Shown in pieces: positions 1 to 64,000 of a DNA stretch of 64,000 nucleotides; position 1 is the stretch's first letter, and every line of letters starts with the position of its first letter. Source of the stretch: a bacterium (lineage in GTDB: Bacteria; Patescibacteriota; Minisyncoccia; Phycocordibacterales; UBA5272). Where the stretch lies: positions 3,424-67,423 of the forward strand of contig JAYSUJ010000024.1 in the NCBI GenBank assembly GCA_043719155.1. Reading direction: 5' to 3'. A program made the position numbers and the translations under genes. Under the pieces are notes generated by a model. That model did not search any database, had not been told where the DNA came from, and was given only the letters and a program-made list of their open reading frames with translations.

Positions 1-1178
1 TCACACACTTTTTTATCTGTGGCCTGAGTTTCCCCTTTCCATTTAACTCTTTCTCCTCTAAAATCTACCACTTCATCTTTAAAACGACCGTCCATACTAA
101 CATGCAAAATAGTTGGCACATTGTTTTGCATTGCCAAGTTATAGTCGTCTTCTCCAAAGGCCGGCGCCTCGTGAGCAATACCCGTACCGGCTGTATCGGT
201 CACAAAGTCAGCATGCCAAACTTTATAAATATTTTGTCCATTACTTTCACCAAAAGAATTTTTTAATTTTCCGATTTCAATGTCATTATTATAGTAATCA
301 AAAACTGGTTTGTACTTTTTTCCGATTAATTCTTGACCTAAAAACTCACTCAAAATTTCTACAACTTTTCCTTCTTTATTTTCAAAGACCTTTTCCACCA
401 AATTCTTTGCCACAACAAAAATCTGATTATCATATTTCAACTCCACATAACTCAGGCTTTTATTTACAGCAATTGCGGTGTTACCTGGCAAAGTCCATGG
501 CGTAGTTGTCCAAGCCAATAAACTTACAGGCAAGTCTCCCACCTTTTCTCCCACCAGCTCAAACTTTGCATAAACAGAAATATCCTTTACGTCAGCATAA
601 CCTAAAGCAACTTCACTTGCTGCTAGTGGTGTCTCGCATCTGGGGCAAACATGCATAACTTTAAAACCTTCATACGCCAAACCTTTTTTGTATAATTCTG
701 AAAAAGCCCACCAACAACTTTCGGTATAGGTGTTTGAAAGAGTCATATATCTATTTTCCATGTCTACCCAGCGTCCAATACGAGGTATTATTTTTTTCCA
801 CTCATCTTCGTATCTTAAAACCGAGTCAGTCGCCGCTTTGGTAAATTTTCCAACTCCAAAGTTTTCAATGTCGGCTTTATTTTTAAAACCAAGTTCTTTT
901 TCTATTAAATTTTCAATCGGCAAGCCATGAGTGTCCCAACCCCAAACCCGCCTAACATACTTACCTTTCATGGTTTGGTAACGTGGAATAGAGTCTTTCA
1001 AGTAACTCTGTAACAAGTGCCCATGATGTGGCATACCTGTAGCAAAAGGAGGTCCATCGTAAAAAGTAAAAGTAGGGTTGCCTTTATTTTCAAAAAGCGA
1101 CTTTTCAAATATTTTATTTTTACCCCAAAACTCTAGTATTTCCAGCTCTTTTTCATTGATAGTTTTTTGTTCTTTCAT
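1..1178 (-). CDS. ileS: Isoleucyl-tRNA synthetase, N-terminal part; the gene runs off the window's left edge so its 3' end is missing. Eukaryote-like type-2 IleRS.
   Basis: Reverse-strand translation from ATG at 1178 gives MKEQKTINEKELEILEFWGKNKIFEKS...FTFYDGPPFATGMPHHGHLL, which carries the HIGH-class motif in its HHGH variant. FYDGPPFATG(L/M)PH(Y/H)GH is the signature of eukaryote-type IleRS. A CP-editing-like region follows. It is absent from the ORF track, presumably because it is truncated at the window edge. Confidence 0.8.
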   Translation of the reverse strand, partial: MKEQKTINEKELEILEFWGKNKIFEKSLFENKGNPTFTFYDGPPFATGMPHHGHLLQSYLKDSIPRYQTMKGKYVRRVWGWDTHGLPIENLIEKELGFKNKADIENFGVGKFTKAATDSVLRYEDEWKKIIPRIGRWVDMENRYMTLSNTYTESCWWAFSELYKKGLAYEGFKVMHVCPRCETPLAASEVALGYADVKDISVYAKFELVGEKVGDLPVSLLAWTTTPWTLPGNTAIAVNKSLSYVELKYDNQIFVVAKNLVEKVFENKEGKVVEILSEFLGQELIGKKYKPVFDYYNNDIEIGKLKNSFGESNGQNIYKVWHADFVTDTAGTGIAHEAPAFGEDDYNLAMQNNVPTILHVSMDGRFKDEVVDFRGERVKWKGETQATDKKVC

Positions 1179-1222
1179 TATCTCATAATAGCAGAAAAAA
1201 AATCTATTTTCAAACTACATGA

Positions 1223-1654
1223 TTAGGGCCAAGCTGGTGGAGTAGCCCCACGACAAGCTTTCCAGTTTTTAGTATTTGTGGAGTCAACCAAATCAGGCTG
1301 AGAAGTGTTTTTGAAAATACTTCCCACCGCCCCTACACAATAACTTTTAAAGTCTGTAGTGTTGACGGAATACTTGTAACTACTTACACCCCCACTTGTA
1401 GAGTCGCTTGGTAATTTATTTAAAAAAACAGGCATCAACTCCTCTTTTGTGGCAGGATATTTTCCATTCACACTTTTAAAAGCTTCAAGCGCTAGCTGGT
1501 AGTCTCGTATCCCGGCCAAGTGTGAAGTGTCCTGAGCTTTTTGACGAACCGAAGTTAAGCCGTAGACAGCAATACCACTTAAAATACTTATAATTGTTAT
1601 TACCACCATAAGCTCTATTAAAGTAAAGCCTAAAAGTTTTTGTTTTTTTAACAT
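1223..1654 (-). CDS. Type IV pilin / pseudopilin-like protein with a prepilin N-terminal cleavage/methylation domain
   Basis: N-terminus MLKKQKLLG|FTLIELMVVITIISILSGIAV is the class III signal, with G-F cleavage and the E5 hydrophobic helix. The C-terminal domain is small and variable and contains Cys. Confidence 0.7.
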   Translation of the reverse strand: MLKKQKLLGFTLIELMVVITIISILSGIAVYGLTSVRQKAQDTSHLAGIRDYQLALEAFKSVNGKYPATKEELMPVFLNKLPSDSTSGGVSSYKYSVNTTDFKSYCVGAVGSIFKNTSQPDLVDSTNTKNWKACRGATPPAWP

Positions 1655-1684
1655 TGTGAAAGTATACTACAAACTATATTTAAC

Positions 1685-3439
1685 TTACATTTTTTCTGGG
1701 GCGTTTATACCCAAAATATATAAACCCTTTTTTAAAGTATCTTTAGCTAAACTAGTCAGATGTAAATTGTACCGAGTATTTTCTAAATTATTTTCATCAA
1801 TAATTTTCTGTTGTGCATAAAAAGAGTTGAACTCGCTTGCCAGCTCGAACAGATATTTTATGAGTTTTTGAGGTGCAATTTCTACTGCGGCAATATTTAA
1901 AATAAAATCAAATTGTAAAACTTTTCTTTCTATTTTACTTGTACTAAACTCCTCTCCTTTGTAAGGAGAGGCTGGGTGAGGTAGAGACAGTCCTCTCTCC
2001 AACAAACTCGCACATCTAGCATGGGTATAACAAAGGTAAGGTCCAGAGTCTCCCTCAAAACTACTTGCCCTCTCTGGGTCAAAATCTATATTTACACCAG
2101 GTTTACTTCGCAAAATTGCAATTCTGAGAGCTGAAAGGGCGATTTCTTTTTGTAATTTTTCTTTTTCTAAACTATTTAAATTTGCTACCCTCTCGTCACT
2201 TCGCTCACACACGTCTTCATAAACTGCATTTATAACCTCTTCTGCACTTGGCACCCCCCCAAGTCGGCTCGACATTTTTTTTCCTTTAAAGGTCATTCGT
2301 CCGTGCGGCACGTGTATACTTTTTTCAACCCAGTTTTCATTTATTTTTTTCGCCGCATCTAAGACCAATCGAAAATGTGGAGACTGCTCATTGTCAGTTA
2401 TAAAAAAAGAAAAGTCAGGGTTGTATTTTTTAAACTTTAGATCCAGTAGACCAATGTCTTTGGCGGCATAGGTCGGGTTACCCTCGCTATTTATAAAAAC
2501 TCCTGTATTTATGTCTTTTCTATTTTCGCCTGGGACGTAGATTATTGCTCCTTCACTTTGTTGAAAAATTACTGGTACATTTTCTATCACAATTTCCTTA
2601 CCTCTCACCCCAGCCTCTGACTCAAAAATGAAACCCTCAAAATTGGATTCTAGCTTTTTGGCCATTTCGTAAAAATAGTCTAAATTTATTTTCTTAGCAT
2701 ATTCATAAATCTCCACATCTTCGCTTTCTACTTTTCCATATAGATTGTTGGAAATATTCTTTACTTTTCTTATCTCGTCCTCTTTTTTTTCCTCTTCAAA
2801 TTTTTTAAATTCTTTTACACCTCGCACATAAGTTTCCCCTAAATATTTTACAGCTTCATCTATGTGTTCTTTTTTTTTCAAAAACTCTAGACCACCGTCC
2901 AACTTTATTATATAAATTGCCTTAGCTATGCCAATAGAAATGTCGGATGGATAGGAAATATCTGTAACTTTTGCCCCCATTTCTTTCATTATTCTAGTTA
3001 TGAACTCGCCAGTAAAGTTGTTCATTAAATGCCCAACCGTAAAAGGTTTAAATAGATTTATAGAAGTATGCTCCACTAAAACTTTTTTACCAAAATATTT
3101 TAGATTTACATATTTCACTTTTTCACTTTTTACAAATTCTGACTTTAAGTAAAAGTTTATAAAGCCCGGCATTTTAAACTCTAACCTTTCGGCTATTGCA
3201 TTTTTTTCTTCTCCTTTGTAAGGAGAGGTTAGGTGAGGCAGCAAAATATCAAACACTTCTTTCGGGGCTTTCTTTAGAATTTTACTCGCAACCAAACATA
3301 CGTTACTGGTCACATCTCCGTGTTCAAGCTCTGGCACATCTACAGTGAAATTTACCTTTTGAAACTCTAACCCCAACTCCAAAAAAACTTTTTCCAAGCT
3401 TTTTTCTATTTCTTGTTTTATGTTATCTAAATAGTTCAT
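1685..3439 (-). CDS. argS: Arginyl-tRNA synthetase; carries two in-frame copies of a short palindromic repeat
   Basis: 584 aa. Class I HIGH-like motif region HTSINLFKPFTVGHL. C-terminal DALR anticodon-binding-like SALRIAILRSKPGVNIDFD. N-terminal Arg_tRNA_synt_N-like region. The peptide LPH(L/P)(T/A)SPYKGEE occurs twice, see the repeat features. Confidence 0.8.
   Translation of the reverse strand: MNYLDNIKQEIEKSLEKVFLELGLEFQKVNFTVDVPELEHGDVTSNVCLVASKILKKAPKEVFDILLPHLTSPYKGEEKNAIAERLEFKMPGFINFYLKSEFVKSEKVKYVNLKYFGKKVLVEHTSINLFKPFTVGHLMNNFTGEFITRIMKEMGAKVTDISYPSDISIGIAKAIYIIKLDGGLEFLKKKEHIDEAVKYLGETYVRGVKEFKKFEEEKKEDEIRKVKNISNNLYGKVESEDVEIYEYAKKINLDYFYEMAKKLESNFEGFIFESEAGVRGKEIVIENVPVIFQQSEGAIIYVPGENRKDINTGVFINSEGNPTYAAKDIGLLDLKFKKYNPDFSFFITDNEQSPHFRLVLDAAKKINENWVEKSIHVPHGRMTFKGKKMSSRLGGVPSAEEVINAVYEDVCERSDERVANLNSLEKEKLQKEIALSALRIAILRSKPGVNIDFDPERASSFEGDSGPYLCYTHARCASLLERGLSLPHPASPYKGEEFSTSKIERKVLQFDFILNIAAVEIAPQKLIKYLFELASEFNSFYAQQKIIDENNLENTRYNLHLTSLAKDTLKKGLYILGINAPEKM
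1951..1984. repeat. 34-nt palindromic repeat, copy 1, inside argS and in frame
   Basis: cctctcctttgtaaggagaggctgggtgaggtag. The first 21 nt form a perfect hairpin with a 9-bp stem and 3-nt loop. Copy 2 is about 90% identical. Confidence 0.6.
3208..3241. repeat. 34-nt palindromic repeat, copy 2, inside argS and in frame
   Basis: cttctcctttgtaaggagaggttaggtgaggcag. Same palindrome core as copy 1. Confidence 0.6.
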
Positions 3440-3529
3440 CTTTTTTTCTGGTTTTTCTTTTTACATTTTACCACAAAAAAGACTCCCCCACGTTTTGCAA
3501 CGCGAGAGAGCCAGTCGTCCAAAGAGATC

Positions 3530-3814
3530 TTAGAAACGGTTTGTAATATGACCGTCGGGCTCGACAGAGACTTTCGTCCCAACCTTTGCCTGTTTTGGCC
3601 AAACAACGACCTTAGTCGTCGAACCGTCAGGGAAACGAAGAGTCACCTCTTCGCCCATGCAGCTCAGGCTCATCACCCGGCACTGCCTTTCCAGATCGTA
3701 AATCGGTCCTTGGACACTTTCAACCACTCCCTCCCGAGTCTTCACCTCCTGTCCGTTGGACGAGGTGGTGCCGACTGCGAGAAAGGCAACTACTGCGAGG
3801 ACATGACGAATCAT
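3530..3814 (-). CDS. Small secreted hypothetical protein (signal peptide) in a sharply GC-rich patch
   Basis: MIRHVLAVVAFLAVGTTSSNGQ... begins with a signal-peptide-like N-terminus. The region 3480-3830 is far more GC-rich than its flanks by eye. An alternative plus-strand ORF 3548..3841 lacks any signal. Confidence 0.35.
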   Translation of the reverse strand: MIRHVLAVVAFLAVGTTSSNGQEVKTREGVVESVQGPIYDLERQCRVMSLSCMGEEVTLRFPDGSTTKVVVWPKQAKVGTKVSVEPDGHITNRF

Positions 3815-3866
3815 GTTGTATCCTTTTGGTTTGTGTGGTAGATAATCTAAATAATAACAGAAATAT

Positions 3867-5120
3867 TCATTTTGTCAAGCTCTTGTCCCCCTTCCCAGAA
3901 GGGGGACAAGAGTAGAGAAGAAGCGCAACACACAGGACGACAGATGCAAATATGGTAGAAATTTTTACCCCAAATCTTTCACTCATGAAACCAACGTACA
4001 AACCACCTATGGAGCCAGTACCAATAATTGCCATGGACCAAAGAGAAGTGACTAGTCCAAGCATCTTTTCTTTACTATTAAGCATAACTAAAGCATTTGC
4101 CGTATTACCCATCAAAATTCCCAAAAACCCAGTCAGTAAAACGAAAAGCAGAAAGAAAGGAAAAGTTAGAGGTAGGGCCAAACAACCGAAAACCATAATA
4201 AGCAGAAAGCCTAATTTTTTTACTTTAATTTGACTCACATTTCTGTCTTGGGCCCCGTATATACCACCCAACACACAGCCAACGCTATAAAAAGTAATAA
4301 TAGTAGCATAGGACAAGGCGTTGCCACTAAAAATTTGCTTGATGAAAATTGGTGCTAAAGTTTGAATTATTAAAATAAAAGTCCCAACAACCCCCAAAAG
4401 AAGTAAGGTATCCCTTACGACTAAATTTCGCCAAATTTCTTTTAAATTTTTTATTAAACTTTTTTCTTCTTTTTCTTTTTCCTTCTCTGTTTCTGAGTTT
4501 TTTTCTATTTGGTTAAATTCACTCTTATTCATTTTTAAAATTAGAAAAATAGCAGCTAAAAAAGAACAGGCATTTAGTAAGAAACACCAAGCTGCCCCAA
4601 ATGCTGCCAAAACTATGCCTGAAATAATTGGACCAATAATTCTACCTAAACCATTTATGGTTGAAAAAAGCGATATAGCATTTTTAGTTTCGGATTTTGG
4701 TATAAGCCTGTACCTTAAAGATTGACGAACTGGGGCATCAATAACACGCAGCATTCCAGCCCAAAGTGCACTTGCGTATAAGAAATAAATATTTAGACCA
4801 CCGGTAAACAGGAGGCAAGCAACAAAAAATGGCATCAGAAATTGCAGAAATTGCACAATTAAAACTGTTTTATACTTTGGCAAACTGTCCACAATGTGTC
4901 CTCCAAATATCCCAAACACCAAAAGTGGCAAAAATTGTAAGGCAGTTATGATTCCCAAGGTTTCAGCCGAGCCTGTAATTTCATAGGCTAGCCAATTTAA
5001 AGCAATTGCCTGAACCCAAGAACCGGTTATGGACACAAATTGGGCAGCTATATACAGTCTAAAATTTCTATACTTAAGTGAGGAGGTAATTTTTTGAAAA
5101 ATACTAGAAATTTTAAGCAT
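3867..5120 (-). CDS. MFS transporter, EntS/MFS_3-like
   Basis: 417 aa with about 12 predicted TM helices. Conserved N-terminal RNFRLYIAAQFVSITGSWVQAIALNWLAYEITGSA is typical of MFS_3 exporters. Confidence 0.65.
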   Translation of the reverse strand: MLKISSIFQKITSSLKYRNFRLYIAAQFVSITGSWVQAIALNWLAYEITGSAETLGIITALQFLPLLVFGIFGGHIVDSLPKYKTVLIVQFLQFLMPFFVACLLFTGGLNIYFLYASALWAGMLRVIDAPVRQSLRYRLIPKSETKNAISLFSTINGLGRIIGPIISGIVLAAFGAAWCFLLNACSFLAAIFLILKMNKSEFNQIEKNSETEKEKEKEEKSLIKNLKEIWRNLVVRDTLLLLGVVGTFILIIQTLAPIFIKQIFSGNALSYATIITFYSVGCVLGGIYGAQDRNVSQIKVKKLGFLLIMVFGCLALPLTFPFFLLFVLLTGFLGILMGNTANALVMLNSKEKMLGLVTSLWSMAIIGTGSIGGLYVGFMSERFGVKISTIFASVVLCVALLLYSCPPSGKGDKSLTK

Positions 5121-5188
5121 CTAAACATTCTACCATAACAAAAAACTTATCTTTGCAGATAAGTTTTTTGTTTGTAAATTCTTAAACT

Positions 5189-5614
5189 TTAGTTTGTAAC
5201 TTCGATACCCATAGACTTTGCAGAACCTGCTAAAACTTTAGCAGCAGCGTCTATTGTAGTTGCATTTAAGTCTGCCATTTTAAGGGCTGCTAATTCTTTT
5301 AAGTCTGCCATAGATATTTTCCCAGCTTTGATACTTCCAGGTTTTGTAGAACCTTTTTTCATTCCCATTTTTGTAAGTATGAGCTCTGTGGCTTGGGTTG
5401 TACCAGTTTTAAAGTCATAAGTTCGGTCTTCGTAAACAGCAATTTTTGCAATTAATTTACCTTTTTTGTCTTTAGTAGCATCATTGAATTTTTTTACGAA
5501 CTCAGCAATGTTGATACCAGCTTGCCCAAGAGCCGGACCTAGTGGCGGCGCAGGAGTTGCTTTTGCAGCTTCGATCTTTACTTTTATATTCTTTTTAGCT
5601 ATTTTTTTTGCCAT
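5189..5614 (-). CDS. rplK: 50S ribosomal protein L11
   Basis: MAKKIAKK...ATPAPPLGPALGQAGINIAEFVKKFN is the L11 signature. It lies downstream of nusG. Confidence 0.9.
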   Translation of the reverse strand: MAKKIAKKNIKVKIEAAKATPAPPLGPALGQAGINIAEFVKKFNDATKDKKGKLIAKIAVYEDRTYDFKTGTTQATELILTKMGMKKGSTKPGSIKAGKISMADLKELAALKMADLNATTIDAAAKVLAGSAKSMGIEVTN

Positions 5615-5698
5615 ATATTTTCTTATTGCTCAACATTATATCATAATTTTACCAAAACTCAAGGCTCCTGCAGACTTTATTTGTATGAAATATGAAAA

Positions 5699-5734
5699 GG
5701 GGACGAATCATTTTCGTTCCCCTTTTTGTTTTTT
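5699..5734. terminator. Bidirectional intrinsic terminator hairpin after the inserted 102-aa ORF
   Basis: ggggacgaa / ttcgt(t)cccc stem with a tcatt loop, followed by ttttt on plus and tttt on minus. Confidence 0.5.
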
Positions 5735-6041
5735 ATCCTCCTTCTTTTTGGTTGTAGTTGGTAAACATCGACCTCAATCTCATTTTAGCTTTTTCTCGTT
5801 TTGAGTGTCCGACATGCCAACCATTACAGTACTTACATTCATAGGCATGGACCGTAGACTGAAATCTCTCCTTATGCCACAAAACATGCTGGTGGGCACT
5901 TCTCTGGTCCAAGTGCCGCACCTTTCCGGTGCAGCCAGTGTTCCTCATGTACCAGTGTTTCCCCATCTGACTCACCTCCTTTCGGTTTTTGATAAGATAG
6001 AAAAGACAGCCGCAAATTACAACCAAAAAAAGCACAATCAT
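5733..6041 (-). CDS. Cys/His-rich hypothetical protein, possibly zinc-binding, GC-rich; inserted between nusG and rplK
   Basis: ORF contains ...GCTGKVRHLDQRSAHQHVLWHKERFQSTVHAYECKYCNGWHVGH. Its GC content is visibly higher than the neighbours and it has its own terminator. The true start may be internal M26 (MGKHWY...). Confidence 0.3.
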   Translation of the reverse strand: MIVLFLVVICGCLFYLIKNRKEVSQMGKHWYMRNTGCTGKVRHLDQRSAHQHVLWHKERFQSTVHAYECKYCNGWHVGHSKREKAKMRLRSMFTNYNQKEGG

Positions 6042-6045
6042 GTGC

Positions 6046-6597
6046 TTACATTGGTTTCACTTGCAAAAAGTCCAACTCCACCGGCGTCTCTCGTCCAAAC
6101 ATGTTTACATTTACTTTTAGCTTTCCTTTTTCTACATCCACCCCTTCCACTTTTCCTTCCATACCTTTAAATGGTCCGTCTGTTATAGTTACATTTTCAC
6201 CAATTGCGATCTTAAGGGCATGAGTAGTTTTTGTATCTTTTAATTTGCTCCAGATAAACTCAATTTCCTTTGGAGTTAGCGGTACAGGCACAGTTCCTGC
6301 CCCCACGAAACCTGTTACACGAGGTGTGTTTCGAACAAGGTACCAAGAGTCCTCGTCGGCTATCATGTCTACTAGAACGTATCCAGGATAAAAATTTTCT
6401 TCAACTTCTACTTTTTTTCCATTCTTGATTTTTACTTTCTTCTCCAAAGGAACAAGTACGTCAAAAATCTTGTCATTCATACCTTCACTCAAAACTTTTT
6501 GTTTCAAATTTCTTTCTACTGCTTTTTCATAGCCAGAATAAGTCTGTATTGCATACCATTTTCTCACATTGCCTGCTACGTCATCTAAAATATTCAT
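6046..6597 (-). CDS. nusG: Transcription termination/antitermination factor NusG
   Basis: NGN domain (KWYAIQTYSGYEKAV) plus C-terminal KOW (VTITDGPFKGMEGKVEGVDVEKGKLKVNVNMFGRETPVEL). Sits in a secE-nusG-rplK context. Confidence 0.85.
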   Translation of the reverse strand: MNILDDVAGNVRKWYAIQTYSGYEKAVERNLKQKVLSEGMNDKIFDVLVPLEKKVKIKNGKKVEVEENFYPGYVLVDMIADEDSWYLVRNTPRVTGFVGAGTVPVPLTPKEIEFIWSKLKDTKTTHALKIAIGENVTITDGPFKGMEGKVEGVDVEKGKLKVNVNMFGRETPVELDFLQVKPM

Positions 6598-6600
6598 AAA

Positions 6601-6795
6601 TTATTTAACTTTAAAATAGTTAATTCCTTTTAAAATAGCCTCACCGAAACCAAGGTCAAGTGCACCCAAGTAAACAGCCATAACAGCAGTAAACAGTACC
6701 ACGAAAAGTGTAAAGTTTACCACCACGTTTTGTGAGGGAAAAGTTGTTAATTTGAGCTCTTTTTGTATATCTTTTAAATATGTTGACAAATTCAT
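6601..6795 (-). CDS. secE: Preprotein translocase subunit SecE
   Basis: 64 aa with a single C-terminal TM helix, immediately upstream of nusG. Confidence 0.7.
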   Translation of the reverse strand: MNLSTYLKDIQKELKLTTFPSQNVVVNFTLFVVLFTAVMAVYLGALDLGFGEAILKGINYFKVK

Positions 6796-6804
6796 AATGC
6801 TGCT

Positions 6805-6834
6805 ATTATACCAGAGAAAACGAGATTAGTACAA
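6805..6834 (-). promoter_or_regulatory. Putative sigma70-like promoter for secE-nusG
   Basis: On the minus strand TTGTAC, then 18 nt, then TGgTATAAT (an extended -10) ending about 10 nt before the secE ATG. The transcript may be nearly leaderless. Confidence 0.35.
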
Positions 6835-6840
6835 TTTAAA

Positions 6841-8286
6841 CTAGTTAGAGGTTATTGAATCAAAAATACTATTAAAAATGTAGCTATAATTTTCTAGTAA
6901 GTTGGCACTAAAAATTGGTGTCGTAACCAGATACAAAATTTCTTTATTTACAAAAACCACCTCTTCGACAAAAGCTGGCGAGTTGAAAAGTTGCCCATCT
7001 TTGTCATAAAAACGAATACTAACAGCTTTTCCTATATTGCCCAAAGTGAATTGTGAAGTTTCCTGCTTGCTTATACCCATATCACCCAATGCTACTATCA
7101 ACTCTGAAATTTTATTTTTTATTGCTACTTCTTCAGACTGATAACCAATATTGCTCTTGCTGATTACAAATGTTTCTGAAAAATTATCCAACTTGCTTTC
7201 ATAAGGAGATAGGAGCATGATAGAGACAGTCTTGTTTGCATTTGTAGAGGAACTAGTTGTCCATCCTAGTGGATAATATATTTTTATATTTCCATAATTA
7301 ATTTTATTTTTTAAAAATTGACTAGGTTTAGTGTTGGTTGCTGGAAGACTTTCGGTCTTTAGGTCTGTTATATTTTCTAAAAATAGTTTTATGGTACTAG
7401 ATGGAATAATGTACCCCAAGTTGGAACCAGCTTCAAAAGTTGCACTTTCAACCAGCCCATAATAGCAGCCATTATTTTGCCCAATGGCAATACCGCCCGA
7501 GTTACCATGGTTAGTACTGGCACTAATTTTTATCCTATTGTCCTCTCCACCTTGAAACCCACTCACCACACCTTCTGTTAATGTCACTGACTCCCCACCA
7601 GTAGTTGGGTAACCAATGATAAATATCTTGTCACCAATCTCAATGCTTTTAGAGCCACTACACATATTGGACACAGACTTAAAAACATCTTTCACTTTTG
7701 GTGGCATGGCATAAGTCTCGCCGTTCAGATTTTTGTTAGCTTTTTCGATAGTTAAAACAGCCAGATCCAAGCCTTCTATTTTAGATTTACTAGTTTCTAT
7801 TTTAGCTATTTTATTGTGGTACAAAACAGCTTTTTTAGAAAAGTAAGAAGTGTCGTAAAAAGTACCGTCGGTTGGTTTTGGAAAATAGATGTTACAGCCG
7901 TGAAATTTTTCATCTAAGCCTAGCACTACATGAGCGTTGGTTTGCACGCTTGGAATACCCTTTTCATTTAGAAAATATATACCACTACCCACTATAGTTT
8001 CTGGGCCACCGTCTGCATCTGAGCATCGTACCTGAGCCACAGCCGGGATAATATCTTTACGAATTTGAGACAAAACTTGTTCTGGTGACTTTTGATAAAA
8101 GTAAGAGAGTTTTTGAGAGAAAAAAATTCCCATAATTCTTGAATTTAAATAAATAATTCCAAAAAAAGAAAGCAAGATGGAAATAGAAATAAGCAAAGTG
8201 TAAACTCTGACTAAAAAATGTTTATGCAAATATTTATCTAGCATTATGCAACAAGTATCACATAGATAAAAGAAAAAAGTACTCAA
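6841..8286 (-). CDS. Membrane-anchored trypsin-like (S1) serine protease
   Basis: N-terminal TM anchor. TNAHVV supplies the catalytic His region and HGNSGG the catalytic Ser motif (GNSGG). Confidence 0.55.
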   Translation of the reverse strand: MSTFFFYLCDTCCIMLDKYLHKHFLVRVYTLLISISILLSFFGIIYLNSRIMGIFFSQKLSYFYQKSPEQVLSQIRKDIIPAVAQVRCSDADGGPETIVGSGIYFLNEKGIPSVQTNAHVVLGLDEKFHGCNIYFPKPTDGTFYDTSYFSKKAVLYHNKIAKIETSKSKIEGLDLAVLTIEKANKNLNGETYAMPPKVKDVFKSVSNMCSGSKSIEIGDKIFIIGYPTTGGESVTLTEGVVSGFQGGEDNRIKISASTNHGNSGGIAIGQNNGCYYGLVESATFEAGSNLGYIIPSSTIKLFLENITDLKTESLPATNTKPSQFLKNKINYGNIKIYYPLGWTTSSSTNANKTVSIMLLSPYESKLDNFSETFVISKSNIGYQSEEVAIKNKISELIVALGDMGISKQETSQFTLGNIGKAVSIRFYDKDGQLFNSPAFVEEVVFVNKEILYLVTTPIFSANLLENYSYIFNSIFDSITSN

Positions 8287-8316
8287 AATAAATGGGATGT
8301 GTGGAAAATGTAAAAC

Positions 8317-8925
8317 ATGTTACAATTTCAATATAAAATAAATATGTTAGAGATAATACACAACTTTGGATATACTGGATTGTTCGTAACCATATTTGCA
8401 GAAATTGGGGCTATGATGTTTTTCTTGCCTGGTGACACCCTCATCTTTGGGTCTGGAATGTTGGCTGAAACTGGTGCTATGCATTTTTTAGGAACTATCT
8501 TTTTGATTTTTACTTCGTCTGCCCTAGCTGGTCATTTTGGTTATTTTGTTGGGACAAAAATTGACAGAGAAACACTTATAAATAATAAGTATTACAAAAT
8601 CAAAGACGCCCACTTAGAACATACTGAAAAGTTTTTTGCAAAATATGGTGCTTTAGCCATTGTAGCATCTCGCTTTGTGCCCATAGTCAGAAATTTTATT
8701 TCCCAAATTTGTGGACTATTAAAATATAATAGAAGAAAGTTTTTCATTTACAATCTTATTGCTAGCTTTATTTGGCCGGCAATTACCGTTTCTTTGGGGT
8801 TTTATTTTGGTAAAATGTTCCCGAACTTAGTTGTGTACATGGAGTATTTTATGGTTATAATGATAGCCATCGTGGCCTTACCTTTTATTTTAGAGATGGG
8901 TAAAAAACTTTTTAGGTTTAAATAA
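8317..8925 (+). CDS. DedA/SNARE-associated family membrane protein
   Basis: FLPGDTLIFGSGMLAETG motif and a multi-TM profile typical of the DedA family. Confidence 0.55.
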   Translation: MLQFQYKINMLEIIHNFGYTGLFVTIFAEIGAMMFFLPGDTLIFGSGMLAETGAMHFLGTIFLIFTSSALAGHFGYFVGTKIDRETLINNKYYKIKDAHLEHTEKFFAKYGALAIVASRFVPIVRNFISQICGLLKYNRRKFFIYNLIASFIWPAITVSLGFYFGKMFPNLVVYMEYFMVIMIAIVALPFILEMGKKLFRFK

Positions 8926-8927
8926 AA

Positions 8928-10118
8928 CTACTTTTCTGCAGTAATACCTTCTATTTCCTCCTTTAATTTAGCAACCAAGGCTTCCATGTCGAGTTTTTGT
9001 ATGTACAGTTTATTCAAATTTTCAATAAGTTTTAGGACCAAATCTTTTCCAGCTATTTTTTCAGCACCTGAAGCGTCCCTTGACAAAGCCCCTGTGGAAC
9101 TATTCACTACAAAAAAATCATTGTTTGGTACGCCGTCGATGTACATTTCACTAGTTTTGGCTATTCTCCAAAAAGCATCACAGTTGCCGACCAAGATTTC
9201 CATTTTCCCGTTTTTATTTACAACTTTAAAGTCGATAATCAACCTCATACTTGCGGGTCTGTCGAAAAGTTCTGTATTTTTAGTTGCATCTGGTGGTGCG
9301 GATCGTATCAACTCTTCGACAACCAAATCCTCAATATCCACTTCTCTACCCCAAAGTCTGGAGTAGTGAGTAGTGATTTCCAATATTTTATTTCTCAGTC
9401 TAAATTCCAAAACATCTAACATAAAAACCTTATCTTCCTCGGTATCTGAAAATAACTCACCTTCATCACGTTTTATGTCTGGGAAAATATGTATACCTTC
9501 ACCTCTGGCTCCGTCCACTGGTTTTACTATCCAAAACCCAGATTCAGGTACAGTTTTTAAATTTAATTTACCAAAAGGTCCGACCAATTTTCTAGCAGAA
9601 TTTTCCAGAGGTGTAAACTTGGGATGATTGAGCTTGTTATCACAAAGGTCACGAATATAGGGTGGATTGGGATTGGCATGAAGCGGGTATGCAGCCTTGT
9701 CTAAAATATCACGGACATACTTTTGAACTCTAGGGAAAGCCTCTTCTGAAAAACCTGTCTCCATGTGACGCATTTCATATCTAGTAACAGGTTTGCCAGC
9801 GAGTTTTAAAGTTTCATCAAAAGCTCTGGCTTTATCTAAAACATCTGGGTAATCAGGGTTGTTACGCCCCCTTATCCTTGCTTTTATCCTATCAGCATAA
9901 CTCACCATGCCTTTAGGAATTTTTTCTTTACCAAAACCAGACGTTGAACCATTGGTTTCCACTATCCACCAATGACCGTACTGATCCATAAACATATCTA
10001 CACCTAGAGTGCCTACCCATTCTAAGTCATTTGCCTTCGTCTCTACTTTAGCTTTAAACTCACCCAGTAATTTACTGAACTGAGACTCTCCTGGCTTTGG
10101 CTCTTTTCCAATCATCAC
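8928..10118 (-). CDS. Hypothetical protein with an ATP-grasp-like (TTL-like) segment
   Basis: FWIVKPVDGARGEGIHIF resembles the ATP-grasp/TTL KP..G.RG.GI motif, and WWIVETNGS is a possible E.N metal site, though in atypical order. Overlaps the rluA-like gene by 4 nt, ATGA. Confidence 0.3.
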   Translation of the reverse strand: MMIGKEPKPGESQFSKLLGEFKAKVETKANDLEWVGTLGVDMFMDQYGHWWIVETNGSTSGFGKEKIPKGMVSYADRIKARIRGRNNPDYPDVLDKARAFDETLKLAGKPVTRYEMRHMETGFSEEAFPRVQKYVRDILDKAAYPLHANPNPPYIRDLCDNKLNHPKFTPLENSARKLVGPFGKLNLKTVPESGFWIVKPVDGARGEGIHIFPDIKRDEGELFSDTEEDKVFMLDVLEFRLRNKILEITTHYSRLWGREVDIEDLVVEELIRSAPPDATKNTELFDRPASMRLIIDFKVVNKNGKMEILVGNCDAFWRIAKTSEMYIDGVPNNDFFVVNSSTGALSRDASGAEKIAGKDLVLKLIENLNKLYIQKLDMEALVAKLKEEIEGITAEK

Positions 10119-10930
10119 CCAAGTTTATCACATTCTATTTTTATAATTAGACCTATATGTGGATGCAAAAATTCTAAACTTTTAGCATGCAACATTAATC
10201 TGTTTTCAGTATTTACTTTGACTACCCCAGTCTCCAGATTCAACAGTAGGGACTCTATTTGTTTTGTAGAGTGTTCATTTGCAATTCCATTAACTCCATA
10301 TTTTGTATCTCCAACAATAGGATGTCCTATGAATCTACAGTGCAAGCGTAATTGATGTGTGCGACCAGTTTTAGGATACATTTTTAATGTTGAAGTATTT
10401 TCTTTTTCGTCATAATTTAAAATTTCAAAATTGGTTTCGGCAACTCGCTTGGTATTTCTACCGCCCTCTTCCCCAGTAAAACCACAAACCCAAATACGCG
10501 GATCTTTTTTATGTCTAGAAATTGGCTCCGAAATTTCATAAAAATTTTTTAACTCTGTTTTAAAAATTTTTTTTTCACTTATTAACTTTTGTAAATTTAT
10601 TTCTCCCCAGACTTTAACAATGTACTCTTTTAAGATAGTTCTATCCAAAAATTGTTTTTGCAGATTTTCAAAAACCTCTTGATTTTTGGCGACCAAAATA
10701 ACCCCACTAGTTTCCCTGTCTAATCTGTTCAAAATCCCCCATCTTTTTTCGTAACGACCACTGTCGAGCGTGTGTGGGTTACCTACGTCTTCCAAGTTTG
10801 GAAATTTATTTTTTATAAAATCTGACAGAGTGGCTTCTGTCGTGCGACCATCAGCATGCACTACCAAACCAGCAGGTTTGTCGACTGCAAACAAAAATGC
10901 GTCTTCAAAAATTATTTTTACGTCTGGCAT
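10115..10930 (-). CDS. RluA-family pseudouridine synthase
   Basis: LVVHADG...HRLDRETSGVILVAKN is the RluA catalytic motif HRLDxxTSG. Confidence 0.8.
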   Translation of the reverse strand: MPDVKIIFEDAFLFAVDKPAGLVVHADGRTTEATLSDFIKNKFPNLEDVGNPHTLDSGRYEKRWGILNRLDRETSGVILVAKNQEVFENLQKQFLDRTILKEYIVKVWGEINLQKLISEKKIFKTELKNFYEISEPISRHKKDPRIWVCGFTGEEGGRNTKRVAETNFEILNYDEKENTSTLKMYPKTGRTHQLRLHCRFIGHPIVGDTKYGVNGIANEHSTKQIESLLLNLETGVVKVNTENRLMLHAKSLEFLHPHIGLIIKIECDKLG

Positions 10931-10950
10931 TTGTTAACAATTATAGCAAA

Positions 10951-12144
10951 TTATCCAAATAAAAAACTCCAAAAACTAGGAACAGACAAATCTAAGTCTT
11001 CTGGTAAGGTAAAAAACATGTTCCCTGCAAAATCTCTTTCTAGCTTTTGCCTACATCGGATATTATTTACAAAGGCAAAATCTGAACAGAGAGTTTTAGT
11101 TAAGTCTTTTTTTTCAAATTTTTCTTCATTTCTTAAAATATCATAGCTCAGTGAATACAGACAATGTACCTTGTACTCTAAACTGCTTTGATTCATACAA
11201 AACTTACGAGAAATAACAATTGGGGTCTTTCCCTTTTTACCAAAAATTTCCATAATAAATCTTCTATTACAAGCAAAGTGCTTTTTATCATCCCTATACA
11301 AGTTACAAAAATCTGAAATTTTCTGATAATTTTTTGCTAAAAAATTTGCGGAGCGGCTATTCACAAGCAAACAAGAATACTCTGCCAAGTCAGAGTTGTC
11401 CTGATATTTTTTACAATAATCTATACTAACTTTTTCTTTTAAATCGTCTACCACTTGAAAGTAGTCCATGAAAATTCCTGTGTGACAGGATAATAATTTA
11501 TCTCTGCTTTTAGAAATAATTTCACATGTTTTGATGGCCTCTGGTATGTCTTTGCTGTTTTGAAAAACAAAATGCCCCAACTCATGCATACCACTTATGT
11601 AAATGTTTCGCTTACCATTAAGTTCTCCCGTTTGAAATTGTTGAGCTAATTTTTCTATTAACTCATTTTGAAGCTTAGAACTTTCTATACCATTACCGAT
11701 AATGCCGTGTACATAACCATTGGCACAGATAAAACTAAAGTTATTTTTGTATGGGTCATACTCTAAGCTTTTGCTAGGACTTTTATTTACCAAATTGGCT
11801 TGATAGCCAATTTCATGTGATACAGAGTGACACGAAGCTTCGGTTATCTCGTGACTATCAAGTAAATAATTTAAATCTGTAAATAGATTGTCAAAAAAAA
11901 CTTGGTCAAATTTTTTAATAGCAATTTGCTTTTTGACCAGTTTTTTGGCACAATTTGTAAATTCCAAATTTGATAATTTACAGGCTTTGAAAAAGTTATT
12001 TGATAGATCTGCTTCTTTTAATTTTTCATCGACAACCTCTTCAATTTCAAAATCATTCACATTTGTATAAAAATTAACAGGCATAACAAAAAGGAAAAGG
12101 AAAGAGGTAAAGTAAAAAACAAAAACTAAAATCCAAAATTTCAT
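10951..12144 (-). CDS. Membrane-anchored hypothetical protein with an HExxH (zincin-like) motif
   Basis: GMHELGHFVF. Start re-assigned to the internal Met at 12144, because the first 21 codons of the tracked ORF are encoded by the vWA terminator hairpin. Confidence 0.35.
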   Translation of the reverse strand: MKFWILVFVFYFTSFLFLFVMPVNFYTNVNDFEIEEVVDEKLKEADLSNNFFKACKLSNLEFTNCAKKLVKKQIAIKKFDQVFFDNLFTDLNYLLDSHEITEASCHSVSHEIGYQANLVNKSPSKSLEYDPYKNNFSFICANGYVHGIIGNGIESSKLQNELIEKLAQQFQTGELNGKRNIYISGMHELGHFVFQNSKDIPEAIKTCEIISKSRDKLLSCHTGIFMDYFQVVDDLKEKVSIDYCKKYQDNSDLAEYSCLLVNSRSANFLAKNYQKISDFCNLYRDDKKHFACNRRFIMEIFGKKGKTPIVISRKFCMNQSSLEYKVHCLYSLSYDILRNEEKFEKKDLTKTLCSDFAFVNNIRCRQKLERDFAGNMFFTLPEDLDLSVPSFWSFLFG

Positions 12145-12164
12145 AATTTTATTTAGTTTAGCAT

Positions 12165-12204
12165 AATAAAAAAGTGGCCAGTTTCGCGAAGCGAAACTGG
12201 CCAC
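12165..12204 (-). terminator. Strong GC-rich intrinsic terminator of the vWA gene
   Basis: Perfect 14-bp stem gtggccagtttcgc-gaa-gcgaaactggccac, followed on the minus strand by a T-run. Confidence 0.7.
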
Positions 12205-12231
12205 CACTGACCCAACTTTAGCCCTTAAGCT

Positions 12232-13329
12232 TTAGTCGATGTCAAAATCGAACCCACCACCACTGTCGTTGCTTCCGCTGTCGGACGAGCCACCACCCCA
12301 AGAAGGAGTGCTGTCTTCGCTCGAGCTGTGCGAAGGTTGGGTGTAAGAACTATCAGCATCACTGCTGTCGTCACCACTGTTGCCATCCTGGAGAGCTTCC
12401 AGGTCGTCCTCATCATGGACGTCGCCGTCGGTTTCGAAACCGCCAGTCTGCTCGCCGTTGGCGTCCAATGAGCCCTTGGTAGGGTCAAAGTCCGCTGGCA
12501 AGAGAGCGATCTCCTGCTGGAGATCGGCAGGCAACGAGAACATGTCCGGGAGGGGTTCATCGAATCCGGACACATCCTCTTGGACAGCTTGTTCCCAGGT
12601 CTTGGAAACACCGTCCACACCCATGGCTTCGTTGCGGTCAGCTTCAGAGAAGCCGAGCGACGAAGCTTGGGCAGAGCCAGGCGCAAGAAGGTGATAAGCC
12701 AACCCGAGCCCAGCGGCGGCAACGAAGGCCATGGCTACAGGGTTGCTTCCGCCACCCTTGCCTTTGCCGAACCAGCTCGACTTTGCAGCCGGCTGATTGT
12801 TGCCTTGAACATGCACGTTCATCACGCGCTCCTTGGGGATACCCATCGGCTCAGCCTGTTGCCAGGCGTCGATGTTGGCCCCGAGGTAAATCACGATAGT
12901 TCCGGCTTTCTGTTTGCGCTCCACCAGGGCGCGCAAGGCAGAAAGCTGACTAAACTCGCCTTTCGAGGCGTTTTCGATACCGTCGGTAAAGAGCACCACG
13001 ACATAGTCGGTGTCCTGCTCGATGTTATCGTTCAGGGCAGCCGCCAAGTTGTCGTAGAGCGGAGTCAATGCCCGAGGCACGTACTCTTCGTATTTGAGGT
13101 CAGCGATCTCGCCACCGAGTCCTTGACGAAGGACATCGGTCCCCATGCTGTCAAAAGTGACGAGCCGGAGGTAGGCGGTCTTGCCACGGGAATCATTGCG
13201 CATCCGGCCGAGGTAGGCATTGCTGCCTTCCACCACCCTGCGCCGCCACGAATACATGGAGCCGGACTTGTCCGCGACAAAGCGAACTTCAAGCTTACGC
13301 TTCGCTGCTTTCGCTACGATTTGAGCCAT
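12232..13329 (-). CDS. von Willebrand factor A (vWA) domain protein with a TM segment and an acidic Ser/Asp/Gly-rich disordered tail; GC-rich foreign patch
   Basis: MIDAS motif FVADKSGSM...LFTDG. TM-like VAMAFVAAAGLGLAYHLL. C-terminus ...DSSDADSS...GGGSSDSGSNDSGGGFDFDID. Codon usage and GC are conspicuously unlike the flanks. Confidence 0.7.
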   Translation of the reverse strand: MAQIVAKAAKRKLEVRFVADKSGSMYSWRRRVVEGSNAYLGRMRNDSRGKTAYLRLVTFDSMGTDVLRQGLGGEIADLKYEEYVPRALTPLYDNLAAALNDNIEQDTDYVVVLFTDGIENASKGEFSQLSALRALVERKQKAGTIVIYLGANIDAWQQAEPMGIPKERVMNVHVQGNNQPAAKSSWFGKGKGGGSNPVAMAFVAAAGLGLAYHLLAPGSAQASSLGFSEADRNEAMGVDGVSKTWEQAVQEDVSGFDEPLPDMFSLPADLQQEIALLPADFDPTKGSLDANGEQTGGFETDGDVHDEDDLEALQDGNSGDDSSDADSSYTQPSHSSSEDSTPSWGGGSSDSGSNDSGGGFDFDID

Positions 13330-13440
13330 TTTTTTCCCTTTCTGAGGGGGTTAATCCTGAGCCTATTTCTCAGGATTTTTATATTATACAATATAAATTG
13401 TAATTTGTAAAAAAATACTTTAAAATAGTTTTTTTTTACT

Positions 13441-14466
13441 TTGTGGGTTATAATAAGTATTACAAAATTCATGTCCCAAAAAACTAATAGTTCTGTAATT
13501 TACGCCTTTTCCGGTAATTTATTCATAACTTTTTTGAAAACTTTAGGCTTCTTCATTTCTCTTTCTCCGTCACTCTTTAGTGAAGCTATTCACTCTCTGG
13601 CCGACACTGCCAACCAAGGTTTGTTATGGATAGGAGCAAAACGTTCCAGAAAAAAAGCTGACCTCAAACATGTTTATGGTTATGGTGCTGAGAAATTTTT
13701 CTGGGCTACAGTTTCAGCTTGTGGCATTTTCTTTTTGGGAGCAGGCATAACCATTTACCATGGTGTAGAATCTTTTTTACACCCAACAAGCTCAACCACA
13801 TCAGCTTGGGTTTACATAATTTTATTTGTTTCGTTTGTCGTAGAAGCCTTCACGCTTTATAAAGCCTATCAAGAAATATCTCAAGTTGGTGAAGATACTT
13901 TTCTAGAAAATTTAAAATACGCAGACCCTATTTCTATAGCTGTTTTTTACGAAGACACAGTTGCGGTACTGGGTATTATCGTAGCAACACTGTCAATTTA
14001 CCTAGCTAAAATTACAGGTAATCACTTATTTGATGCATTTGGGTCTATCATTATCGGTTGTCTTTTAGCCATAGTTGCGGTTTTACTTTTAAACATGAAT
14101 CGTCAATATCTACTTGGTCGTTCTGCTCCAACAGAAATTGAAGAAGGCATAAAAAAACTTTTACTTTCTGATAAACATGTAGAAAAAGTTTTAGATTTTA
14201 AATCTGAAGTTTTAGATATTGGAAAATATTTAATCAAGTGCGAAATAGAATTCAACGGCTATGCACTTGTTGGAGAAATATTTAAAACTGAGGACATGGA
14301 AGAAATATTTGAAGACGTGAAAGATGACTTCCAAGAATTCCAAAAATTTGTTATTTACCAAACAAATCAAGTTCCTAGAATGGTAGGCAGAGTTATAGAT
14401 GCATTAGAAAAAGAAATTAAACACAAATTTCCAAGTGTAGAACATATAGATTTAGAAATTAATTAG
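13441..14466 (+). CDS. Cation diffusion facilitator (CDF) family metal transporter
   Basis: Six-TM N-terminal domain with HSLADT... plus a cytoplasmic C-terminal domain, the typical CDF architecture. Confidence 0.65.
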   Translation: MWVIISITKFMSQKTNSSVIYAFSGNLFITFLKTLGFFISLSPSLFSEAIHSLADTANQGLLWIGAKRSRKKADLKHVYGYGAEKFFWATVSACGIFFLGAGITIYHGVESFLHPTSSTTSAWVYIILFVSFVVEAFTLYKAYQEISQVGEDTFLENLKYADPISIAVFYEDTVAVLGIIVATLSIYLAKITGNHLFDAFGSIIIGCLLAIVAVLLLNMNRQYLLGRSAPTEIEEGIKKLLLSDKHVEKVLDFKSEVLDIGKYLIKCEIEFNGYALVGEIFKTEDMEEIFEDVKDDFQEFQKFVIYQTNQVPRMVGRVIDALEKEIKHKFPSVEHIDLEIN

Positions 14467-14586
14467 CATATACTCTACATATGTCAGAAAAAATTATCTG
14501 GACCCCAGAGGAAGAGGAGCTTATATTGAAAACCTATCTATAAATTACCCGTCTACTTATATTCCATCATTTAATATATAATCGTA

Positions 14587-14979
14587 TTGTCCAATACGAA
14601 ACCAATGGAGAGAAACATGAGTACCATCCAAGCTTTCATTTTCCGCTTACCAGAAGAGGTTGAGGAAAGACTGAATACTGCCCTTCTGATTTGTGGAATT
14701 GCTGTAGATGAAAAACATAGACATGGAACTGGCCCACTTCACAGTGAAATTCCAGTTTCCAGCAGCTTTGTAACCGAACTATATCCAAAATCCAAGAACG
14801 GAAAGTTTAGTTCCCTGGTTCTAGTGGCAACAGTTGATGATTTGGAAAAAACAAAAACACTACTTGATCAAGCCTGTCTTTCACCCAAAAGTGAAGCATT
14901 GTACTTGCTTCTAGAAATAGAAGAAGAGTATTTGCAACTTCAAATCTGGGATAAGAAAGCTTGGGATAGCTTCAAATAA
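14587..14979 (+). CDS. Hypothetical protein
   Basis: 130-aa ORF with moderately higher GC, followed by a terminator. No recognisable motif. Confidence 0.3.
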   Translation: MSNTKPMERNMSTIQAFIFRLPEEVEERLNTALLICGIAVDEKHRHGTGPLHSEIPVSSSFVTELYPKSKNGKFSSLVLVATVDDLEKTKTLLDQACLSPKSEALYLLLEIEEEYLQLQIWDKKAWDSFK

Positions 14980-14986
14980 CCTAGAA

Positions 14987-15017
14987 CTGTTGACGTTCAT
15001 AGCGTCAGCAGTTTTTT
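14987..15017 (+). terminator. Intrinsic terminator
   Basis: ctgttgacg-ttcatag-cgtcagcag forms a 9-bp stem with one G.U pair, followed by tttttt. Confidence 0.6.
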
Positions 15018-15028
15018 CTTTAATTTAC

Positions 15029-15050
15029 TTGGGGTGCCCAATGGGAATTG
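15029..15050. repeat. 22-bp direct repeat, the att-like left boundary; duplicates the 3' end of tRNA-His
   Basis: ttggggtgcccaatgggaattg is identical to 33396-33417. Confidence 0.75.
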
Positions 15051-15443
15051 GTCACGCATAAAATTTGTATTCACAATTTTTTGCGCTACCCCGACTCACT
15101 CGTTTCGGCTCGCTTTGCTCACATCGAAACTTCGCTCCGTCTTTCAATTCCCCTAAAACATACAAACAATTTTAAAACCCCACAAAGGGGGTCTTAAAAT
15201 TGTCTGGGTATCTAACGGTCCAGGAAATGAACACCCTTATATTGGATTTCAACCGTATAGGGACTATATTATCTGGTATTTTTCAGAAAAGTAACAGTAG
15301 CAAACTTCAATAATGACCACTAATCTAAAATTGATTGTTGAGTCTTTTGGAATTAACGATTTCTCCGGTTTTTAACTTTAATTTTTTGTATTTTTCTTTC
15401 GTAAACTACATCTTATTTTCAATTAGATTTGTTGTTCTTTGGA

Positions 15444-15872
15444 TTATTTCAGCGACTCTTCAAAATTAGTTTTAATTTCTGGGTTAACTTTTCTCAATTC
15501 CAAAATAAAACCTTTCAAGTCTGAATCGACTAGAAAAAATGGATATATATCATATAAAAACCTACTGCCATCTTTTTTTCTCACTTCTATATCCTCTTTG
15601 AACAGAGCAGGTCTTTTTACAACCAATGATATATCTTGAATATTTATATTTCTCTTGAAGAAGACATAATCTCGTATCAAAAAGTTACTACTAATAATTA
15701 ACTTTATTTGATTAAAGTATAAATACAAGATTACAAATAATGCGATAAAATACAGTATGTTTGTATAGTCTACATCTGCACCAAAGAAAAAAGAAATTAA
15801 AGCGGGAAAGCAGACTATTGTGAATAGAACCATAAGTCTAATAATTAAAAAATTAAGTTTGTATACTTTCAT
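15444..15872 (-). CDS. Putative toxin immunity protein, a 2-TM membrane protein; paralog of the upstream gene
   Basis: 142 aa with two N-terminal TM helices plus a cytoplasmic domain. C-terminal GFILELRKVNPEIKTN parallels EFLEFVEELKKYNPDIKIN of the neighbour. Confidence 0.55.
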   Translation of the reverse strand: MKVYKLNFLIIRLMVLFTIVCFPALISFFFGADVDYTNILYFIALFVILYLYFNQIKLIISSNFLIRDYVFFKRNINIQDISLVVKRPALFKEDIEVRKKDGSRFLYDIYPFFLVDSDLKGFILELRKVNPEIKTNFEESLK

Positions 15873-15926
15873 ATTATTTATTTAAGAAGTTATTAGACTC
15901 TACCCAATACAACACATTTGGATTAC

Positions 15927-16388
15927 CTACCATATCATATACTTTGCAACCCAAGAACCCCAATTTACGTTAATTTTAATGTCTGGATTATATTTTTTGA
16001 GTTCTTCAACAAATTCCAGGAATTCATTTTTTGAAGAAAAATAATTTGAGATTTGAGGAATTAGTATTTTTCCATTTTTATCAACTAGATTTAGAAATAC
16101 AATTACTGGCAGGACTTTAATTTCAAAAGAGCCAATGTCTATTACTTCGACCAACCTATCCTTAAATCCCTTTTTCTTATAAATTATCAATCTATTTTCA
16201 ATATCAAATTGTAGGAAACTAAACTTTTGAATTACCCAAGTTAGTGACACTATAAACAAAAAGAAGCCCGAGAAATATTCAACGGCACTCTGAGATATAC
16301 TTAACATCCAAATTGAAAATATAAAACAAAGAAGATACAATGCCACAACTGAAAGCCTAATGGAAAACTTATTATTAAGTACCTTCAT
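15927..16388 (-). CDS. Putative toxin immunity protein, a 2-TM membrane protein, immediately downstream of the RHS toxin
   Basis: 153 aa. Starts 2 nt after the RHS stop codon and shares the same architecture as the 15444..15872 paralog. Confidence 0.55.
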   Translation of the reverse strand: MKVLNNKFSIRLSVVALYLLCFIFSIWMLSISQSAVEYFSGFFLFIVSLTWVIQKFSFLQFDIENRLIIYKKKGFKDRLVEVIDIGSFEIKVLPVIVFLNLVDKNGKILIPQISNYFSSKNEFLEFVEELKKYNPDIKINVNWGSWVAKYMIW

Positions 16389-16390
16389 AA

Positions 16391-19300
16391 TTATTTTTTA
16401 TTTGATTTAATTTCTTGTATTTGAAATAATCCCCAGTCTAAATAATTAACACTTCCTACATTTGTAATCTGGTTTGTTTTAATATTGTTTCCATTAAAGT
16501 AATTGTTCATTATTAGTCCAGGAATATTTTGTATTGTCTCTTTTCTAATTTCATTTTGTGTTGCTACGCTTGTGATTTGCGAAATTAATTTTTCTGCTGG
16601 TCTTCCTAGGGTTGGTCCAATTAATTTACCAGCAACTGCACCACCAAATGCTGTTGCAAAAGCATCGGTGGTAATACTATTAGTAGAAATATTTTTATCT
16701 AATAGTGAATTTCCAACAGTTGAATCTATAACAGCACTGCCAACTCCTCCACCAACTGAACCAACAATTAACACTCCAGTTGCACCAAGTCCAGCCGCAG
16801 TAGCACCAGCCGCAGTAGCCGCTGCTGCACCAACTACAGCCACCCCTTTCCCCCCAGAATACATATAATCACCAAATGTAGACAAACTTCCATTTTGATA
16901 ATCATTAATTCCTTGCACTGCAACACCTCCAATAAATCCAATTCCAACCCCAATACACATTGGGCATTTACCATCAGGGTCATATTTATGAATTGGGTCA
17001 TTTACTGCATAAGAATACCCATTTTGAAGTTGGGGATTTTCAAGAAATATTTTTTTGTCTTCTCCCTCATAATTCTTTGGGTCAGGAGAAATAAAGATTC
17101 CATAATTACTAGAATTATAACGAGCATTCATATAAATCAAATTATTTTCTTTGTCCATTTGTTGATTAGTATACCCTCTATTCCCATTCGTCACACCTTG
17201 TTTTTCAACATTCCCAAAGGCTTTGTAAGAGGACGTTGATATTTCTGTTCCAATAGTGAAATCTAAAATCTTTTCAATACTGTTCAAATGGTCCGTCACA
17301 ATAGTTTGTATGGCGAGAGTGGAAGTGGGAGTGTAAATAGTTGAGGTAGAAGTTACAATAGTTGGAACAGAAGTGGTGGAGGTAATCCAAGATACTGTAG
17401 TAGTGGATACATTTACATTGGTAGTGGTAGTTGCATATTTTAGATTCTTTAGAGTGAATAAGTAGGAATCTAAAATGTAATAGTTATCTATGCTTGGAGT
17501 AGAGGTAGCAATACTGGAATTAATGGAGAGGGTAATGTCAGGAGTTTTAGGAAGTAAAATAATTTGAGTAGACTGATTAAAGTATTTCATTGTGCCACTG
17601 GCAGTACCACCTATGGTAAATGTAATTCCTTTACTAATTACTCCAGTTCCCTCGGTGATACTAGTAGTGTAAGATTTGTTGTTCTTGGCTCCGGCGAAGT
17701 AGAGGGTTAGGGTTTGGGTGGCGGTGGTTAGGCCTGTTAATTTAATAATATGATTTGAAGAAGTTGCACCGTTTTTACCTACGAAGTAATTTATTGTATT
17801 TGGCGTAATGGTAGCCGAAGACATTATCATAGAAGTGGTGCCAATACCCTTAAACTCGTCCCATTGTAGAGAGTTAATAGTAGTTTCTCGTAAACCTACC
17901 CACAATGATTTAGATACTGTAGAAGTGGATACTTTGTAGGTGGGAACCGTAATTGTTGCAGTTGTGTAAACCGCTGTGGTTGTGGCTACTTGAATGTATT
18001 GAGTAGAAGTGGAAACTGTTTGCGAAATAATATCTTTCCAAATTCTGTCTATGTTTAATATCGGTTTATTTCCTAAAGTTATTTGATAACTTGTGGTTGA
18101 ACCGGTGTTTTGGATAGATTGGTTTGGGGTGAATAATCTACTTTTAATTGTGGAACTAGAAGTGGTAGCAGTTATTTGGTTATTGTTAATCACAAAACTC
18201 AAAACCCTATTTCCCTCTGTGTCATAATAGTATTTGGAAGTAGTAGAAATATTCCCATTTACTTTTTTAATCTCTTTTACTCTGTCCAAATTATTCCACA
18301 CAAAGTCACCAAGCATTGTAGAACTTGCCAATCTCCCTTTGTTATCCCAGTTTAAATTATCACTAATATTTTCTTTTGCAACTTTACTTGGTGTGTGTGC
18401 TAGAGTATTTGCATACTCATAGTTATTTCCAGTATTAGACAATATTTTCCCAGTTGGTGAATAACTAAAAGTTTCCTCTACTTTTTTCATAACTTTATCT
18501 TCTTTCTCTACTTGAGTTAATCGAGATAATTCGTCATAAGTATAAATTGTATTTTCAAAACGATTATCTTCATCACGCAAAATACTTTTAATACGAGAAA
18601 GTGTGTCATAAGAGTAAGAAGTATTTTGTGGAGATTTGAAGTCACCAGTAGTGAACATATTAATTGTTCCATCTTTAAGTAGATAATAATACTTGGCATT
18701 TTTCTTCAATTTATTTCCAACATATCTAATTTCTTTTTGATTTACAGTAAATGTATCTATGGTTGTGGAAGCAATATTAGAAGATGCCGCGATATTGATT
18801 TGTCCAAAGTTTGAAGAGTTGGAAACATTGAATATCGGGTCTGGACAATTTACTGAACCTAAATCTGTATTGGTAATTGATTTACAGAATACAGTGTTGG
18901 TATTTCTATCTAACTTGTCACTTGTTTTGTAACTACTTGTTGCATACTCTGACCAGTCACCATTTATGTCACGACTACGAGTAAAGATTTCATAATCTGT
19001 GTTGTAAGAGAATGGAAACTTATCTACTAAGTATGAGGTAGAGGCAATGGAAGTGGTTGCCACAGTTTCTAATTGAATGAAGTTAGAGGTTGAAGTTGAA
19101 TTAGTTTTAGCCCGCAAGTAAACTTCATTTTCTATGATTGCATCTTTTTCAATGTCAGTATTTGCAACTGAAATATTGGCAACTAATCCTTGCCCCTGTT
19201 TATTTATAACCAAACTTGAAATAACTGGCTTGGTATTCGAGGCATTGTATTGAAGAGTTAAACCGGCGTGTATTTTGTAAGCGTTCTCTGCTCCCGTATC

Positions 19301-22300
19301 ACTTCGGTAATACAACTCTTGAAAATTGTGTGAGAAAGACAATGTGTTTTTAAGTTCTGGAGTTGAAGTCGCCAAAGTTATTTGTGCATTGGTTGCAGAG
19401 TGACCTGTCAAGATACACACTCCAATGTATGCCCCTGTTCCATTTACATAATCTGCTAAATAATTATTATTTACGTCCACTTTTAACCAAGTATTAGTAG
19501 CAATAGTGTTAAAGAATATTTTATCAGAGTAGGCAGTACCAGTGGCACATTGGTTATATGTCTGTCCACTGTCTGGCCATACTGGAACTCCCATACTTCC
19601 GTTTCTTTTAAAGAGTTGAATGTAACTGTTTTCATCGTTTATTTGATTAACTTTTTCTTTAACAAAGAAATTGTAATAGGCGTCAACTAAAGATGAGGTA
19701 GCAAGACCAGAACTTTTGTTGGTTGAAAATACTAGACCAGAGTCCAAAGTATTTAATGTTAAATTAGCGGGTATTACTATTTCTTCTCCAATAGGATTAG
19801 TTGTTCCAAAGAATTGTAGCAAATCAAGTGAAGTATCTCTATCTTGTCTACGCATATAGGTAGTATTTCTAATAGCATCGATAAAACTTTGGGCTGGTGA
19901 ACTTGGATATAGTATATACCCACCGATGTTAATTCCATTACTTTGAATTGTTCCGTAATAACTTTCTACCCCTTGTCTTGCTCTTACTTGGGTTATTTTT
20001 ATCGCATTAGCATAGGGGTGTAAAGTTTTTACTACTGATACATTGGTATATGGGTTTGTTGAATAAATATACTCCCCACTTGTTTTACTTACTTGTATTA
20101 AGTTTTCACCAGGTAAACCTTTTTCTCTAACTACCGATGCCGTAGATGTTGCAATATTGGTTGGCAACCCTACATAGTTTATATTTCCAAAGTCATAGGA
20201 GTTTTTACCCCCTATAAATGAAATTGTGTTGGAAATACGATTTAGATTTTTATCGTCATAAGTATTTTGAGTTCGAAGTATTCCTCTGTCATAAGCAACA
20301 ATTTGACCCAGCACATTGTATTCTGGGTTTTCAAATACTTTAGTAGTAGTTGAATAAAAATCACCAAAGAAAATAGATTTTATTTTTCCTTTTGCTAATT
20401 CATTAGTTGTAGTCGATACCCCGTCACCAGTGGTGATAATATTTCCCAGTAAATCATAGACAAAATATTGGGTTGATTTTGGTGACCAGATACTATTGTT
20501 GGTAACAGTTTCAATCTTATCAACTTCACCACTTCCGTTGTATGAATATTTTTTAACAATTCCGTCAGATGAACTTGCCACACATAATTTACCTAATCCG
20601 TTTGTACAAGAGTCGTAAATATATTCATTCAGCAAGTTATTTGTAACAATAATAGTAGTCGTAGCCACTGTTGAAGTTCCAATAATTATGTAAGTGGTAG
20701 TTGCAAAAGAAACAACTTCTGTATCAGTTGCTTTTCTACCAAGTAAGTCAAATGTAGTTTTAACTTTGTCCCCATTTGTAAATATACTTTCCACAAAGTC
20801 GTTAATTTCTCCATAACTGGTATTGGTATATGATGTAGATGTCCCTTTATTAGTTAACTCGTCATAAATTTTTCTGTTAGAGAAATCATAGCCAATATTT
20901 CTAATTGCATTTTCAGAATCTAGTATATTTACTAGATTCCCTAAAATATCATAGGTATATTTAGTGTTGTAAACTACTCCACTGTTATTTTCCACCACTT
21001 CTTTTATCAGTCCGTCTTTGTCATACACAAACCCTGTTTGATGATTGTTTTTATCAAACACGATTTTACTTCTAGCCCCATAATTTGCTTTGTCTGTTCC
21101 AAGCACGGTTTTAGTTTCTATCACTCTTCCAAAACTATCACGCACATAAGTCTTGTAATTGTAAACTGGTAAAGTTATTCCGTCACTTCTCCCAAGTGTG
21201 TAAGTAGTGTAAGGTAAACTTTCTTTAACAACATTCCCAACTTCGTCGTAGAAAGTGTCAGATGTAGAGTAATTGTTATTTACAGTTTCTGTTTTTGTTT
21301 TGATTACTTTCCCAAAGCCGTCAAAGTAGAACACTGAACTTAAAGTATCAGTTGCAGTAAAAAACTTTTTAACTGTTACATCTGGGAAATTAGCATCACT
21401 GTAAACTCTTTCCTCTAACAAATTGTTATTTTTCCAAGTTTTAACAGTCCTACCAAAGCCGTCATACTCCACTCTGTTTTCCAAATTATTTTGGTCAACA
21501 CTACGCTTTACTTTACTTGTATTGTAATCGTAAACAAAAGTATTTATTTGTCCTAAAGCATTAGTAGTTTTGATTGGGAATAACTTTTGCGTGTCATATT
21601 CAATAGTTGTGGTTGCACCTCTACTGTTCACTGTCAGTGTCGGCAACCCGAACACTATATCGTAAACAGTTTTTTCACTTTGCTTGGTCGTTGTTCCAGT
21701 GTAAGTATCTTTTTGAGTAAGTAGTCCACTTGAAATGGTAGAATCTAAATTATTGTCATAGAAATAATTTTCTTTTGCAAGTAAGTTACCATTTACATCT
21801 TTCAAAGTTTTAGAAGTGGGTAAATACTTTTTAGTTTGGGTTTGGGAATTGTTGTAAGATATTTCCAAAACTTTTGTGTCAGCAATATTTGTATCTGTAA
21901 TTGTTTGTGAAGAAGTTGTCACATCTCCATAACTAATTTCCTTTACCTTATTTAAGTTATTATCAAACATATATTCACTTGCAGTCGTAAATACAGCCCC
22001 ATTATTTTGGTCCACTACAGACGTATTATTTCTAACTGGAACAATTGCTGTTGAAGAAGCAGTCAGGGGGTTAAAGATTTCAGAGTATGAAATCAAATCT
22101 CTTTTTTCTAAAGAATTATTTTTGTTAAAAGTTTCTTGTTTGTAAAGTTTTCCTGTCTTACTTGCACTATCTTTTATCTCATCTACACTGTCACCGTTTC
22201 CTTGGTGATAGTAAGAGATTGTTTTCAACGAGTTGACCTCTATTGTAGTAACTTTTCCAAATCCAGCAAGGGTATTTTCGAAGTTCCCCTCACGAATTAT

Positions 22301-24583
22301 GGAGGCATCTTCATAAATATATTCACGAGCGGAAATCATTCCAGTTCCGTCCTTACTAATTTCTTTTTTGAGTGTCCAAACTGGATAGCCAATTTTATTG
22401 GCTCTGGTGCCGTCTGTTTTTTTATATGAACTTGCAGGTGCATATTCAAAACTAGATTCACCGCCTAAATTGTTTTTAATTCCAGTAAGTAAATCGGCTT
22501 TCATTTTAGAAGCGGTCACAGAGAAAGTATTTGAGGTATTGGGAGAGCGGGCAATGTCAGGTAAACCGTCACCATTTAAGTCAGCCGAAAAAGCAATTTG
22601 GTATTGTATTTGTTCTGCCTCTGTAAAACCGTCAAAGTTAAAGTCGGTGTAGAGGTTATCGTAAAAAGACATTCCGTTAAAAATGTGCGAGTAATATGAA
22701 ATTGGGAAATTGTATTGTGCGGAAGAAGTAGCGTCCAAAAGCACCATATCTTTTCCATTATTTAGCCAAATTTTTTTGTAAGTGTTATCTACAAAGCCAT
22801 TTATACCGACTGCTGACTCGTTTAATTTATATACATTTATCAAATCATCCAGTCCATCATTGTTAATATCCAGATATACAAATGAAGCGTCTATCATTGC
22901 ATCTCTGTTTTGTGAGAACCAACCAGTTGCTTTTAAGTCTGGGACTCTATCTCCGTCGAGGTTAGCAATTTTAAAACCATTTGGATAACTTGGAAAGTTG
23001 GATTGTTCCCAGAATAATGAAGTTGTGGCATAAGTTCTTTCAGTTGAACTGGCTACAACAACTTGTGTGGTAGTTCCCACAACAACTGTTGAGGTTGAAG
23101 TTTTAATAGTATCCTTGTAATTTATTCCCTTTATTCCTGCTCCCAAAACATCTACATTTCCGTCACTGTCATAGTCATAGAAAAAGTTATTAACAGGTTG
23201 ATTTATATTTACATAAGAGTGAAATTGAGAGAGGAAAAATGGTATTTCGGCTGTTGGCATTTCTCGACAATCATAACCTGGTTGAGAGTTAGTTTGGGGA
23301 TTACAATTAGTAGTTTTGTCTAACAAAACTTTTTCAGTAAAGGTAAAATCTCCATCGTTTAGATAAACTTTTTTAACTACACGGTGATTATTGTAATAAT
23401 CTCCAAAGAAAGTTTGGCGAGAATATACCAGGTCATTAAAACCGTCACCATTTATGTCTACGATTCGGTCAAAGTTGTCTTTGGGAATACCCAATGTTTT
23501 AGTTTCTGTTTGTGGTTGAGAGTAAGTAAAAACAGTTTCTGGTAAAGTGGTTTGTGTTCCATTTTCACCAAATGCAGATTCGATGATACCAGCAAGTAAA
23601 CTTCTTTTACCATTTACACCAAGTGAATATCTAAAAGCAAAATTCTTGGTTTTATTTCCGTTTACAAATACCTCTGTTCCAAACATTCTTTTATTGTTCT
23701 TTATCAAGTATCCAGTTTGATAACTTTCTAGTTGGTCAGGACGATTTTCAAATGTAAAACGGACTTCGTAAATACCGGGCTGATTTAAGTGATTCGTATA
23801 GAAAATACTTTGTGGGTATACAAAATTATCGTCTTTAGAGTAAGTATATTTTATGGAGTTTCCAAATACGTCAACTACCTCGGTTAAATACCAAGTGTGG
23901 ATTTCAGAGGTTGAAGATGCAGAGTTTATTCTACTTTCAGTATTTCCTCCATAAACGTATTTCATACCAGAATTATCTTTAACTTCCCAAGTGTCACCAA
24001 CACGAGTGAACTCACTGCGACCTGTGTCATTTTTCTTTGGAACAAAGATTTGAGAGGAGGTAGTCTTAACTAATTCTCCGTAGGTGTTTGAGGTAAAGTT
24101 TTCGTCTGTGTAGAGTTTAATTATTCCATTCTTGTTTACCCTTTGTATGTATGGAAGTGATAGGTCAAAACCAAACCCTACCCAGTTTTGATTATTTTCG
24201 TTTTGAGAGTTGTAGTTCACCGATATATCCGGAGTCATTCCATTTCTTCCCTCTGGAACTTTCAATTTGTAGTTATATTGCAGTGAGCCAGTATTACCCT
24301 CGCTCTTTGGTTTGTTAGGTGAGTCAATAGTAACACCGCTTGAGCCAGTGGTAGAATAGTCATAAAAGACTGGGGCAGAGAAAACATTATTTACTCCCAC
24401 ACAACCAATTAAAATACCCATTAAAATTAAATTTTTTAATGGGTTGGGGAAACCACTTGGAAAACTACTAGACGATTCTTGTCTACGCATATTATTGTTA
24501 TTTTTATTAAAATTACTCACTTTTAATGACTTTACTCTCATAAAGATACCCACATAATACCATAATCTGTAATACTTAAGCAA
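16391..24583 (-). CDS. Giant RHS/YD-repeat polymorphic toxin (Tc-toxin TcB/TcC-like) with a glycine-zipper-rich C-terminal toxin domain
   Basis: Signal/TM near the N-terminus. SpvB/FG-GAP-like repeats [56 protein letters not shown]. Many YD repeats ([25 protein letters not shown]...). The RHS core ends with a DPxG motif (...[12 protein letters not shown]), followed by about 200 aa: [19 protein letters not shown]...[34 protein letters not shown]... Confidence 0.85.
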
Positions 24584-24594
24584 ATATGCTTTTT

Positions 24595-24623
24595 TGACTT
24601 ATTTTAGGTGATTATGGTATATT
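24595..24623 (+). promoter_or_regulatory. Putative promoter for the 24742 gene
   Basis: TTGACT, then 17 nt, then TGgTATATT (an extended -10). Confidence 0.35.
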
Positions 24624-24741
24624 CTGCCAACTGGTTTACCAGTCTAGTTAGTTTTTTACTCTCAACTAATTAGGTGACTTTTTCAAATGCCACCAGGACG
24701 CTGGTGGTGTTTTGTTATGAGTAAAATGTTAGAATTAGATT

Positions 24742-25854
24742 ATGGATAATCTTGAGGCAACTTTATTAGAAAAAATGTTTTCAAAATTACGTAGAAGACT
24801 TTTATTATTCATATTCAGAAAAAGACTTGGTAAATCAAAGTTTGCAGCGAGTATTTTGTTTAGAATAATAAATACTTTAGAAACTAGTAAGGGAGTTTAC
24901 ATAAACACAAAAGATATCGGGAATACCGACCACTTTGTTCCTCAATTTTTACTACGTAATTTTAGTATAGAAAAAGCAGGTCAAAACAAAGGATTAATTT
25001 TTGAATATCTGTTTTCTAAAAATGTAATTAAAAAGAGCGGGATAAAATCTGTTGCTTGTAAAAAAGATTTATATACATTTAAAGATAAACTGGGTGAAAA
25101 GTCAGACTTCACTGAAAAAATTATTTATTCACAAAATTTGGAGTTATTCAGTGCGACAATTTTTCAAAGTATTGTGGACGACAATAAAACTTTCAAACTG
25201 ACCCCACTGGAAGAATCTACATTGGCAGTGTTTCTCTCTCACCAAATTACGAGAACACCTTATTTTCTAGACTCAATAAAAAAATTTGTGATTTATCTTT
25301 ATGAGAACGAAAAAATATTGTTTGAAGATTTCAACAAAATCGACTCGTTAGATTCAAAAATTATAAACAATGAATACAATGTATCTTATGAAGATATTGT
25401 CAGTTTTGTCCCGAGAATAAACTTTGACGGACTTCATAATCATTTAGGATTACTGTCGTTGAGAATTGCAACTAAGTTAGCCGAGGGAATATACAAGGGT
25501 TATCTTGAAATAATTGATATTAAAGAAACAGTCACAAAAAACTTTGTAATATCAGACAATCCGGTGGTATTGTTCGACCATAAACGAAAAGAAGTCTTGA
25601 AATTTCCTGCTTGGTGGGATTTAAGCAAAAAAGATATATTTATTTTCTTACCAATATCACCAAGTAAATGTATATTTTATTCCAAGTATGACACCAAACC
25701 TGGTTTTAAAGAATTAGAAGATAATCCCTTTATAGATTTAGTAAATTTTGGAAGTTATACAAACTGCACAAATTCAGTTTTTTCTAACAAAAAAAAGGTC
25801 CTGGAAACACATCTTGTAATGTATGAAAGTGAATTAAGAAATTATTTAACCTAA
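24742..25854 (+). CDS. Hypothetical protein, possibly DUF4238-like
   Basis: The N-terminal HFVPQFLLRNF resembles the H-x-V-P-x-F motif that I recall from DUF4238. That is a recollection, not a verified match. Confidence 0.35.
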   Translation: MDNLEATLLEKMFSKLRRRLLLFIFRKRLGKSKFAASILFRIINTLETSKGVYINTKDIGNTDHFVPQFLLRNFSIEKAGQNKGLIFEYLFSKNVIKKSGIKSVACKKDLYTFKDKLGEKSDFTEKIIYSQNLELFSATIFQSIVDDNKTFKLTPLEESTLAVFLSHQITRTPYFLDSIKKFVIYLYENEKILFEDFNKIDSLDSKIINNEYNVSYEDIVSFVPRINFDGLHNHLGLLSLRIATKLAEGIYKGYLEIIDIKETVTKNFVISDNPVVLFDHKRKEVLKFPAWWDLSKKDIFIFLPISPSKCIFYSKYDTKPGFKELEDNPFIDLVNFGSYTNCTNSVFSNKKKVLETHLVMYESELRNYLT

Positions 25855-26100
25855 TTTTTTGCACAAAAAATTGCGTGAAAAGTTTACTTGGTTATCCCCA
25901 TATTTCCGCAATTTTCCTATGGACCACATTACACAAATTTAGGTAATATGTCGACGAACCAGAGAGTTGTAATTTCCTATTTTATCTATGAACCACTTTT
26001 CGTTAAAAATTGCAAAAAATGTATATCCAGTAAGGGTTATTCTCTAATTTACGTTTTACCTTGCTACCAAACTCATACTGGTGACAAAAGTCGGCTCAAA

Positions 26101-26652
26101 TTACAGTTTTTTCTGTAAAAGTTTTGTAAATATTTTATGATTAGTTTTGCACTCTTTTAATTCCGGCAATAGCCCGATAAACTCTGGTATTTCAAAGTAA
26201 TTTAACGGCACTTTTTTGTCGTCAAAAAATTTAATCTTTTTCCCAGTCAGATGTTCCGGAAATATTATATTTGCAGTATCTTTTTCTTCATTTTGAAAGT
26301 CAAATACTAGATTTGGAACAAGAGTGTCCCAACTACGAAGTATTGGAGGGTCGGAACTAATTATTCTGTTTTTAACTTGGATAAAATGTTTACAAATTGC
26401 ATAAAAAGATTTAAGTTCTTGCCCCGCAACTATTTTAGGATTAGTTTTTGGGTCAAGTATGAAAAAGTTCAAATACCTAGATTTTAACTTTACGGGACTG
26501 TTTAATCCCTTGTGCGAGTCGCTGTAAAAAGTGTCCCAGAACCACAAAAAGGTAGGCCTGTCGTGTGTTGGTAGGAAATTAAGACATAACTTACTCCCCT
26601 GGTTAAAAACCAGGATTTTACCAAGAAGTTTTAAGTAGTCTGTGTTTTGCAT
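26101..26652 (-). CDS. Hypothetical protein
   Basis: ORF with start trimmed to the Met at 26652 to avoid overlapping the upstream gene. No motif recognised. Confidence 0.3.
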   Translation of the reverse strand: MQNTDYLKLLGKILVFNQGSKLCLNFLPTHDRPTFLWFWDTFYSDSHKGLNSPVKLKSRYLNFFILDPKTNPKIVAGQELKSFYAICKHFIQVKNRIISSDPPILRSWDTLVPNLVFDFQNEEKDTANIIFPEHLTGKKIKFFDDKKVPLNYFEIPEFIGLLPELKECKTNHKIFTKLLQKKL

Positions 26653-26684
26653 AAATTTTTTTAATAGTACTTTTTTATTTAGAT

Positions 26685-26963
26685 TTAAATTTCCACAGTT
26701 TCCAAAGTATCCAGTGCGTCGCCCATATCTTGGTATGTTCCCCAAGCCGAATCTTTTGCTTCCTCTATATTATCATTCGCCTGCTGTAGTGCTTCTTCAT
26801 AGTCTGATACACTTGTTTCCAAGTCCTCTACATCTGTTTCTAATGTGGAAATTTCACTCCATAATTCTAAATTTTTGTCACTTAAATTTGAATTACTTAT
26901 ATAAAACCATAAAGATATGATTATAATAGTAAATATACACAAAGTACTCTGATTGCTTCCCAT
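26685..26963 (-). CDS. Small membrane-anchored coiled-coil protein
   Basis: N-terminal TM (LCIFTIIIISLWFYI), then an acidic heptad-like SEISTLETDVEDLETSVSDYEEALQQANDNIEEAKD. Confidence 0.4.
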   Translation of the reverse strand: MGSNQSTLCIFTIIIISLWFYISNSNLSDKNLELWSEISTLETDVEDLETSVSDYEEALQQANDNIEEAKDSAWGTYQDMGDALDTLETVEI

Positions 26964-26971
26964 AACTATTT

Positions 26972-28060
26972 TTACCCAACTGCTTTTGTGATTAGTGCAA
27001 TTTTTGTATCGTCATTCAAAATACCGGTAGGAGAAAGCCCGTTATCACTTTGGAAGTTTTTTAAGGCTGTTTTAGTTGCTTTTCCGAAATAGCCAGTGAC
27101 TAGGGTATCTTTAGAAAGGAAACCTAGAAATTGCAGAACTTTCTGCAAAAGTTTTACATCGTCACCCCTTTGACCTAATTTTAAATCTCTATCAAATGAG
27201 ATTGAACTATATGTAGCCCCTGAAACTACCTCATTATTATTTACCTGTGTTTGAGTTGTGCTAACCGGCCTAACTGTAGAAAGAAAGCAAGATTTCTTGT
27301 CTGAAGTCCATTCATATCCTGTAGCACATCTACAACTAACATCATTTCCTTTTTTTGTCCCTGGTATTGCAAGTGAGTATGTTCCATAAGAATTTGAACA
27401 AGCGTTGTCTTGGGAAATACACGAACCGTTATGCAAAATTTCATAATCCGAGCATCTTATCTCTTCTATACATTTACTCCTGTCTGCACCAATTTTAAAA
27501 CCAGTTTTACACTGACATTTTAAAGTTGAGTCATCGTAGTAAGTTCCGTATCCGTGATTTTCTCTACAACTGTCGTCTTTACCTAAACACAGATTGCCTA
27601 GAGAGTTTTTTTGGTAGCCAGTATTACAGTAGAAACTATAACTACCATAGGCAGTTGAATTTGCTGGTGCTAACAAACAATTATCTCCACTCTTATAATA
27701 TCCTGAATTACAAAACAAAACACCATAAGATTTATACCCTCCAACAACATCTACACGAGAAGTTGCACTACTTCCAGTGTATGGAGAAATGTATAGACCT
27801 GGAAGATAGGTCGAAGTGTCATAATAGTTGTTTAAATAGGTACTTTCGCTTCCGCCGGCAGTTTCCCCTGTATACGGATTTGTGTTTCCGGGAAAACTAT
27901 AATTATTATATGGATTTCCGTCAGGACTTGAACGATAATATGAGGGTACATAAGTTCCGTTTGATTTCGTGTGGCCTTTCACATAGACATCAGCAAAAAC
28001 AGAAGTTAGAAGAATGAACGGTAAAATTAGGAGTAAAAAAAAGTTTTTTAATTTATACAT
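26972..28060 (-). CDS. Secreted Cys-rich repeat protein with a C-terminal peptidoglycan-binding (PG_binding_1-like) domain
   Basis: Signal peptide. Repeated C-x-x-GY...C modules (CNSGYYKSGDNCL, CNTGYQKNSLGNLCL, CQCKTGFKIGADRSKC, CRCATGYEWTSDKKSCF). The C-terminus LKLGQRGDDVKLLQKVLQFLGFL...GYFGKATKTALKNFQSDNGLSPTGILNDDTKIAL is PG-binding-like. Confidence 0.6.
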   Translation of the reverse strand: MYKLKNFFLLLILPFILLTSVFADVYVKGHTKSNGTYVPSYYRSSPDGNPYNNYSFPGNTNPYTGETAGGSESTYLNNYYDTSTYLPGLYISPYTGSSATSRVDVVGGYKSYGVLFCNSGYYKSGDNCLLAPANSTAYGSYSFYCNTGYQKNSLGNLCLGKDDSCRENHGYGTYYDDSTLKCQCKTGFKIGADRSKCIEEIRCSDYEILHNGSCISQDNACSNSYGTYSLAIPGTKKGNDVSCRCATGYEWTSDKKSCFLSTVRPVSTTQTQVNNNEVVSGATYSSISFDRDLKLGQRGDDVKLLQKVLQFLGFLSKDTLVTGYFGKATKTALKNFQSDNGLSPTGILNDDTKIALITKAVG

Positions 28061-28069
28061 AGAATTTAA

Positions 28070-28246
28070 TTATTTATACCAAGTCTTTACACCCTTGTGG
28101 TGAGAACAAGTCCCTCTATGGGAATTACTATAACTGTAAGTCCCGTCCCTACATTTAGCAGTTGGTGACTTTTTTGCATCAGTGAGAGATATCGTTGATA
28201 CAGAAATGAAAGCAACGACTAAAAACATTTGTGTTATTTTTTTCAT
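28070..28246 (-). CDS. DUF3761-like small secreted protein (58 aa); not in the ORF track
   Basis: MKKITQMFLVVAFISVSTISLTDAKKSPTAKCRDGTYSYSNSHRGTCSHHKGVKTWYK matches the C.DGT.S.S...RG.CS.H.GV pattern of DUF3761. Confidence 0.55.
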   Translation of the reverse strand: MKKITQMFLVVAFISVSTISLTDAKKSPTAKCRDGTYSYSNSHRGTCSHHKGVKTWYK

Positions 28247-28251
28247 ATTCT

Positions 28252-29211
28252 TTACTTAAACCAGTTGAAAATGTAATCTTTAAATCTTTTATAAACAGGA
28301 ACCCACTCCTCTTTTTTGTCTTCGATTTTTATTTCTTTAATTTCAGTAGGCAATTCTTTTTTCTCGTTGGGAACTAACTTTTCAATTTTCTCTACTGGAG
28401 TTGATGGGAGTGTTTCTTCTTTCGGGATTACTTTTTTAGTTGGTTTTGCGATAGGTGCAATTATTTTTGCAGGCGTTATCACTTCCTCTGTTTTTATTTC
28501 AACTTTTATGTTTTTTTGCTCTACCGATGTTATTTTCGGTTGAGTTTTTAATTCTACTTTTTCTGCGACAAATGGTTTTCCATTGGGATACTTTGCCTTG
28601 TAAAGTGCTTTTACTCTTAATGCAACACTCTCATTTCTAATATACATATTCTGATATAGATTATTTGCTTTTTCTGTGGATAATGAGTCCATTAGTTCAA
28701 ATAAAATTACAACCTTTTCTTGTGGATAATAGTTGTCTTTCGGTGTTGTTTTTTCTGCTTGGCTTGCTCTCAATTTGGCAATCTCTGCTTTCAATTCTGT
28801 AATTTGATTTTTATTTTGCTCTGTATTTTGTATTTGCGATTGGTGTAAAGCCTTTTGTTGGACCAAAGAATCTATTTGTGCTTGAAATTTTGCATCTATT
28901 TTTGCAGATAAAATATCATAGGCTGACTGAACAAAAGAGCCATTCTGTGCCATAGAACCTTTCAAATAGTTTTTTTCTATTTCCTTTTCTCTTTCTAATT
29001 CAGTTATCCTGTTTTCAATATCTAGTATAGAAATTCCAGGACTATTTTGAGATTGGTTTTCTAGTTTTCGTAATCTGTATTCCAAAGCCGATTTTTCTTC
29101 TTGTTGTTTAATGTAAACGTCGTCTGGTAGATAATTATAGTCGGTAGCAAAGGCACTTGTTTGTATTAAAAATACACTTAAAATCAAAAAAGTTATTATT
29201 TTATTTTTCAT
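28252..29211 (-). CDS. Secreted coiled-coil, Lys-rich protein
   Basis: Signal peptide, a long Q/E/K-rich coiled-coil segment, and a Lys/Pro-rich C-terminus. Confidence 0.45.
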   Translation of the reverse strand: MKNKIITFLILSVFLIQTSAFATDYNYLPDDVYIKQQEEKSALEYRLRKLENQSQNSPGISILDIENRITELEREKEIEKNYLKGSMAQNGSFVQSAYDILSAKIDAKFQAQIDSLVQQKALHQSQIQNTEQNKNQITELKAEIAKLRASQAEKTTPKDNYYPQEKVVILFELMDSLSTEKANNLYQNMYIRNESVALRVKALYKAKYPNGKPFVAEKVELKTQPKITSVEQKNIKVEIKTEEVITPAKIIAPIAKPTKKVIPKEETLPSTPVEKIEKLVPNEKKELPTEIKEIKIEDKKEEWVPVYKRFKDYIFNWFK

Positions 29212-29445
29212 ATTGTTTGTCGCGTTTTATTTTAAAGCCCTTTTCACACAAAAAACCTATCACTAGGAAAACCCGAGGGTTTACATACTCGTTTCCAAGT
29301 ATGACGCGACAAACGCCCTAATGATAGGCTCTTTACATTTGTCGCGTTTTTGACCATATCCCAAATCTTATTTGGGGGTTAGGTCTCCGATATTTTATCG
29401 TCTAAATAATTATATCACAATTTTAAAAAGTAAAATTGGAAAAAA

Positions 29446-29922
29446 TTATAAGGCTTCAATTTCCTGCTGAAAATTCAACCCCAGTATAGGCACCCCAAAC
29501 CCTTTCCCCTCACTTCCTGTAACTTCTGTCCTGTTAGAATACCCCTCCTTTTTACCTAGTCTTTCACAGATAAATTTAGCCGTGTCTTGTTTAACTTTGA
29601 GGATAGAAGAATCTATAACTTTAATGGCTTTACCGCTTTTATTGGTCCTAGTTATTTCATAAGGTAAATTCAAAATAGTTTCTAATATTCCCTCGGCTTT
29701 ACTCACAAAGTTCATTTTTCTTACTTTTTCACAGAACCACCCTGTATCAGTTATAGTTCTAGCGTAACTATCTTCATAGCCAGCACTAATTGCAGATTGA
29801 TAAGCATTTGCAAAGTTTAGTCCTTTTACATTAATATATTCCTCCCAACAGAGTTTCTGGCGAGGGTCTAAGAAGTATTGGTTGGCTCCGTTTGGGTTGG
29901 TGGTTTTAGATTTGGTCTTCAT
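29446..29922 (-). CDS. Phage terminase small subunit-like / HTH DNA-binding protein (tentative)
   Basis: NGANQYFLDPRQKLCWEEYINVKGLNFANAYQSAISAGYEDSYAR resembles small terminase N-termini. The similarity is weak. Confidence 0.3.
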   Translation of the reverse strand: MKTKSKTTNPNGANQYFLDPRQKLCWEEYINVKGLNFANAYQSAISAGYEDSYARTITDTGWFCEKVRKMNFVSKAEGILETILNLPYEITRTNKSGKAIKVIDSSILKVKQDTAKFICERLGKKEGYSNRTEVTGSEGKGFGVPILGLNFQQEIEAL

Positions 29923-29988
29923 AGGTTAATTGTAGCAAGGATTATTGTAGAAGCAAGACCGGAAAAATGCTATACTGTCGTCAGATTT

Positions 29989-31134
29989 ATGAATGCTACA
30001 CCTAGGTTAAACTTAGACCATCTTTTAAAAGAAATTCAAGAAAAATACCAATTACTTGGAAATTTAAATTATGCTGGTGAAAAATTTTTAAAAACCTATG
30101 CTGAATATTTGGATATTGCGGAGAAAATAGAGAAAACTAGTCAACTAGACGAAGTCCATAATTTTTCTTCCCCGAAATATTATATTTACATTGTGATAAT
30201 TACAACAGTGAAGACCATTTCGGATACGATTGAAGAATACATTAACACAGATACAAATGAACTCTCTACTTTAAAACTCCAACTTATTACGGCCTTGAAA
30301 AGTTTATCTCATTTGGAAATACAATCTGAACTTGAAAAAAGTAAATTTATAGAGGCGAAAAAACTTTTTTATAAATTTATGTCAGTAGCGAACAAAATTG
30401 TCCCAACAATAGACGAAGACCCAGATTTATTTAAAAATTTAGAAAAGATATATGAAAACTATGAGCCGAAGTTAATAATTTTAACAGAGGAAATTCAAAA
30501 GGCACAAGAATTTAATTTATACGGAAGTATTAAGAGTTTAGAGAAAACTACCTTTGGACTTTCTGACCCTTTGAAACTTTTAGCAGGGAAAAAGATTTTA
30601 AAAGAAGAATTAACAAACCCCAGGTTCAGTAAGAAAATGTTTATGGATTTGGTGGAACCGATTCAAAGAAAGATTGAGCCATTTATAATTTTACCAAATA
30701 ATTTTGTTGGTATAAAAAAATTGGAAATTTGTAAAGAAATATTAGATGTTTACCCAGACTTGAAATTAGTCTTTGAAGAAAAAACGAATTTGATAAAATT
30801 AGTTGGTATTAAAAAAATAGAAGAAATTATTTTAAGTTTAGAAAGTGACCAAACTACAATTGTGATAAAAAATGTCTTGGCAAGGCATAATTTGGAGCAA
30901 AATCTTAACGGTCTACTTACATCTTTTAAAAATAAATTCTTAGTTCAAAGCAAATCTTCCTTCAACAATGCAAATATGAAAAAGCAAGTTAAAAACATTG
31001 TAAGTGAAATTAACCGTAGTATCAAAGAAAAGAATGATTTTGATTTTATTTTGGTTTCTACAAAATCAGTTAAAAAAGACAGTAGTAAATTTATTTTGAG
31101 ATTTAATTTAGAGTTGGAAAAAACGGCTGGGTAG
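29989..31134 (+). CDS. Hypothetical protein
   Basis: ORF with start trimmed to the Met at 29989. Lys/Glu-rich. No motif. Confidence 0.3.
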   Translation: MNATPRLNLDHLLKEIQEKYQLLGNLNYAGEKFLKTYAEYLDIAEKIEKTSQLDEVHNFSSPKYYIYIVIITTVKTISDTIEEYINTDTNELSTLKLQLITALKSLSHLEIQSELEKSKFIEAKKLFYKFMSVANKIVPTIDEDPDLFKNLEKIYENYEPKLIILTEEIQKAQEFNLYGSIKSLEKTTFGLSDPLKLLAGKKILKEELTNPRFSKKMFMDLVEPIQRKIEPFIILPNNFVGIKKLEICKEILDVYPDLKLVFEEKTNLIKLVGIKKIEEIILSLESDQTTIVIKNVLARHNLEQNLNGLLTSFKNKFLVQSKSSFNNANMKKQVKNIVSEINRSIKEKNDFDFILVSTKSVKKDSSKFILRFNLELEKTAG

Positions 31135-31727
31135 GTGACATAAAAATTAAATAACAAAGAAGTCATATAAAATATGGCTTATTTTATATTTAAAATATGC
31201 TTGACAAGTTTTTGGCTGGACCAGTTTAATGGACACAGTTAAGTAATTAACTGAAACACATCGTCATAGAAACCATCTACGCAGGAAATTAGATGTAAAA
31301 CTTTTTCTATAATAATTATTAAGGTGCTAATGGGAAAGGCAAGAAAATGAGTTCAACCATCACAAATCTCTCACTTGCCCACTTGTTTAGCATCGTAATA
31401 ATTAATTGTGATATTGATGAGTTGCGTCTATGAAATATCACGAACTATGACTTTATATGGCTTGTTTCCTAATAAAATATAAGAGGAAACAAAGGCAAAA
31501 GGGTGGACTGCCTTAACTAAATATTAAAAAGGGTTTATACTAAATATGCTACACGAAAACGACCAATCAAATACAAAAAAATTGATACCAAAGGAGGGAC
31601 AACTTCGTATTTCGTGTAGCAATGAAGTATTAAAAAGTTGTCCCTCTTTTGATATTAACAATCAAGAGGAAGTTGAAACCGAAATTGCACAAAAATTATC
31701 AGCAATTTTATTTGATAAATATGTAAT

Positions 31728-33476
31728 ATGGAAACAAAAACAAAAAACTCATACCAATACGGAAGAGTAAGCACGCCCGAACAATTAACTTCTGGCGACA
31801 GTTTAACTCACCAAGATAAAGTGACAAAAAATGAAGCAATCAGAAGAGGTATAAACCCAACAAATTTTTATGGCGATACAATTTCCGGGTCTTCAATTAC
31901 CCGGGACGGTTACGACCAAATGTTTTTTGATTTAAAAAAAGCAAACAGTAAAATCCAAACAATATTCTACGTGATTATAAAATGTATTGACAGATACACA
32001 AGGGGTGGAGCAGAGTTCTATATAATGATGACGAACGATTTAAAAAAACTCAATGTTCAACTAATAGATGTGGCCGGGATAATCCAAGAAGAAAAAAATA
32101 GTTTGGAAGACAAAGGATTCACATACGAATGGAGTAAATACAGACCGAGCGAAACAGCAGAACTCATAGAAGCCCAAAAAGGTAAGGGTGAAAAACGAGA
32201 TATCTTAACTAGGACCATAGGGGCACAAATTTCTCTAACCCAAAAAGGTTTTCGTATGGGGAGTCCCCTTGATGGAATGAGAAGCGAAACACAACTAACT
32301 GACGGAAAAAATAGAATTGTATTTGTCAGAAAAGATGGATTTGTGCATTTTATAGAAAAGATTTTTGAAATGAGGGCAAGTGGTGTAAATTCAGATTTAG
32401 AAATTATTTCAACTTTGAATGCTATGGGATACAAATCCCCAATAAGAAATAGGTGGTCAAAAAATAGAGAGAAACATCTAGGCCAAACAGGCGGCGGACC
32501 TTTAGATTTGAAACGGCTAGAAAAAATCTACTCGAAAGTTGGATATTGTGGAATCTTACTCCATAAGTGGAATAAATATTTACCGATAAATGGTCAGATA
32601 GAAAAAATCATTTCTATTGAAGTCTATAACAAAGCAAACAAAGGAAAAAGATTTATTGTCGAAAACAGTGATGGAACTTACGAAATAAAAACAAATTACA
32701 ACCCAATTCAATCAAGGCCTAGATTAGAAAAAAATCCACTTTATCCGTACGCAAAAGTTGTTAAATGCCAATTCTGTGGTTTAGGCTTTAAATATAGCGC
32801 CGCAAAAGGAAAAAACAAAAAGAAGTCCAGTCCAGGATATCATTGTTCGTATAAACACGAATATTTTAGGAAGCCAAAAAAGGAGTTTGAAGATACCATA
32901 GAAAATTATTTGAAGTCGCTTTCTCTCACGGACGCTTTCGTTGAAAAAATGCAAAAAGAATTGGTCGATACTTTTTCAACTAAAAGTGGCGAACTAAAAA
33001 ATAAATTTGCAAAGATATTTGTAAATATTGCAGACCTTAAAGCCGAACAGGAAAAATACATTAGCGAATACATTGCTACCAATAATCCAATAATAAAAAG
33101 TTCTATTGAAAGTAAAATCAACAAAATTGAAGAGCAAATTAAAAATGCCACAGATGTTGGTGAGGAAAATGAGGTTGAAGAATTAAATGTTGACGAGTTT
33201 CTTGCTTACACCAGAAATTTTTTGAAAGACCCATCAAATCTTGTTTTGGAAGAAAAAACAAATGTTGATACAGTGGGTGTTCTATTCAGTCTTATATTTG
33301 AAGAAAAACCGACCTACAATAATATCTTGTATCGAACACCTAAATTAACCAGTGTTTTCAAGCACTTTTCTGCAAACAAACAACCAGAAAACCAATTGGG
33401 GTGCCCAATGGGAATTGAACCCATACTAGGGGATCCACAAACCCCTGTGATAACCATTTCACTATGGGCACCATAG
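31728..33476 (+). CDS. Large serine recombinase (integrase of the island); its 3' end reads through tRNA-His antisense
   Basis: The N-terminal YGRVSTPEQ is the resolvase/invertase catalytic serine motif. A recombinase domain follows, then a zinc-ribbon-like CQFCGLGFKY...HCSYKH and a C-terminal coiled coil. Confidence 0.8.
   Translation: METKTKNSYQYGRVSTPEQLTSGDSLTHQDKVTKNEAIRRGINPTNFYGDTISGSSITRDGYDQMFFDLKKANSKIQTIFYVIIKCIDRYTRGGAEFYIMMTNDLKKLNVQLIDVAGIIQEEKNSLEDKGFTYEWSKYRPSETAELIEAQKGKGEKRDILTRTIGAQISLTQKGFRMGSPLDGMRSETQLTDGKNRIVFVRKDGFVHFIEKIFEMRASGVNSDLEIISTLNAMGYKSPIRNRWSKNREKHLGQTGGGPLDLKRLEKIYSKVGYCGILLHKWNKYLPINGQIEKIISIEVYNKANKGKRFIVENSDGTYEIKTNYNPIQSRPRLEKNPLYPYAKVVKCQFCGLGFKYSAAKGKNKKKSSPGYHCSYKHEYFRKPKKEFEDTIENYLKSLSLTDAFVEKMQKELVDTFSTKSGELKNKFAKIFVNIADLKAEQEKYISEYIATNNPIIKSSIESKINKIEEQIKNATDVGEENEVEELNVDEFLAYTRNFLKDPSNLVLEEKTNVDTVGVLFSLIFEEKPTYNNILYRTPKLTSVFKHFSANKQPENQLGCPMGIEPILGDPQTPVITISLWAP
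33396..33417. repeat. 22-bp direct repeat, the att-like right boundary, inside tRNA-His
   Basis: Identical to 15029-15050. Confidence 0.75.
33397..33472 (-). tRNA. tRNA-His (anticodon GTG) with encoded G-1 and 3' CCA
   Basis: Manual fold on the minus strand. G-1 is followed by the acceptor GTGCCCA/TGGGCAC and a D-arm GTGA-AATGGTTA-TCAC. The anticodon loop is TT-GTG-GA, the T-arm ATGGG-TTCAATT-CCCAT, and the discriminator C pairs with G-1. Confidence 0.8.
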
Positions 33477-33626
33477 TTTTTTACACAGTCTTTAACACTT
33501 AAAGTGGATTCTGACATTTTAACACAGAAAAGTCTTTCTGGCTAATATTATTTTGAAAAAATTGGTATAAAAAAAGTGGGACCAAAAAGTCTGGCCCCAC
33601 CAATATTGCCATAGCTGAAAAAACAC

Positions 33627-34343
33627 TTACTCGCCTGCACCCTCCTCTTCCGAAGAGGTAGACACAGACTTATCGTGAGTCAGGCGTTTCCGCCGTTCAC
33701 GCATGTAATGCTCTTCCCGCCATTGTCGACAGTCGATCTCCATCCACTCAGGGTGAATGTTCTTGATGAACCAGATTCCCTCGAAAGGATTATCTATCTC
33801 TCTAATGAGGCAGAAGATAAATGAGAAGATGTAGGTTGTAGAGCCGATGAGAAGTACCCCGCTCCAAGGAGTTGGATACTCCAAACCCATTGCACCACCG
33901 ATAATGAAGATTGCCAAGATGGTCATGAGGGCATGTGCCAGAGGCGATACATCTTCATCACGTAAATGCATGAAAGTGTGGATGTCATAGCGTTTGATGG
34001 CCATACGCACCCCCTTATACTCCTCAAGAACTTTCGAAATGAACCACCCTGAGGTGACACTGTAAATAAGTGTTACGGAGGGCATGAAGTATGCCACCCA
34101 ATACTCTTTCACCTCCTTGTGGAAGTGAATATGATTTTGGTACAAGACCAGATACCAAATAGTACACGCGATGAACACCGGTATTGCCGGTTGCAACATC
34201 AGCAATGCTGTTTTGATGACAGTTGTCACCAACTTCGTTTTGGTCAACCGTCGACTGTTAATCATATACGGTTCGCGGTAGAACTCTAAGTCACCAAATT
34301 TCATCCTAAACTCTTTCATGGTTTTCGGTTGTAACTTTCCCAT
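33627..34343 (-). CDS. Hypothetical 4-TM membrane protein
   Basis: 238 aa with about four TM helices and a charged C-terminus. Confidence 0.35.
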   Translation of the reverse strand: MGKLQPKTMKEFRMKFGDLEFYREPYMINSRRLTKTKLVTTVIKTALLMLQPAIPVFIACTIWYLVLYQNHIHFHKEVKEYWVAYFMPSVTLIYSVTSGWFISKVLEEYKGVRMAIKRYDIHTFMHLRDEDVSPLAHALMTILAIFIIGGAMGLEYPTPWSGVLLIGSTTYIFSFIFCLIREIDNPFEGIWFIKNIHPEWMEIDCRQWREEHYMRERRKRLTHDKSVSTSSEEEGAGE

Positions 34344-34414
34344 TTGGGAAACTGCATTCTACCACATAAAAATACACATAGCAAAAATTAAATTTTAGGC
34401 TATACTTTTATTCT

Positions 34415-35593
34415 ATGGATAAACCTCCGACTCAAGTATCAACAATAAACAGAGGCAACCCAGAGAGATTCAAATCAATAGTTACCACAGAAGTAAGAGA
34501 GTTAAAAGAAAAATTGGAAAATCTTTACAATATAAACGTTGCTCTACCAGAATTTTCCAGAAAAAGCTCCAGATTTGCTTCTCATATTCCAAAAATTAGA
34601 GATTTAGATGTTGCTAGCCCAGAAAAAGTGCAGAAAAATGAGACAGAGTGTCAACTGATTTTCTTAAAAAATTTAGAGGACCAGTTATCTAAACTCAAAA
34701 AAGCCTGTGACGACTCAAGAGTTAAAGACGGCCTCATGGGATTCTTTAAAGTAAGAAATGGAAAAAAAGTAACCATTAGACTCCCAGATTTCACTTCAAA
34801 AGTTGGCAGAAAAGTTATAGAAACTATCGAGAAAAGAGGTCATGTTAGTGGTCCAACAGAAGCAAAAGTAACTGGCGGTGAGCTAGCTTTAAGTTTGATA
34901 TTTCACGGAATACCTGTTGTTCAAATTATTGCCCTGTCTGTAGCTGGTTACAAAGTAGGTAGAAAAATAAGACCATTTATTACAGTTGACAATAAAAACC
35001 CAGATGTCCGCGAGCTAAACATAACTCTAAATGCAAGCCAGCACGACCTAATTGCTATAATTAAAAATTACCAAACATCGGAAAATGCCCAAGAAGAACG
35101 AAACTCTAACGAAAAAGAAAGAGCTATAGCAGAACTTGTTGGCAAATACATTGGTGAAAATGTATCTCAAAAAACCAAAGAGCTTGCCAACAATTCACAA
35201 GCAAAATTGGCTTGTCTAAACTTATCTAACAGGATAGTAGCCGAGTTTGGAGTGATAACTTCAATTCCTCGTGAACTTTTTAACTTTAGAATGTTTCGTA
35301 TTCCAAACGGACCAAAAGTTGAAAGCCCTTTGAGGGACAACAGTGGGGTTGGTTTTTACCAAGTTTTGCATCAATATCTTTTAAATGTAGAACAGATACT
35401 TACAACTGCAAGATCTAAAGCTTTAGATCTGCATCCAAACAATTCTGTACATAGAAAACTAAAAAACAAGACCATACTTGCTGGCAAACATTTTAAAATT
35501 GGTTACAACACCATTAACATTCCAATGAAAGTTAACATCGAAAGTGCTGCAGAAGCGTTGGTAAAATATTTAATCGAACCTGAAAATAAATAA
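34415..35593 (+). CDS. Hypothetical protein
   Basis: 392-aa ORF with no recognised motif. Confidence 0.3.
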   Translation: MDKPPTQVSTINRGNPERFKSIVTTEVRELKEKLENLYNINVALPEFSRKSSRFASHIPKIRDLDVASPEKVQKNETECQLIFLKNLEDQLSKLKKACDDSRVKDGLMGFFKVRNGKKVTIRLPDFTSKVGRKVIETIEKRGHVSGPTEAKVTGGELALSLIFHGIPVVQIIALSVAGYKVGRKIRPFITVDNKNPDVRELNITLNASQHDLIAIIKNYQTSENAQEERNSNEKERAIAELVGKYIGENVSQKTKELANNSQAKLACLNLSNRIVAEFGVITSIPRELFNFRMFRIPNGPKVESPLRDNSGVGFYQVLHQYLLNVEQILTTARSKALDLHPNNSVHRKLKNKTILAGKHFKIGYNTINIPMKVNIESAAEALVKYLIEPENK

Positions 35594-35655
35594 CTTTACC
35601 TGCGCCTGCACTCATGTAGAAAAAACACCAAATTCTTGGTGTTTTATCTCATGAG

Positions 35656-35737
35656 TGCCCCCGACTGGACTCGAACCAGCATGCCGTTAAGCGTTACCAC
35701 CTCAAGGTAATGGGTCTACCAATTTCCCCACGTGGGC
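35656..35737 (-). tRNA. tRNA-Leu (anticodon GAG), class II with a long variable arm
   Basis: Manual fold. Acceptor GCCCACG/CGGGGGC with one A.G mismatch. The D-arm TGGGGAAATTGGTAGACCC is typical of Leu. Anticodon loop CTTGAGGTG. Long variable arm, T-arm GCTGG-TTCGAGT-CCAGT. Closely parallels bacterial tRNA-Leu(GAG). Confidence 0.6.
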
Positions 35738-35770
35738 AGACTTACATTTTAGCATTTTAAATGTAAAAAT

Positions 35771-35797
35771 AAAACTCAAGTTTTTTTCTTGAGTTTT
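35771..35797. terminator. Bidirectional intrinsic terminator between rplS and tRNA-Leu
   Basis: aaaactcaag-ttttttt-cttgagtttt, a 10-bp stem flanked by A and T runs. Confidence 0.6.
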
Positions 35798-35818
35798 ATT
35801 TAAATTTAATTTTAGATG

Positions 35819-36229
35819 TTATTTAACAATTTCGTTTTTAGTGTCGGTATTTTTAGCAATTTTAGCTTTTGTAGTTTTCAAAATTTTACGAGTTTCTTTG
35901 GCTGCTTTTTCACGAACAAAGTAAATCTTTGACTTTCGAACGTCGTTTGAACGTACTATTTTTATAGATTCAACGGCTGGTGAGTAGAGTGGGAAAATTC
36001 TTTCTACGGCAACGTCACCTGACATTTTTCGTACTGTAAATGTTGCACCAGCCTCTGTACCATGCTTTCTTGCGAGACAAAGCCCTTCAAAAGATTGGAT
36101 TCTAAATTTTCCATCTGACTCTTTTATTTTTGTTGCTACTTTCAAAACGTCTCCGGACTTAAATGTAAGAGCCTTTCGCTCAGCCACATCTACAGTACTT
36201 AGTTTTATTGCTGTTATTTGACTAGACAT
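35819..36229 (-). CDS. rplS: 50S ribosomal protein L19
   Basis: ...RIQSFEGLCLARKHGTEAGATFTVRKMSGDVAVERIFPLYSPAVESIKIV is the L19 signature. Confidence 0.85.
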   Translation of the reverse strand: MSSQITAIKLSTVDVAERKALTFKSGDVLKVATKIKESDGKFRIQSFEGLCLARKHGTEAGATFTVRKMSGDVAVERIFPLYSPAVESIKIVRSNDVRKSKIYFVREKAAKETRKILKTTKAKIAKNTDTKNEIVK

Positions 36230-36325
36230 ATATTTTTATTATGGAAGCATTATAACACAAAAATCCCAGCCTCGCAACAAAAAGTGACACACAAAAATAG
36301 ATAGGCTATACTAAAACAAATAAAT

Positions 36326-37144
36326 ATGAGTTCAGAAAATTTAAATAGTTTTTGGAGAGCTGAACCACCTAAAACAACGGAAAAAGTTTTACCTCCCCAC
36401 CTTGACGAACAAAAAGCAATTTTGACGATAAAAAATATTTTAGACATCTATGATTTTAACCAAATTACAACCGAGCATATAGGGGCAGGAACAATAGAAA
36501 ATCTTGTTTTGATGATTTTCAATATCAAAGAAAAAATTCATGAATACGATGTTATCGTAGGGGATGACGATAGTGGCCGGATTCCCGCCTTACTTGTTTG
36601 GAGGGTGGCCTGTCTTGTCAGAAGAAAAGCTGGCCTAAAGTCCCCTTTTTTTTTACCCTTGGCAGCTGGAAGAGACTTGAATGAAAACCCTAAAAGACAA
36701 GAGGACATAGGGAACGAATTAGAAAAAGTATTATGTAAATTTGTGATTCCTCCGAAACTACTTGTTGTAACAGACCATATCACGACCGGTGAAGGAATGA
36801 GCAAACTTGACTCATTATTGACAGATAAATTGCACACACATTTTCCAGACGCAAGCAAGAAAACAGCTGACGTTCTGACTGGTACTTTAAAAATTGAGTC
36901 AGAACTAGACCCAGATCTGGCTTTAAGAACTTGGTATGGACAAAATGATAAAACAGTTAGAGGTTTCTATAGAGACAAAGGAAACACTGGCTTTACGAAA
37001 CACAAAGACTTGGACTCTGCCAGATCATTACCCAACACGTACAGGCAAGTGTTAAACAAAGCCCGTAATAAATTTACAGACTACAGAAAAACTAGGCGTG
37101 ACATAGCAAGACTCGCACCTATTTTAGCTCAAATAGTTTCTTAA
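36326..37144 (+). CDS. Phosphoribosyltransferase (type I PRT)-like domain protein
   Basis: LLVVTDHITTGEGM resembles the PRPP-binding motif, and VIVGDDDSGRIPAL is upstream of it. Confidence 0.35.
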   Translation: MSSENLNSFWRAEPPKTTEKVLPPHLDEQKAILTIKNILDIYDFNQITTEHIGAGTIENLVLMIFNIKEKIHEYDVIVGDDDSGRIPALLVWRVACLVRRKAGLKSPFFLPLAAGRDLNENPKRQEDIGNELEKVLCKFVIPPKLLVVTDHITTGEGMSKLDSLLTDKLHTHFPDASKKTADVLTGTLKIESELDPDLALRTWYGQNDKTVRGFYRDKGNTGFTKHKDLDSARSLPNTYRQVLNKARNKFTDYRKTRRDIARLAPILAQIVS

Positions 37145-37901
37145 AATCTTTTGGTATTGATGACTCTACTTTTATTTTCTCTCCGTCAAAAGGACTAAAA
37201 AAAGTAATGCTCTTTGCATGTAAAAGCTGCCTCACTTTTTCTTTACCAAAATATTTTTTCTCGAAATTGGTTTTTGTTGGTCCATACAAATGGTCGCCGA
37301 CTATAGGATGCCCAAGACTTTTAGAGTGGATACGTATTTGGTGGGTACGACCTGTTTCAGGGAAAAACGCAACCAAAGACAATTTCTCACCGAAGATTTC
37401 TAATCTTTTTATAACTTTGTATCTTGTCAGCGCCTCCCTCTCCTCTCCTCTGTATTTCCCTACCGTCTTTACAACTTCCTTTTTTCGAAAGTCAGACTTA
37501 CTCCTGGCTATAGCTGTGTCTATTATTCCAGTCTCATATTTGTAACTCCCCCAAACCAAAGCAACATATTCTTTACGAATTTTATGAGTTACAAATTGAT
37601 TTTTTAAATTTTCATACGAGTCTTGGTTTTTTGCTAACAACAAACAGCCAGTAGTGTCTTTGTCTAGTCTATGCACTATCCCGGGTTTTTGCACTTCTAC
37701 CTTTACTCCCAAATTTTCAAAAATCAAATTCTCACCGACTCCCTTTAGAGTTTTAAAGTTTTTCAAAACATAATCAGCAATAGTAATTGCTCTTTTTTCT
37801 TTAGTCACTTTTTCAGCCTTACCGTCTCCATGTACAACAAAACCCGCTGGCTTGTCTAAAACCAACAGGTTCTTGTCTTGGAATAATACTTTTATTTTCA
37901 T
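37119..37901 (-). CDS. RluA-family pseudouridine synthase, second paralog
   Basis: LVLDKPAGFVVHGDG...HRLDKDTTGCLLLAKN. Confidence 0.8.
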   Translation of the reverse strand: MKIKVLFQDKNLLVLDKPAGFVVHGDGKAEKVTKEKRAITIADYVLKNFKTLKGVGENLIFENLGVKVEVQKPGIVHRLDKDTTGCLLLAKNQDSYENLKNQFVTHKIRKEYVALVWGSYKYETGIIDTAIARSKSDFRKKEVVKTVGKYRGEEREALTRYKVIKRLEIFGEKLSLVAFFPETGRTHQIRIHSKSLGHPIVGDHLYGPTKTNFEKKYFGKEKVRQLLHAKSITFFSPFDGEKIKVESSIPKDFKKLFELK

Positions 37902-37929
37902 AAAAGTATTATAGCAAATTTATCTTAAA

Positions 37930-38361
37930 TTACTTGCAACATTTTGAATGCACAGACATTTTCCCTGGGCCAACTAAAGCGATACCTATAGAGCAAACCA
38001 ACAAAAGAAGTTGAAACTCGTATCCACCCGCCATTGCATTGAAACCATTTTTAAAATGCACCATAGAGATAGCCACTATCATGATCACTGCAAAAAGACC
38101 ACCAACCAATCTTGTCATTACCCCAGCTGCCATAAGTAGACCTCCTAAAAATTCTACATAAGCTACGGCGTAAGTCAAAAATGCCCCAACGCCCATAGAC
38201 CCAAACATTGCCAAAGTTCCTTCCATGTTGGAAACTTTCATCCAGCCGTGAACAATAAAAGTAGCCGCTACAGAAAGACGGATTATCAAGAGTGCAATGT
38301 CCAGGTGTTTTGGATCATTAGAAACTCCACAGGCCAAGTCACAGATTTTTTTACCATTCAT
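37930..38361 (-). CDS. DoxX family membrane protein
   Basis: ALLIIRLSVAATFIVHGWMK... with four TM helices, the DoxX pattern. Confidence 0.6.
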   Translation of the reverse strand: MNGKKICDLACGVSNDPKHLDIALLIIRLSVAATFIVHGWMKVSNMEGTLAMFGSMGVGAFLTYAVAYVEFLGGLLMAAGVMTRLVGGLFAVIMIVAISMVHFKNGFNAMAGGYEFQLLLLVCSIGIALVGPGKMSVHSKCCK

Positions 38362-38450
38362 AAGTATTTATTTGTTTTTTGTATACATTAAAAATGTGTA
38401 TACCTGCACTAAAGTATACTCGAGACTAGTAATGTTTTGCAATACCCCTG

Positions 38451-38523
38451 TGGGCGATAGAGGACTCGAACCTCTGACCTTCGCTGTGTAAAAGCGTTGC
38501 TCTACCAACTGAGCTAATCGCCC
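38451..38523 (-). tRNA. tRNA-Val (anticodon TAC)
   Basis: Manual fold. Acceptor GGGCGAT/ATCGCCC, D-arm GCTC-AGTTGGTA-GAGC, anticodon loop TT-TAC-AC, T-arm AGAGG-TTCGAGT-CCTCT. Confidence 0.75.
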
Positions 38524-38616
38524 AAATATTTTTTACTTTATTTGAACAGAAACATTATAACAAGGAGTGAAGAAAAAGTAAATGCTGGGGGCAAATTTTG
38601 TTAATACTCTCAAAAC

Positions 38617-39684
38617 TTGTATACTTTTTTGCAAATGGCAAAACACGTAGTAGCAGAGGCAAGAGCTGCAGGAAAAAATATGGTTGTTAACAGTACCCCG
38701 TCACAGATAACCAGTTCTTTTAACTATGACCCCAATGCCGAAAATTTAAAACCTGCTAACAACAATCCGCCAGCCAAGAAAACTAATGCATCCAATATCT
38801 ACCCACTGATAAAAGATTCAAACCCAGAGGTGGCTCAAAAAAAAGCCCAGCAGAGAGCGGCTAGCCTCAACCCAGACAAAGCTGAAGCAGAACTCAGTAG
38901 GCAAGAAGGAAAAGAAGCTGAGCAAACATACTCCAAGGCAACTAAAAAACTTTTAGAAGGCCAGACAAAAGTAGAAAATCCGGACTCAAAGGAAGCAAGC
39001 CAAGAGGAAGAATCTGCGGAGCTGCAAAAAGTGCAAGAGGAGCAAGCAAGAGAAGAACAAGAAAAAATAAATTTATTCCTTGCTCAAGATGCTGAAAGAG
39101 CGGAAGAAGAGGAGATTGACGCCCAAGAAACAAAAATGCGCGAAATAGAAAGTAACTTGAGGCTAGCTGGTTACAAATTTACCAGAGAAGATATAGAGTT
39201 TTTCATGGCGTCCGACTTTAAAGTAAACTTTCCTGTAGGCATGACCATTACAGCTGGTGTGTCTTTTTTAACTAGTGTTTTCTTTTTTTTCACTTCCCTA
39301 GTCATGTCTGTAGGAGGCTCGTTGGCAGGCTCTCCACTTGCCTGGCTTTCTACACTTGGCTTTAGCTTGGTTGTAAAGGCAGTACTCGAAACTACCAGTC
39401 TTGGAATTTTTGTAATTGGCTACATTACTCAAACAGCCTTTAGTTTTGGAGAAATCGGGGTAATGATTTACTATTTAAAAACTGGCTCTTTAGTTGCAAG
39501 AAAAGGAAACTTGGTCAGGAAATATTTAACACGCTTGATAATTATCTGGCTGATAATTTTCTTTATTGGCTGGATCCCTGGCTTAGGCTTGATAATTTAT
39601 TTTGCAGGAGGTCGAGGAATCTGGAGACTGGTAAAACGAGAAACAAGAAAAGTTGAGAAAATAATAAAAAATGGTCTGCAGTAA
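38617..39684 (+). CDS. Hypothetical protein with a disordered E/K/Q-rich N-terminal half and a C-terminal multi-TM domain
   Basis: 355-aa ORF with clear coding periodicity. Confidence 0.4.
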   Translation: MYTFLQMAKHVVAEARAAGKNMVVNSTPSQITSSFNYDPNAENLKPANNNPPAKKTNASNIYPLIKDSNPEVAQKKAQQRAASLNPDKAEAELSRQEGKEAEQTYSKATKKLLEGQTKVENPDSKEASQEEESAELQKVQEEQAREEQEKINLFLAQDAERAEEEEIDAQETKMREIESNLRLAGYKFTREDIEFFMASDFKVNFPVGMTITAGVSFLTSVFFFFTSLVMSVGGSLAGSPLAWLSTLGFSLVVKAVLETTSLGIFVIGYITQTAFSFGEIGVMIYYLKTGSLVARKGNLVRKYLTRLIIIWLIIFFIGWIPGLGLIIYFAGGRGIWRLVKRETRKVEKIIKNGLQ

Positions 39685-39743
39685 AAACATTTTAACCATT
39701 GTAAAATATAGGATTTATGGTATAATTTTCCTATCCAAAAATT

Positions 39744-39815
39744 GCTTCCGTAGTTCAATGGATAGAACAGGAGACTTCTAAGCTCTTGATGTAGGTTCGA
39801 TTCCTGCCGGAAGCA
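39744..39815 (+). tRNA. tRNA-Arg (anticodon TCT)
   Basis: Acceptor GCTTCCG/CGGAAGC, D-arm GTTC-AATGGATA-GAAC, anticodon loop CT-TCT-AA, T-arm GTAGG-TTCGATT-CCTGC. One non-Watson-Crick pair at 31:39. Confidence 0.7.
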
Positions 39816-39828
39816 CACAAAAAACGTT

Positions 39829-40248
39829 TTATCTTACTGTCGTACCCGGCTCAGGTTCCCCCACCGGACTCACCATAAACAAATTTCCAGCATCTCCACC
39901 GGCAAACAGAAGCATACCGTTACTCTCAAACCCCCGCATTTTTCTTGGTGCCAAGTTTGCCACTACGCATACATATTTACCAACAAGTTCGTCTCCTGTT
40001 TTAAAATATTCTCGTATGCCTGATAAAATAGTTCTGTATTCTGGAGACACACTTTCTTCTCCCGTTTCAGAAATTACTTGTTTTGTTTCCCCTACGTCTA
40101 CTAAAAATCTATAGAGCTTGTCAGCCCCATCTATCGTGTGACACTCTAAAATTTTGCCAATTTTAAGTTGAACTTTTGCAAAATCTTCGATACCAATAGT
40201 TTTTACAACATTCACAGTTCCTTCTTTTTTAATTTCATCTGTTTGCAT
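39829..40248 (-). CDS. tRNA-binding domain protein (CsaA/Trbp111/Myf-like)
   Basis: IEDFAKVQLKIGKI...DGADKLYRFLVDVGE...ELVGKYVCVVANLAPRKMRGFESNGMLLFA is the OB-fold tRNA-binding signature. Confidence 0.8.
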   Translation of the reverse strand: MQTDEIKKEGTVNVVKTIGIEDFAKVQLKIGKILECHTIDGADKLYRFLVDVGETKQVISETGEESVSPEYRTILSGIREYFKTGDELVGKYVCVVANLAPRKMRGFESNGMLLFAGGDAGNLFMVSPVGEPEPGTTVR

Positions 40249-40265
40249 ATTTATATTATATTTTA

Positions 40266-40739
40266 TTACATGTCTTCACTATCTGCAATTCCCTGCTCAA
40301 ATTCTTCTTGCTTTTTCTTTTCCTCGTCAGTCTTCACATTCACTTTGTCTAAATATCTTTGTAAAATTAGGGCGGCTGCCCTGTCATCTATGTCTTTCTC
40401 ATTGTCCAAATATCTTGCATGCTTACTAGTTAAAAACTCTTTCTCATATTTAAATTCTATCTCCCCATTTAAAACTCTTGCCTCGTATTTTTCTTTCATC
40501 ATGTTTACAAAACTTTGAGTCTTTTCCCAAATGTGATTATGTATACCTTTAGAGTTTACACTTTCTCCAAAGATAATTCTTTCAAAAAGCACATTACTCA
40601 ACATATGGTCTAGCTCGGCCTCCAGACTTTCAGTCGGCACAATTTTTAATGGCACAGCCACTGTTCCCTTGTCGTCACTCACTGCTAGCCCACATTTTTT
40701 GGCTCCAAAGTCTACGGATAAGTATTTCATGTTATTCAT
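40266..40739 (-). CDS. ruvX: Putative pre-16S rRNA nuclease / Holliday junction resolvase YqgF (RuvX)
   Basis: YLSVDFGAKKCGLAVSD..GTVAVPL is the YqgF N-terminal motif. The acidic C-terminal extension is atypical. Confidence 0.65.
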   Translation of the reverse strand: MNNMKYLSVDFGAKKCGLAVSDDKGTVAVPLKIVPTESLEAELDHMLSNVLFERIIFGESVNSKGIHNHIWEKTQSFVNMMKEKYEARVLNGEIEFKYEKEFLTSKHARYLDNEKDIDDRAAALILQRYLDKVNVKTDEEKKKQEEFEQGIADSEDM

Positions 40740-40801
40740 TATAGCAAAGTTATTGAAAAATTAGAAATATGTGTTATAATTTTGGAGTTCTCAAAAACTC
40801 T

Positions 40802-40873
40802 GCTCGGGTAGTTCAATGGATAGAATATAGGATTGCGGTTCCTACGATACAGGTTCGATTCCTGTCTCGAGCA
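40802..40873 (+). tRNA. tRNA-Arg (anticodon GCG as read from the fold)
   Basis: Acceptor GCTCGGG/CTCGAGC, D-arm GTTC-AATGGATA-GAAT, anticodon stem TAGGA/TCCTA, loop TT-GCG-GT, T-arm ACAGG-TTCGATT-CCTGT. Backbone highly similar to the tRNA at 39744. Confidence 0.65.
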
Positions 40874-40882
40874 CAAAGGGGT

Positions 40883-40919
40883 GAAACAAAAAACACATAA
40901 ATTATGTGTTTTTTGTTTC
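40883..40919. terminator. Long perfect palindrome / bidirectional terminator after tRNA-Arg
   Basis: gaaacaaaaaacacataa-a-ttatgtgttttttgtttc, about a 16-17-bp stem. Confidence 0.5.
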
Positions 40920-40935
40920 GTGTTTTCAGTCAATT

Positions 40936-41124
40936 TTACACTAACTCAAAGTGTTGAGCTAAAACGTAAACACCTGAAAGTCCTACCAAAATGTATACTA
41001 GACTTTCTAAACTTGCCATTGACCCAAAAATCATACTTACCAAGTTGAAACCAACTGCGGTCAACCCCCAGTTAAGTGCGCCAATTACTACTAACCACCA
41101 AGCCACCATTCCTATTGTTTTCAT
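40936..41124 (-). CDS. DUF378-like small membrane protein
   Basis: VVIGALNWGLTAVGFNLV motif and two TM helices. Confidence 0.5.
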   Translation of the reverse strand: MKTIGMVAWWLVVIGALNWGLTAVGFNLVSMIFGSMASLESLVYILVGLSGVYVLAQHFELV

Positions 41125-41212
41125 ATATATATTTTTAACTAGGATTCCCCTAGTCTGTTATAAGTATAGCTATATTTTTAAAAAGTGTGCAACTAGTTAT
41201 CCCCTTTATCTT

Positions 41213-42382
41213 TTATTTAATTTTGTATTTTTTAAACTTGTAAAAATACATAACTGCCATGTTTATTGAGAAAGTTACAAGGAGCAGAATTATAAAATAC
41301 CAAAACCCAGCACTAGTAAATTTCGGCAAAGTATCCCTGGTCATGTAGTTGACTATTCCTGCTACTACCCCAATTGTAGTTATAAGTGTCAGTGACGAGA
41401 TAGAAGACTTGGTACTTTCAGTCTGTAAAACTCCCAGCATCTCATTGGCAGAGTTTAAATAGTTTTTAGTCATGGACCAAAGGCTTTTTACATAGTCATG
41501 AGTATCTAAAAGAGTTTCAAATTTGTATTGAAAAAGAGGGTGGAGATTTTTATAATCGTCGCCAAGATTGGTGAGTTTTTGTCTGGTTTTCAGGTAAACC
41601 GGCATTTGGTTTATCCTTGCTTCTATCAGGTTTATCGTTTTTTGCTCTTGCTGCAATTCTTCTCTTGTCTTAAAGATTTCATCTCCCCTTAAATAATCTT
41701 TACTTTTAATTATATTAATTTTTTCCCAAATCTCTCTGTGTATGTGTAAATATCTAGCCATCTGAGCTTTAAATTCCCTAAAGAAAATTTCAGTCTCGGC
41801 AAACAAGTTAAATACTTTATCATTTGGTAAATTTTCTAAGATCATTATTTTTTTACCTTTGTAAATCCCAACTTTTTCTACTACAATTTTAGAACTTATC
41901 TCATCCTCCAGCTTTTCGAACACTTCTAAAATATCTGCCATCGCCCCAGCTTCTACATTCAAAATAAATGGGTAGATATTTTCTATCTTAGCCAACTCTT
42001 TTGGTACTGGTGCACCTCTGGAAAATAAATATGAAAAAGCTGTCGCTAGCTTTGTTTCATAAAAGTTTTTTATTTTTTCTATTTCTTTTACTAAATCTAG
42101 TAAATCATTTTTTTTATCGTTTTTTTCTATATTTACTTTTAGAGTTATCAGGCCATCTTCAAATATATTTAAAGAAAAGCTACCTTCCAAAACTATATCC
42201 AAATATTCCATTTCTGCCACAACTCTTTCACAACTTTTTACCTTTAAATTCTTAAGGTTTTTTGTTACAACTTTTTTATCTAGACCAAGCAAATCTTTAC
42301 CAGACAAAAAATTTTGCATTTCTGTCAAATGCAGAGTTGTCCTTTGAAACCAACCACCTATGGTTACAGATTTTATTTTCAC
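41213..42382 (-). CDS. Hypothetical protein with a C-terminal TM anchor
   Basis: 389-aa ORF with no recognised motif. Confidence 0.3.
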   Translation of the reverse strand: MKIKSVTIGGWFQRTTLHLTEMQNFLSGKDLLGLDKKVVTKNLKNLKVKSCERVVAEMEYLDIVLEGSFSLNIFEDGLITLKVNIEKNDKKNDLLDLVKEIEKIKNFYETKLATAFSYLFSRGAPVPKELAKIENIYPFILNVEAGAMADILEVFEKLEDEISSKIVVEKVGIYKGKKIMILENLPNDKVFNLFAETEIFFREFKAQMARYLHIHREIWEKINIIKSKDYLRGDEIFKTREELQQEQKTINLIEARINQMPVYLKTRQKLTNLGDDYKNLHPLFQYKFETLLDTHDYVKSLWSMTKNYLNSANEMLGVLQTESTKSSISSLTLITTIGVVAGIVNYMTRDTLPKFTSAGFWYFIILLLVTFSINMAVMYFYKFKKYKIK

Positions 42383-42409
42383 TAAAAAAGTTTAACACAA
42401 CTTTTTGTT

Positions 42410-43189
42410 TTAACTACGCAGTTTCCAACCAGTTTGAAATATGTATATTGTTAGACCCAAGAAAAGTGCAGCTATAGTACCCAAAACTACAATACCTAAA
42501 AGTAGTGAAGCGTCATGGTAACCAGTCAAGGCATATCGTATACCGTCTGTGGCGTAAAAAAGTGGGTTAAAGTGAATCAGAAAACGCAAGTTTTCAGGCA
42601 GCATCGACACCGAGTAAAACGCTCCACCAAGAAAAGACATGGGAGTAATAATAAAATTTTGAGCTAGGCCCATTTTCTCAAAACTGTTGTCCGCCCAGAT
42701 GCCTACAACTAAGCCCATAATCCCAAAAACAAAAGATATAAGCAAAACATAAAACAAAAGCATAAACGGGTGCGCAATAGCGTTTACCCCAAACATCAAA
42801 CCTACAATGGAAAGGGCTAACATAATACAAATACCTCTGAATAAACCATTAGCCACCAGAGAGAGCACCAGTTCAACATAAGAAATTGGGTAAGTTAAAA
42901 AATCTTCTATAGTTTTACCAAATTTCATAAAGTAAATTGAAAAACTAGTGGCCCCAAAAACTGACATAATTAAGTTCATGGCAAAAATACCTGGGAAAAC
43001 GAAAGAAATATATTTTATGCCCTCGATACTTTCTATTTTGCTGCCCACCACATAACCAAAGATAAATATATACAGTGAGGCAGTAACAAAAGGAGCTATT
43101 AGAGCTTGACCTAAAACTCTTTTATTTCTAGCTACTTCTCTTTCTATCAGTGTGAAAAAAGGAATCAGTCTGGTTATTATTTTTTGCAT
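42410..43189 (-). CDS. ABC-2 type transporter permease
   Basis: Six-TM ABC-2 permease pattern, adjacent to an ABC ATPase. Confidence 0.7.
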   Translation of the reverse strand: MQKIITRLIPFFTLIEREVARNKRVLGQALIAPFVTASLYIFIFGYVVGSKIESIEGIKYISFVFPGIFAMNLIMSVFGATSFSIYFMKFGKTIEDFLTYPISYVELVLSLVANGLFRGICIMLALSIVGLMFGVNAIAHPFMLLFYVLLISFVFGIMGLVVGIWADNSFEKMGLAQNFIITPMSFLGGAFYSVSMLPENLRFLIHFNPLFYATDGIRYALTGYHDASLLLGIVVLGTIAALFLGLTIYIFQTGWKLRS

Positions 43190-43219
43190 ATTTTTTATAT
43201 TTTAATTAGTAATTGTAAT

Positions 43220-43927
43220 TTAAGAAAACATTTTTATTTGATTAATGTAATCACTAACTTTTTCAAGAGTTTCCGACACTGTTAAAACTTCGTTATCAAT
43301 ATAATACCCTTCTTTTACATTATCAACCATACTAAAAACAAATTCAGCAGACTCCTTCCCGAAAACTTTTTCTCTTTTTGAGTCTCTCTCAATACACACC
43401 TTAAGTGAGCTAAACAAAGTAATAAAAAGTACGTTACCCCTAAACTTAGATTTCAAATCTTCCACTTGGTCTTTGTAATAAAAACAACCACACAGTAAAT
43501 TTATTTTATCTGACACACAACTTTTAAAAACTATTTCATTGGATTTTATAAAATTTTCTAAAGGAATGCCATCGTTCGCACTTAAATTATTATCGTCAAT
43601 AATTTTATCCAAAGACAAATAATTATAAACTAGACTGTTTGCGAGCAGCTTTGAAATTGTGGTTTTCCCAACTCCTAATGGTCCACGGATAACTATCAAT
43701 TTTTTACTTGACAGATCTTGGGTAGGTGTTATACTTTCTATACTAACGCCAAATGGCGCCTGAGAAACCCCGTGTAAAAACGGGGTTTCGTCTTTATGTA
43801 AAATTACCCTATTAACTTGAGCAACTAATTTCAAAAACTCATCTTCCGATTGTTTTTTAACACAGTTCCAATCATCGAAGTTTTTGCTAATGTCTTTTTG
43901 TCCTAAAGGGACTTGGTTTCCATGCAT
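43220..43927 (-). CDS. P-loop NTPase/kinase-like protein inserted between the ABC ATPase and permease genes
   Basis: Walker A IVIRGPLGVGKTTISKLLA, typical of small-molecule or nucleotide kinase folds, preceded by a roughly 95-aa N-terminal domain. Confidence 0.45.
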   Translation of the reverse strand: MHGNQVPLGQKDISKNFDDWNCVKKQSEDEFLKLVAQVNRVILHKDETPFLHGVSQAPFGVSIESITPTQDLSSKKLIVIRGPLGVGKTTISKLLANSLVYNYLSLDKIIDDNNLSANDGIPLENFIKSNEIVFKSCVSDKINLLCGCFYYKDQVEDLKSKFRGNVLFITLFSSLKVCIERDSKREKVFGKESAEFVFSMVDNVKEGYYIDNEVLTVSETLEKVSDYINQIKMFS

Positions 43928-43934
43928 AAAAAAA

Positions 43935-44663
43935 TTATTTCTGGGTTATCTCCAAATACTTATCCTGCAATTTTCCATTCTCCATTGCTGTTTTAATACT
44001 TTCGTCATAAACAATTTCGCCCCCCTTTATTATGACTACTCTTTCACACATTTCCTCTATCTCCTCCAAATAATGTGAAGTGAGGATAATAGTCTTACCT
44101 TCTTTGTGTAAATCTTTTAAATATTTCCAAATAGCTTGCCTAGTTTCTACATCTACCCCCGCAGTTGGTTCATCTAAGATAATTATTTCAGGGTGATGTA
44201 TCAAGGCTTTGGCAACAACAGTACGACGTTTTAAACCTCCGGAAAGGAAGTTGAACTTTTTCTTTCTATGTTCTTGCAAACCAAAGGCTGTCAACATATC
44301 CTCCACCCTTTTCTTTCTCTCCTCACCGACAATACTGAAAAACCCAGCCTGATAGTACAGGACGTCTTCCACCAAAGCAAAGAAATCTATATTGAACTCT
44401 TGGGGTGACAAACCTATTTTAGTTCTAGCTTGTTTATAGTCCTGTACCACATCATGTCCGAAAACTTTTATACTTCCACTTGTCGGCTCGGAAACTCCAG
44501 TTATACAGTGTATGGTTGTGGACTTGCCAGCCCCATTTGGACCCAGAATCCCTACAAACTCACCTTTTTTTATTTCTAAAGACAAGCCTCTGATGGCCAA
44601 TTTTTCATCTTTTGTTCCCGCTTTATATACTTTTACTAAATTCTCAACTTTTATGGCAGACAT
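43935..44663 (-). CDS. ABC transporter ATP-binding protein
   Basis: Walker A GPNGAGKST, signature LSGGLKRR, Walker B IIILDEPTAGVD. Confidence 0.85.
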   Translation of the reverse strand: MSAIKVENLVKVYKAGTKDEKLAIRGLSLEIKKGEFVGILGPNGAGKSTTIHCITGVSEPTSGSIKVFGHDVVQDYKQARTKIGLSPQEFNIDFFALVEDVLYYQAGFFSIVGEERKKRVEDMLTAFGLQEHRKKKFNFLSGGLKRRTVVAKALIHHPEIIILDEPTAGVDVETRQAIWKYLKDLHKEGKTIILTSHYLEEIEEMCERVVIIKGGEIVYDESIKTAMENGKLQDKYLEITQK

Positions 44664-44666
44664 ATT

Positions 44667-45185
44667 TTAACCCTGCTTCATTTCCATTTTACCTATAAAG
44701 TCCATTTTACCAATTTTAACCCCCTTGTTTCTTAAGATATTGTAAGCTGTAGAAAGGTGGAAAAGTGAGTTTTGAAAAATAAAGTTCTCCAAATATTCTG
44801 GACCTTCAAAATACATACCACTTGGCATCCAGCCCATAGATATTCTCCTATTTTCAATATCTTCAACTTTTTCTATATCCATACTTTGTAAAAATTCTTT
44901 TGTTTTCTTTATTCTTTCTTTTAGTTCTAAAATTGTCTTTTCACTGTCCTCAAACTTCGGTGCGTCTACCCCAGCAAGTCTAGCTACACCCCCTTTGGCA
45001 TTGTCAGAAAAAATTTGTACTTGTCTTTTAAAATCATACATATCAGGTGCCAGTCGTGCCGACAATATCTCCTCCTCACCTACCCCACTTTCCGCCAAAT
45101 ACCCTTCGGCTTTTTCAAGTAAATTGTTCATGTTGTCACAAGCTCGTAGCATCATTTTGTAAAAAAGTTCGTATTTATTTTTCAT
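44667..45185 (-). CDS. DUF1993-like protein
   Basis: ARLAPDMYDFKRQVQIFSDNAKGG resembles the conserved DUF1993 core. This is a recollection, not a verified match. Confidence 0.4.
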   Translation of the reverse strand: MKNKYELFYKMMLRACDNMNNLLEKAEGYLAESGVGEEEILSARLAPDMYDFKRQVQIFSDNAKGGVARLAGVDAPKFEDSEKTILELKERIKKTKEFLQSMDIEKVEDIENRRISMGWMPSGMYFEGPEYLENFIFQNSLFHLSTAYNILRNKGVKIGKMDFIGKMEMKQG

Positions 45186-45227
45186 ATATTTTATTGTAGG
45201 TTTAGTATAGCAGACCCGTCAAGAGGA

Positions 45228-47048
45228 CTATATAAAAATCCTATAGACTTTTAAATCCTCATACTTGTATTTTTCCTTTAGTTCTTTGAATACAGGCGCG
45301 AGTTTTACATTTCCCTCTTCATCTTTTTTTAAAATGTTTTTCTTAAATGCTTTTTTAACTTCATTTGGTACAGAAAAAATATTTACATGTTTGTAGTTTT
45401 CATCATTTTCTAGAATTTTAGACACCTCTGCCTTTGTAACTTTTTTATTTTTAAAAAGTTCTTCAACATGTTTTAAGATACTCTCAAATTTCATATCTCG
45501 CATCTCACATATTTCAGATATACTTTTTTCAAATTTAACAAGCTCCAAAGTTTGTTCCTGGGTACTTTTTTCAACTACTCTTATCTTTTTCTCTACTCCT
45601 CCATCCCAGACACCACCACAATCGTCTATAAATTTTTTCTGAGTTTTTTCAAGTTTTTTTAAATCAGCTTTTAAAAACTTTTCCTGAATAAACCTAGAAT
45701 CTTTACGTATCTTTTCATCAAATTCACAAATGTTTTGATTGACTTGTAAACTTTTAGGATTATAGCTTTTTAAGTAAAGCCCATCCAGACTACGCAAACG
45801 TGACAGTGCCACATAACCCTGACCAAACTCAAACGTCTCACCAAGATTAATAATAGCCTCGTCCAAACTCATACCCTGACTTTTGTGAACCGTGATAGCC
45901 CAAGCTAATCGTAGTGGGTACTGAGAGAGTCTAGCCTTTACCTTGCCGTCATCCTCCAGTTTCCACTCTTCTTGTTTTACCTCTATTGTTTTACCAAAAC
46001 TTTTTTCAACAACAATTCGAAATGGCTCTAGCTCCACAACTTTGCCCATAGTCCCATTTACGTATTCACCCTCCAAAGAATTTTTAGTAAACATAACTTT
46101 GGCTCCAACTTTCAACTTTAAAATCTCTGGACTTAGACAATTTCGTATCAATCCTTCTAAGGGTTTAGAGCTGCCAATTGTCACCATTTTATAGACAAAT
46201 TCCCTTTCCGTAATTAAGTTTAGCTTCAAATTGTTTATCTCATCGACATTTTTATTATGTGAATGTAGCTCTAAAATATCCAAGTTTTTTTCTGTTACGA
46301 TGTCTTTATTGTCTTTATCTTTTTTGCTTATTTCGTCCTCTTCCAATACCACCAACTCCTCCTCGTACTCACCCTCGTCTAAAACTTTTTTTTCTTCCTT
46401 TAGTCCAAGCTTTTTAAAAGTTTTCTTTTTTACCTCTTCTAAAATCTCTACGTGCATTTCATCGATAGTATTTTCTCGTATAGCCAAAAGTAATTTAGTA
46501 AAAGTTTCATCTGTCTGTCTAAATTGTTCTTCTAAATAGCAAGTTAGTGGCCTTGCCTCTTTCCAAGCTGCTCCCATAAAAGCAAAAAACTTTCTCTCTT
46601 CACCCTTTTTCATAATCGGTGGTAGTTGAAAAAAATCTCCAACAAAAATAATTTGCACCCCACCAAAAGGCTTGGTTGGGTCTTTTATACCCTTTAAAAC
46701 AAAATTTACATTGTCCAAAGTTTGGGCATCCAACATGGATATTTCATCTATGATCAAGACTTTAGTATTCTGAATTTTCTTGACCAATTTTTCCCTCTCC
46801 ATTATTTTATCCAACTTGTATTCATCTATTTCCTTTTCAATACCAATACCAGAAAAACTATGAATAGTAGAGCCACCAATGTGAGTAGAGGCTATACCTG
46901 TAGATGCGGTAATAGCCGGGTAAACACCTTTGTCTTCTAAATATTTGACATACTGATTTATAACATAAGTCTTTCCTGCCCCTGGAACACCAGTTAAAAA
47001 AACATTGGAGCCAGTTTTTAAAATTTCCAAGGCCTCGGTTTGTAACAT
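45228..47048 (-). CDS. Pif1/RecD-like ATP-dependent DNA helicase
   Basis: Walker A GVPGAGKT, LIIDEISMLD, GDFFQLPPI, and a C-terminal ...HKSQG-like region. Confidence 0.7.
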   Translation of the reverse strand: MLQTEALEILKTGSNVFLTGVPGAGKTYVINQYVKYLEDKGVYPAITASTGIASTHIGGSTIHSFSGIGIEKEIDEYKLDKIMEREKLVKKIQNTKVLIIDEISMLDAQTLDNVNFVLKGIKDPTKPFGGVQIIFVGDFFQLPPIMKKGEERKFFAFMGAAWKEARPLTCYLEEQFRQTDETFTKLLLAIRENTIDEMHVEILEEVKKKTFKKLGLKEEKKVLDEGEYEEELVVLEEDEISKKDKDNKDIVTEKNLDILELHSHNKNVDEINNLKLNLITEREFVYKMVTIGSSKPLEGLIRNCLSPEILKLKVGAKVMFTKNSLEGEYVNGTMGKVVELEPFRIVVEKSFGKTIEVKQEEWKLEDDGKVKARLSQYPLRLAWAITVHKSQGMSLDEAIINLGETFEFGQGYVALSRLRSLDGLYLKSYNPKSLQVNQNICEFDEKIRKDSRFIQEKFLKADLKKLEKTQKKFIDDCGGVWDGGVEKKIRVVEKSTQEQTLELVKFEKSISEICEMRDMKFESILKHVEELFKNKKVTKAEVSKILENDENYKHVNIFSVPNEVKKAFKKNILKKDEEGNVKLAPVFKELKEKYKYEDLKVYRIFI

Positions 47049-47075
47049 ACTATTTTCTTTTAGAATTATAGCATT

Positions 47076-48641
47076 TTAAACAAAGCCAGGGAAAAAGTCT
47101 ATTTTTATATTTCTGCTTGGCACACCCAAATCTTTTAGGATTTTTTCAAATCCAAAAACCATACTGTGTGGCCCAGAAATGTAGAAGCACCTTTCCTTAA
47201 AGTCTGGCACTTCTTTTTGTAACAAGTTTTTATCTATAAATCCAAATCTAAAGTCCTGATAATTTAAAACACTCTCCTCTACTTTTTGACCAACGTCAGT
47301 CACAGTATAAATAGTTTTAATATTTAATTTTTCTTTAGCTTCATCAAAAATATTCTTATAAGCAATGTCATCTATAGTTTTGTTAGAATAAAAATGAACA
47401 ATATCTCTTTTAGAATTTGTATCCAAGCAAAACTTAATCATGCTGCGAAAAGGGGTAACCCCGATACCTCCCGCTATAAAAACTAACTTTTGTTTTTTAT
47501 TTTTAGGTAAAGTGAATTCTCCCGCAATCTTAGATGCCGACACAGTATCGCCAGTTTTAAGTGCTAATAAATCTCGCTTGAACGTACTCGGTTCTGGGTA
47601 ATATTTTACTCCGAGTTTTATTTCTTTTTCTGTTGGAGATGATGCAACTGTGAAATATCTTCTATTCCCCCTACTGTCTGACAAATTATCTTGTACAGTA
47701 AACTCCATATATTGCCCTGCTTTGAAATTCATCTTCTTGTCTTTTTTAAAAACAAATTCGAAAACATCTTCAGCAACCTTATTTACCTCTTTCAAAGTTA
47801 GGGAGAGCCTGATTTTAGGACTAGCCAAGTATGAGAATAAATTACCCAGCACCAAAGCCAGTTCAGGTGTAGAGTAGAAGCTGCCAAAATGAATGAGTGG
47901 AGAAAACAACGCACCTACTATTGCCCCATAAATTATTCTTGTAATCCTTTTCGGAGGAGTTGTAAGTGGCTCGGTCAGCATAAATAAGGCAAAAAATAAA
48001 ATGGGTGACAGTAAAAAAATATTTAAAGTGTAGCTGAAGACGTTTTGCTGATTGGTATAAAAAATACAAATGAAAATTGTTTCTAAAATAAATATAGTTA
48101 GGAAAGAAAATATAAGATCGAACCTTTGTGTCTTTCTGACAATCAATAGGCCAGTAATAAAAACTGCTGGCAGTAAATATATGTTGCCCACCCACCAACT
48201 CGCCGATAAGTTTAAAAAGAGCGCCGTCAAAACTATCGAGACAGCAACGGGATTGAAGATATGTTTAGAGAAAATTGCCAAGATATATTTGCTAGCCTGT
48301 GCTAAAACAGAGGCCCAAAAAGCTATGACAAAAAATGTTTCTGCAGTCTTATCTGTAAAAGGGTTGATAAGCAAGACCAAAATAAGTGCCGTGATGTAGA
48401 CAGACTCTAGGTTAGCTGGGACTTTAAAAACAAAAGCAAAAACTTTGTTGGTTATTGCAGAAACCGCAAGAATGAAAAAAGTAGAAAATAAAAGAGAGAC
48501 TGGATTAAAACTTAATAGACCAAAAAAACTTAGCCCAAGTGCGTTAAGCCAAATTAAAAGCAATGCGTACAAAACCAATTTATACATCGTTATCTTATTT
48601 AAAAAATCATCGATCTTATTTAACATATTTTTGAAAACCAC
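47076..48641 (-). CDS. Membrane oxidoreductase: polytopic N-terminal domain fused to an FAD/NAD(P)-binding FNR-like domain
   Basis: About 8 TM helices, then FKAGQYMEFTV...RYFTVASSP (FAD-binding RxYS-like) and GGIGVTPFRSM (NAD-binding). Confidence 0.55.
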   Translation of the reverse strand: MVFKNMLNKIDDFLNKITMYKLVLYALLLIWLNALGLSFFGLLSFNPVSLLFSTFFILAVSAITNKVFAFVFKVPANLESVYITALILVLLINPFTDKTAETFFVIAFWASVLAQASKYILAIFSKHIFNPVAVSIVLTALFLNLSASWWVGNIYLLPAVFITGLLIVRKTQRFDLIFSFLTIFILETIFICIFYTNQQNVFSYTLNIFLLSPILFFALFMLTEPLTTPPKRITRIIYGAIVGALFSPLIHFGSFYSTPELALVLGNLFSYLASPKIRLSLTLKEVNKVAEDVFEFVFKKDKKMNFKAGQYMEFTVQDNLSDSRGNRRYFTVASSPTEKEIKLGVKYYPEPSTFKRDLLALKTGDTVSASKIAGEFTLPKNKKQKLVFIAGGIGVTPFRSMIKFCLDTNSKRDIVHFYSNKTIDDIAYKNIFDEAKEKLNIKTIYTVTDVGQKVEESVLNYQDFRFGFIDKNLLQKEVPDFKERCFYISGPHSMVFGFEKILKDLGVPSRNIKIDFFPGFV

Positions 48642-49377
48642 TTGTCATGGTGGCCATACCTTCTTTGTCTATTATATACCCTTCTAAATCATAACCCATT
48701 TTTTTCTTTTCTTCTAAGAAATAAGCCCCTGCTTTCCCCATGGCAAATATAGCGGTCACAAATCTGTCAGCTTCTAAAATATTTTCTGCCACAATGGTCA
48801 CACTTACAATCTCATTTAAACCATCTTGGTAGTTATTTGGATTATATATATGTTCACCTCTGGCATATTTCGCGGACGTAGCCACACCGACATTACATAG
48901 GTTTAAAACTTTAATAATTTCGCCCTCTGGTTGAAATGGATTTTTTATCCCAACTCTCCAATTTTCTCCATCTGAGTTTTTCCCAGAGACTTCTATATCG
49001 CTCCCAATATCTATCAAGAAGTTTTTACAACAATTTTCTCTTAAAATGTTTGCCGCACCATGTATTGCCCAGCCTTTTACCAGACCTGATGGGTCAATTT
49101 TACCATCATCTTTTTTTACATCAAAAAAGTTTTTGGTTTCTGATTTTGTTTTTTCACACAAAGCTAAAACCTCGCACATTTCAGGAGAAAAATTTAATAA
49201 AGATATTTCACCTCTATTTATTTTAGATACTTCACTTGTACTTTTATAGGTTGAAAATTTTTCATCTATCTCCCGCAAATAACTAAAAACTTTAAAAGTT
49301 ATATTTTCAAAATCTACATCCTTGTCTACTATTTCCACCAATACTTGCATGCCCATTATAACTTCAGTTGCTCGCAT
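48616..49377 (-). CDS. apbE: ApbE-family FAD:protein FMN transferase
   Basis: MGMQVLVEIVD... with the ApbE fold pattern and flavin-cluster context. Confidence 0.55.
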   Translation of the reverse strand: MRATEVIMGMQVLVEIVDKDVDFENITFKVFSYLREIDEKFSTYKSTSEVSKINRGEISLLNFSPEMCEVLALCEKTKSETKNFFDVKKDDGKIDPSGLVKGWAIHGAANILRENCCKNFLIDIGSDIEVSGKNSDGENWRVGIKNPFQPEGEIIKVLNLCNVGVATSAKYARGEHIYNPNNYQDGLNEIVSVTIVAENILEADRFVTAIFAMGKAGAYFLEEKKKMGYDLEGYIIDKEGMATMTSGFQKYVK

Positions 49378-49388
49378 TTTAAGTGGAT

Positions 49389-49820
49389 TTATTTAGCTTG
49401 GGCGAGGGCACTTGTCAATGACTCTACAAAAGCTGGGCTGGTATAAGATGCTCCGGAGACCGCGTCAACATTGGCAGACTGAACCTTTATGGCCTCTTGT
49501 TTTAAGATAGGTAAAGCACTCTGATTTACTTGTCTAGATCGGTCTTGCTCATCAGCATAGGATAAAATTTCCACGTCCACTAAAAACCCATTTTTAATAA
49601 CAGCTGCTACTTGCAATGTCCCATAGTAAGCATCTATAGCCGGACCAGTAAAGGTACCATCTTTCGCAAAACTTCCCCTCGTTGTATTAGCATAAACTTC
49701 AGTAGACTTTTCTATAGAATTTACCACCTCTTCTTCTGAAGGAGAGTACCTATAAAGTGCATAAGTTAAAAAAGTGCTCACCACCAAAATTGATAAAATA
49801 TTTTTCTTAAATAAAACCAT
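49389..49820 (-). CDS. FMN-binding domain protein
   Basis: The C-terminal DAVSGASYTSPAFVESL is the FMN_bind motif, which carries the Thr/Ser that ApbE flavinylates. Confidence 0.55.
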   Translation of the reverse strand: MVLFKKNILSILVVSTFLTYALYRYSPSEEEVVNSIEKSTEVYANTTRGSFAKDGTFTGPAIDAYYGTLQVAAVIKNGFLVDVEILSYADEQDRSRQVNQSALPILKQEAIKVQSANVDAVSGASYTSPAFVESLTSALAQAK

Positions 49821-49842
49821 GCTTGTACAGTATAAACTAAAT

Positions 49843-50391
49843 TTATTTTTTTGAATTTATTTTCTGAAAAATTAAAATTAATGAAAGTATAGAGATGGCA
49901 CTGAAGGCTAAAATAGCCATAAGTGGTATGGTTATAAACCCAAATACTAGAATAGAGCTTTCAGTACAGGATGGTGTAAGTCCAACTACCGAGCAAGCCA
50001 TATCTATTTTGTTTCCAAGCACAATATTTTGATAGTGAAAGTAATAATGGTAAGCAGCTATCAGTCCTCCACCCAAAGAAAGCAGTAAAGTCAAAAACTC
50101 TATATCTTTCTTTTTGAAATAAATTGCCCACAAAATAATCGCATCGATGGGAAACATAAAAATTCTCTGCCACCAGCAAAAATCACAGACAGGTGTGTAA
50201 TAAATAAATTGATAAGCCAAAACCGATAGAGTAGAAAAAATTGAGGTGAAGCCGATTAATTTTAAAATAAAAAAATAATCTAAATCCAAGTTTTGCCAAA
50301 ATTTATCTACCAAAAAAATGGTTAGAGAAAACAGAAAAAACAAAACAACCGACACTGAAAGAAAAGTTGAAAATGTATCTACATCTAGCAT
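49843..50391 (-). CDS. DsbB/BdbC-like disulfide bond formation membrane protein
   Basis: Four TM helices. CDFCWWQRIF supplies the first periplasmic-loop Cys pair, with the QR, and a second Cys pair follows at MACSVVGLTPSC. Confidence 0.5.
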   Translation of the reverse strand: MLDVDTFSTFLSVSVVLFFLFSLTIFLVDKFWQNLDLDYFFILKLIGFTSIFSTLSVLAYQFIYYTPVCDFCWWQRIFMFPIDAIILWAIYFKKKDIEFLTLLLSLGGGLIAAYHYYFHYQNIVLGNKIDMACSVVGLTPSCTESSILVFGFITIPLMAILAFSAISILSLILIFQKINSKK

Positions 50392-50431
50392 ATTTATGTA
50401 ATATAAATTAACTTTAACAGATATCTAATTT

Positions 50432-50752
50432 CTAATCAAATTTAACCGCAGTCCCGATAGCTGTGACTGTAACCATATTGGAAATTTGTGTTTCTATAGA
50501 TACTCCTATAACAGCATCTGCACCAAATCCGACAGCTCTTTCCTCTAACTCTTTCAAACAACCATCTCTGGCGTCTTTTAAAGCATTTTCAAGAGTTGCC
50601 GACCTCCCACCAAAAAAATCTGTAACACTGGCAAATATATCTCTTACTACATTTACTCCAACTATGTTTTCTGCAGTAACTACACCAAGATAATTCAAAT
50701 TATCCTTTCCCTGCAAAACATCTGTTGTAGTAATTAGAATTTTATTCTTCAT
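50432..50752 (-). CDS. YbjQ/UPF0145 (DUF74) family protein
   Basis: ITTTDVLQGK...GVVTAENIVGVNVVRDIFASVTDFFGGRS... matches along the full length. Confidence 0.8.
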   Translation of the reverse strand: MKNKILITTTDVLQGKDNLNYLGVVTAENIVGVNVVRDIFASVTDFFGGRSATLENALKDARDGCLKELEERAVGFGADAVIGVSIETQISNMVTVTAIGTAVKFD

Positions 50753-50765
50753 ATGAAAGTATTTT

Positions 50766-50966
50766 TTATTTAAAATTTGCTAAAATCTTATTCTGTTCCG
50801 CTAATTGTTTTCTGAAACTGTCCAATTTATTTTTTTGCATTAAATTTTTGTTTTTAATTTTATCCAATATAGCAATTTCTGTAGCTAGTTGATCTATACG
50901 TTTCTGCACATTTTCTTTCTCTAAGTGTGTCTGAGCTCCAAATATCATTCTTGGTTCTGGCATATA
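50766..50966 (-). CDS. Small coiled-coil hypothetical protein
   Basis: Start trimmed to the Met at 50966. Weak call. Confidence 0.2.
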   Translation of the reverse strand, partial: YMPEPRMIFGAQTHLEKENVQKRIDQLATEIAILDKIKNKNLMQKNKLDSFRKQLAEQNKILANFK

Positions 50967-50968
50967 AA

Positions 50969-51394
50969 CTAAATTGACAAAATGTAAGCCGCTATTTGTA
51001 GACCGATAAACGTATAACCTATCATTATTGCAATTTGCTTTGGCCAATAACTTTTTTTAGTGCCACCCCAGATTACTGAGGCAACTTGTATCGGCATCAT
51101 ATAGCCCAACCACATAAAGAAAGCATAGAACTGGGCTGCTACACCCTGCAGGTTACCAAAAGCTAGGTTACTAGCTAAAACAAAAGTAGTGATAATCGTC
51201 AATATCAGTTGCAGACCGTAAAATGGCATCATTTCTTTTTGCATTTTATCCATTTGTTCTTTGGTCCATTTCTCACAATCTTCGTTCATTATTTTCATCC
51301 ACAATTTACCAAACATAAGTGGTGAGTGCCAGACAGCACCTAGTACAAACTGTACTACAACAGCGGCAACAACTAGTGCAAAATTTATTTCCAT
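50969..51394 (-). CDS. DUF1761-like membrane protein
   Basis: LGAVWHSPLMFGKLWMK motif with four TM helices. Confidence 0.45.
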   Translation of the reverse strand: MEINFALVVAAVVVQFVLGAVWHSPLMFGKLWMKIMNEDCEKWTKEQMDKMQKEMMPFYGLQLILTIITTFVLASNLAFGNLQGVAAQFYAFFMWLGYMMPIQVASVIWGGTKKSYWPKQIAIMIGYTFIGLQIAAYILSI

Positions 51395-51434
51395 ATATTT
51401 ATTCTTTTTTTTAGTCTTTTAAACAAATATAAGT

Positions 51435-52136
51435 CTAACTTACATTTGGTTTTTTCACAAAACGCAAAATAAAACTGGTACCCACATCCTCTACAATTAC
51501 CTGCCCACTTTCTATTTCATTTTTGTAGACAATATTTATAATTTTCAGAAAAATTTTAAATCTTCGCTCTTCTACTTCTAACCTTTTAACAAACTCCAAA
51601 CTAGACCTCATGTTTATAAACTCTAAAAGCTCTGGGTCTGAGTCCACAGCAACCTCTGTCTGACTCAGTTCATTTTTGTACATACCCACCAAAACAAAAG
51701 GCGGCTGCGACTCTAACATTTTTTTATCATATTTATCACTTAAATACTTTCGCAACTTATCCACAATCTCTAAATCATCGGAGTGCTGAAAATAAAAAGC
51801 TTTTACAGATTCGTCAATTGTCAAAATACTATTAAGAATTTTTTTAAGATTTTTGCCGTAAAGTCGCAGATTCATTTGTCCTTGCATATCGGCAAAACCG
51901 TATTCCTCAGTTTTTAAGGAAACTTCCAGGTTAGCATCATTGTCATAAAAGTAAGGAGAAGCCCGAACTACAAAAACAAATCCATGCGAAAGATATTTGT
52001 ACACATAACTCTCCAGCTCTGGTTCTGGGTTATCCACTTTGTACAAAGTGTCTAGACCTAAGCAATCTTCTTGGCTGTCTACATTTTTAACTTCCAACAC
52101 AGCTTCTGGTTTATTTATATCTTCTGGTATTTTCAT
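51435..52136 (-). CDS. Hypothetical protein
   Basis: 233-aa ORF. Confidence 0.3.
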   Translation of the reverse strand: MKIPEDINKPEAVLEVKNVDSQEDCLGLDTLYKVDNPEPELESYVYKYLSHGFVFVVRASPYFYDNDANLEVSLKTEEYGFADMQGQMNLRLYGKNLKKILNSILTIDESVKAFYFQHSDDLEIVDKLRKYLSDKYDKKMLESQPPFVLVGMYKNELSQTEVAVDSDPELLEFINMRSSLEFVKRLEVEERRFKIFLKIINIVYKNEIESGQVIVEDVGTSFILRFVKKPNVS

Positions 52137-52159
52137 ATAGTGTAGTATGTTTAAAAAAA

Positions 52160-53197
52160 CTATTGGGTTTTTGTAGTTTCCTGTATTCCATATTTAATAC
52201 CCTTGTCCGCCTCGGCGGTCGGCTGAATAAACTTTCCTTTTGCACATTTCTGCACAACATTTACACCTGTTTGTGTCATTTGCATATCAGACGCTTTACA
52301 GTAGGTGCCTGTCGTTGCGTGGAAACCTCCCGCACTCTTAATTACATTTTTCCCTGGGTCTCCTAGCTTTTGTGAGCCCATTGGCATAAGTAAAACAACA
52401 TCCACCTGTTTAGCATTTACTGCTTTAGACTCTCCTCCTTTTGTAGCTTTTTCCACATTACTTTTACCTTTAACAATAGCTCGACACTCTTTTTCCCGAC
52501 CATTGACCACTACACCAGTTTTAGGATCTATTTTAATCGCGCAGCCGATATCCTCTGTTATTTTAAAACTATCTTCCGGTTTAAGTCCTTCACTTGTTCT
52601 CTTGATTAAACTTTCATCCACAGTAGCCCCAGGGTTTTTTGGGTCTTCGGTAATGGCTTTGGTTTTTGCGTTAGCTTCGGCTTTTTCTTGTCCAGTTTTG
52701 TCATAACCACTTTTACCATCTTTATCTTTTACCAATCTACTGATAACTTCTTTCTGATACGCATTAGCAGCATCATCTTTAATGCTTCCTTTTACACCCC
52801 AAAGATTTTTAACAGCATTGAACACAGTATCCATTCTTCGCATTTTTGCTTCTTGGGAATTTTCAGGTTGTTCATTCCAATTTTCTCCATACATTAATTC
52901 CATCCCCTTTTGAACTTCCGGGGAATAGGTATTTCTTCTTTTAACAAGTTCATACTCCTCAGTCCTTGCCCGCTCTTCACTTTTGTAAAAAAAATCACTC
53001 AACCATTGAGAACCCTTGGCTACCCCCATTAAAGACTTACCCGGTGGGGTTACGCCTGCAATTTCTACGGCTGAGCCATAGAAAAGTCCCATCCTGTCAT
53101 CTCTATCAGTATCTGGGTCAGAAAATGAATACACCTGTGCATTCACACTCTCGAGAGTAGATAAAACTGACAGCACGACCAGCAACAGTAATTTCAT
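52160..53197 (-). CDS. Secreted hypothetical protein
   Basis: Signal peptide MKLLLLVVLSVLSTLESVNA. Lys-rich. Confidence 0.4.
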   Translation of the reverse strand: MKLLLLVVLSVLSTLESVNAQVYSFSDPDTDRDDRMGLFYGSAVEIAGVTPPGKSLMGVAKGSQWLSDFFYKSEERARTEEYELVKRRNTYSPEVQKGMELMYGENWNEQPENSQEAKMRRMDTVFNAVKNLWGVKGSIKDDAANAYQKEVISRLVKDKDGKSGYDKTGQEKAEANAKTKAITEDPKNPGATVDESLIKRTSEGLKPEDSFKITEDIGCAIKIDPKTGVVVNGREKECRAIVKGKSNVEKATKGGESKAVNAKQVDVVLLMPMGSQKLGDPGKNVIKSAGGFHATTGTYCKASDMQMTQTGVNVVQKCAKGKFIQPTAEADKGIKYGIQETTKTQ

Positions 53198-53303
53198 ATT
53201 TTAATTTTATACAAAGTATACATTAACAATTGGCATATCAAAACAAGTTCATTTTAAAATGAAACAAAATATGCTATAATGTCAAATAAATTATACAAAC
53301 CTT

Positions 53304-54062
53304 ATGGATAAAGACAATACAATTTATATTTTTGGAAAAAATGCAGTACTCGGAGCTCTGGAAAACCGACCAGACACAATAGAAAGAATATTTTTAGAAA
53401 ATGGTAAGAAGTTCGACAAAGATTTTGAAAAGAAGGTTTTAGACTTGGTAGAAAAGAACAAAATCAAGAAAGAAATTGTCTCGACTGGTGACCTGTCAAA
53501 GGAGATGCAAACCTCCAACCATCAAGGAATTTTAGCCAAAGTGCGCATCGACAGCCTGACTGTGGACTTTGACTATTTTTTGGAAAACTTAGAGATAGAT
53601 GCAAATACTTGTGTCCTACTTTTAGGAGAGCTGCAAGACGTACAAAATGTGGGGTCTATCATTCGCTCGGCTACGGCATTTGGCATTGCTGGCATCTTGA
53701 TCCCCGAACATGACCAAGCCCAAGTAACTAGTACAGTGGTAAAGGTTTCTGCAGGGACCGCTTTCTCTATCCCCCTTGTAAAAATAAACAACGTAAACAA
53801 TGCTATCGAAAAATTAAAAGAAAAAAGATTTTGGATCTATGGCTTGGACATGTTTGGTGAAAAAAGTATTTTTGAAGAAAAATATACTGAGGCCACTTGT
53901 TTTGTAATCGGCAATGAAGGAGACGGCATACGCCAGAAAACCAAAGAAGCTTGTGACATGCTTTTAAACATACCCATGTCTCAAAATGCTGAAAGTCTAA
54001 ACGCCTCGGTTTCCACAGCTGTGGCCCTGTACGAGTGGAGAAAGCAGAAGTTGAGTAACTAA
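53304..54062 (+). CDS. rlmB: SpoU/TrmH-family rRNA 2'-O-methyltransferase (RlmB-like)
   Basis: N-terminal substrate-binding domain plus SPOUT motifs NVGSIIRSATAFG, FVIGNEGDGI and ESLNASVSTAV. Confidence 0.8.
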   Translation: MDKDNTIYIFGKNAVLGALENRPDTIERIFLENGKKFDKDFEKKVLDLVEKNKIKKEIVSTGDLSKEMQTSNHQGILAKVRIDSLTVDFDYFLENLEIDANTCVLLLGELQDVQNVGSIIRSATAFGIAGILIPEHDQAQVTSTVVKVSAGTAFSIPLVKINNVNNAIEKLKEKRFWIYGLDMFGEKSIFEEKYTEATCFVIGNEGDGIRQKTKEACDMLLNIPMSQNAESLNASVSTAVALYEWRKQKLSN

Positions 54063-54066
54063 AAAA

Positions 54067-56301
54067 TTAGAAACCGAAGTAGTCTCCTAAATTTTCTGTG
54101 TACTGAAAACTTGGTTCTGAATACTGGTCATAGTTTGCAAAAAGTTTGAACTGCAGCTCTACACCTCCTCCAATAATATTCCCAAACTCATCTTTCTGCC
54201 TCTGAACTTCAATTACCATTTTATCAGATAAGCTTTTTTTATCTCCCAATTGAGCAATAAACTCAGCTATTCTTATTTTAACAAGTAAACTTTCCTCTTC
54301 ACTTATGTTATCCAGTAGAACCAACCTTGTTTTATGTTCATTTTTCAAAATTTCTGCCTCCCACAAAATTGCTCTAGAAATACCTCTATCGAGACGGTTC
54401 ATAAAACCAATTAAGCTGGACTTAAAAGCACTAATACTCTTTTCTGTTTTAGGATCTGGGGCTTCTACTCCCTGCCTTGTTAAATACCCCATTACTCGAT
54501 GCAGCCTTGTAACTTTTCTTGGTTTTGGTTCAAAATAAACAAGCAGATCCCCAGTTTCATTGAAACTAATGTCTACCTTTAAATACTTCATTACATTTGT
54601 ATATTCGTAGTTTTCCGGAACATCCGCAAAGTTAAATCTAACATCTTGGAATGCATCAAAAACTTTTACCTGATCCTGCTTACTCAAATCATTGATTTTA
54701 ATCCCTGTAAAATTTGGTTTTGCCGACTCAACAAATCTTGTAAAATCATTTCTTTTTTTGTGATACTCAACATTAAAAGTTTCATCTACCATGAAAGATG
54801 CCCATGGTCTTAATGACTTATAGGAATACCCTACACTACGTTGAATTGGCACAGACAAAAAACTAAATTGTTTTTTACTTAGTTTTTGCATTTCTTTTTC
54901 TCTTTCACCTTCTGGAACTGGTAAAATTAGCTTTTTTAAATTTTGACTTGTTTCTGGAACTATATTATGTAAGATAAAGTTAGCAGCAATTTCAAGACAT
55001 GCCACAGGGTCTGTTGAAACAAACCTAAGAGATTCTCTTATACTAGGGTTGTATAGTTCATGAATCCCATCTGCCATTATGCCCATAGGAACTTGTAATA
55101 TTTTATCAAATGCCGCACTAACAAATTTAAAAGTTTCAGTTTTTTTATAATTTACATCTAAAGTATCGTCTTTAGAGTGTGTATCTGGATGGAGAATTTT
55201 GGCCAAGTCTTTTTTTATTTTGGCCAAGTCTTTGGTATCCGGCACTTCATCTAATACAATTTTGTTCTTTATCTGAGTTTCAGCATCTTGTTTATCTTCA
55301 TCTTCCCCGAACTCGCGAGAGATTTTTAGCCAGCCGAAATTTCCTCCTACTAGCAACTTTTCTTTTGAGCTCATCTCCCAACCCTTGCCAGTATTTTTAG
55401 GTTTGATTATTTTTCCTGTTTCTCTTTCATATGTTACTCTATTTACTTCATCTATAAATCGCCTATACCAAGTCTTGCTTGGGTTTGTTTTGTTCTCACC
55501 TGTAAGTTCCCAGTCTTCAGTAATTGCATTGTGAAAAATTTCTTTATCTATACCAAGACTTTCACCCACATCTGCCAATAACCATGTCAGCTTTGTCAAT
55601 TCTCTAGGGTAAGCAAAGTCAGAAAACTCTGGGTTGCCATGTAAAATAAAGGCAAGAAGTTCTGCGGCGGCTTCATTAGCCCAGACACCACTTTTTTTAA
55701 CTTTTTTTTCTACAACAATTTTATCAGTAGCAGTGTCCCTGCTTTGAGTTGCCACTACCGTTCCTCTTCTTAGACCAACTTTATTTATTACACTAATGGA
55801 TGACTCCCCTCCAACTTGCCTGACTTTTGTATTTGAGCTTTGCCCACTCAATAAATGTTGCATTTCGTGTTTAATATAAAAAATAAAGGACTCTTTACTT
55901 ATATCTCCTGCTTCGTACTCTTTAAGCAGTTCTGGACTTATGTTCAAAACATTTTCAAAAGAATTATATTCTGCACCACCATGTGAGAGGTCCGCTAATA
56001 CAATTTTTAAGCTGAAAATTTTATCAAAATTTTCCAAATATCCTTTGGGTAGATCGCCAGTAGCAACTAGTTTTTTAACGTCGATGATGGCTTTTTCTAA
56101 AGTATCTTTTACTAGAAAATAAACTTTTGGATGACCTTCTTGAAAACTTTTAATAGTACCCTCAACAACTACCACTTCTCCTGTCGGCACCGTTTTAACA
56201 TTTGGCTGTATTTGACTTATCGGCAACTTAGATGGTGTCTTAGATAGAAGGTTAAGGTCAAATCGTGAGTCTAAACTTGGTCCTGCAGGTGTAAATTTCA
56301 T
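54067..56301 (-). CDS. Large hypothetical protein with an HExxH motif
   Basis: YIKHEMQHLLSG is a zincin-like HExxH. A J-domain-like fragment DLAKILHPDTH is not convincing. Confidence 0.3.
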   Translation of the reverse strand: MKFTPAGPSLDSRFDLNLLSKTPSKLPISQIQPNVKTVPTGEVVVVEGTIKSFQEGHPKVYFLVKDTLEKAIIDVKKLVATGDLPKGYLENFDKIFSLKIVLADLSHGGAEYNSFENVLNISPELLKEYEAGDISKESFIFYIKHEMQHLLSGQSSNTKVRQVGGESSISVINKVGLRRGTVVATQSRDTATDKIVVEKKVKKSGVWANEAAAELLAFILHGNPEFSDFAYPRELTKLTWLLADVGESLGIDKEIFHNAITEDWELTGENKTNPSKTWYRRFIDEVNRVTYERETGKIIKPKNTGKGWEMSSKEKLLVGGNFGWLKISREFGEDEDKQDAETQIKNKIVLDEVPDTKDLAKIKKDLAKILHPDTHSKDDTLDVNYKKTETFKFVSAAFDKILQVPMGIMADGIHELYNPSIRESLRFVSTDPVACLEIAANFILHNIVPETSQNLKKLILPVPEGEREKEMQKLSKKQFSFLSVPIQRSVGYSYKSLRPWASFMVDETFNVEYHKKRNDFTRFVESAKPNFTGIKINDLSKQDQVKVFDAFQDVRFNFADVPENYEYTNVMKYLKVDISFNETGDLLVYFEPKPRKVTRLHRVMGYLTRQGVEAPDPKTEKSISAFKSSLIGFMNRLDRGISRAILWEAEILKNEHKTRLVLLDNISEEESLLVKIRIAEFIAQLGDKKSLSDKMVIEVQRQKDEFGNIIGGGVELQFKLFANYDQYSEPSFQYTENLGDYFGF

Positions 56302-56333
56302 ATCTCTATCACTTGAGTATACCTAGAATTATT

Positions 56334-58133
56334 TTATATTTCAACCGCCTCCCCATTTTTAATATACTCTTCCCAAGAATTTTTAAACTCAATATTGTTT
56401 TCTAACAAGTACTCAAAACTTCCGTCTGCTACAATTTTACCTTCTTCCATTATCAAAATTCTATCAAAATATTTTAACAAATTCATTTTGTGTATTGAAG
56501 CCAAAATGGTTGCTTCTTTAAAATTATTAAAAATATTTTGATAAATTTTTACTTCGTTGTTTGGGTCAACAGAACTTGTAGATTCGTCCAGCAAAATAAG
56601 TTTTTTATTGCCTGAGAAAAGCAAGGCTCTCGCCAAGGCAAGTCTTTGTTTTTGTCCACCAGACAAGTTTACCCCTTTTTCATTTACTATTGACTCTATT
56701 TTATTTGGCAGAGCCTCGACAACCTCTGAAAACATGGCCATGTCTGTTGCGTTTTTTATCTGTTCATCTGTGAATTCTAAAAGTAGAGTTAAGTTTTCTT
56801 TTATACTTGCGGAAAATACTTCTGGCTCTTGGGGCACAAGAGTAGACAGGATATTTATCTTACCGATTTCGTAATTTTCGAATCTCTTTGTGTCAATTTC
56901 CATGTCTGCTTTTACATTTTCATACATACCATGCAAGACTTTTAAAAGCGTAGACTTGCCACTGCCACTTTCACCTATGACAGCTATCTTTTCCCCGACA
57001 TTAAAACTAAAGTTAAAATCTTTTAAAACTCTAACTTTCTGTCCACTACCTAGATCATAGTCGAAGTTTAAATTCTCAACTTTCACTTTTTTCCAGTCTT
57101 TAAATATTTTTCTTTTACTTATGTTTCTACTTTCAAACTCATCTTCGATGATACTTACATTTTTTATTCTGGCTTTAAAAATCATATACTCTTCATACAT
57201 GCTAGCAAAAGTGTCAAATACTCCATCTAGGTTTGAGAGGTAAACATAGAGTGCACTAATGGTCCCAGCTAAAATTGCAGCCCCAGCTGTATATTGAACG
57301 TAAATGTATAAAGTAAGAGGAAACAAAATCACCACTTGTAAAAGCTGCGAACCTGTAAACCATTTTAATTCTACAAGTTTTTTATTTTTTATGTAAAGCG
57401 GGTACGAAGAAAGCCAAGAAGTGTTTATACTTTCTTGCACTGGGGACTCGATACTTAAAACTTTTACTGTTACCACGTTTGAAATAGAGTCATAGACTTT
57501 GGCTGAGGACCTATTATCAAACACATTCATGGCTCTATACTGAGGCACTAAAATTTTATCAAATCTTGCAATAATATAGAACACAATGAAGAGAAGGGTT
57601 ATGGCAAGCAACGCCACATAAAGGTCAAAGAAAATAAGTATGGCTATGGTGCCTACAGTTCTTACTAGAAATCTTATTATCACGAAAATATTTCGAGAGA
57701 AACCAAACAAGGACTCTGTGGCCTTGTTTACCTTGTCTATCAGGTCGCCCGAATCTCGGTCGGCATGCCAAGCTATAGGCAAACTTAGAACTGCGTTGTA
57801 TAAATATTTTTTGTAGTTTCTGTCTACAAAATACGCCACTCGTCTTTCCATGACTCTGGACGGCCCATGAAAAGCCCATGAAAATAACCTAACCACAAAC
57901 AAACTTGCAATACAAAAATAAATAAATTTTATATTTGCTTGGTTTAGACCATTGGTTTGCAGCTCATTCAAAATTTTGGCAAAAATAATAGGTGGAGTGA
58001 GCCAAATAAGCTGGGCAACAAGCGACATTAAAATAAAAATAATTACCAAATGCCTGTAACCTTTTGCGAACCTCCACATTTTTGAAAATAAAAACACAAC
58101 AGGCTCCTCTTTAAAACTTTTTTTAAAACTCAT
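56334..58133 (-). CDS. ABC exporter with fused permease and ATPase
   Basis: Six-TM N-terminal domain, Walker A GESGSGKST, LSGGQKQRLALARA and ILLDESTSSVD. Confidence 0.85.
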   Translation of the reverse strand: MSFKKSFKEEPVVFLFSKMWRFAKGYRHLVIIFILMSLVAQLIWLTPPIIFAKILNELQTNGLNQANIKFIYFCIASLFVVRLFSWAFHGPSRVMERRVAYFVDRNYKKYLYNAVLSLPIAWHADRDSGDLIDKVNKATESLFGFSRNIFVIIRFLVRTVGTIAILIFFDLYVALLAITLLFIVFYIIARFDKILVPQYRAMNVFDNRSSAKVYDSISNVVTVKVLSIESPVQESINTSWLSSYPLYIKNKKLVELKWFTGSQLLQVVILFPLTLYIYVQYTAGAAILAGTISALYVYLSNLDGVFDTFASMYEEYMIFKARIKNVSIIEDEFESRNISKRKIFKDWKKVKVENLNFDYDLGSGQKVRVLKDFNFSFNVGEKIAVIGESGSGKSTLLKVLHGMYENVKADMEIDTKRFENYEIGKINILSTLVPQEPEVFSASIKENLTLLLEFTDEQIKNATDMAMFSEVVEALPNKIESIVNEKGVNLSGGQKQRLALARALLFSGNKKLILLDESTSSVDPNNEVKIYQNIFNNFKEATILASIHKMNLLKYFDRILIMEEGKIVADGSFEYLLENNIEFKNSWEEYIKNGEAVEI

Positions 58134-58219
58134 ATTTAAACTAGTATAACAGAGATATTTTTTACCATGTCCTTTACAAAAATGTAATTTTGTGTTATAA
58201 AATAATAGGAGGTACCCAG

Positions 58220-58402
58220 ATGAAACTTATCCTAGTTTTACTACCTCTGACTCTACTTGTAGGCTGTGCGAACACCCAAATACAGGTACATGTCCCCAAG
58301 CTCAAGCAATGCCTGGACCTAAACAGCTCCAACATCGGCCTTTGCCAAGAGCAGCCAAAATTTGGGACATCTATCTGGGTTCAGCACACTGTCGAGTTTT
58401 GA
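58220..58402 (+). CDS. Small lipoprotein in a GC-rich patch
   Basis: MKLILVLLPLTLLVGC has a lipobox and an AGGAGG RBS lies 8 nt upstream. A GC-rich terminator follows. Confidence 0.45.
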   Translation: MKLILVLLPLTLLVGCANTQIQVHVPKLKQCLDLNSSNIGLCQEQPKFGTSIWVQHTVEF

Positions 58403-58408
58403 GTCGGG

Positions 58409-58436
58409 CCGGAAGCGACAGCTTCCGGTCTTTTTT
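58409..58436 (+). terminator. Intrinsic terminator
   Basis: ccggaagc-gaca-gcttccgg followed by tttttt. Confidence 0.7.
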
Positions 58437-58443
58437 CTTTATT

Positions 58444-58962
58444 TTATTTAATGTCTTTTAAAATTTCTTCCGCGTGTTTTTTTGTGTCAACTTTTCCATA
58501 CACCTTTTCTACCTTCCCTTTTTCGTCAAACAAATAAGAGATTCTGGAGGTGCCAAAATATTTTTTTCCATACATACTTTTTTCTTCCCAGACTCCAAAC
58601 TTTTTTATTATTTCTGTGGATTCATCCGACAGTAAAATAAAATTTAATTTATATTTTTCTTGAAACTTTTTATGACTTTTTACTGAGTCTTTTGAAATGC
58701 CAACTATCTTAACACCCTTATTCTCAAAATTTGTAAAAAAATCCCTAAACCCGCAAGCCTCAGTAGTACAGCCTGGAGTATCGTCTTTTGGATAAAAATA
58801 AATTAGTATTTTTTGTTTTAGTTTTAACAAATTTTTACTACTCACACTTGCTCCGTCTTGGTCTGTTAGCTCAAATTCTGGCATTTTGTCTTTTATTTTT
58901 AACATATATTTATTCAAAAAGTTTAGCATAAAAAATACCCGTCTTTGCCTGAGTTCAGACAA
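58444..58962 (-). CDS. bcp: Peroxiredoxin Bcp (AhpC/TSA family)
   Basis: FYPKDDTPGCTTEACGFRDFF carries the peroxidatic Cys. Confidence 0.85.
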   Translation of the reverse strand: MSELRQRRVFFMLNFLNKYMLKIKDKMPEFELTDQDGASVSSKNLLKLKQKILIYFYPKDDTPGCTTEACGFRDFFTNFENKGVKIVGISKDSVKSHKKFQEKYKLNFILLSDESTEIIKKFGVWEEKSMYGKKYFGTSRISYLFDEKGKVEKVYGKVDTKKHAEEILKDIK

Positions 58963-58973
58963 AGACGGGTTAC

Positions 58974-59672
58974 TTACATCCTGATCTCACTCAGGAGTTT
59001 TGACAGAGCCAAGCGCTGGTCGTCAGCTTCGATTATTTGACTACTGATAACTAAACGTGTGGCCCCAGCGAGCAAGGCTGTCCGCGGTGTTTCCACGCGT
59101 TTTTGGTCGCCATGTGGCACCCCGTCAGAGCGAGAGCCGACAGCAATGAACTCCATCCCTTTCAGGTCTGGGTCCACTGCCAAGCTCCACACTTCTTGTG
59201 GAGAGCAGATGACCCCATGACAACCAGCAACCTTGGCTTTGCGGGCCAAACTTTGCACAACCGTAGCTACGCTCTTATTGAAAGTGTCGACGACTTGGAC
59301 CGGAGTCAAAGACGTCAAGACTGTCACAGCGTAAACGGTTAGCCCAGAGTCAACAGCGGCTTTCATCATGTCGATGCCGCCAGAGGCATGCACCGTGACA
59401 ATGTCGGTCCCGTTGGCCTTTAGTTTTTTGGCACTATTGGCCACAGATTTCGCAATGTCATGAAGCTTTAGGTCGAGAAAGACCTGTTCAGCCCCAACGT
59501 CCTTTAGTTCCGAGATGACTCTCGGGCCAACATCGTGGTAAAGGTCATGGATTTTGACTGCAAAGGCTCCCCGAGCCAAGTCTTTGGTAAAGACTTTAGC
59601 ATTTCCGAGACCCATGTCGTCTAAACCAAAGATTAGGCGATTCATCATTTCAGACTCCGAAAAGTTTCTCAA
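58974..59672 (-). CDS. pyrF: Orotidine 5'-phosphate decarboxylase in a GC-rich patch
   Basis: IFGLDD...VKIHDLY...FLDLKLHDIA (the KLHDI catalytic Lys motif) and a C-terminal phosphate-binding region. Codon usage is conspicuously GC-rich relative to the flanks. Confidence 0.75.
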   Translation of the reverse strand: MRNFSESEMMNRLIFGLDDMGLGNAKVFTKDLARGAFAVKIHDLYHDVGPRVISELKDVGAEQVFLDLKLHDIAKSVANSAKKLKANGTDIVTVHASGGIDMMKAAVDSGLTVYAVTVLTSLTPVQVVDTFNKSVATVVQSLARKAKVAGCHGVICSPQEVWSLAVDPDLKGMEFIAVGSRSDGVPHGDQKRVETPRTALLAGATRLVISSQIIEADDQRLALSKLLSEIRM

Positions 59673-59710
59673 CTCAGAATATCCAAGTTGGTATTGACAT
59701 CATAGCATTT

Positions 59711-60883
59711 TTAGAGTTTTAAATAAACCTCCTCGGTTTTTTTACACATAGTTTCTAATTTATAAATTTCAGGCAGATCTGTATTTCTAGGTAGAGAATT
59801 GTCCAACAAAAGTTTATTTATTACCCCAGATATTTCTTCAACATTTTTACTCTGTACCAAGTTTATCTCAAACTGTTCCGCCATTTCAGGAATTCCTCCA
59901 ACACTAGTTGCAACTATGGGTACACCAGCCATTTTGGCTTCTAAAAGAGTGTAAGGCAAGCCCTCTTTTAGACTAGTTAAAGTAAAGACGTCAAAAGCTT
60001 TTAAATATTTATAAGCATCGGGGGTTTTTCCAAGCAAGAAAAAATTATCTTTCATTTTTAATTTGTTAATTTTTTCTTGCAGCTCTTCCCTATATTTATC
60101 TTCCCCAAACCCTAAAACTAAAAAGATAGTTTCTGGAAATTTTTGTAAAATTTTGGCAGCTGCTTCAATTAAATATTCTAAACCTTTGGTTTTATACAAA
60201 TTGGAAATTGTACCTACTACTTTTTGTTCTTCATCTTTTTTATTTATTTTTTCAAAAATATATTTTCTGGCTTCTTTTTTTTCTAGCATTTTAACTTGTA
60301 AATATTTTACCCCATTTTGAATTAGTGAATATTTGTTTTTATTTCTTAGAATAAAATATTTCTTTCCCACACTTACATCTTTCTCGGTTATTAAGATAGT
60401 ATGTGTCCTGAAAACTGAAGAGATAATTTCTAAAAAAATAAAAAAAAGTTTCTTCAGAATATTCATTGGCTCTAAAAAAACAAAACCATGAACAGTGAAA
60501 ATACATTTACTTTTTAACTGCACACTACCGGGAAGTGTGGAGGACAGAAAAGAAGCGACTGCGCCTACTACCCCAGACTTACTGGAGTTTAAATGAACAA
60601 CATCTGGGTTTATTTTTTTGTACAGTTTAAAAAAATCCCAAACACTTTTGATATCTCTAAATAATTTTATTTCTCTCTGATGAGATTTTATTTCGAATAA
60701 ATTTTCTTTTTTTATGCCACTTTTTTCAAGTTGGAGAAAAAGCCATTTGTCACCCTCATTTTCTATTTCGCCAACTGCTACAAATATTTCATAACCTTTT
60801 TTTAGCATTTCAGGTGCCAAATCAGAAATATATTTTTGTGCCCCTCCTTGCTCACCCTGCGTCACAACGTACAAAATTTTCAT
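59711..60883 (-). CDS. Glycosyltransferase family 4 (GT-B)
   Basis: E-x7-E-like C-terminal motif EGLPYTLLEAKMAGVPIVATSVGGIPE. Confidence 0.75.
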   Translation of the reverse strand: MKILYVVTQGEQGGAQKYISDLAPEMLKKGYEIFVAVGEIENEGDKWLFLQLEKSGIKKENLFEIKSHQREIKLFRDIKSVWDFFKLYKKINPDVVHLNSSKSGVVGAVASFLSSTLPGSVQLKSKCIFTVHGFVFLEPMNILKKLFFIFLEIISSVFRTHTILITEKDVSVGKKYFILRNKNKYSLIQNGVKYLQVKMLEKKEARKYIFEKINKKDEEQKVVGTISNLYKTKGLEYLIEAAAKILQKFPETIFLVLGFGEDKYREELQEKINKLKMKDNFFLLGKTPDAYKYLKAFDVFTLTSLKEGLPYTLLEAKMAGVPIVATSVGGIPEMAEQFEINLVQSKNVEEISGVINKLLLDNSLPRNTDLPEIYKLETMCKKTEEVYLKL

Positions 60884-60884
60884 A

Positions 60885-62513
60885 TTATTTTGTACAAGCT
60901 TTTATAAAGCCAGAAAACATCGGGTGTGGTGACCACGGCCTAGACAGAAACTCTGGGTGTGACTGCGTTGCCAAAAAGAAAGTGTTTTTGTCCTTACTCT
61001 CTACCAGCTCTACCAGCTTTCCATCTTTACTTGTACCTGAAACAACTACACCACCTTTATTAAAATTTTCTTCAAAACTTCTGTTTACTTCATATCTATG
61101 TCTATGTCTTTCCTCTGCCTCTATTTTCCCAAAAACTTTCGCAGCCAAACTTTCTTTTTCTATAAAACATTTATAAGTTCCCAACCTCATTGTCCCCCCC
61201 GTATTCTCTTTGCCAATCTGGTCGTTCATAATATAAACAACATTTTCATTTGTGTCTGAAAACTCTTCACTATTGGCATTTTTCAACCCACCTCTTCTAG
61301 CCGCAGCAATAACAGCCACTTGTAAGCCTAGGCAAAGGCCTAGATACGGAGTTTTGTTCTCTAGGGCAAAATTGGCTGCGCCAATTTTGCCCTCTACCCC
61401 ACGCTTTCCAAACCCACCCGGCACCAACACCCCGCAATATTTCTCTAAAACTTTTTTTATTTCACCTTCCTTTTTTCCTTCTAAACTTTCCGCATCCACC
61501 CAATCATATTTTAGGCTTACCCCAGAGTGCCATGCAGCGATTTTTAAACTTTCTATTACAGAGTAATAAGTATCTGCATTGTCCAGATATTTTGCCACAA
61601 TACCAATATGTATTTCTTTTTTGCTAGCCTTACTTTTTGTAAATAAGTCTAAAACCTTGTACCACTTTTCTTGCATCTTTTTTTCAAAATCTTTTTCTAC
61701 TACTTTAAATTTAAATTTAGAGAAAATAAATTTATGAATTTGTTTTTCATACAAAGTGACAGGTACTCTATAAATTGTGTCGGCGTTTGGCAGCACTATT
61801 ATCTGTTCTTCTTTCACCCCAACAAATGGCGCAACCTTTTTTTCTATATAATTATTTTTAGGAACTCTTTCACATCTTGCCACTATTAAGTCTGGGACAA
61901 TGCCATACTCACGTAAATCTCGCACCGAATTTTGCAAAGGTTTGGTTTTAAACTCTTGAGAAGTTTCTAGAAAAGGTACATAGGCAACATGGACAAAAAT
62001 AACATTCTCGCGCCCCACGTCACTTGCCAACTCTCGTACCGCTTCTATAAACGACAAGGCCTCATAATCTCCTACTGTGCCTCCAAGCTCTAAGATATGG
62101 CAATCAGACTTTGCTGCCGCCTCTAAGATTTTTTCTTTTATTAAATTAGTTAAATGTGGTACTAGTTGCACATTTTTCCCTAAATATTTTCCCGCCCTTT
62201 CTCTCTCCAAAAGTTCTTTAAATAAACCACCCGACAAAAGTACGCAATCTTTATTCAGCTCTGCACCAATGAATCTTTCATAGTGACCTAAGTCCAAGTC
62301 TGTTTCCTTACCATCAGCAGTCACAAAACACTCACCATGCTCAGCAGGCGAAAGTGTGCCAGAGTCGACATTTAAATACGGCTCAAGTTTTTGCACAGTT
62401 ACTTTTTTATTTGCGCAATTTAAAAGGGCACCGATAGATGCCGCTGTTATGCCCTTACCTATTCCAGACAAAACACCTCCAGTTACAATTACATATTTTG
62501 TTTTTTTACTCAT
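60885..62513 (-). CDS. pyrG: CTP synthase
   Basis: KYVIVTGGVLSGIGKGITAAS N-terminus and a C-terminal GATase domain (GLCLGLQ...HRHRYEVN). Confidence 0.9.
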   Translation of the reverse strand: MSKKTKYVIVTGGVLSGIGKGITAASIGALLNCANKKVTVQKLEPYLNVDSGTLSPAEHGECFVTADGKETDLDLGHYERFIGAELNKDCVLLSGGLFKELLERERAGKYLGKNVQLVPHLTNLIKEKILEAAAKSDCHILELGGTVGDYEALSFIEAVRELASDVGRENVIFVHVAYVPFLETSQEFKTKPLQNSVRDLREYGIVPDLIVARCERVPKNNYIEKKVAPFVGVKEEQIIVLPNADTIYRVPVTLYEKQIHKFIFSKFKFKVVEKDFEKKMQEKWYKVLDLFTKSKASKKEIHIGIVAKYLDNADTYYSVIESLKIAAWHSGVSLKYDWVDAESLEGKKEGEIKKVLEKYCGVLVPGGFGKRGVEGKIGAANFALENKTPYLGLCLGLQVAVIAAARRGGLKNANSEEFSDTNENVVYIMNDQIGKENTGGTMRLGTYKCFIEKESLAAKVFGKIEAEERHRHRYEVNRSFEENFNKGGVVVSGTSKDGKLVELVESKDKNTFFLATQSHPEFLSRPWSPHPMFSGFIKACTK

Positions 62514-62572
62514 ATTTAAAAAAAAGTATAAACAAAAAAAACAACTTTTTCAAGTTGTTTTTTTTGTTAAAA

Positions 62573-63409
62573 TTATACTTCTGCTACTTTATTTATTTCA
62601 TAAAGTTTTCGGTACAAAAATATGCCGCTCATGGCTGACCAACCAACTGCTATAAATATAGCAGGGAAAACACCCACTATTAGGCAAATAAGGCCAGCCA
62701 AGACAAGGCATAACATTAAAAAACCTTGTACCAAACCAAAACCTAACAATTTCCACTTGATTCCTTCGGTCATTTTTGACGACATAGTGAAGGCATCTGA
62801 AACTTTCATATTTTTGTCAACCACCAAATTTAAAACTTGGCCGTAGCGGACTGCTATATATATTCCAGGGATAATAAATAATACAAAACCTACAAATATA
62901 GCAGCGCAATAAGCTAGATATACCAGAAGATAGTTGCAAATTTTTTTAGTATTCCCGTTTTCAGAATTTGGTAAAACCAAAACATCTTTCAAATTAAAAA
63001 TATTTGTTGAGTCTTGTTGACCATCATTTTTTGTGTCAAAAATTTTAAAATAACTTTTGTATAAATTAAACCCAACTATGATACCCCAAAGTGTAGTTAA
63101 AAAGACAAAGAGTACATATAGTACTGTCTCACTTGCCCCTGCTACCCATACCTGCTCTATCATGTCTGTCCCAACTTCGTTCAAGACTGTTTGAGCTTCG
63201 TAAAGTCTCATTTTCCAAACTTCTCCTAAAATAGTAAACGGCAAAGTAGCCAGCGCCCAAGTCAGAAAAAGAACCAAAAGTTTTGACCAATTTTTGGAAA
63301 ACTTGTCCCAACCTTCTTTTAAAGTTTCTTCTATTTTAAAACTATTTCTGTTTATTGTATTTGTTTCCATTTTTAAATTATAATGCAAATTTCCTATAAA
63401 GCAAAGCAC
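62573..63409 (-). CDS. Hypothetical polytopic membrane protein (DUF975-like?)
   Basis: Multi-TM. Its C-terminal region resembles the neighbouring gene. Confidence 0.35.
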   Translation of the reverse strand: MLCFIGNLHYNLKMETNTINRNSFKIEETLKEGWDKFSKNWSKLLVLFLTWALATLPFTILGEVWKMRLYEAQTVLNEVGTDMIEQVWVAGASETVLYVLFVFLTTLWGIIVGFNLYKSYFKIFDTKNDGQQDSTNIFNLKDVLVLPNSENGNTKKICNYLLVYLAYCAAIFVGFVLFIIPGIYIAVRYGQVLNLVVDKNMKVSDAFTMSSKMTEGIKWKLLGFGLVQGFLMLCLVLAGLICLIVGVFPAIFIAVGWSAMSGIFLYRKLYEINKVAEV

Positions 63410-63995
63410 TAGCCAAACTAAAGGTTAAGGAAAAAATAAGTAAGGTCGGTATAACCCCTACCACAAAACATATTAACCCAACAAGCACAGAAAGCACAAG
63501 CAAAACTAACCCAAGCAAGTAAAATTTAAAAATATTTAATTTGTTATTTTTAGTCATGTTAGCACTAATACTAAATGCTTCTACAATTTTTACACCTTTA
63601 TCTAGGACTAGTGTAGAAGCAAAAACATATTTAACTGCCAATTGTAAACTAAACCCAACCAAACACAATGACAGCAATAAAGCCAGAGTTAAAATACCAA
63701 AACTTGCACCTGACATGTAAACAGAAAAAATTGCAAAAAAAGTAACACCCGCTGGAATTACAAAATATAAACTGTAAAGAAGATTCACTATGAACCATTT
63801 AAATGAATTTAAATCTATTTTTTTAAATAGGTCAATTACTTCAAACCTTCCTCCATCTACTATTTTTAAATAAATTTTCTGGCAATTATAAGCAATCCAG
63901 ATACTTAACAAATAATTTAAAACTGAAAAAAAAGCAACGAGCAAATTGCAGTATAGTGGCATTTGACCGACAACTTTCCCAGAGCTTGCGTGCAA
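63378..63995 (-). CDS. Hypothetical polytopic membrane protein, tandem paralog
   Basis: LLGLVLLVLSVLVGLICFVVGVIPTLL parallels LLGFGLVQGFLMLCLVLAGLICLIVGVFPAIF in the neighbour. Confidence 0.35.
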   Translation of the reverse strand: MHASSGKVVGQMPLYCNLLVAFFSVLNYLLSIWIAYNCQKIYLKIVDGGRFEVIDLFKKIDLNSFKWFIVNLLYSLYFVIPAGVTFFAIFSVYMSGASFGILTLALLLSLCLVGFSLQLAVKYVFASTLVLDKGVKIVEAFSISANMTKNNKLNIFKFYLLGLVLLVLSVLVGLICFVVGVIPTLLIFSLTFSLASALLYRKFAL

Positions 63996-64000
63996 GAAAT

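Follow-up and report, generated by a model that had tools for sequence, protein, structure and literature searches.

Why should an essential bacterial gene carry, in frame, two nearly identical copies of a short repeat, and what kind of repeat is it? The question is raised by argS, which encodes arginine--tRNA ligase (ArgRS, 584 aa) and occupies an open reading frame on the minus strand at 1685..3439 of the window, the 64-kb stretch of DNA analysed here. The protein consists of the Pfam domains Arg_tRNA_synt_N (6-98), tRNA-synt_1d (115-447) and DALR_1 (470-584); a homologue search found 2167 proteins with a top identity of 64%, and the nearest named relatives are Parcubacteria / Paceibacteria. 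The original prediction had described two copies, about 90% identical and 1.26 kb apart, and measurement bears this out: two 35-nt segments of the plus strand, at 1950-1984 and 3207-3241, are 89% identical and separated by 1257 nt. The natural repeat unit within them is 33 nt long (1951-1983 and 3208-3240). Both copies are read in the same ArgRS frame, as had been claimed, copy 2 as L67-PHLTSPYKGE-E78 and copy 1 as L486-PHPASPYKGE-E497. The 21-mer CCTCTCCTTTGTAAGGAGAGG occurs with 0 mismatches at 1951 and 1 mismatch at 3208, and zero matches to it were found across 100 dinucleotide-preserving shuffles of the window. The argS copies are real and well above chance expectation. A covariance model of the repeat family, built with 54 members, gave two matches only in the 64-kb window (57.6 bits for copy 1 and 49.4 bits for copy 2) and a triplex-motif scan of the same 64 kb found nothing beyond the two argS copies, in agreement with the prediction that the window holds no others. 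An inverted relic proposed at 2597-2620 did not survive; that segment encodes the FESEAGxxGK motif, which is (nearly) invariant in 32 orthologues, and the covariance model is silent there at E<=10.

Both copies have a layout of 9+3+9+3+9 nt: a pyrimidine arm, a loop, a complementary purine arm, a linker and a third arm. Copy 1, at the C-terminal site (1951..1983, plus strand), is a complete 33-nt class II triplex motif with a mirror score of 7/7 and as a 33-mer reads d(CCTCTCCTTTGTAAGGAGAGGCTGGGTGAGGTA). Its pyrimidine arm CCTCTCCTT (1951..1959, plus strand, as are all parts of both copies) is followed by the first loop TGT (1960..1962), a position that is free to vary across the family; the purine arm AAGGAGAGG (1963..1971), the Watson-Crick complement of the pyrimidine arm; the second linker CTG (1972..1974); and the third, reverse-Hoogsteen arm GGTGAGGTA (1975..1983), which mirrors the purine arm except for a T in place of one A. 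The minus strand of copy 1 codes for L486-E497 (LPHPASPYKGEE). Its hairpin is computed at -14 kcal/mol. The third arm is followed by GAG, giving a TAGAG-type extension common to Nitrospirales copies, and copy 1 is nearly identical to one Nitrospirales copy across ~40 nt. Copy 2, at the N-terminal site (3208..3240, plus strand; minus strand coding for L67-E78, LPHLTSPYKGEE), is slightly decayed. Its pyrimidine arm CTTCTCCTT (3208..3216) has one C-to-T change and hence one stem mismatch; then come the first loop TGT (3217..3219), the purine arm AAGGAGAGG (3220..3228), the linker TTA (3229..3231), identical to the "type A" second loop of E. coli TM_ECO, and the third arm GGTGAGGCA (3232..3240). 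The perfect hairpin that was said to open each copy is found in copy 1 (9 bp) and not in copy 2 (CTTCTCC, one mismatch), where the mRNA-sense hairpin has one A·C mismatch. The third arm, composed of G, T and A, mirrors the purine arm such that G·G-C, A·A-T and T·A-T triplets are predicted. Nine of nine base triplets are allowed in copy 1 and 8 of 9 in copy 2, the class limit being at most one mismatch.

E. coli has been known since the 1990s to contain intrastrand triplex repeats. We know of no function or mechanism for them and of no evidence that they fold in vivo. Judged by its sequence, each argS copy belongs to this published family, the class II purine-motif intrastrand triplex (BoxC / PIT / TM_ECO). 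The paper by Holder et al. 2015 (NAR 43:10126, PMC4666352), which cites earlier BoxC work and Hoyne & Maher 2000, gives the TM_ECO pattern as CCCTCNCCC N3-6 GGGNGAGGG N3 GGGNGAGGG, in which the arms measure 9 nt and the type A second loop is TTA. It reports that TM_ECO oligonucleotides form the triplex in vitro, as demonstrated by CD and NMR, that inverted doublets occur, that a transposase link is absent, and that the copies in E. coli K-12 MG1655 are "always intergenic". According to the same paper, the E. coli relatives tested had no promoter or terminator activity and no effect on replication in vivo, and DMS footprinting in E. coli cells revealed no protection. Of 5426 E. coli genomes, 5412 contain the E. 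coli consensus, at a median of 18 places each. Published pairs of genomes in which one is rich in the unit and a close relative is devoid of it are E. coli and Salmonella, and strains of Enterobacter. At the E. coli yijF-gldA locus a TM doublet replaces a REP cluster, which is not a simple insertion, and this locus yields no junction rule.

The argS copies share with this family the order of the parts, the third arm mirroring the purine arm, and the 7-nt cores CCTCTCC / GGAGAGG / GGTGAGG in all three arms; copy 2 also shares the TTA second loop of TM_ECO type A. The variable first loop, the inverted doublets, the lack of a linked transposase and the many bacterial hosts agree as well with what Holder et al. 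describe. The differences are: i) the argS arms end in A/T and not G/C, replacing C-G·G by T-A·T triplets, and the arms CCTCTCCTT / AAGGAGAGG / GGTGAGGTA do not match the strict TM_ECO pattern; ii) the argS copies lie in frame in an essential gene, whereas those of MG1655 are described as intergenic; iii) the hosts here are Patescibacteria, which the available part of Holder et al. 2015 does not mention for TM_ECO; and iv) triplex folding was measured on the E. coli TM_ECO oligonucleotides, whereas for the argS variant it is predicted.

Natural variants allow the third arm to be assessed on its own. The set used comprised 142 unique pyrimidine/purine hairpins whose purine arm is mirror-asymmetric, and no hairpin was chosen by its tail. 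Perfect 7/7 mirror tails were found on 42 of the 142, spanning 16 different cores, and perfect direct-copy tails on only 5; permuting the tails 1000 times gave 5.8±2.1 perfect scores and never more than 13. Where stems vary, tails vary to match. Positions 34 and 35, the sole unconstrained positions of the third arm, both follow the triplet rule: among the matches listed, T is kept at position 34 in 107 of 112 copies, and 95 of the 112 have T or A at position 35. The alternative in which the tail forms Watson-Crick pairs with the pyrimidine arm is rejected, given the scarcity of tails that obey the direct-copy rule perfectly, relative to those that obey the mirror rule. Since the arms change jointly in natural variants, the constraint acts on the three-stranded DNA fold, or on whatever reads that fold; it does not act at the peptide level. 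The covariation of the arms could also be the outcome of recognition by a protein, and constraint through a plain mRNA hairpin is compatible with the data. A purine-motif triplex in the mRNA is discounted because such triplexes are reported not to form in RNA. Mimicry of the Shine-Dalgarno / anti-Shine-Dalgarno helix of ribosome-binding sites is an unneeded assumption, the triplex rule accounting for the conserved tail.

The unit is widespread. The pattern CTCTCCTTNNNAAGGAGAGGNNNGGTGAGG matched at least 118 stretches, with ~0.004 chance matches calculated for 596 Gb. These loci have unrelated flanks, an invariant stem and freely varying loop positions, the properties of a dispersed repeat whose stems are more conserved than its loops. 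The hosts belong to about eight phyla and include Patescibacteria, Cyanobacteria, Nitrospirota, Armatimonadota, Bacteroidota and relatives, Ignavibacteria and Gammaproteobacteria. Most copies are intergenic, but in Patescibacteria they are often in frame within housekeeping genes, among them those for IleRS, PriA, TatD, HflX and a radical-SAM activase. Inverted doublets of the unit were found at six loci (L021, L062, L072, L010, L073 and L076). No Rfam family covers the argS copy region or the Nitrospirota copies, and literature searches with the DNA words of the unit and the peptides it encodes found nothing relevant. Phage were rejected as the vector, with just 2 matches in a viral contig collection.

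The best explanation as a whole, which we hold with considerable confidence, is that a repeat of the triplex family, under selection at the level of its fold and spread through single-stranded DNA, is tolerated as a passenger in the loops of ArgRS. When the plus strand is single-stranded, the hairpin would form and the third arm would fold back onto it in G·G-C, A·A-T and T·A-T triplets. A unit of 33 nt equals 11 codons and is open in several frames, and insertion into a tolerant loop at the surface does not disrupt the protein. The copies would be tolerated without being functional, and they presumably spread via a single-stranded DNA stage, by some enzyme or repair route. Their build-up inside the genes of Patescibacteria may reflect the scarcity of intergenic space in small genomes. 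A bolder version, built on the covariation of all three arms in 16 cores and several phyla, is tentative and, on balance, rather unlikely: the triplex-forming single-stranded DNA would itself be the selected state, and BoxC / TM repeats would be pan-bacterial, ultra-small mobile elements, moved or repair-copied via a triplex intermediate by a widespread enzyme, which have entered essential genes of Patescibacteria, with a preference for argS, and built new loops in core proteins. If true, mobile elements with a triplex intermediate would supply fresh loop sequence to the core proteins of Patescibacteria.

A different account, which we regard as improbable, makes the unit an ordinary palindrome of the REP or RPE type that is moved by a REP-associated tyrosine transposase (RAYT, an IS200-like Y1 enzyme), with its 3' tail serving as a recognition or guide sequence and no third strand involved. 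The unit is indeed of REP-like size, REPs and REPINs being built of G+C-rich hairpin units of 20-40 nt (Di Nocera et al. 2013, PMC3733652; Bertels & Rainey 2011, PMC3116915), its singles and inverted doublets recall REPINs, and RAYT-like and IS200-like genes are present in Patescibacteria. Intragenic REPs are documented, since GTAG-/CGTC-tagged REPs occur within genes and are sometimes translated, and the short RPE-4 and RPE-6 have been classed as CGTC-tagged REPs (Di Nocera et al. 2013, PMC3733652). Unlike REPs, however, the unit has no GTAG/CGTC tag next to the stem in the 112 aligned copies among the matches listed, where the 5' flank is T/C-rich, and its motif is absent from the family lists and supplements of the published REP survey. 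Some REP families are species-specific, whereas the unit is near-identical across phyla. The conserved third arm is also foreign to REPs, and the excess of mirror tails over direct copies suits triplet geometry and not a Watson-Crick guide.

A RAYT gene flanked by the unit was not found in ~1.6 Mb of fetched loci; the RAYT-like gene at 4897-5562 of L046 has a different hairpin on its flanks, and the only Y1 transposases in the fetched loci bear hairpins of their own. Both this gene and an IS200-like gene in L204 were considered as movers and rejected, their hairpins being unrelated to the unit. No Y1 gene lies near the 118 loci listed. An all-against-all comparison of the 1340 ORFs from these loci revealed no recurrent neighbour gene, and neither a transposase nor a RAYT nor any other gene shows a consistent link to the unit in them. 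A literature search on REP or RAYT in Patescibacteria found nothing. No target-site duplications or exact junctions could be defined, the closest ArgRS being 64% identical, the exact protein having no record and no near-identical filled/empty pair being found.

The original prediction had likened the repeat to the Rickettsia palindromic elements. What stood of this comparison is the behaviour, that of a dispersed, non-autonomous mini-repeat inserted in frame in an essential gene; the simple palindrome gave way to three arms, and the kinship did not hold. The elements studied by Ogata and colleagues are reportedly, in the RPE-1 type, simple palindromes of ~100-150 bp that are specific to Rickettsia. 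Both they and the unit are selfish-looking in-frame inserts in surface regions of housekeeping genes and vary among orthologues, but in-frame insertion is a shared behaviour and not evidence of kinship. The unit differs in being 33 nt long and asymmetric, with a third mirror arm, no sequence similarity and another host range, and it is not a relative of the RPEs. A resemblance by description only is offered by the small dispersed repeats (SDRs) of cyanobacteria, which Elhai et al. are said to have described in 2008 as very small hairpin-forming mobile repeats whose mechanism is not known. They reportedly insert also in conserved genes and in other repeats. To our knowledge, no triplex architecture has been recognised in SDRs.

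How the copies sit in ArgRS was examined in an AlphaFold model (mean pLDDT 88.4), where both sites are low-confidence coil or helix end. The site of copy 1 is a coil (485-501) and that of copy 2 comprises the end of helix 59-74 and loop residues 74-79, with pLDDT below 50. Copy 1 had been placed between the catalytic core and the anticodon-binding domain; it actually lies within the DALR_1 envelope, in the coil after the first helix. Both sites align with loops of similar length in the structures 2zue and 1iq0, and the loop sequences at these sites in distant orthologues and solved ArgRS structures are unrelated. Both sites are surface loops, but the addition of an 11-aa peptide was overstated: the loops are just ~0-5 residues longer than those of element-free orthologues or solved ArgRS structures, the copies having mostly overwritten residues. 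The coded residues now replace a helix end and loop residues with small net lengthening. Because the loops are barely longer, later deletions or replacement must be assumed.

Comparison of relatives separates old from new copies. Copy 2 is orthologous to units at the N-terminal site in L001, L202, L203, L204 and L122. In L001, whose argS is 63% identical in amino acids and 66% in nucleotides over the gene, the N-terminal unit is 94% identical in nucleotides and has the same codon position and orientation as copy 2. Its C-terminal loop contains a second unit a few codons off, in the reverse orientation, which reads PLLYKERLGEV and not LPHPASPYKGEE. In L205 (P0002), a variant unit (CCCCTCCTT / AAGGAGGGG / GGGGTGG) forms a clean 11-codon insertion in a third ArgRS loop. 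The N-terminal copy goes back to an old insertion that a clade of Paceibacteria-like genomes has inherited, and the C-terminal loop and the third loop received separate insertions in different lineages. Across the ~168 kb that surround the argS genes of this clade, matches are almost confined to argS, where they represent at least 5 independent events. Such a concentration counts against purely random insertion, which would not predict the clustering.

These data also bear on whether the element has been exapted, that is, whether the units, at least the N-terminal one, are kept for a hairpin or triplex role (pausing, mRNA stability, autoregulation) or for a function of the ArgRS loop. We consider this slightly less probable again than a RAYT-moved palindrome. 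Between lineages the N-terminal unit keeps 91-94% nucleotide identity, compared to 61-66% for whole argS genes, and 9 of its 11 identical residues also agree at the third codon position, versus 52% gene-wide. Stem variants at the orthologous N-terminal site are compensated, and matches cluster in argS and not in the ~155 kb of flanking genes of the clade. Set against this, the unit in the C-terminal loop occurs in either orientation and at different codons, with unrelated peptides; the ArgRS of L205 has no recognisable unit at the N-terminal site; and the mRNA-sense hairpin of copy 2 retains its mismatch. The unit is also found in many unrelated genes and in the intergenic DNA of other phyla, and the E. 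coli relatives tested in published work lacked promoter and terminator activity and had no effect on replication in vivo.

An ancestral ArgRS peptide motif, duplicated or conserved, with only secondary likeness at the DNA level, has hardly any chance of being correct: related peptides (LTSPxxRGG, SPYKGEG and others) do occupy the same N-terminal position in several orthologues, but the nucleotide identity of the unit is far above that of the gene, the reversed unit of L001 makes a different peptide from the same DNA, the same DNA is found in unrelated genes and intergenic DNA of eight phyla, and distant orthologues and solved structures have unrelated loops. An assembly or sequencing artefact (an adapter or chimeric join), considered as the same short sequence recurs in many metagenome-assembled genomes and for which no support was found, is equally far-fetched, given that the copies lie mid-gene and in frame in a conserved gene and differ by point changes, that three samples gave independent assemblies containing the unit, that cultured isolates (Gracilimonas, Aquimarina, Halomicronema and Acinetobacter rudis) contain it as well, and that a related element is present in thousands of complete E. 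coli genomes (5412).

A fold-selected triplex repeat carried as a passenger by ArgRS would have wider implications. The covariation of the arms is evidence from evolution that selection acts in nature on the three-stranded fold, or on its recognition, in phyla far from E. coli. As read from these genes, the BoxC / triplex family is not limited to intergenic DNA and would be translated within essential enzymes in the small-genome Patescibacteria. It thereby provides, in parallel to the Rickettsia palindromic elements, a second independent system for how proteins absorb inserts. Patches of 11 codons may account for many odd proline-/glycine-rich, low-confidence loops in proteins of Patescibacteria, and alignments and phylogenies made from metagenome bins can be led astray by them.

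The position of the copies relative to genes differs among hosts. In named Patescibacteria 10 of 41 copies lie deep within long ORFs, as do 3 of 18 from unclassified MAGs; the corresponding counts are 1 of 42 for Cyanobacteria, 0 of 11 for Nitrospirota and 0 of 11 for the remaining phyla. A few copies are immediately upstream of start codons, for example that of uvrA in L087. In a hand count of apparently independent intragenic events, the triplex-forming strand seemed to be the template strand in roughly 12, versus 3 with the opposite arrangement.

The argS gene (arginine--tRNA ligase, 584 aa; 1685-3439, minus strand), recognized by its ORF and the three usual Pfam domains, lies in a window of 35% G+C. 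Its nearest homologues are metagenome proteins of no more than 64% identity, the named ones being from Parcubacteria or Paceibacteria, which makes the host a member of the Patescibacteria (CPR). Two repeat stretches of 35 nt each (1950-1984 and 3207-3241; 89% identical, 1257 nt apart) lie within it and, as had been claimed, the argS frame reads through both: copy 1 (1951-1983) encodes the peptide LPHPASPYKGEE, residues 486-497 of ArgRS, and copy 2 (3208-3240) encodes LPHLTSPYKGEE, residues 67-78. The 21-nt hairpin core, thought to be perfect in each, has no mismatch at 1951 and one at 3208, and was matched in none of 100 shuffles. Trained on 54 family members, a covariance model detects copies 1 and 2 and no third in the window, in agreement with the original observation. 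It misses a supposed inverted relic at 2597-2620, which consists of the codons of FESEAGxxGK, a motif with little or no variation among 32 orthologues, distant ones included; the likeness to the unit is a chance resemblance. Directly downstream of argS, a 143-aa protein (1223-1654, minus) has a type IV pilin-like N-terminus by eye, and the gene of relatives in that position carries Pfam N_methyl (PF07963).

The unit is a three-arm structure of 33 nt (three 9-nt arms and two 3-nt linkers). When diverged copies were aligned and the stem compared with the 3' tail, the two were found to change together: the stem CCTCTCC/GGAGAGG goes with the tail GGTGAGG, CCTCCCC/GGGGAGG with GGTGGGG, and CCCCTCC/GGAGGGG with GGGGAGG or GGGGTGG. 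Each tail repeats its purine arm in reverse order, with A to T permitted, which is the rule of a purine-motif (reverse-Hoogsteen) triple helix: G·G-C, A·A-T, T·A-T. This layout accounts for the clean insertion of 11 codons, the conserved T after GGTGAGG (107/112 copies) and the T or A at the next position (95/112). For an unbiased test, all pyrimidine/purine hairpins in the fetched DNA whose purine arm is not mirror-symmetric were taken without selection on the tail (142 unique). A perfect 7/7 mirror tail was found in 42 of these, spanning 16 different cores, and a perfect direct-copy tail, the relation permitting alternative Watson-Crick pairing, in 5. In 1000 permutations of the tails, perfect scores numbered 5.8±2.1 and never exceeded 13.

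The window element belongs to a published triplex class, that of the E. coli repeats whose names, in Holder et al. (2015, PMC4666352), were first BoxC, then PIT element, then TM_ECO. There, TM_ECO counts as a "class II" intrastrand triplex motif; its arms are 9 nt long, its pattern is CCCTCNCCC N3-6 GGGNGAGGG N3 GGGNGAGGG, and its second loop is more often TTA. It formed a stable triplex in vitro by CD and NMR; protection was not seen in an in vivo footprint. The paper also describes the MG1655 copies as "always located intergenically", at times in inverted doublets and without an associated transposase, and abundant related G/C-rich motifs in cyanobacteria. Of 5426 complete E. coli genomes, 5412 contain the E. 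coli consensus, the median number of places in a genome being 18. In each of its three arms the window unit has the same 7-nt core as TM_ECO, and copy 2 shares the TTA linker. At the arm ends A/T takes the place of G/C, a change compensated in each of the three, so that the unit departs from the strict TM_ECO pattern while keeping the architecture and core. The original assignment to a Rickettsia palindromic element-like family was right in spirit, that of an in-frame selfish mini-repeat, but named the wrong family and missed the third arm. New here are the finding of triplex units in Patescibacteria, their presence in frame within essential genes, a variant adapted to A/T, and natural covariation supporting the triplex fold.

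Inverted doublets, reported as type A/type B pairs in E. coli, are present in the Patescibacteria loci too. They are frequent among the fetched loci, with units 20-45 nt apart (L021 7757-7876; L062 7692-7809; L072 4100-4220; L010 4799-4898; L073 2395-2479; L076 1455-1547, inside priA). In the E. coli yijF-gldA spacer (L209 150-600 compared with L210 and L211), a TM doublet of one E. coli lineage stands exactly where K-12 has a REP cluster, with identical flanks; two repeat families occupy one intergenic slot in different strains, which looks like replacement rather than plain insertion.

The unit is dispersed over many genomes and phyla. The pattern CTCTCCTTNNNAAGGAGAGGNNNGGTGAGG, scanned against one genome per species, matched at least 118 stretches, where by our calculation chance would give about 0.004 in 596 Gb. 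Hosts among the matches listed, some unit-bearing ones being cultured isolates, include many Patescibacteria classes, Leptolyngbyaceae/Halomicronema cyanobacteria, Nitrospirota, Armatimonadota, Bacteroidota and relatives, Ignavibacteria and Gammaproteobacteria; viral contigs gave two matches only. Flanks of aligned copies are unrelated and the first loop varies freely; copy 1 and a Nitrospirales copy are nearly identical over ~40 nt. No gene family was consistently near the unit among the ORFs around the loci listed. Among the matches listed, copies deep in long ORFs number 10/41 in named Patescibacteria, 3/18 in unclassified MAGs, 1/42 in Cyanobacteria, 0/11 in Nitrospirota and 0/11 in other phyla. 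The genes carrying it include those for IleRS, PriA, TatD, a radical-SAM activase and HflX.

Copies inside genes mostly have their triplex-forming strand as the host gene's template strand. A hand count gave ~12 against 3 apparently independent events (window, L001, L015, L018, L030, L050, L058, L076, L093, L096, L104, L113, L122, L202-L205), and the intragenic census 11 'opposite' against 3 'same'. This bias could reflect open frames, or selection against the G-rich strand as non-template. L006 (Candidatus Kerfeldbacteria) has a giant ORF of >2600 aa with two intein-like segments (C...VAHNT, by eye) and a triplex unit near each N-terminus, in different frames (LSLSRRGEGEV and QPLLTKERSGEV). 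At five Nitrospirota loci (L029, L037, L082, L099, L111) the unit lies within a longer flank conserved between loci and adjoins a second variant unit, so that in Nitrospirota a larger repeat seems to include it as one of its modules.

The ArgRS of L001 (P0004) is 63% identical to that of the window in protein and 66% in DNA, whereas its N-terminal unit, at the identical codon position, is 94% identical in nucleotides. Its second unit lies in the C-terminal loop in opposite orientation, within a few codons of where the window has its copy, and reads PLLYKERLGEV. The unit is thus an inserted repeat and not ArgRS sequence, as predicted. The N-terminal copy is present in L202, L203, L204 and L122 in differing states, compensated stems among them (CCTCCCC/GGGGAGG replacing CCTCTCC/GGAGAGG). 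It is not recognizable in L205, where a variant unit is cleanly inserted, as 11 codons, in a third ArgRS loop. The same loops have been hit independently, and the insertions are tolerated in frame.

In an AlphaFold model for which 32 orthologues were aligned (mean pLDDT 88.4), residues 67-78 are predicted to take up the last part of helix 59-74 and a loop (pLDDT <50 at 74-79), followed by a strand leading to the conserved PGFINF motif, and residues 486-497 to fall in a coil of 17 residues (485-501) behind the first DALR-domain helix. Both sites are loop, coil or helix end, and the gain in length is small for a peptide said to be added: both segments align in sequence to loops of roughly equal length in ArgRS structures 2zue and 1iq0, and Patescibacteria orthologues without the element are shorter by only ~0-5 residues. 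The units thus occupy today the place of loop residues, whether through later loss of residues beside them or because existing sequence was replaced when they inserted.

The units would be passengers tolerated in permissive loops, which in Patescibacteria may end up in genes, possibly for want of intergenic DNA in small genomes. Because the TM_ECO paper states that purine-motif triplexes are impossible in RNA (PMC4666352), the selected state would be a folded single DNA strand. Hits in the ~168 kb around argS in the clade are almost all in the gene itself, with at least 5 independent events there. This does not fit simple random insertion and keeps alive exaptation or target preference in argS, to which we assign a low probability.

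No Y1 or RAYT gene was linked to the unit among the fetched loci, and the two Y1-type genes there carry other hairpins. One, an IS200-like Y1 transposase (L204 21036-21488; PF01797, E = 6.7e-34), 9 kb from argS in the locus encoding the orthologue P0016, was rejected as the mover since the hairpin beside it has no relation to the unit. So was the other, a RAYT-like gene of 221 aa (HFHLL ... YIHLNP; L046 4838-5600, Candidatus Andersenbacteria), which has its own hairpin, AATTCCAAGGC...GCCTTGGAATT, on both sides; Patescibacteria thus appear to have classical REP/RAYT systems besides triplex units.

Elsewhere in the window, a G+C-rich island (3450-3900; ~50% against 35%) is probably acquired DNA. 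Within it a 94-aa ORF (3530-3814, minus; signal-peptide-like N-terminus by eye) and a putative multi-pass membrane transporter gene (3867-5120, by eye) break the L11-argS adjacency found in L202, L203 and L205. A perfect 15-bp hairpin at 3880-3912 (CTCTTGTCCCCCTTC-CCA-GAAGGGGGACAAGAG) supplies the final codons of the transporter-like ORF, and after it comes TAGAG, the pentamer also found behind copy 1; a triplex-motif scan found that it does not obey the three-arm rule. Perfect G+C-rich hairpins with 10-14 bp stems at 12174-12204, 43764-43789 and 61363-61393, in an A+T-rich window, may be terminators or another repeat family. A LOOT RNA (RF03000), a family for which we know of no function, lies at 29268-29385 on the minus strand (Rfam 74.4 bits; gathering score 46.4), and five tRNA genes occupy 7.5 kb at 33400-40873.

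Follow-up and report, generated by a model that had tools for sequence, protein, structure and literature searches.

Why an AT-rich genome should carry short, gene-sized patches of much higher GC content, set singly between its housekeeping genes, is the question raised by this locus. The window analysed here, that is, the whole stretch of 64,000 nt, has a GC content of 0.352, and its 56 native reference ORFs show a GC of 0.348 ± 0.035 and a third-position GC (GC3) of 0.298 ± 0.043, with a maximum of 0.415. Six ORFs, named P1, P2, vWA, P4, P5 and pyrF, lie outside this range with GC3 values of 0.52-0.66 (z = 5.2-8.4 against the 56 native ORFs; binomial P from 2e-4 for P5 to 3e-47 for vWA), and a leave-one-out codon-usage log-likelihood ratio separated them fully from the natives. 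The original prediction had described GC-rich gene-sized patches in an AT-rich genome, and all four that it listed, together with the vWA cassette, are GC3 outliers; the compositional scan that it proposed sets them apart both by GC3 and by codon usage. Its list was real and incomplete, as the sixth patch, P4 (33627-34343), had been overlooked, and the vWA cassette, which it named separately, is the same class of feature as the other patches. The density is six single-gene units per 64 kb, or about 5% of the sequence.

The maximal-segment scores for raw GC were 140 for vWA, 50.1 for pyrF, 31.4 for P1, 20.2 for P4, 14.8 for P5 and 12.8 for P2. In third-order Markov simulations of 64 kb, the maximum had a 95th percentile of 13.3, a value exceeded by five of the six patches; P2 is therefore borderline and P5 marginal by raw GC, and the signal of both lies in third codon positions. 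The edges of the patches are sharp and intergenic, and the flanking native genes contain no GC3-rich tracts, with GC3 peaks of 0.28-0.40 in nusG, rplK and the glycosyltransferase and peroxiredoxin genes. The remaining short GC peaks in the window correspond to tRNAs or to conserved protein motifs rich in Gly/Ala, such as that of pyrG at 61287-61435.

The alternative named in the original prediction was metagenomic chimerism, in which the assembler joins fragments of a higher-GC organism into an AT-rich contig. The source is indeed a MAG contig, and two contigs of the Logan assemblies end near patch terminators, at 12177-12197 and at 58438. However, independent Logan assemblies (SRR22198340 and SRR23617205), made with a different assembler from two runs, were 100% identical to the window across most junctions. 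All junctions except the 3' junction of vWA and both junctions of P5 were found within single independent contigs: both P1 and both P2 junctions in one contig (L001), the upstream, promoter-side vWA junction only in a second (L002), P4 spanned by a third (L003), and both pyrF junctions spanned by contigs from the two runs. Chimerism would also need six entries into and exits from a foreign genome within 230-1200 bp, always in intergenic positions and with intact flanking synteny, and the flanking gene order is that of the relatives. We regard it as very unlikely, with hardly any probability left to it.

The first unit, P1, occupies 3481-3878 on the minus strand, with a putative promoter at 3878-3851 (TTGACA-16-TATTAT, with TG), an ORF at 3814-3530 (GC 0.537, GC3 0.579, z = 6.5) and a terminator at 3512-3481. 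Its 94-aa product begins with a signal-peptide-like N-terminus, in agreement with the small secreted protein predicted at 3480-3830. No family match was found for P1 in Pfam, PHROGs, NCBIfam or PADLOC, and tblastn against the relatives gave no match. Homologues were detected for neither P1 nor P5, in a search that did not recover P1 itself and so carries no weight.

The P2 unit (5699-5990, minus strand) is bordered by the hairpin of nusG (6047-6030) on one side and by the conserved promoter of rplK (5662-5635) on the other, and is composed of the ribosome-binding site AAAGGAGGTGA, an ORF at 5966-5733 (GC 0.457, GC3 0.551, z = 5.8) and a terminator hairpin at 5699-5721. The start codon is probably the ATG at 5966, which follows AAAGGAGGTGA; an ATG at 6041 was rejected as the start, as it falls within the nusG hairpin. 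The product, of 77 aa, resembles a Cys/His Zn ribbon, contains the motif Y-x-C-x2-C-x-G-W-H, and matched phrog_14788 (3.9e-7) and phrog_15216 (7.4e-7) on the minus strand only. Thus a Cys/His-rich ORF with its own terminator between nusG and rplK, as originally described, does exist, but its start and extent had been misjudged. The wrong strand had been picked by the gene caller for this insert. In the nearest relative (L011, NusG 82% identical), the gene order is rluD-VTT-secE-nusG-rplK...argS-pilin, the nusG-rplK spacer is 51 bp with the same rplK promoter, and tblastn found no match to P1, P2 or vWA. The proposed check of contiguity in relatives therefore holds for the nearest one, but the claim that nusG and rplK are almost universally contiguous does not stand for this phylum: of the nine nearest loci of Patescibacteria type that were examined, three have other genes there or lack rplK.

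The vWA cassette extends over 12173-13411 on the minus strand, with a promoter-like site at 13411-13383, an ORF at 13329-12232 (GC 0.579, GC3 0.664, z = 8.4) and a terminator at 12205-12173. Its 365-aa product has a DxSxS motif, a transmembrane segment and an acidic tail, matched phrog_7371 at 4.8e-28, and is about 30% identical to vWA proteins in 162 phage records. By these profile matches, vWA and the Zn-ribbon protein P2 are members of phage protein families. The P4 unit (33575-34343, minus strand; ORF 34343-33627, GC 0.459, GC3 0.573, z = 6.3; terminator 33601-33575) encodes a 238-aa multi-pass membrane protein of the Bestrophin-like/DUF4239-type family, with a Pfam match (PF14023, 2.2e-7) slightly below the cut-off. 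P4 neighbours tRNA-His and a large phage-type serine integrase gene, and its homologues (192 representatives, best identity 69%) are mostly from loci or contigs of 0.47-0.62 GC. The P5 unit is the only one on the plus strand (58205-58431), with an AGGAGG ribosome-binding site, an ORF at 58220-58402 (GC 0.464, GC3 0.525, z = 5.2) encoding 60 aa with the lipobox LLVGC, and a terminator at 58406-58431, much as foreseen for a lipoprotein gene with a GC-rich terminator at 58190-58440. The P5 slot, downstream of the peroxiredoxin gene, has a different content in every relative examined. Four of the six patch genes appear to encode envelope or secreted proteins.

The sixth unit (58937-59672, minus strand) is composed of the pyrF ORF at 59648-58974 (GC 0.514, GC3 0.556, z = 5.9) and a terminator at 58970-58937, and is flanked by native genes for a glycosyltransferase (59711-60883) and a peroxiredoxin (58444-58905). 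The 224-aa product is an orotidine-5'-phosphate (OMP) decarboxylase matching PF00215 at 1.3e-33 (117 bits, cut-off 27; aligned over positions 2-220 of the 221 in the profile), and its translation contains FLDLKLHDIAK, which fits D-x-K-x-x-D, presumably the catalytic motif of this family. It scores below the NCBIfam equivalog cut-offs (153 vs 193 and 86.5 vs 92.3) and is therefore a divergent family member. The order glycosyltransferase-[pyrF]-peroxiredoxin is found in the window, L092, L098 and L110, and the same slot lacks pyrF in L093 and L090. The pyrF of L092 has a native-like GC3 of 0.30 and exceeds its neighbours in GC only at codon positions 1-2, the one in L098 is GC-rich, and L110 holds a sequence-unrelated 280-aa AT-rich OMP decarboxylase with a GC3 of 0.21; on the L095 and L098 contigs, pyrF is GC-richer than the neighbouring genes. 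The slot pyrF proteins are 44-56% identical in pairs, with identity undetectable for L110, and the flanks are 50-75% identical.

In a bootstrapped neighbour-joining tree, L092 and L098 pair at 87%, and the window pyrF joins them in 2-3% of replicates; its best sister grouping, at 37% support, is poorly resolved. The closest relatives of this pyrF are other Patescibacteria, the best homologues being about 48-52% identical, and homologues at 44-49% identity are found on contigs of 0.46-0.61 GC, some within full pyr operons. Because the slot in relatives contains other, non-orthologous pyrF genes or none, the comparison of these sequences supports an in-situ xenologous displacement of pyrF. The original prediction had proposed a xenologous replacement, and it is supported, better than expected, by a slot that two relatives leave unfilled and that others fill with three different OMP decarboxylases.

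A GC-rich hairpin terminator is predicted at each of the six patch genes. In three scans for hairpin-plus-T-run sites, the most G-C pairs were those of the six patch genes, except for two native hairpins with 5-6 pairs, and the native terminator-like sites are mostly long AT-rich stems; the difference in terminators noticed originally is thus confirmed. Strong promoter-like sites are present at P1 and vWA only, with 11/12 consensus matches each. Repeat analysis of the six regions found no clear target-site duplications, no terminal repeats shared between patches and no family of repeats recurring at the unit edges. P2 is surrounded by an inverted repeat of 15 nt with 93% complementarity (5745-5759/6015-6029), and a 9-bp direct repeat, ATCTAAATA, occurs around P1, but both may be due to chance because they are AT-rich, partly inside ORFs and unshared between units. 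No mobility genes adjoin the patches, except for the integrase near P4, and no IntI-type integrase gene was seen among the annotated patch neighbours.

The six genes could also be long-resident natives whose high GC is kept up in place through biased gene conversion or through selection acting on mRNA, codons or protein. Such residence would fit the occurrence of pyrF in the same slot in several lineages and the GC-richer pyrF of L098, L095 and, at positions 1-2, L092, and in genes for Gly/Ala-rich proteins GC1 and GC2 are indeed elevated, as the pyrG control shows. However, the excess in the patches is at third codon positions (0.52-0.66 vs 0.30), GC3 is lowest (0.23-0.25) in rplK and rplS, two native genes with high expression, and the slot-mate pyrF genes of L092 and L110 have native GC3. 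The closest relative lacks P1, P2 and vWA in its syntenic regions, and high GC extends to the non-coding terminators attached to the genes. Long residence is accordingly improbable, at odds of a few in a hundred.

The best explanation, to which we assign a probability of about 0.8, is that at least six separate single-gene segments were recently taken up from higher-GC sources by the AT-rich (35% GC) genome of one of the Paceibacteria, which belong to the ultra-small Patescibacteria (CPR), as moron-like units in intergenic slots. Each segment would be a self-contained expression unit with a ribosome-binding site, an ORF and a predicted GC-rich intrinsic terminator, laid out like phage morons, as an extra transcription unit of foreign composition between resident genes. 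The insertion sites may be intergenic hotspots that are variable slots in related genomes, and the segments could have entered by DNA uptake or by phage delivery and then been integrated by illegitimate recombination. Syntenic sites were compared for P1 and P2 (in L011) and for P5 and pyrF (in L090, L092, L093 and L110), and all four were empty or otherwise occupied in these relatives. Isolated GC-rich ORFans are also present in relatives (L110 6244-6549, L093 17683-18006 and L011 12265-12586). Single-gene horizontal transfer in Patescibacteria has been reported to be abundant and mostly within the phylum (PMC12455944).

No donor or near-identical copy was found among about 15 billion proteins, in which all queried patch proteins were singleton clusters, and a search of viral contigs found no patch relatives. 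The repeated acquisition of single genes of foreign composition, as first proposed, is upheld, but no higher-GC donor was found, and the data neither establish nor exclude a single one. All or most patches might have been taken up repeatedly from one source, such as the host cell of the presumed episymbiont or a single phage that infects the episymbiont. The GC3 of P1, P2, P4, P5 and pyrF is homogeneous (0.525-0.579; chi-square p = 0.96), and two of the patches have matches among phage families. A type IV pilin-like protein is also encoded in the window (1223-1654), and Patescibacteria have widely been proposed to be naturally competent. On the other side, vWA has a higher GC3 and its inclusion lowers the homogeneity p to 0.049, the test has low power because the genes are short, the nearest pyrF relatives are Patescibacteria while the vWA and Zn-ribbon genes are phage-like, and no contig carrying two patch genes together was found. 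A single source is therefore unlikely, and it would be similarly speculative to read the GC3 of about 0.55 in five patches as the footprint of one recurrent DNA source, whether the host cell or a phage moving back and forth between host and symbiont. If it were true, pyrF and the imported envelope proteins would both reveal which cell is the host and flag genes that mediate the association, and the re-filling of slots by GC-rich ORFans in sister lineages would represent a lineage-wide, uptake-driven turnover of cassettes.

Under the preferred reading of separate acquisitions, streamlined Patescibacteria genomes gain genes singly, as ready-to-express units, in a few permissive intergenic slots, and even a "core" metabolic gene such as pyrF can be exchanged again and again at the same locus. 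The patch ORFs are accessory genes and unfit as lineage markers, and their composition may serve as a handle for tracing the donor, possibly the host, within the same metagenomes.

As compared to integron cassettes, the units are similarly promoter-less or self-contained single ORFs followed by an imperfect inverted repeat, but they have no integron integrase, array or shared attC-like sequence, and their inverted repeats are ordinary hairpin-plus-T-run terminators. Phage morons are transcription units in their own right, of foreign composition, that sit between the genes of a phage. The window patches resemble them in having a single ORF of deviant composition with its own terminator between resident genes, a promoter-like site at P1 and vWA (this part resting on consensus matches), and two proteins in PHROGs families. 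They differ in lying amid chromosomal housekeeping genes (nusG/rplK, argS, pyrG) with no prophage, and their flanks (nusG/rplK, argS/MFS and glycosyltransferase/peroxiredoxin) contain no phage structural genes. The pyrF unit agrees with in-situ xenologous displacement in enzymatic function, position and neighbours, with phylogenetically discordant genes that are unrelated in L110, but it stands alone outside a pyr operon and some relatives have lost pyrF. Horizontally acquired genes or "genomic islets", as in the amelioration framework of Lawrence and Ochman and in the survey of horizontal transfer in Patescibacteria (PMC12455944), are alike in atypical GC, GC3 and codon usage, patchy distribution in relatives, intergenic insertion and many envelope or unknown-function proteins; the window units are unusually small (one gene) and unusually dense, five of six have no nearby mobility gene, and no donor was found. 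The six patches are clear but ordinary horizontal gene transfer, a phenomenon already known in Patescibacteria and no new kind of system.

The GC-rich patches of the window are real and statistically distinct from its native genes, and their best explanation is recent horizontal acquisition of single genes. Composition per codon position was computed for 62 window ORFs, in which the 56 native genes had a GC3 of 0.298 ± 0.043 (maximum 0.415) against a window GC of 35.2% over 64 kb. The six outliers were P1, a small secreted-like protein gene (3530-3814, minus strand, GC3 0.579), P2, a Zn-ribbon-like ORF between nusG and rplK (5733-5966, minus, 0.551), the vWA gene (12232-13329, minus, 0.664), P4, a membrane-protein gene (33627-34343, minus, 0.573), P5, a putative lipoprotein gene (58220-58402, plus, 0.525), and pyrF (58974-59648, minus, 0.556). 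Their GC3 z-scores were 5.2-8.4, their binomial P values ranged from 2e-4 to 3e-47, and a leave-one-out codon-usage likelihood ratio set all six apart from every native gene. The compositional separation claimed in the original prediction was thus borne out for each patch it listed, and P4 has to be added to that list. In a maximal-segment scan on raw GC, with 100 third-order Markov simulations as the null (95th percentile 13.3), the scores were 140 for vWA, 50.1 for pyrF, 31.4 for P1, 20.2 for P4, 14.8 for P5 and 12.8 for P2, so that the case for P2 and P5 is weak by raw GC and becomes convincing only through their GC3.

No native gene of the window contained a GC3-rich tract comparable to the patches. 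Two segments within native genes exceeded the scan threshold, at 61287-61435 in pyrG and at 16732-16857, and both were rejected as extra insertions; the pyrG peak is a conserved Gly/Ala-rich glutamine-amidotransferase motif, and sub-threshold peaks include tRNAs. The segment at 16732-16857 (score 16.2) is the single short GC-rich tract of one 2730-aa ORF of native composition (16391-24583, minus). The highest native GC3 (0.415, local 50-codon peak 0.56) belongs to a SpoU-type methyltransferase gene (53304-54062, plus), whose product shares 85-86% identity with its counterparts in two relatives, L092 and L093, while PyrG of the same relatives is only 72-79% identical; the cause could be a transfer, older or within the clade, or simply strong conservation. 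In the genes flanking the patches (nusG, rplK, the glycosyltransferase and peroxiredoxin genes), GC3 peaked at only 0.28-0.40, which shows that the patch borders are sharp and intergenic. Homologous-recombination tracts reaching into flanking genes were rejected, because the neighbours lack GC3-rich edges.

Each of the six GC-rich ORFs is followed by a GC-rich hairpin with a T-run; the original prediction had noted such terminators for several patches. These terminators lie at 12205-12173 for vWA (15 pairs, 9 G-C), 3512-3481 for P1 (14 pairs, 7 G-C), 5699-5721 for P2, 33601-33575 for P4, 58406-58431 for P5 and 58970-58937 for pyrF (15 pairs, 8 G-C). They rank top in the terminator scans of their regions, whereas in most native terminator-like sites the stem is long and AT-rich, with 3-4 G-C pairs. 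The top two promoter-like matches of the first 20 kb (11/12 positions) lie immediately upstream of vWA (13411-13383) and P1 (3878-3851). The MFS transporter ORF carries, in its 3' end, a perfect 15-bp GC-rich palindrome (CTCTTGTCCCCCTTC / GAAGGGGGACAAGAG, 3880-3912) that lies immediately upstream of this promoter-like match of P1. No RNA family was found by an Rfam search of all patches, and the repeat analysis of the six regions detected no shared border repeats or attC-like sites at the unit borders.

The alternative that the contig is a metagenomic chimera was weighed against Logan contigs, which were built from the raw runs by a different assembler. At 100% identity, a contig covering 1957-12197 (SRR22198340) contains P1 and P2 with both junctions, one covering 12177-17203 contains vWA with its upstream, promoter-side junction, one covering 23627-39780 (SRR23617205) includes P4, and two contigs, 58438-61240 and 58574-61240, one from each of the two runs, contain pyrF. 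No single Logan contig spans the vWA 3' junction or either P5 junction, for which the 72,181-bp NCBI record behind the window is the only source. Since a chimera would need six in-and-out joins, all of them intergenic and most reproduced by the independent assemblies, chimerism is not credible. Independent Logan contigs end at or near the vWA and P5 terminators (12177-12197 and 58438), which could reflect a mixed population, only part of whose cells carry the insert, or mere assembly breaks.

Besides secE-nusG-rplK, the window encodes argS, pyrG, rplS, five tRNAs and one LOOT RNA, and every protein queried was a singleton cluster at 90% identity. Two MAGs, one labelled Candidatus Paceibacteria, have a NusG 80-82% identical to that of the window; for seven further loci the identity is 55-61%, six of them bearing labels of Patescibacteria lineages (Staskawiczbacteria, Uhrbacteria, Parcubacteria, Buchananbacteria and two 'Patescibacteria group') and the seventh that of Gammaproteobacteria. 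The P2 bounds of the original prediction imply a start at ATG 6041, which lies within a short nusG hairpin (6047-6030) that precedes P2; the ATG at 5966, with a strong AAAGGAGGTGA site 6 nt ahead, is the more probable start. The public gene call of this insert (5847-6170, plus) is on the strand opposite to P2 and overlaps the 3' end of nusG. Judged by family matches it is evidently on the wrong strand, as only the minus-strand Zn-ribbon ORF matches known families, namely two functionally uncharacterised PHROG families (3.9e-7 and 7.4e-7), and by tblastn P2 is weakly similar to small proteins of many phages. The closest relative with a long contig (GCA_038326985.1, GC 0.334, loci L011 and L090) has the order rluD-VTT-secE-nusG-rplK...argS-pilin, with a nusG-to-rplK gap of only 51 bp, an rplK promoter recognisably the same as in the window, and nothing that matches P1, P2 or vWA by tblastn; its space upstream of argS holds a different, moderately GC-elevated stretch (0.44) with no Rfam match. 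The near-universal contiguity of nusG and rplK assumed in the original prediction thus holds in this relative, but not in three others, where the junction holds a RhuM-like gene, named from sequence alone, immediately 3' of nusG (L010, NusG 80%), a 143-aa ORF (L012), or other genes with rplK absent (L015). The junction is therefore open to other genes in this phylum rather than inviolate. The gene after rplK is an MFS transporter in the window (rplK 5189-5614) and an ORF resembling prephenate dehydratase in L011 (rplK 10601-11029), in neither case rplA, which fits the absence of ribosomal protein L1 reported for some Parcubacteria.

The vWA protein matched phrog_7371 at 4.8e-28 and is about 30% identical to vWA proteins in 162 phage records. 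The membrane-protein family of P4 is small, with 192 representatives (best identity 69%), and P4 scored just below the Pfam threshold as Bestrophin-like; 11 metagenomic loci with homologues have a GC of 0.33-0.62, at least 0.47 in nine. The N-terminus of P1 resembles a signal peptide and P5 carries a lipobox, and no relative of either was detected, although a word-indexed protein search with concatenated P1, P2 and P5 missed even P1 itself and is uninformative; the concatenated tblastn gave nothing significant (one phage match at E = 0.4, zero in plasmids). A reading of P5 as an Rz-spanin or phage lipoprotein was not accepted, as its weak PHROG matches span only the signal peptide and lipobox. 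The single-sequence AlphaFold2 model of P1 was unusable (pLDDT 54), viral contigs scanned for vWA, P2, P4 and P1 yielded no relatives, and PADLOC gave zero defence-system matches for the patch proteins. A large serine integrase (31728-33476, plus; phrog_95 at 2.3e-25, Pfam Resolvase) has its last ~26 codons running through the opposite-strand tRNA-His (33397-33471, minus), and the P4 gene sits just past this tRNA. The region may be a remnant of an integrative element; the only clear prophage gene around it encodes a PG-binding/endolysin-like protein (26972-28060). Between ORFs of 319 and 158 aa, in AT-rich sequence upstream of the integrase, lies a full-length LOOT RNA (29268-29385, minus; RF03000, 74.4 bits, gathering score 46.4).

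The window pyrF is a full-length PF00215 member with the DLKLHD motif, scoring under the NCBIfam equivalog cut-offs. Five loci with its slot were retrieved through PyrG relatives (72-79% identity). L093 (PyrG 79%) has pyrG-glycosyltransferase-peroxiredoxin with the last two genes overlapping and pyrF absent, and L090 (76%) also lacks pyrF. The order glycosyltransferase-pyrF-peroxiredoxin is found in L092 (72%), with a pyrF of native-like GC3 (0.30) and 44.5% identity to that of the window, and in L098, with a GC-rich pyrF (GC 0.554) of 48% identity. In L110 (77%, GCA_009612815.1) the slot is occupied by an AT-rich gene (4862-5704, GC3 0.21) for an OMP decarboxylase of 280 aa with no significant similarity to the window pyrF. 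In a neighbour-joining tree with 100 bootstraps, the L092 and L098 genes paired in 87%, and the window pyrF joined them in 2-3%; otherwise its placement was weak, the most frequent partner (37%) being P0010, a pyrF homologue whose GC is above that of its own neighbour genes. The slot thus had at least three different pyrF occupants, or stood empty, which argues for in situ xenologous displacement, in agreement with the original prediction. Homologues about 44% identical occupy complete pyr operons on contigs of 0.55-0.61 GC, the named matches are Paceibacterota and Minisyncoccia, and the donors probably belonged to the phylum. Neither the window proteins scanned (a subset of ORFs) nor the Logan-annotated proteins included a pyrE product.

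Most probably the patches arrived as self-contained, moron-like units that settled in permissive intergenic slots; of genes that might point to an insertion mechanism, the integrase near P4 was the only mobility gene found at the patches. The GC3 values of P1, P2, P4, P5 and pyrF are homogeneous (p = 0.96), and adding the higher vWA gives p = 0.049. Family affinities differ, two patches being phage-like and pyrF Patescibacteria-like, and these data do not discriminate between a single source and more than one. A survey of 125 Patescibacteria genomes, Paceibacteria included, found hundreds of islands and individually transferred genes, with 83% of predicted transfers within the phylum (PMC12455944). 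Single-gene transfer is a well-documented kind of event, and its interest here is therefore modest; the most notable detail is that the same slots were re-filled repeatedly across sister lineages.

GC-rich single genes also occur in relatives at lower density. L110 has an ORFan (6244-6549, GC 0.54, GC3 0.63) directly 3' of the peroxiredoxin gene, the slot of P5 in the window, and its product carries repeated 'EVTPEE[LV]RC' motifs. The one outlier of L093 (17683-18006, plus, GC3 0.53) codes for a protein of 107 aa that weakly matches Rz-like spanins in PHROGs (3.7e-5), another hint that small genes of phage origin occur in the clade, and the GC-elevated stretch upstream of argS is the counterpart case in L011. 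Relatives also hold GC-rich palindromic mini-elements (CCCTCTCC-loop-GGAGAGGG) in frame inside genes, at L011 8660-8678 in rluD, L011 12868-12886 and 14030-14048 in argS, and L098 135-157 in a glycosyltransferase gene. They add peptides such as 'PDPSPRERGVV', and none of this type was found in the window. Rickettsia has in-frame palindromic elements, which the mini-elements of these relatives resemble.

Follow-up and report, generated by a model that had tools for sequence, protein, structure and literature searches.

A GC-rich vWA/MIDAS gene with its own terminator in a 35% GC Paceibacteria genome: a probable single-gene transfer

The closest described relatives of the protein considered here are the small vWA proteins of phrog_7371 (e.g., Jay2Jay A0A0A0RM46 and a protein of Xanthomonas phage XacN1), which match its N-terminal 170 residues, share its F-[ST]-x-x-[DE]-R motif behind the domain and include its best structural match. 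These proteins are 200–280 aa long, apparently soluble and often phage-encoded, whereas the present one has 365 aa and a chromosomal context, with a hydrophobic helix inserted before the motif and ~135 further residues that make up a module and an acidic tail. At E <= 1e-10 the matches run to more than 10,000 representative clusters, but the full architecture is found in only ~20. The same Rossmann-like vWA fold, with its DxSxS...T...D site in register, occurs in CMG2/ANTXR, TRAP and integrin alpha I; those, however, are proteins of eukaryotic extracellular adhesion, while the domain described here lacks a signal peptide and is predicted to reside in the cytoplasm.

TerY and BatA are likewise bacterial vWA proteins, some of them membrane-anchored, and a first-pass annotation of this DNA had pointed to TerY-like and BatA-like members of stress and defence modules. 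That link was not supported. The protein has no Pfam match to TerF (vWA-TerF-like, PF10138) or to Bat; the TM helices of BatA are N-terminal whereas the only helix here follows the domain; neither the PP2C phosphatase and Ser/Thr kinase of a TerY-P triad nor Bat, MoxR or BatB-D genes were seen, a Pfam scan of 29 window ORFs having turned up no MoxR, kinase or phosphatase partner; and PADLOC, run on the vWA gene and five neighbours, gave no match at E <= 0.1. The ChlD/CobT chelatases show weak similarity in the vWA part of TIGR02442 (E = 0.007; 15 bits against a cut-off of 779) and also combine vWA with an acidic low-complexity region, but the present protein is without their AAA+ module and chelatase partner genes.

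With regard to gene movement, individually transferred genes, mostly exchanged between Patescibacteria, have been documented (Gios et al., 2025; PMC12455944). There, as here, a single gene of atypical composition lies among core genes, and most transfers remain within the phylum, as the present family is found only in Patescibacteria-like genomes. Nothing essential sets this locus apart from those cases, the notable points being a GC contrast of 23 points between gene and host and the possession of its own terminator. It is an ordinary case that leaves current understanding unchanged, horizontal gene transfer being documented in these bacteria and vWA proteins being common.

The gene was found in a 64-kb window (the whole stretch of DNA analysed) of a 35% GC Paceibacteria (candidate phyla radiation) genome, where a GC-rich stretch of ~1.2 kb occupies the divergent intergenic region between two native genes. 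The favoured reading, considered probable, is that an ORF was acquired horizontally together with its own GC-rich terminator (~12168–13350) from a higher-GC Paceibacteria donor, is expressed from the elements modelled here and encodes a membrane-tethered adaptor. The features are as follows.

12168–12204, minus strand: predicted intrinsic terminator of the vWA gene, hairpin 12174–12204 and U-tract 12173–12168
12232–13329, minus strand: vWA coding sequence, 365 aa plus stop codon, GC 0.579, GC3 0.664
12235–12432, minus strand: acidic Ser/Asp/Gly-rich disordered tail, residues 300–365, from composition and pLDDT < 50
12433–12666, minus strand: conserved C-terminal module, residues ~222–299, with 24 invariant columns in alignment A2
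12685–12741, minus strand: hydrophobic Ala/Gly-rich helix, residues 197–215, PVAMAFVAAAGLGLAYHLL, a predicted membrane helix
12802–13302, minus strand: vWA domain, residues ~10–176, from AF2, Foldseek, TRAP profile alignment and phrog_7371
13335–13340, minus strand: putative Shine-Dalgarno-like AAGGGA, read from the sequence 5 nt upstream of the ATG
13353–13377, minus strand: 9-bp stem-loop with perfect stem and 7-nt loop, at the predicted 5' end of the mRNA
13383–13411, minus strand: sigma-70-like promoter match TTTACA-17-TATAAT, 11/12, a consensus match only

A protein identical to that of the window is on record (P0001). Structural modelling and profile alignment confirm the vWA fold with a complete MIDAS, both of which had been proposed from the letters of the sequence. 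The AF2 model reaches pLDDT 83–95 over residues 11–170 and, used as a Foldseek query, matches the solved vWA domains of CMG2, ANTXR1, ArnB, SpaC and integrin I domains at probability 1.0 over 175–190 columns. The MIDAS is formed by D20-x-S22-x-S24, T89 and T115-D116-G117, all fully or almost fully conserved in the 12 full-length homologues aligned with the protein: at position 22 S alternates with T, and D20, S24, T89 and D116 do not vary. In a profile alignment with the solved vWA domain of Plasmodium TRAP (E = 3e-4) these positions line up with its DGSGS, T and TDG. The nearest relatives of the domain are the small phage and bacterial vWA proteins of phrog_7371 (E = 4.8e-28, residues 10–176 on profile positions 4–165 of 204). 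It was the AF2 model, together with PHROGs and the family profile, that settled the fold; searched singly, the protein had no vWA match at E <= 1 in Pfam, and no usable one in Pfam, NCBIfam and PDB sequence searches together. Several short relatives match PF00092 or PF13519 above cut-off and, since it is these and not the 365-aa protein that do so, the link to Pfam is a transitive one.

Beyond the domain, a Gly/Lys linker leads to the hydrophobic helix, in agreement with the earlier mention of one TM-like segment: its 19-residue Kyte-Doolittle mean of 1.87 is the sole such peak of the protein (next best 0.58), its small residues are conserved among the homologues, AF2 builds a helix at 197–214, and the net charge is +5 before it and -33 after it. 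The C-terminal module that follows is marked by the motifs F-S/T-x-x-D-R-N, T-W-Q-D-A-V, F-D-E-P, L-P-x-D-F-D-P and G-S...D-G-x-Q. Searched alone, the module had no match in Pfam and only weak, probably chance ones among PDB sequences (YknZ ectodomain, E = 0.13), and a database search with its profile returned nothing, low-complexity words having probably saturated the candidate list. The tail, aptly described at the first pass as S/D/G-rich and ending GGGFDFDID, contains 16 S, 16 D and 10 G, with a net charge of -19; the last residue is D or E in 22 of 24 family members. A docked acidic C-terminal tip as ligand of the MIDAS was considered and found to be without support, AF2 giving the tail a pLDDT below 50. 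Taken together, vWA/MIDAS domain, hydrophobic helix, conserved module and acidic tail define a small unannotated protein family, tied to a very large group of uncharacterised phage vWA proteins.

With its parts ordered as vWA domain, Gly/Lys linker, Ala/Gly-rich helix, 80-residue module and acidic disordered tail, the product would be bitopic or membrane-associated, with the N-terminal vWA domain in the cytoplasm. One relative, P0152, has an extra N-terminal TM helix followed by RRKK, and its vWA domain should therefore be cytoplasmic. The MIDAS would bind Mg2+ or Mn2+ and engage a partner protein by one of its acidic side chains. The role most likely to follow from this build is that of an adaptor, tethered to the membrane and binding protein in a metal-dependent way, that works with no partner gene linked to it.

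The path of the chain after the helix bears directly on this topology. Modelled alone, the C-terminal module has a pLDDT of 64, against 73–94 when the vWA domain is present (overall pTM 0.73), and because AF2 is confident only in the latter case the models suggest that the module docks on the vWA domain, with which a simple N-in/C-out helix would not fit. It is conceivable, if on balance unlikely, that the hydrophobic helix does not cross the membrane at all, that the protein is cytoplasmic or peripheral and that the F-S/T-x-x-D-R module turns back onto the vWA domain to act as an intramolecular latch or as a pseudo-ligand of the MIDAS. Soluble relatives do carry the same motif at their C-termini: of 142 short relatives, 54 have F-[ST]-x-x-[DE]-R where shuffled tails would lead one to expect 2.6, a regex count with shuffled-tail controls used in place of an HMM, which was too short for significance, and F-S/T-x-x-D-R recurs in a phage ORF at locus L054. 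In the window protein it is represented by FSEADR (residues 227–232), just after the hydrophobic helix, and the Jay2Jay phage protein aligns over 234 columns, well past the vWA core. Against such a fold-back stand the helix itself, which is uniformly hydrophobic over 19 residues, flanked by Pro and in keeping with the positive-inside rule, and the fact that AF2 ignores membranes. A bitopic or membrane-associated product is the preferred reading, with its topology in doubt, and it poses a puzzle, the motif of the soluble relatives lying beyond a helix predicted to be a membrane helix, with the question this raises for regulation in this vWA subfamily.

The composition of the gene is far removed from that of its surroundings. 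The 64 window ORFs have a median GC of 0.351 and a median GC3 of 0.304, and background windows of 1.1 kb have a mean GC of 0.349 (sd 0.028, maximum 0.449), placing the vWA gene at z = 8.2. Segmentation with two change points delimits a GC-rich block at 12174–13318, with GC 0.58 inside and 0.30 and 0.32 in the flanks (log-likelihood gain 116). The RSCU of the gene correlates with that of native genes at r = -0.42 (+0.79 for a native control gene) and with that of genes from four high-GC Paceibacteria loci at +0.36 to +0.70, and GARP residues account for 0.29 of the vWA domain vs 0.17 (range 0.12–0.24) in native proteins. The cassette is confirmed as compositionally foreign to its host, and what had been judged by eye, a GC content far above the flanks and a codon usage unlike theirs, is sustained by the quantitative analysis. 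The extent proposed by eye, ~1.3 kb at 12165–13440, was too generous: the foreign block is real but narrower, because the change points fall at 12174 and 13318. The stretch 13378–13440 is AT-rich intergenic DNA that contains the promoter-like site.

An intrinsic cause of the high GC in a native gene, whether amino-acid composition or selection on codons or mRNA structure, was weighed as a rival account, and the protein is indeed rich in Gly, Ala, Asp and Ser, while the gene exceeds its flanks by 1.5–10 points in high-GC hosts too. It is nevertheless highly improbable, given that family members in two other low-GC genomes have a host-like GC3 of 0.27 and 0.34, while the window gene combines a GC3 of 0.66, against a host median of 0.30, with an RSCU anticorrelated with native genes. 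Across the family, gene GC usually tracks host GC, from 38% to 65%, as seen from the following values.

L006: gene GC 0.655, flank 0.64
L100: gene GC 0.639, flank 0.597
L002: gene GC 0.638, flank 0.541
L008: gene GC 0.614, flank 0.537
L009: gene GC 0.592, flank 0.495
L011: gene GC 0.381, flank 0.367
L099: gene GC 0.426, flank 0.362
Window vWA gene: gene GC 0.579, flank 0.348
L017: gene GC 0.522, flank ~0.36

As family gene GC follows the flanks, the gene is not intrinsically GC-rich, and the low-GC copies, by matching their hosts, already refute an intrinsic cause.

The family comprises ~20 clusters, found in Paceibacteria, and is known so far only from Paceibacteria genomes or Paceibacteria-like ones; two of its loci are recorded as Candidatus Paceibacteria and Paceibacterota, and homologues of the native neighbour gene bear the names Parcubacteria or Patescibacteria. 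The nearest recorded sequence, 64% identical, is that of L017, a 1.5-kb contig on which a GC-rich gene again stands in low-GC flanks and which resembles the window at the DNA level (70%) within the coding region only. It was rejected as the donor, being itself a GC-rich outlier in a low-GC host. A neighbour-joining tree, a simple distance-based one that carries no support values, pairs the window protein with P0002 as its sister, nested among copies from high-GC hosts, and puts the native low-GC copies (P0012 group) in another clade. Since the window copy and its closest relative are both GC-rich outliers that group with high-GC-host copies, the sequence comparison indicates transfer between Paceibacteria lineages, and the donor would most likely be a lineage of higher GC. 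The homology search turned up no sampled donor, its best match, at 64%, lying in a low-GC host. Atypical composition and codon usage are found here alongside a phylogenetic placement with compositionally different hosts, and the locus offers a clean, quantified case of a single gene moving between Paceibacteria lineages that differ widely in base composition. The earlier description of the gene as recently acquired holds in a relative sense only: GC3 is barely ameliorated (0.66, vs 0.69–0.81 in high-GC-host copies and 0.30 in the host), but no recorded sequence is closer than 64% identity.

The same contrast could arise from an assembly chimera or bin contamination, in which a high-GC fragment was misjoined into a low-GC contig. 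The window does come from a metagenome assembly, and an independent Logan assembly, SRR22198340, which matches window positions 12177–17203 with 0 mismatches, stops inside the palindromic terminator hairpin at 12177 and leaves one junction, that at 12174, without independent support. The junction with the native cation-efflux gene at 13471–14466 is, however, confirmed by that assembly, on that side, over 5 kb. Moreover, the insert is an intact ORF with start, stop and terminator that fits cleanly into the space separating two intact native genes, the window has four further islands built in the same way, and the closest homologue repeats the pattern of a GC-rich gene in low-GC flanks in a different sample. 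A chimera is on these grounds very unlikely. An empty site was sought through the nearest relatives of the cation-efflux gene and was not found among them; at 70–72% identity they are too distant for the comparison, and they are without the vWA gene, have other genes upstream and are not syntenic on that side.

As to the vehicle, delivery by a phage as a moron, or descent from a degraded mobile element, may be set beside direct exchange among Paceibacteria or uptake of naked DNA. Morons are classically built as an ORF with a terminator of its own, the vWA domain is closest to phrog_7371, short relatives are present in 158 phage records and 111 viral contigs, the 200-aa vWA protein of Streptomyces phage Jay2Jay gives the best structural match (TM-score 0.86 on target), and a serine recombinase lies 19 kb from the cassette, beside tRNA-His. 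On viral contigs, however, no full-length family member was found, only vWA-only proteins at <= 37% identity, the cassette is not flanked by phage genes (it lies among genes for RluA, an ATP-grasp protein, a cation-efflux transporter and an RHS-type protein), and the homologues sit among housekeeping genes, so that phage delivery or a mobile-element remnant is rated improbable. No integrase or transposase was present next to the cassette among the Pfam-scanned ORFs, and a search for flanking direct repeats or target-site duplications gave short repeats at chance level. The homologous loci share no conserved neighbour except in one syntenic pair of related genomes, in line with the first-pass view of a solo gene.

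The terminator supports transfer as a self-contained unit. Positions 12168–12204 have the predicted build of a rho-independent terminator, a GC-rich stem-loop with a U-tract after the stop codon: its arms (12174–12187 and 12191–12204) are 14 nt long and 100% complementary, with 9 G-C pairs and a 3-nt loop, exactly the perfect 14-bp stem reported earlier, and a T-run follows on the minus strand (tail TTTTTTATT), the whole lying 27 nt past the stop codon. At -25.3 kcal/mol it is the strongest terminator-like hairpin in the 64-kb window, and a 76-nt stretch around it folds at -30.5 kcal/mol (z = -4.1), with 0 of 200 shuffles folding as well. The first base of the stem coincides with the GC change point at 12174 and a strong terminator lies directly 3' of the gene at every homologous locus; most likely the GC-rich terminator travelled together with the vWA gene.

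The window has four other GC-rich single-gene islands with strong terminators. Together with the vWA gene this makes five, and their 3' ends carry five of the six strongest terminator hairpins in the window. Integron gene cassettes (ORF plus attC) were rejected as a model: the perfect stem is followed by a U-tract, no GTTRRRY partner or attC cores are visible, and the islands are scattered over the window and not arrayed. A speculative extension, to which little credence is given, would make the family a membrane-inserted derivative of the widespread phage-type vWA protein, in which latch, inserted helix and acidic tail, the last with its conserved hydrophobic-Asp C-terminus, form a new kind of membrane-coupled MIDAS switch, spread between CPR lineages as ORF-plus-terminator units, such units (five in 64 kb) being the main carriers of strong terminators here.

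At the other end of the gene, transcription would start from the sigma-70-like match, which lies in the AT-rich spacer and predicts a start near 13376, with the 9-bp hairpin directly downstream. This second hairpin, noted at the first pass on the 5' side of the cassette, is indeed present and, read on the plus strand, resembles a terminator. At L017 a hairpin likewise follows a TATAAT in the corresponding position, and the other homologous loci also show a promoter and then a leader hairpin; a 5'-terminal mRNA stem-loop is more likely than a mark of the cassette boundary. The mRNA would begin at this stem-loop, probably acting as a 5' stabiliser, and transcription would stop at the 14-bp hairpin and its U-tract. 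The imported unit carries a terminator of its own, and the promoter-like site that it appears to use lies in AT-rich DNA of host composition. Rfam searches of leader and terminator gave sub-threshold chance matches only.

The terminator had also been described as absorbed into the N-terminus of the neighbouring ORF. This applies to the mechanical longest ORF (10951–12207), whose GTG start lies inside the hairpin, and to that ORF only; read from the ATG at 12144, the neighbour is 397 aa long and begins with a hydrophobic stretch.

The gene under study is the only long open reading frame within 12165–13440, and its GC content (0.579) and GC3 (0.664) stand apart from the remainder of the window (GC 0.348) and from the medians of the 64 ORFs taken as genes (GC 0.351, GC3 0.304). 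It lies 8 sd out, since sliding 1.1-kb windows outside the cassette have a mean GC of 0.349 (sd 0.028, maximum 0.449). Two-change-point likelihood segmentation of 11000–14500 places the boundaries at 12174 and 13318, the GC being 0.58 between them and 0.30 and 0.32 on the two flanks. Relative synonymous codon usage is anticorrelated with that of twelve native genes (r = -0.42), while the neighbouring cation-efflux gene, serving as control, gives +0.79; for genes that flank the homologues in Paceibacteria loci of high GC, the correlation is +0.36 to +0.70. The amino acid make-up of the vWA domain is likewise high-GC-like, GARP residues accounting for 0.29 of it versus 0.17 in native proteins. 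The foreign composition proposed in the first-pass annotation is thus borne out quantitatively, although the block is somewhat narrower than the 12165–13440 given there.

Features of the cassette
12232–13329, minus strand: vWA gene, 365 aa
12174–12187 and 12191–12204, minus strand: arms of the terminator hairpin, 14 nt, perfectly complementary, 3-nt loop
13353–13377, minus-strand leader: second hairpin, perfect 9-bp stem
13411–13383, minus strand: promoter-like site TTTACA-17-TATAAT, 11/12 consensus match, best of the region

The full architecture of the protein (vWA domain, hydrophobic helix, conserved module and acidic tail) is confined to about 20 clusters at 50% identity, against more than 10,000 for the vWA domain alone. 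Family loci carrying organism names belong to Candidatus Paceibacteria and Paceibacterota, and the remaining ones have typical candidate-phyla-radiation contexts. No neighbour is conserved across the family loci, except in one syntenic pair from two related genomes (flavodoxin-like/gene/YchF). The GC of the gene normally follows that of its host, with two outliers, the window copy and its nearest relative, P0002 (64% identical).

GC of family genes and their hosts
L006: gene 0.655, host 0.64
L100: gene 0.639, host 0.597
L002: gene 0.638, host 0.541
L008: gene 0.614, host 0.537
L009: gene 0.592, host 0.495
L011: gene 0.381, host 0.367
L099: gene 0.426, host 0.362
Window copy (outlier): gene 0.579, surroundings 0.348
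P0002 (outlier; 1.5-kb contig from another sample): gene 0.522, surroundings about 0.36

An intrinsic GC-richness of the gene is ruled out by the low-GC family copies. In a distance tree the window copy and P0002 are sisters nested among copies of high-GC hosts, with native low-GC copies in a separate clade. Taken together, the GC outliers, this nesting and the low-GC copies elsewhere indicate transfer between Paceibacteria lineages, in which a higher-GC lineage would have been the donor and the gene would have passed into low-GC ones. Third-position identity between the window copy and P0002 at conserved residues is only 46%. Individual-gene transfer, mostly among Patescibacteria, has already been documented (PMC12455944), and the vWA gene is an ordinary case of it, carrying an uncharacterised variant of vWA protein.

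On one side of the insertion, the flank is clearly native by homology: hundreds of homologues of the cation-efflux gene are known in Parcubacteria/Patescibacteria (best 70–72% identity); these have differing upstream neighbours, the vWA gene never being among them. An independent Logan assembly reproduces 12177–17203 of the window exactly, its contig stopping inside the terminator hairpin, which confirms a physical link between the GC-rich gene and native DNA on the cation-efflux side. Among the ORFs compared with Pfam, no integrase or transposase adjoins the cassette. In related genomes (L012–L016, loci of cation-efflux relatives) the region around the orthologue is variable, containing EVE-domain, MmeI-type restriction-modification, Schlafen-like and GIY-YIG genes, and may be an accessory-gene hotspot.

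The terminator hairpin lies 27 nt past the stop codon and is followed on the gene's strand by TTTTTTATT; none of 200 shuffles folds as stably (z = -4.1). Called mechanically, the longest ORF of the downstream gene (10951–12207) has its GTG start inside this hairpin. The ATG at 12144 is a more plausible start, giving a protein that begins MKFWILVFVFYF and has a hydrophobic N-terminal segment. The description of the feature as a foreign vWA cassette that carries a terminator of its own was right.

The second hairpin is directly downstream of the promoter-like site, which puts the predicted transcript start at about 13376, the base of the 9-bp stem. Bacterial mRNAs can be shielded from 5'-end-dependent RNases by a stem-loop at the 5' terminus, as in ompA, and by this analogy the hairpin is read as a putative leader stabiliser, not a boundary mark. 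The P0002 locus (L017) has the same layout, TATAAT, hairpin (GTCAGG...CCTGAC), RBS and ATG, and its loop contains TAGG, resembling the window loop. In the remaining homologous loci, too, a leader hairpin comes after a promoter, and the gene has a strong terminator immediately 3' of it. Some leader hairpin occurs in every family locus examined; in the syntenic homologues L008 (about 9945–9980) and L009 (about 8775–8810) it is conserved, as GCGAGAGCGAATGATCATCCGATCAGTCGCTGCTC in the former and GCGAGTGCGATTGATCATCCGATCATTTGCTTCTC in the latter, and closely follows a TTGAC(G/A)...TATAAT promoter.

Four additional single-gene GC-rich islands occur in the window (GC 0.45–0.54, GC3 0.49–0.63 versus a host GC3 of 0.30), each flanked by native low-GC genes.

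Additional GC-rich islands
3530–3814, minus strand: 94-aa protein, N-terminus hydrophobic and resembling a signal peptide
33627–34343, minus strand: bestrophin-like membrane protein
58211–58402, plus strand: small lipoprotein-like ORF
58974–59672, minus strand: OMP-decarboxylase family

Among the terminator-like hairpins of the 64-kb window, five of the strongest six belong to GC-rich islands: each of the five islands, the vWA gene included, has one at its 3' end (12166–12215, 58930–58979, 58397–58446, 3475–3524 and 33568–33617; -16.6 to -25.3 kcal/mol). The sole native one, at 62521–62570, has an AT-rich stem. Imported genes of this genome seem to bring their own strong terminators, native terminators being mostly weak or AT-rich. 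An integron cassette was considered for the ORF-plus-hairpin build and rejected: the stem is perfect and has a U-tract, attC cores are lacking and the islands lie scattered over the window. Within the final 15 codons of a native MFS transporter ORF (3867–5120, minus strand) there is a GC-rich hairpin with a perfect 15-bp stem at 3880–3912 (CTCTTGTCCCCCTTC / GAAGGGGGACAAGAG, 3-nt loop, no U-tract). The bestrophin-like island is directly adjoined by a 582-aa large serine recombinase with a resolvase N-terminal domain (31728–33476, plus strand), whose end overlaps tRNA-His (33397–33471, minus strand); the two may mark the edge of an integrated element.

A Pfam search with the vWA protein returned no vWA model at E ≤ 1, and the fold is established by three other lines together. 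Residues 10–176 match phrog_7371 (unknown function) in PHROGs with E = 5e-28, making the protein a phrog_7371 relative by profile. An AlphaFold2 model from 12 homologues (pLDDT 75.8, pTM 0.73, vWA core above 83) retrieves solved vWA domains in Foldseek at probability 1.0 (among them CMG2, ANTXR1, ArnB, SpaC and integrin I domains). The family profile aligns with the Plasmodium TRAP vWA domain (E = 3e-4), its DRSGS, T and TDG in register with DGSGS, T and TDG; D20, S24, T89 and D116 are invariant across the family. By fold and motif, then, this is a member of the vWA/MIDAS superfamily. The TerY-like and BatA-like affinities suggested earlier do not hold, as the signature domains of both and the N-terminal TM arrangement of BatA are absent, and so are their partners among the 29 window ORFs compared with Pfam; nor is the stress/defence framing supported, no PADLOC defence model having matched the gene or five neighbours. 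Similarity to chelatase vWA domains is weak and far below threshold.

The single hydrophobic segment (residues 197–215, Kyte-Doolittle 1.87) separates a net charge of +5 on its N-terminal side from -33 on its C-terminal side. The vWA domain is predicted to be cytoplasmic, since the window protein lacks a signal peptide and, in one family member, RRKK comes right after an additional TM helix at the N-terminus. Past the hydrophobic helix lies a module of about 80 residues that is strongly conserved (24 invariant columns) and has no counterpart in Pfam or PDB, and then a 66-residue Ser/Asp/Gly tail. The C-terminal residue is Asp or Glu in 22 of 24 family members, usually right after a hydrophobic residue. 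In P0288 (621 aa; sharing a 90% cluster with P0010) an additional 240-aa C-terminal extension replaces the final residues of the acidic tail, which may reflect a genuine fusion, or the gene call may have read through.

Short vWA-domain relatives (about 30% identity, 200–280 aa) are present in 158 phage records and on 111 viral contigs, among which there is no full-length family member. In structure, the model as a whole is matched best by a protein of this type, a 200-aa Streptomyces phage vWA protein (TM-score 0.86 on target, 234 aligned columns). Near the C-terminus, at a median of 20 residues from it, 54 of 142 short relatives carry F-[ST]-x-x-[DE]-R (shuffling the tails gives an expectation of 2.6), a phage ORF in locus L054 being one example; the window protein has the same motif, FSEADR (residues 227–232), in its post-helix module just past the helix. 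AlphaFold2 gives a confident model of this module only together with the vWA domain (pLDDT 73–94; alone 64, pTM 0.32). Both observations favour an alternative we hold possible but rather unlikely, in which the motif is docked on the vWA domain of the same protein and the helix does not cross the membrane; with such docking, the helix could not be a simple N-in/C-out anchor. A membrane-coupled MIDAS latch descended from a phage-type vWA protein is more improbable still. Two short relatives, Streptomyces phage Tomas gene 103 (L108) and Pseudomonas phage phiK7A1 gene 043c (L109), neighbour tRNA genes, nucleotidyltransferase, tRNA adenosine deaminase and RNA and DNA ligases, which could point to a function of the subfamily connected with RNA or tRNA.

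Elsewhere in the window, a 2730-aa RHS/YD-repeat-like protein (16391–24583, minus strand) has two small hydrophobic proteins after it, one of 153 aa (15927–16388, minus strand) and one of 142 aa (15444–15872, minus strand), neither with a Pfam or PADLOC match; the arrangement looks like a toxin with immunity-like genes. A LOOT RNA (Rfam RF03000) lies at 29268–29385 on the minus strand, scoring 74 bits against a gathering score of 46.
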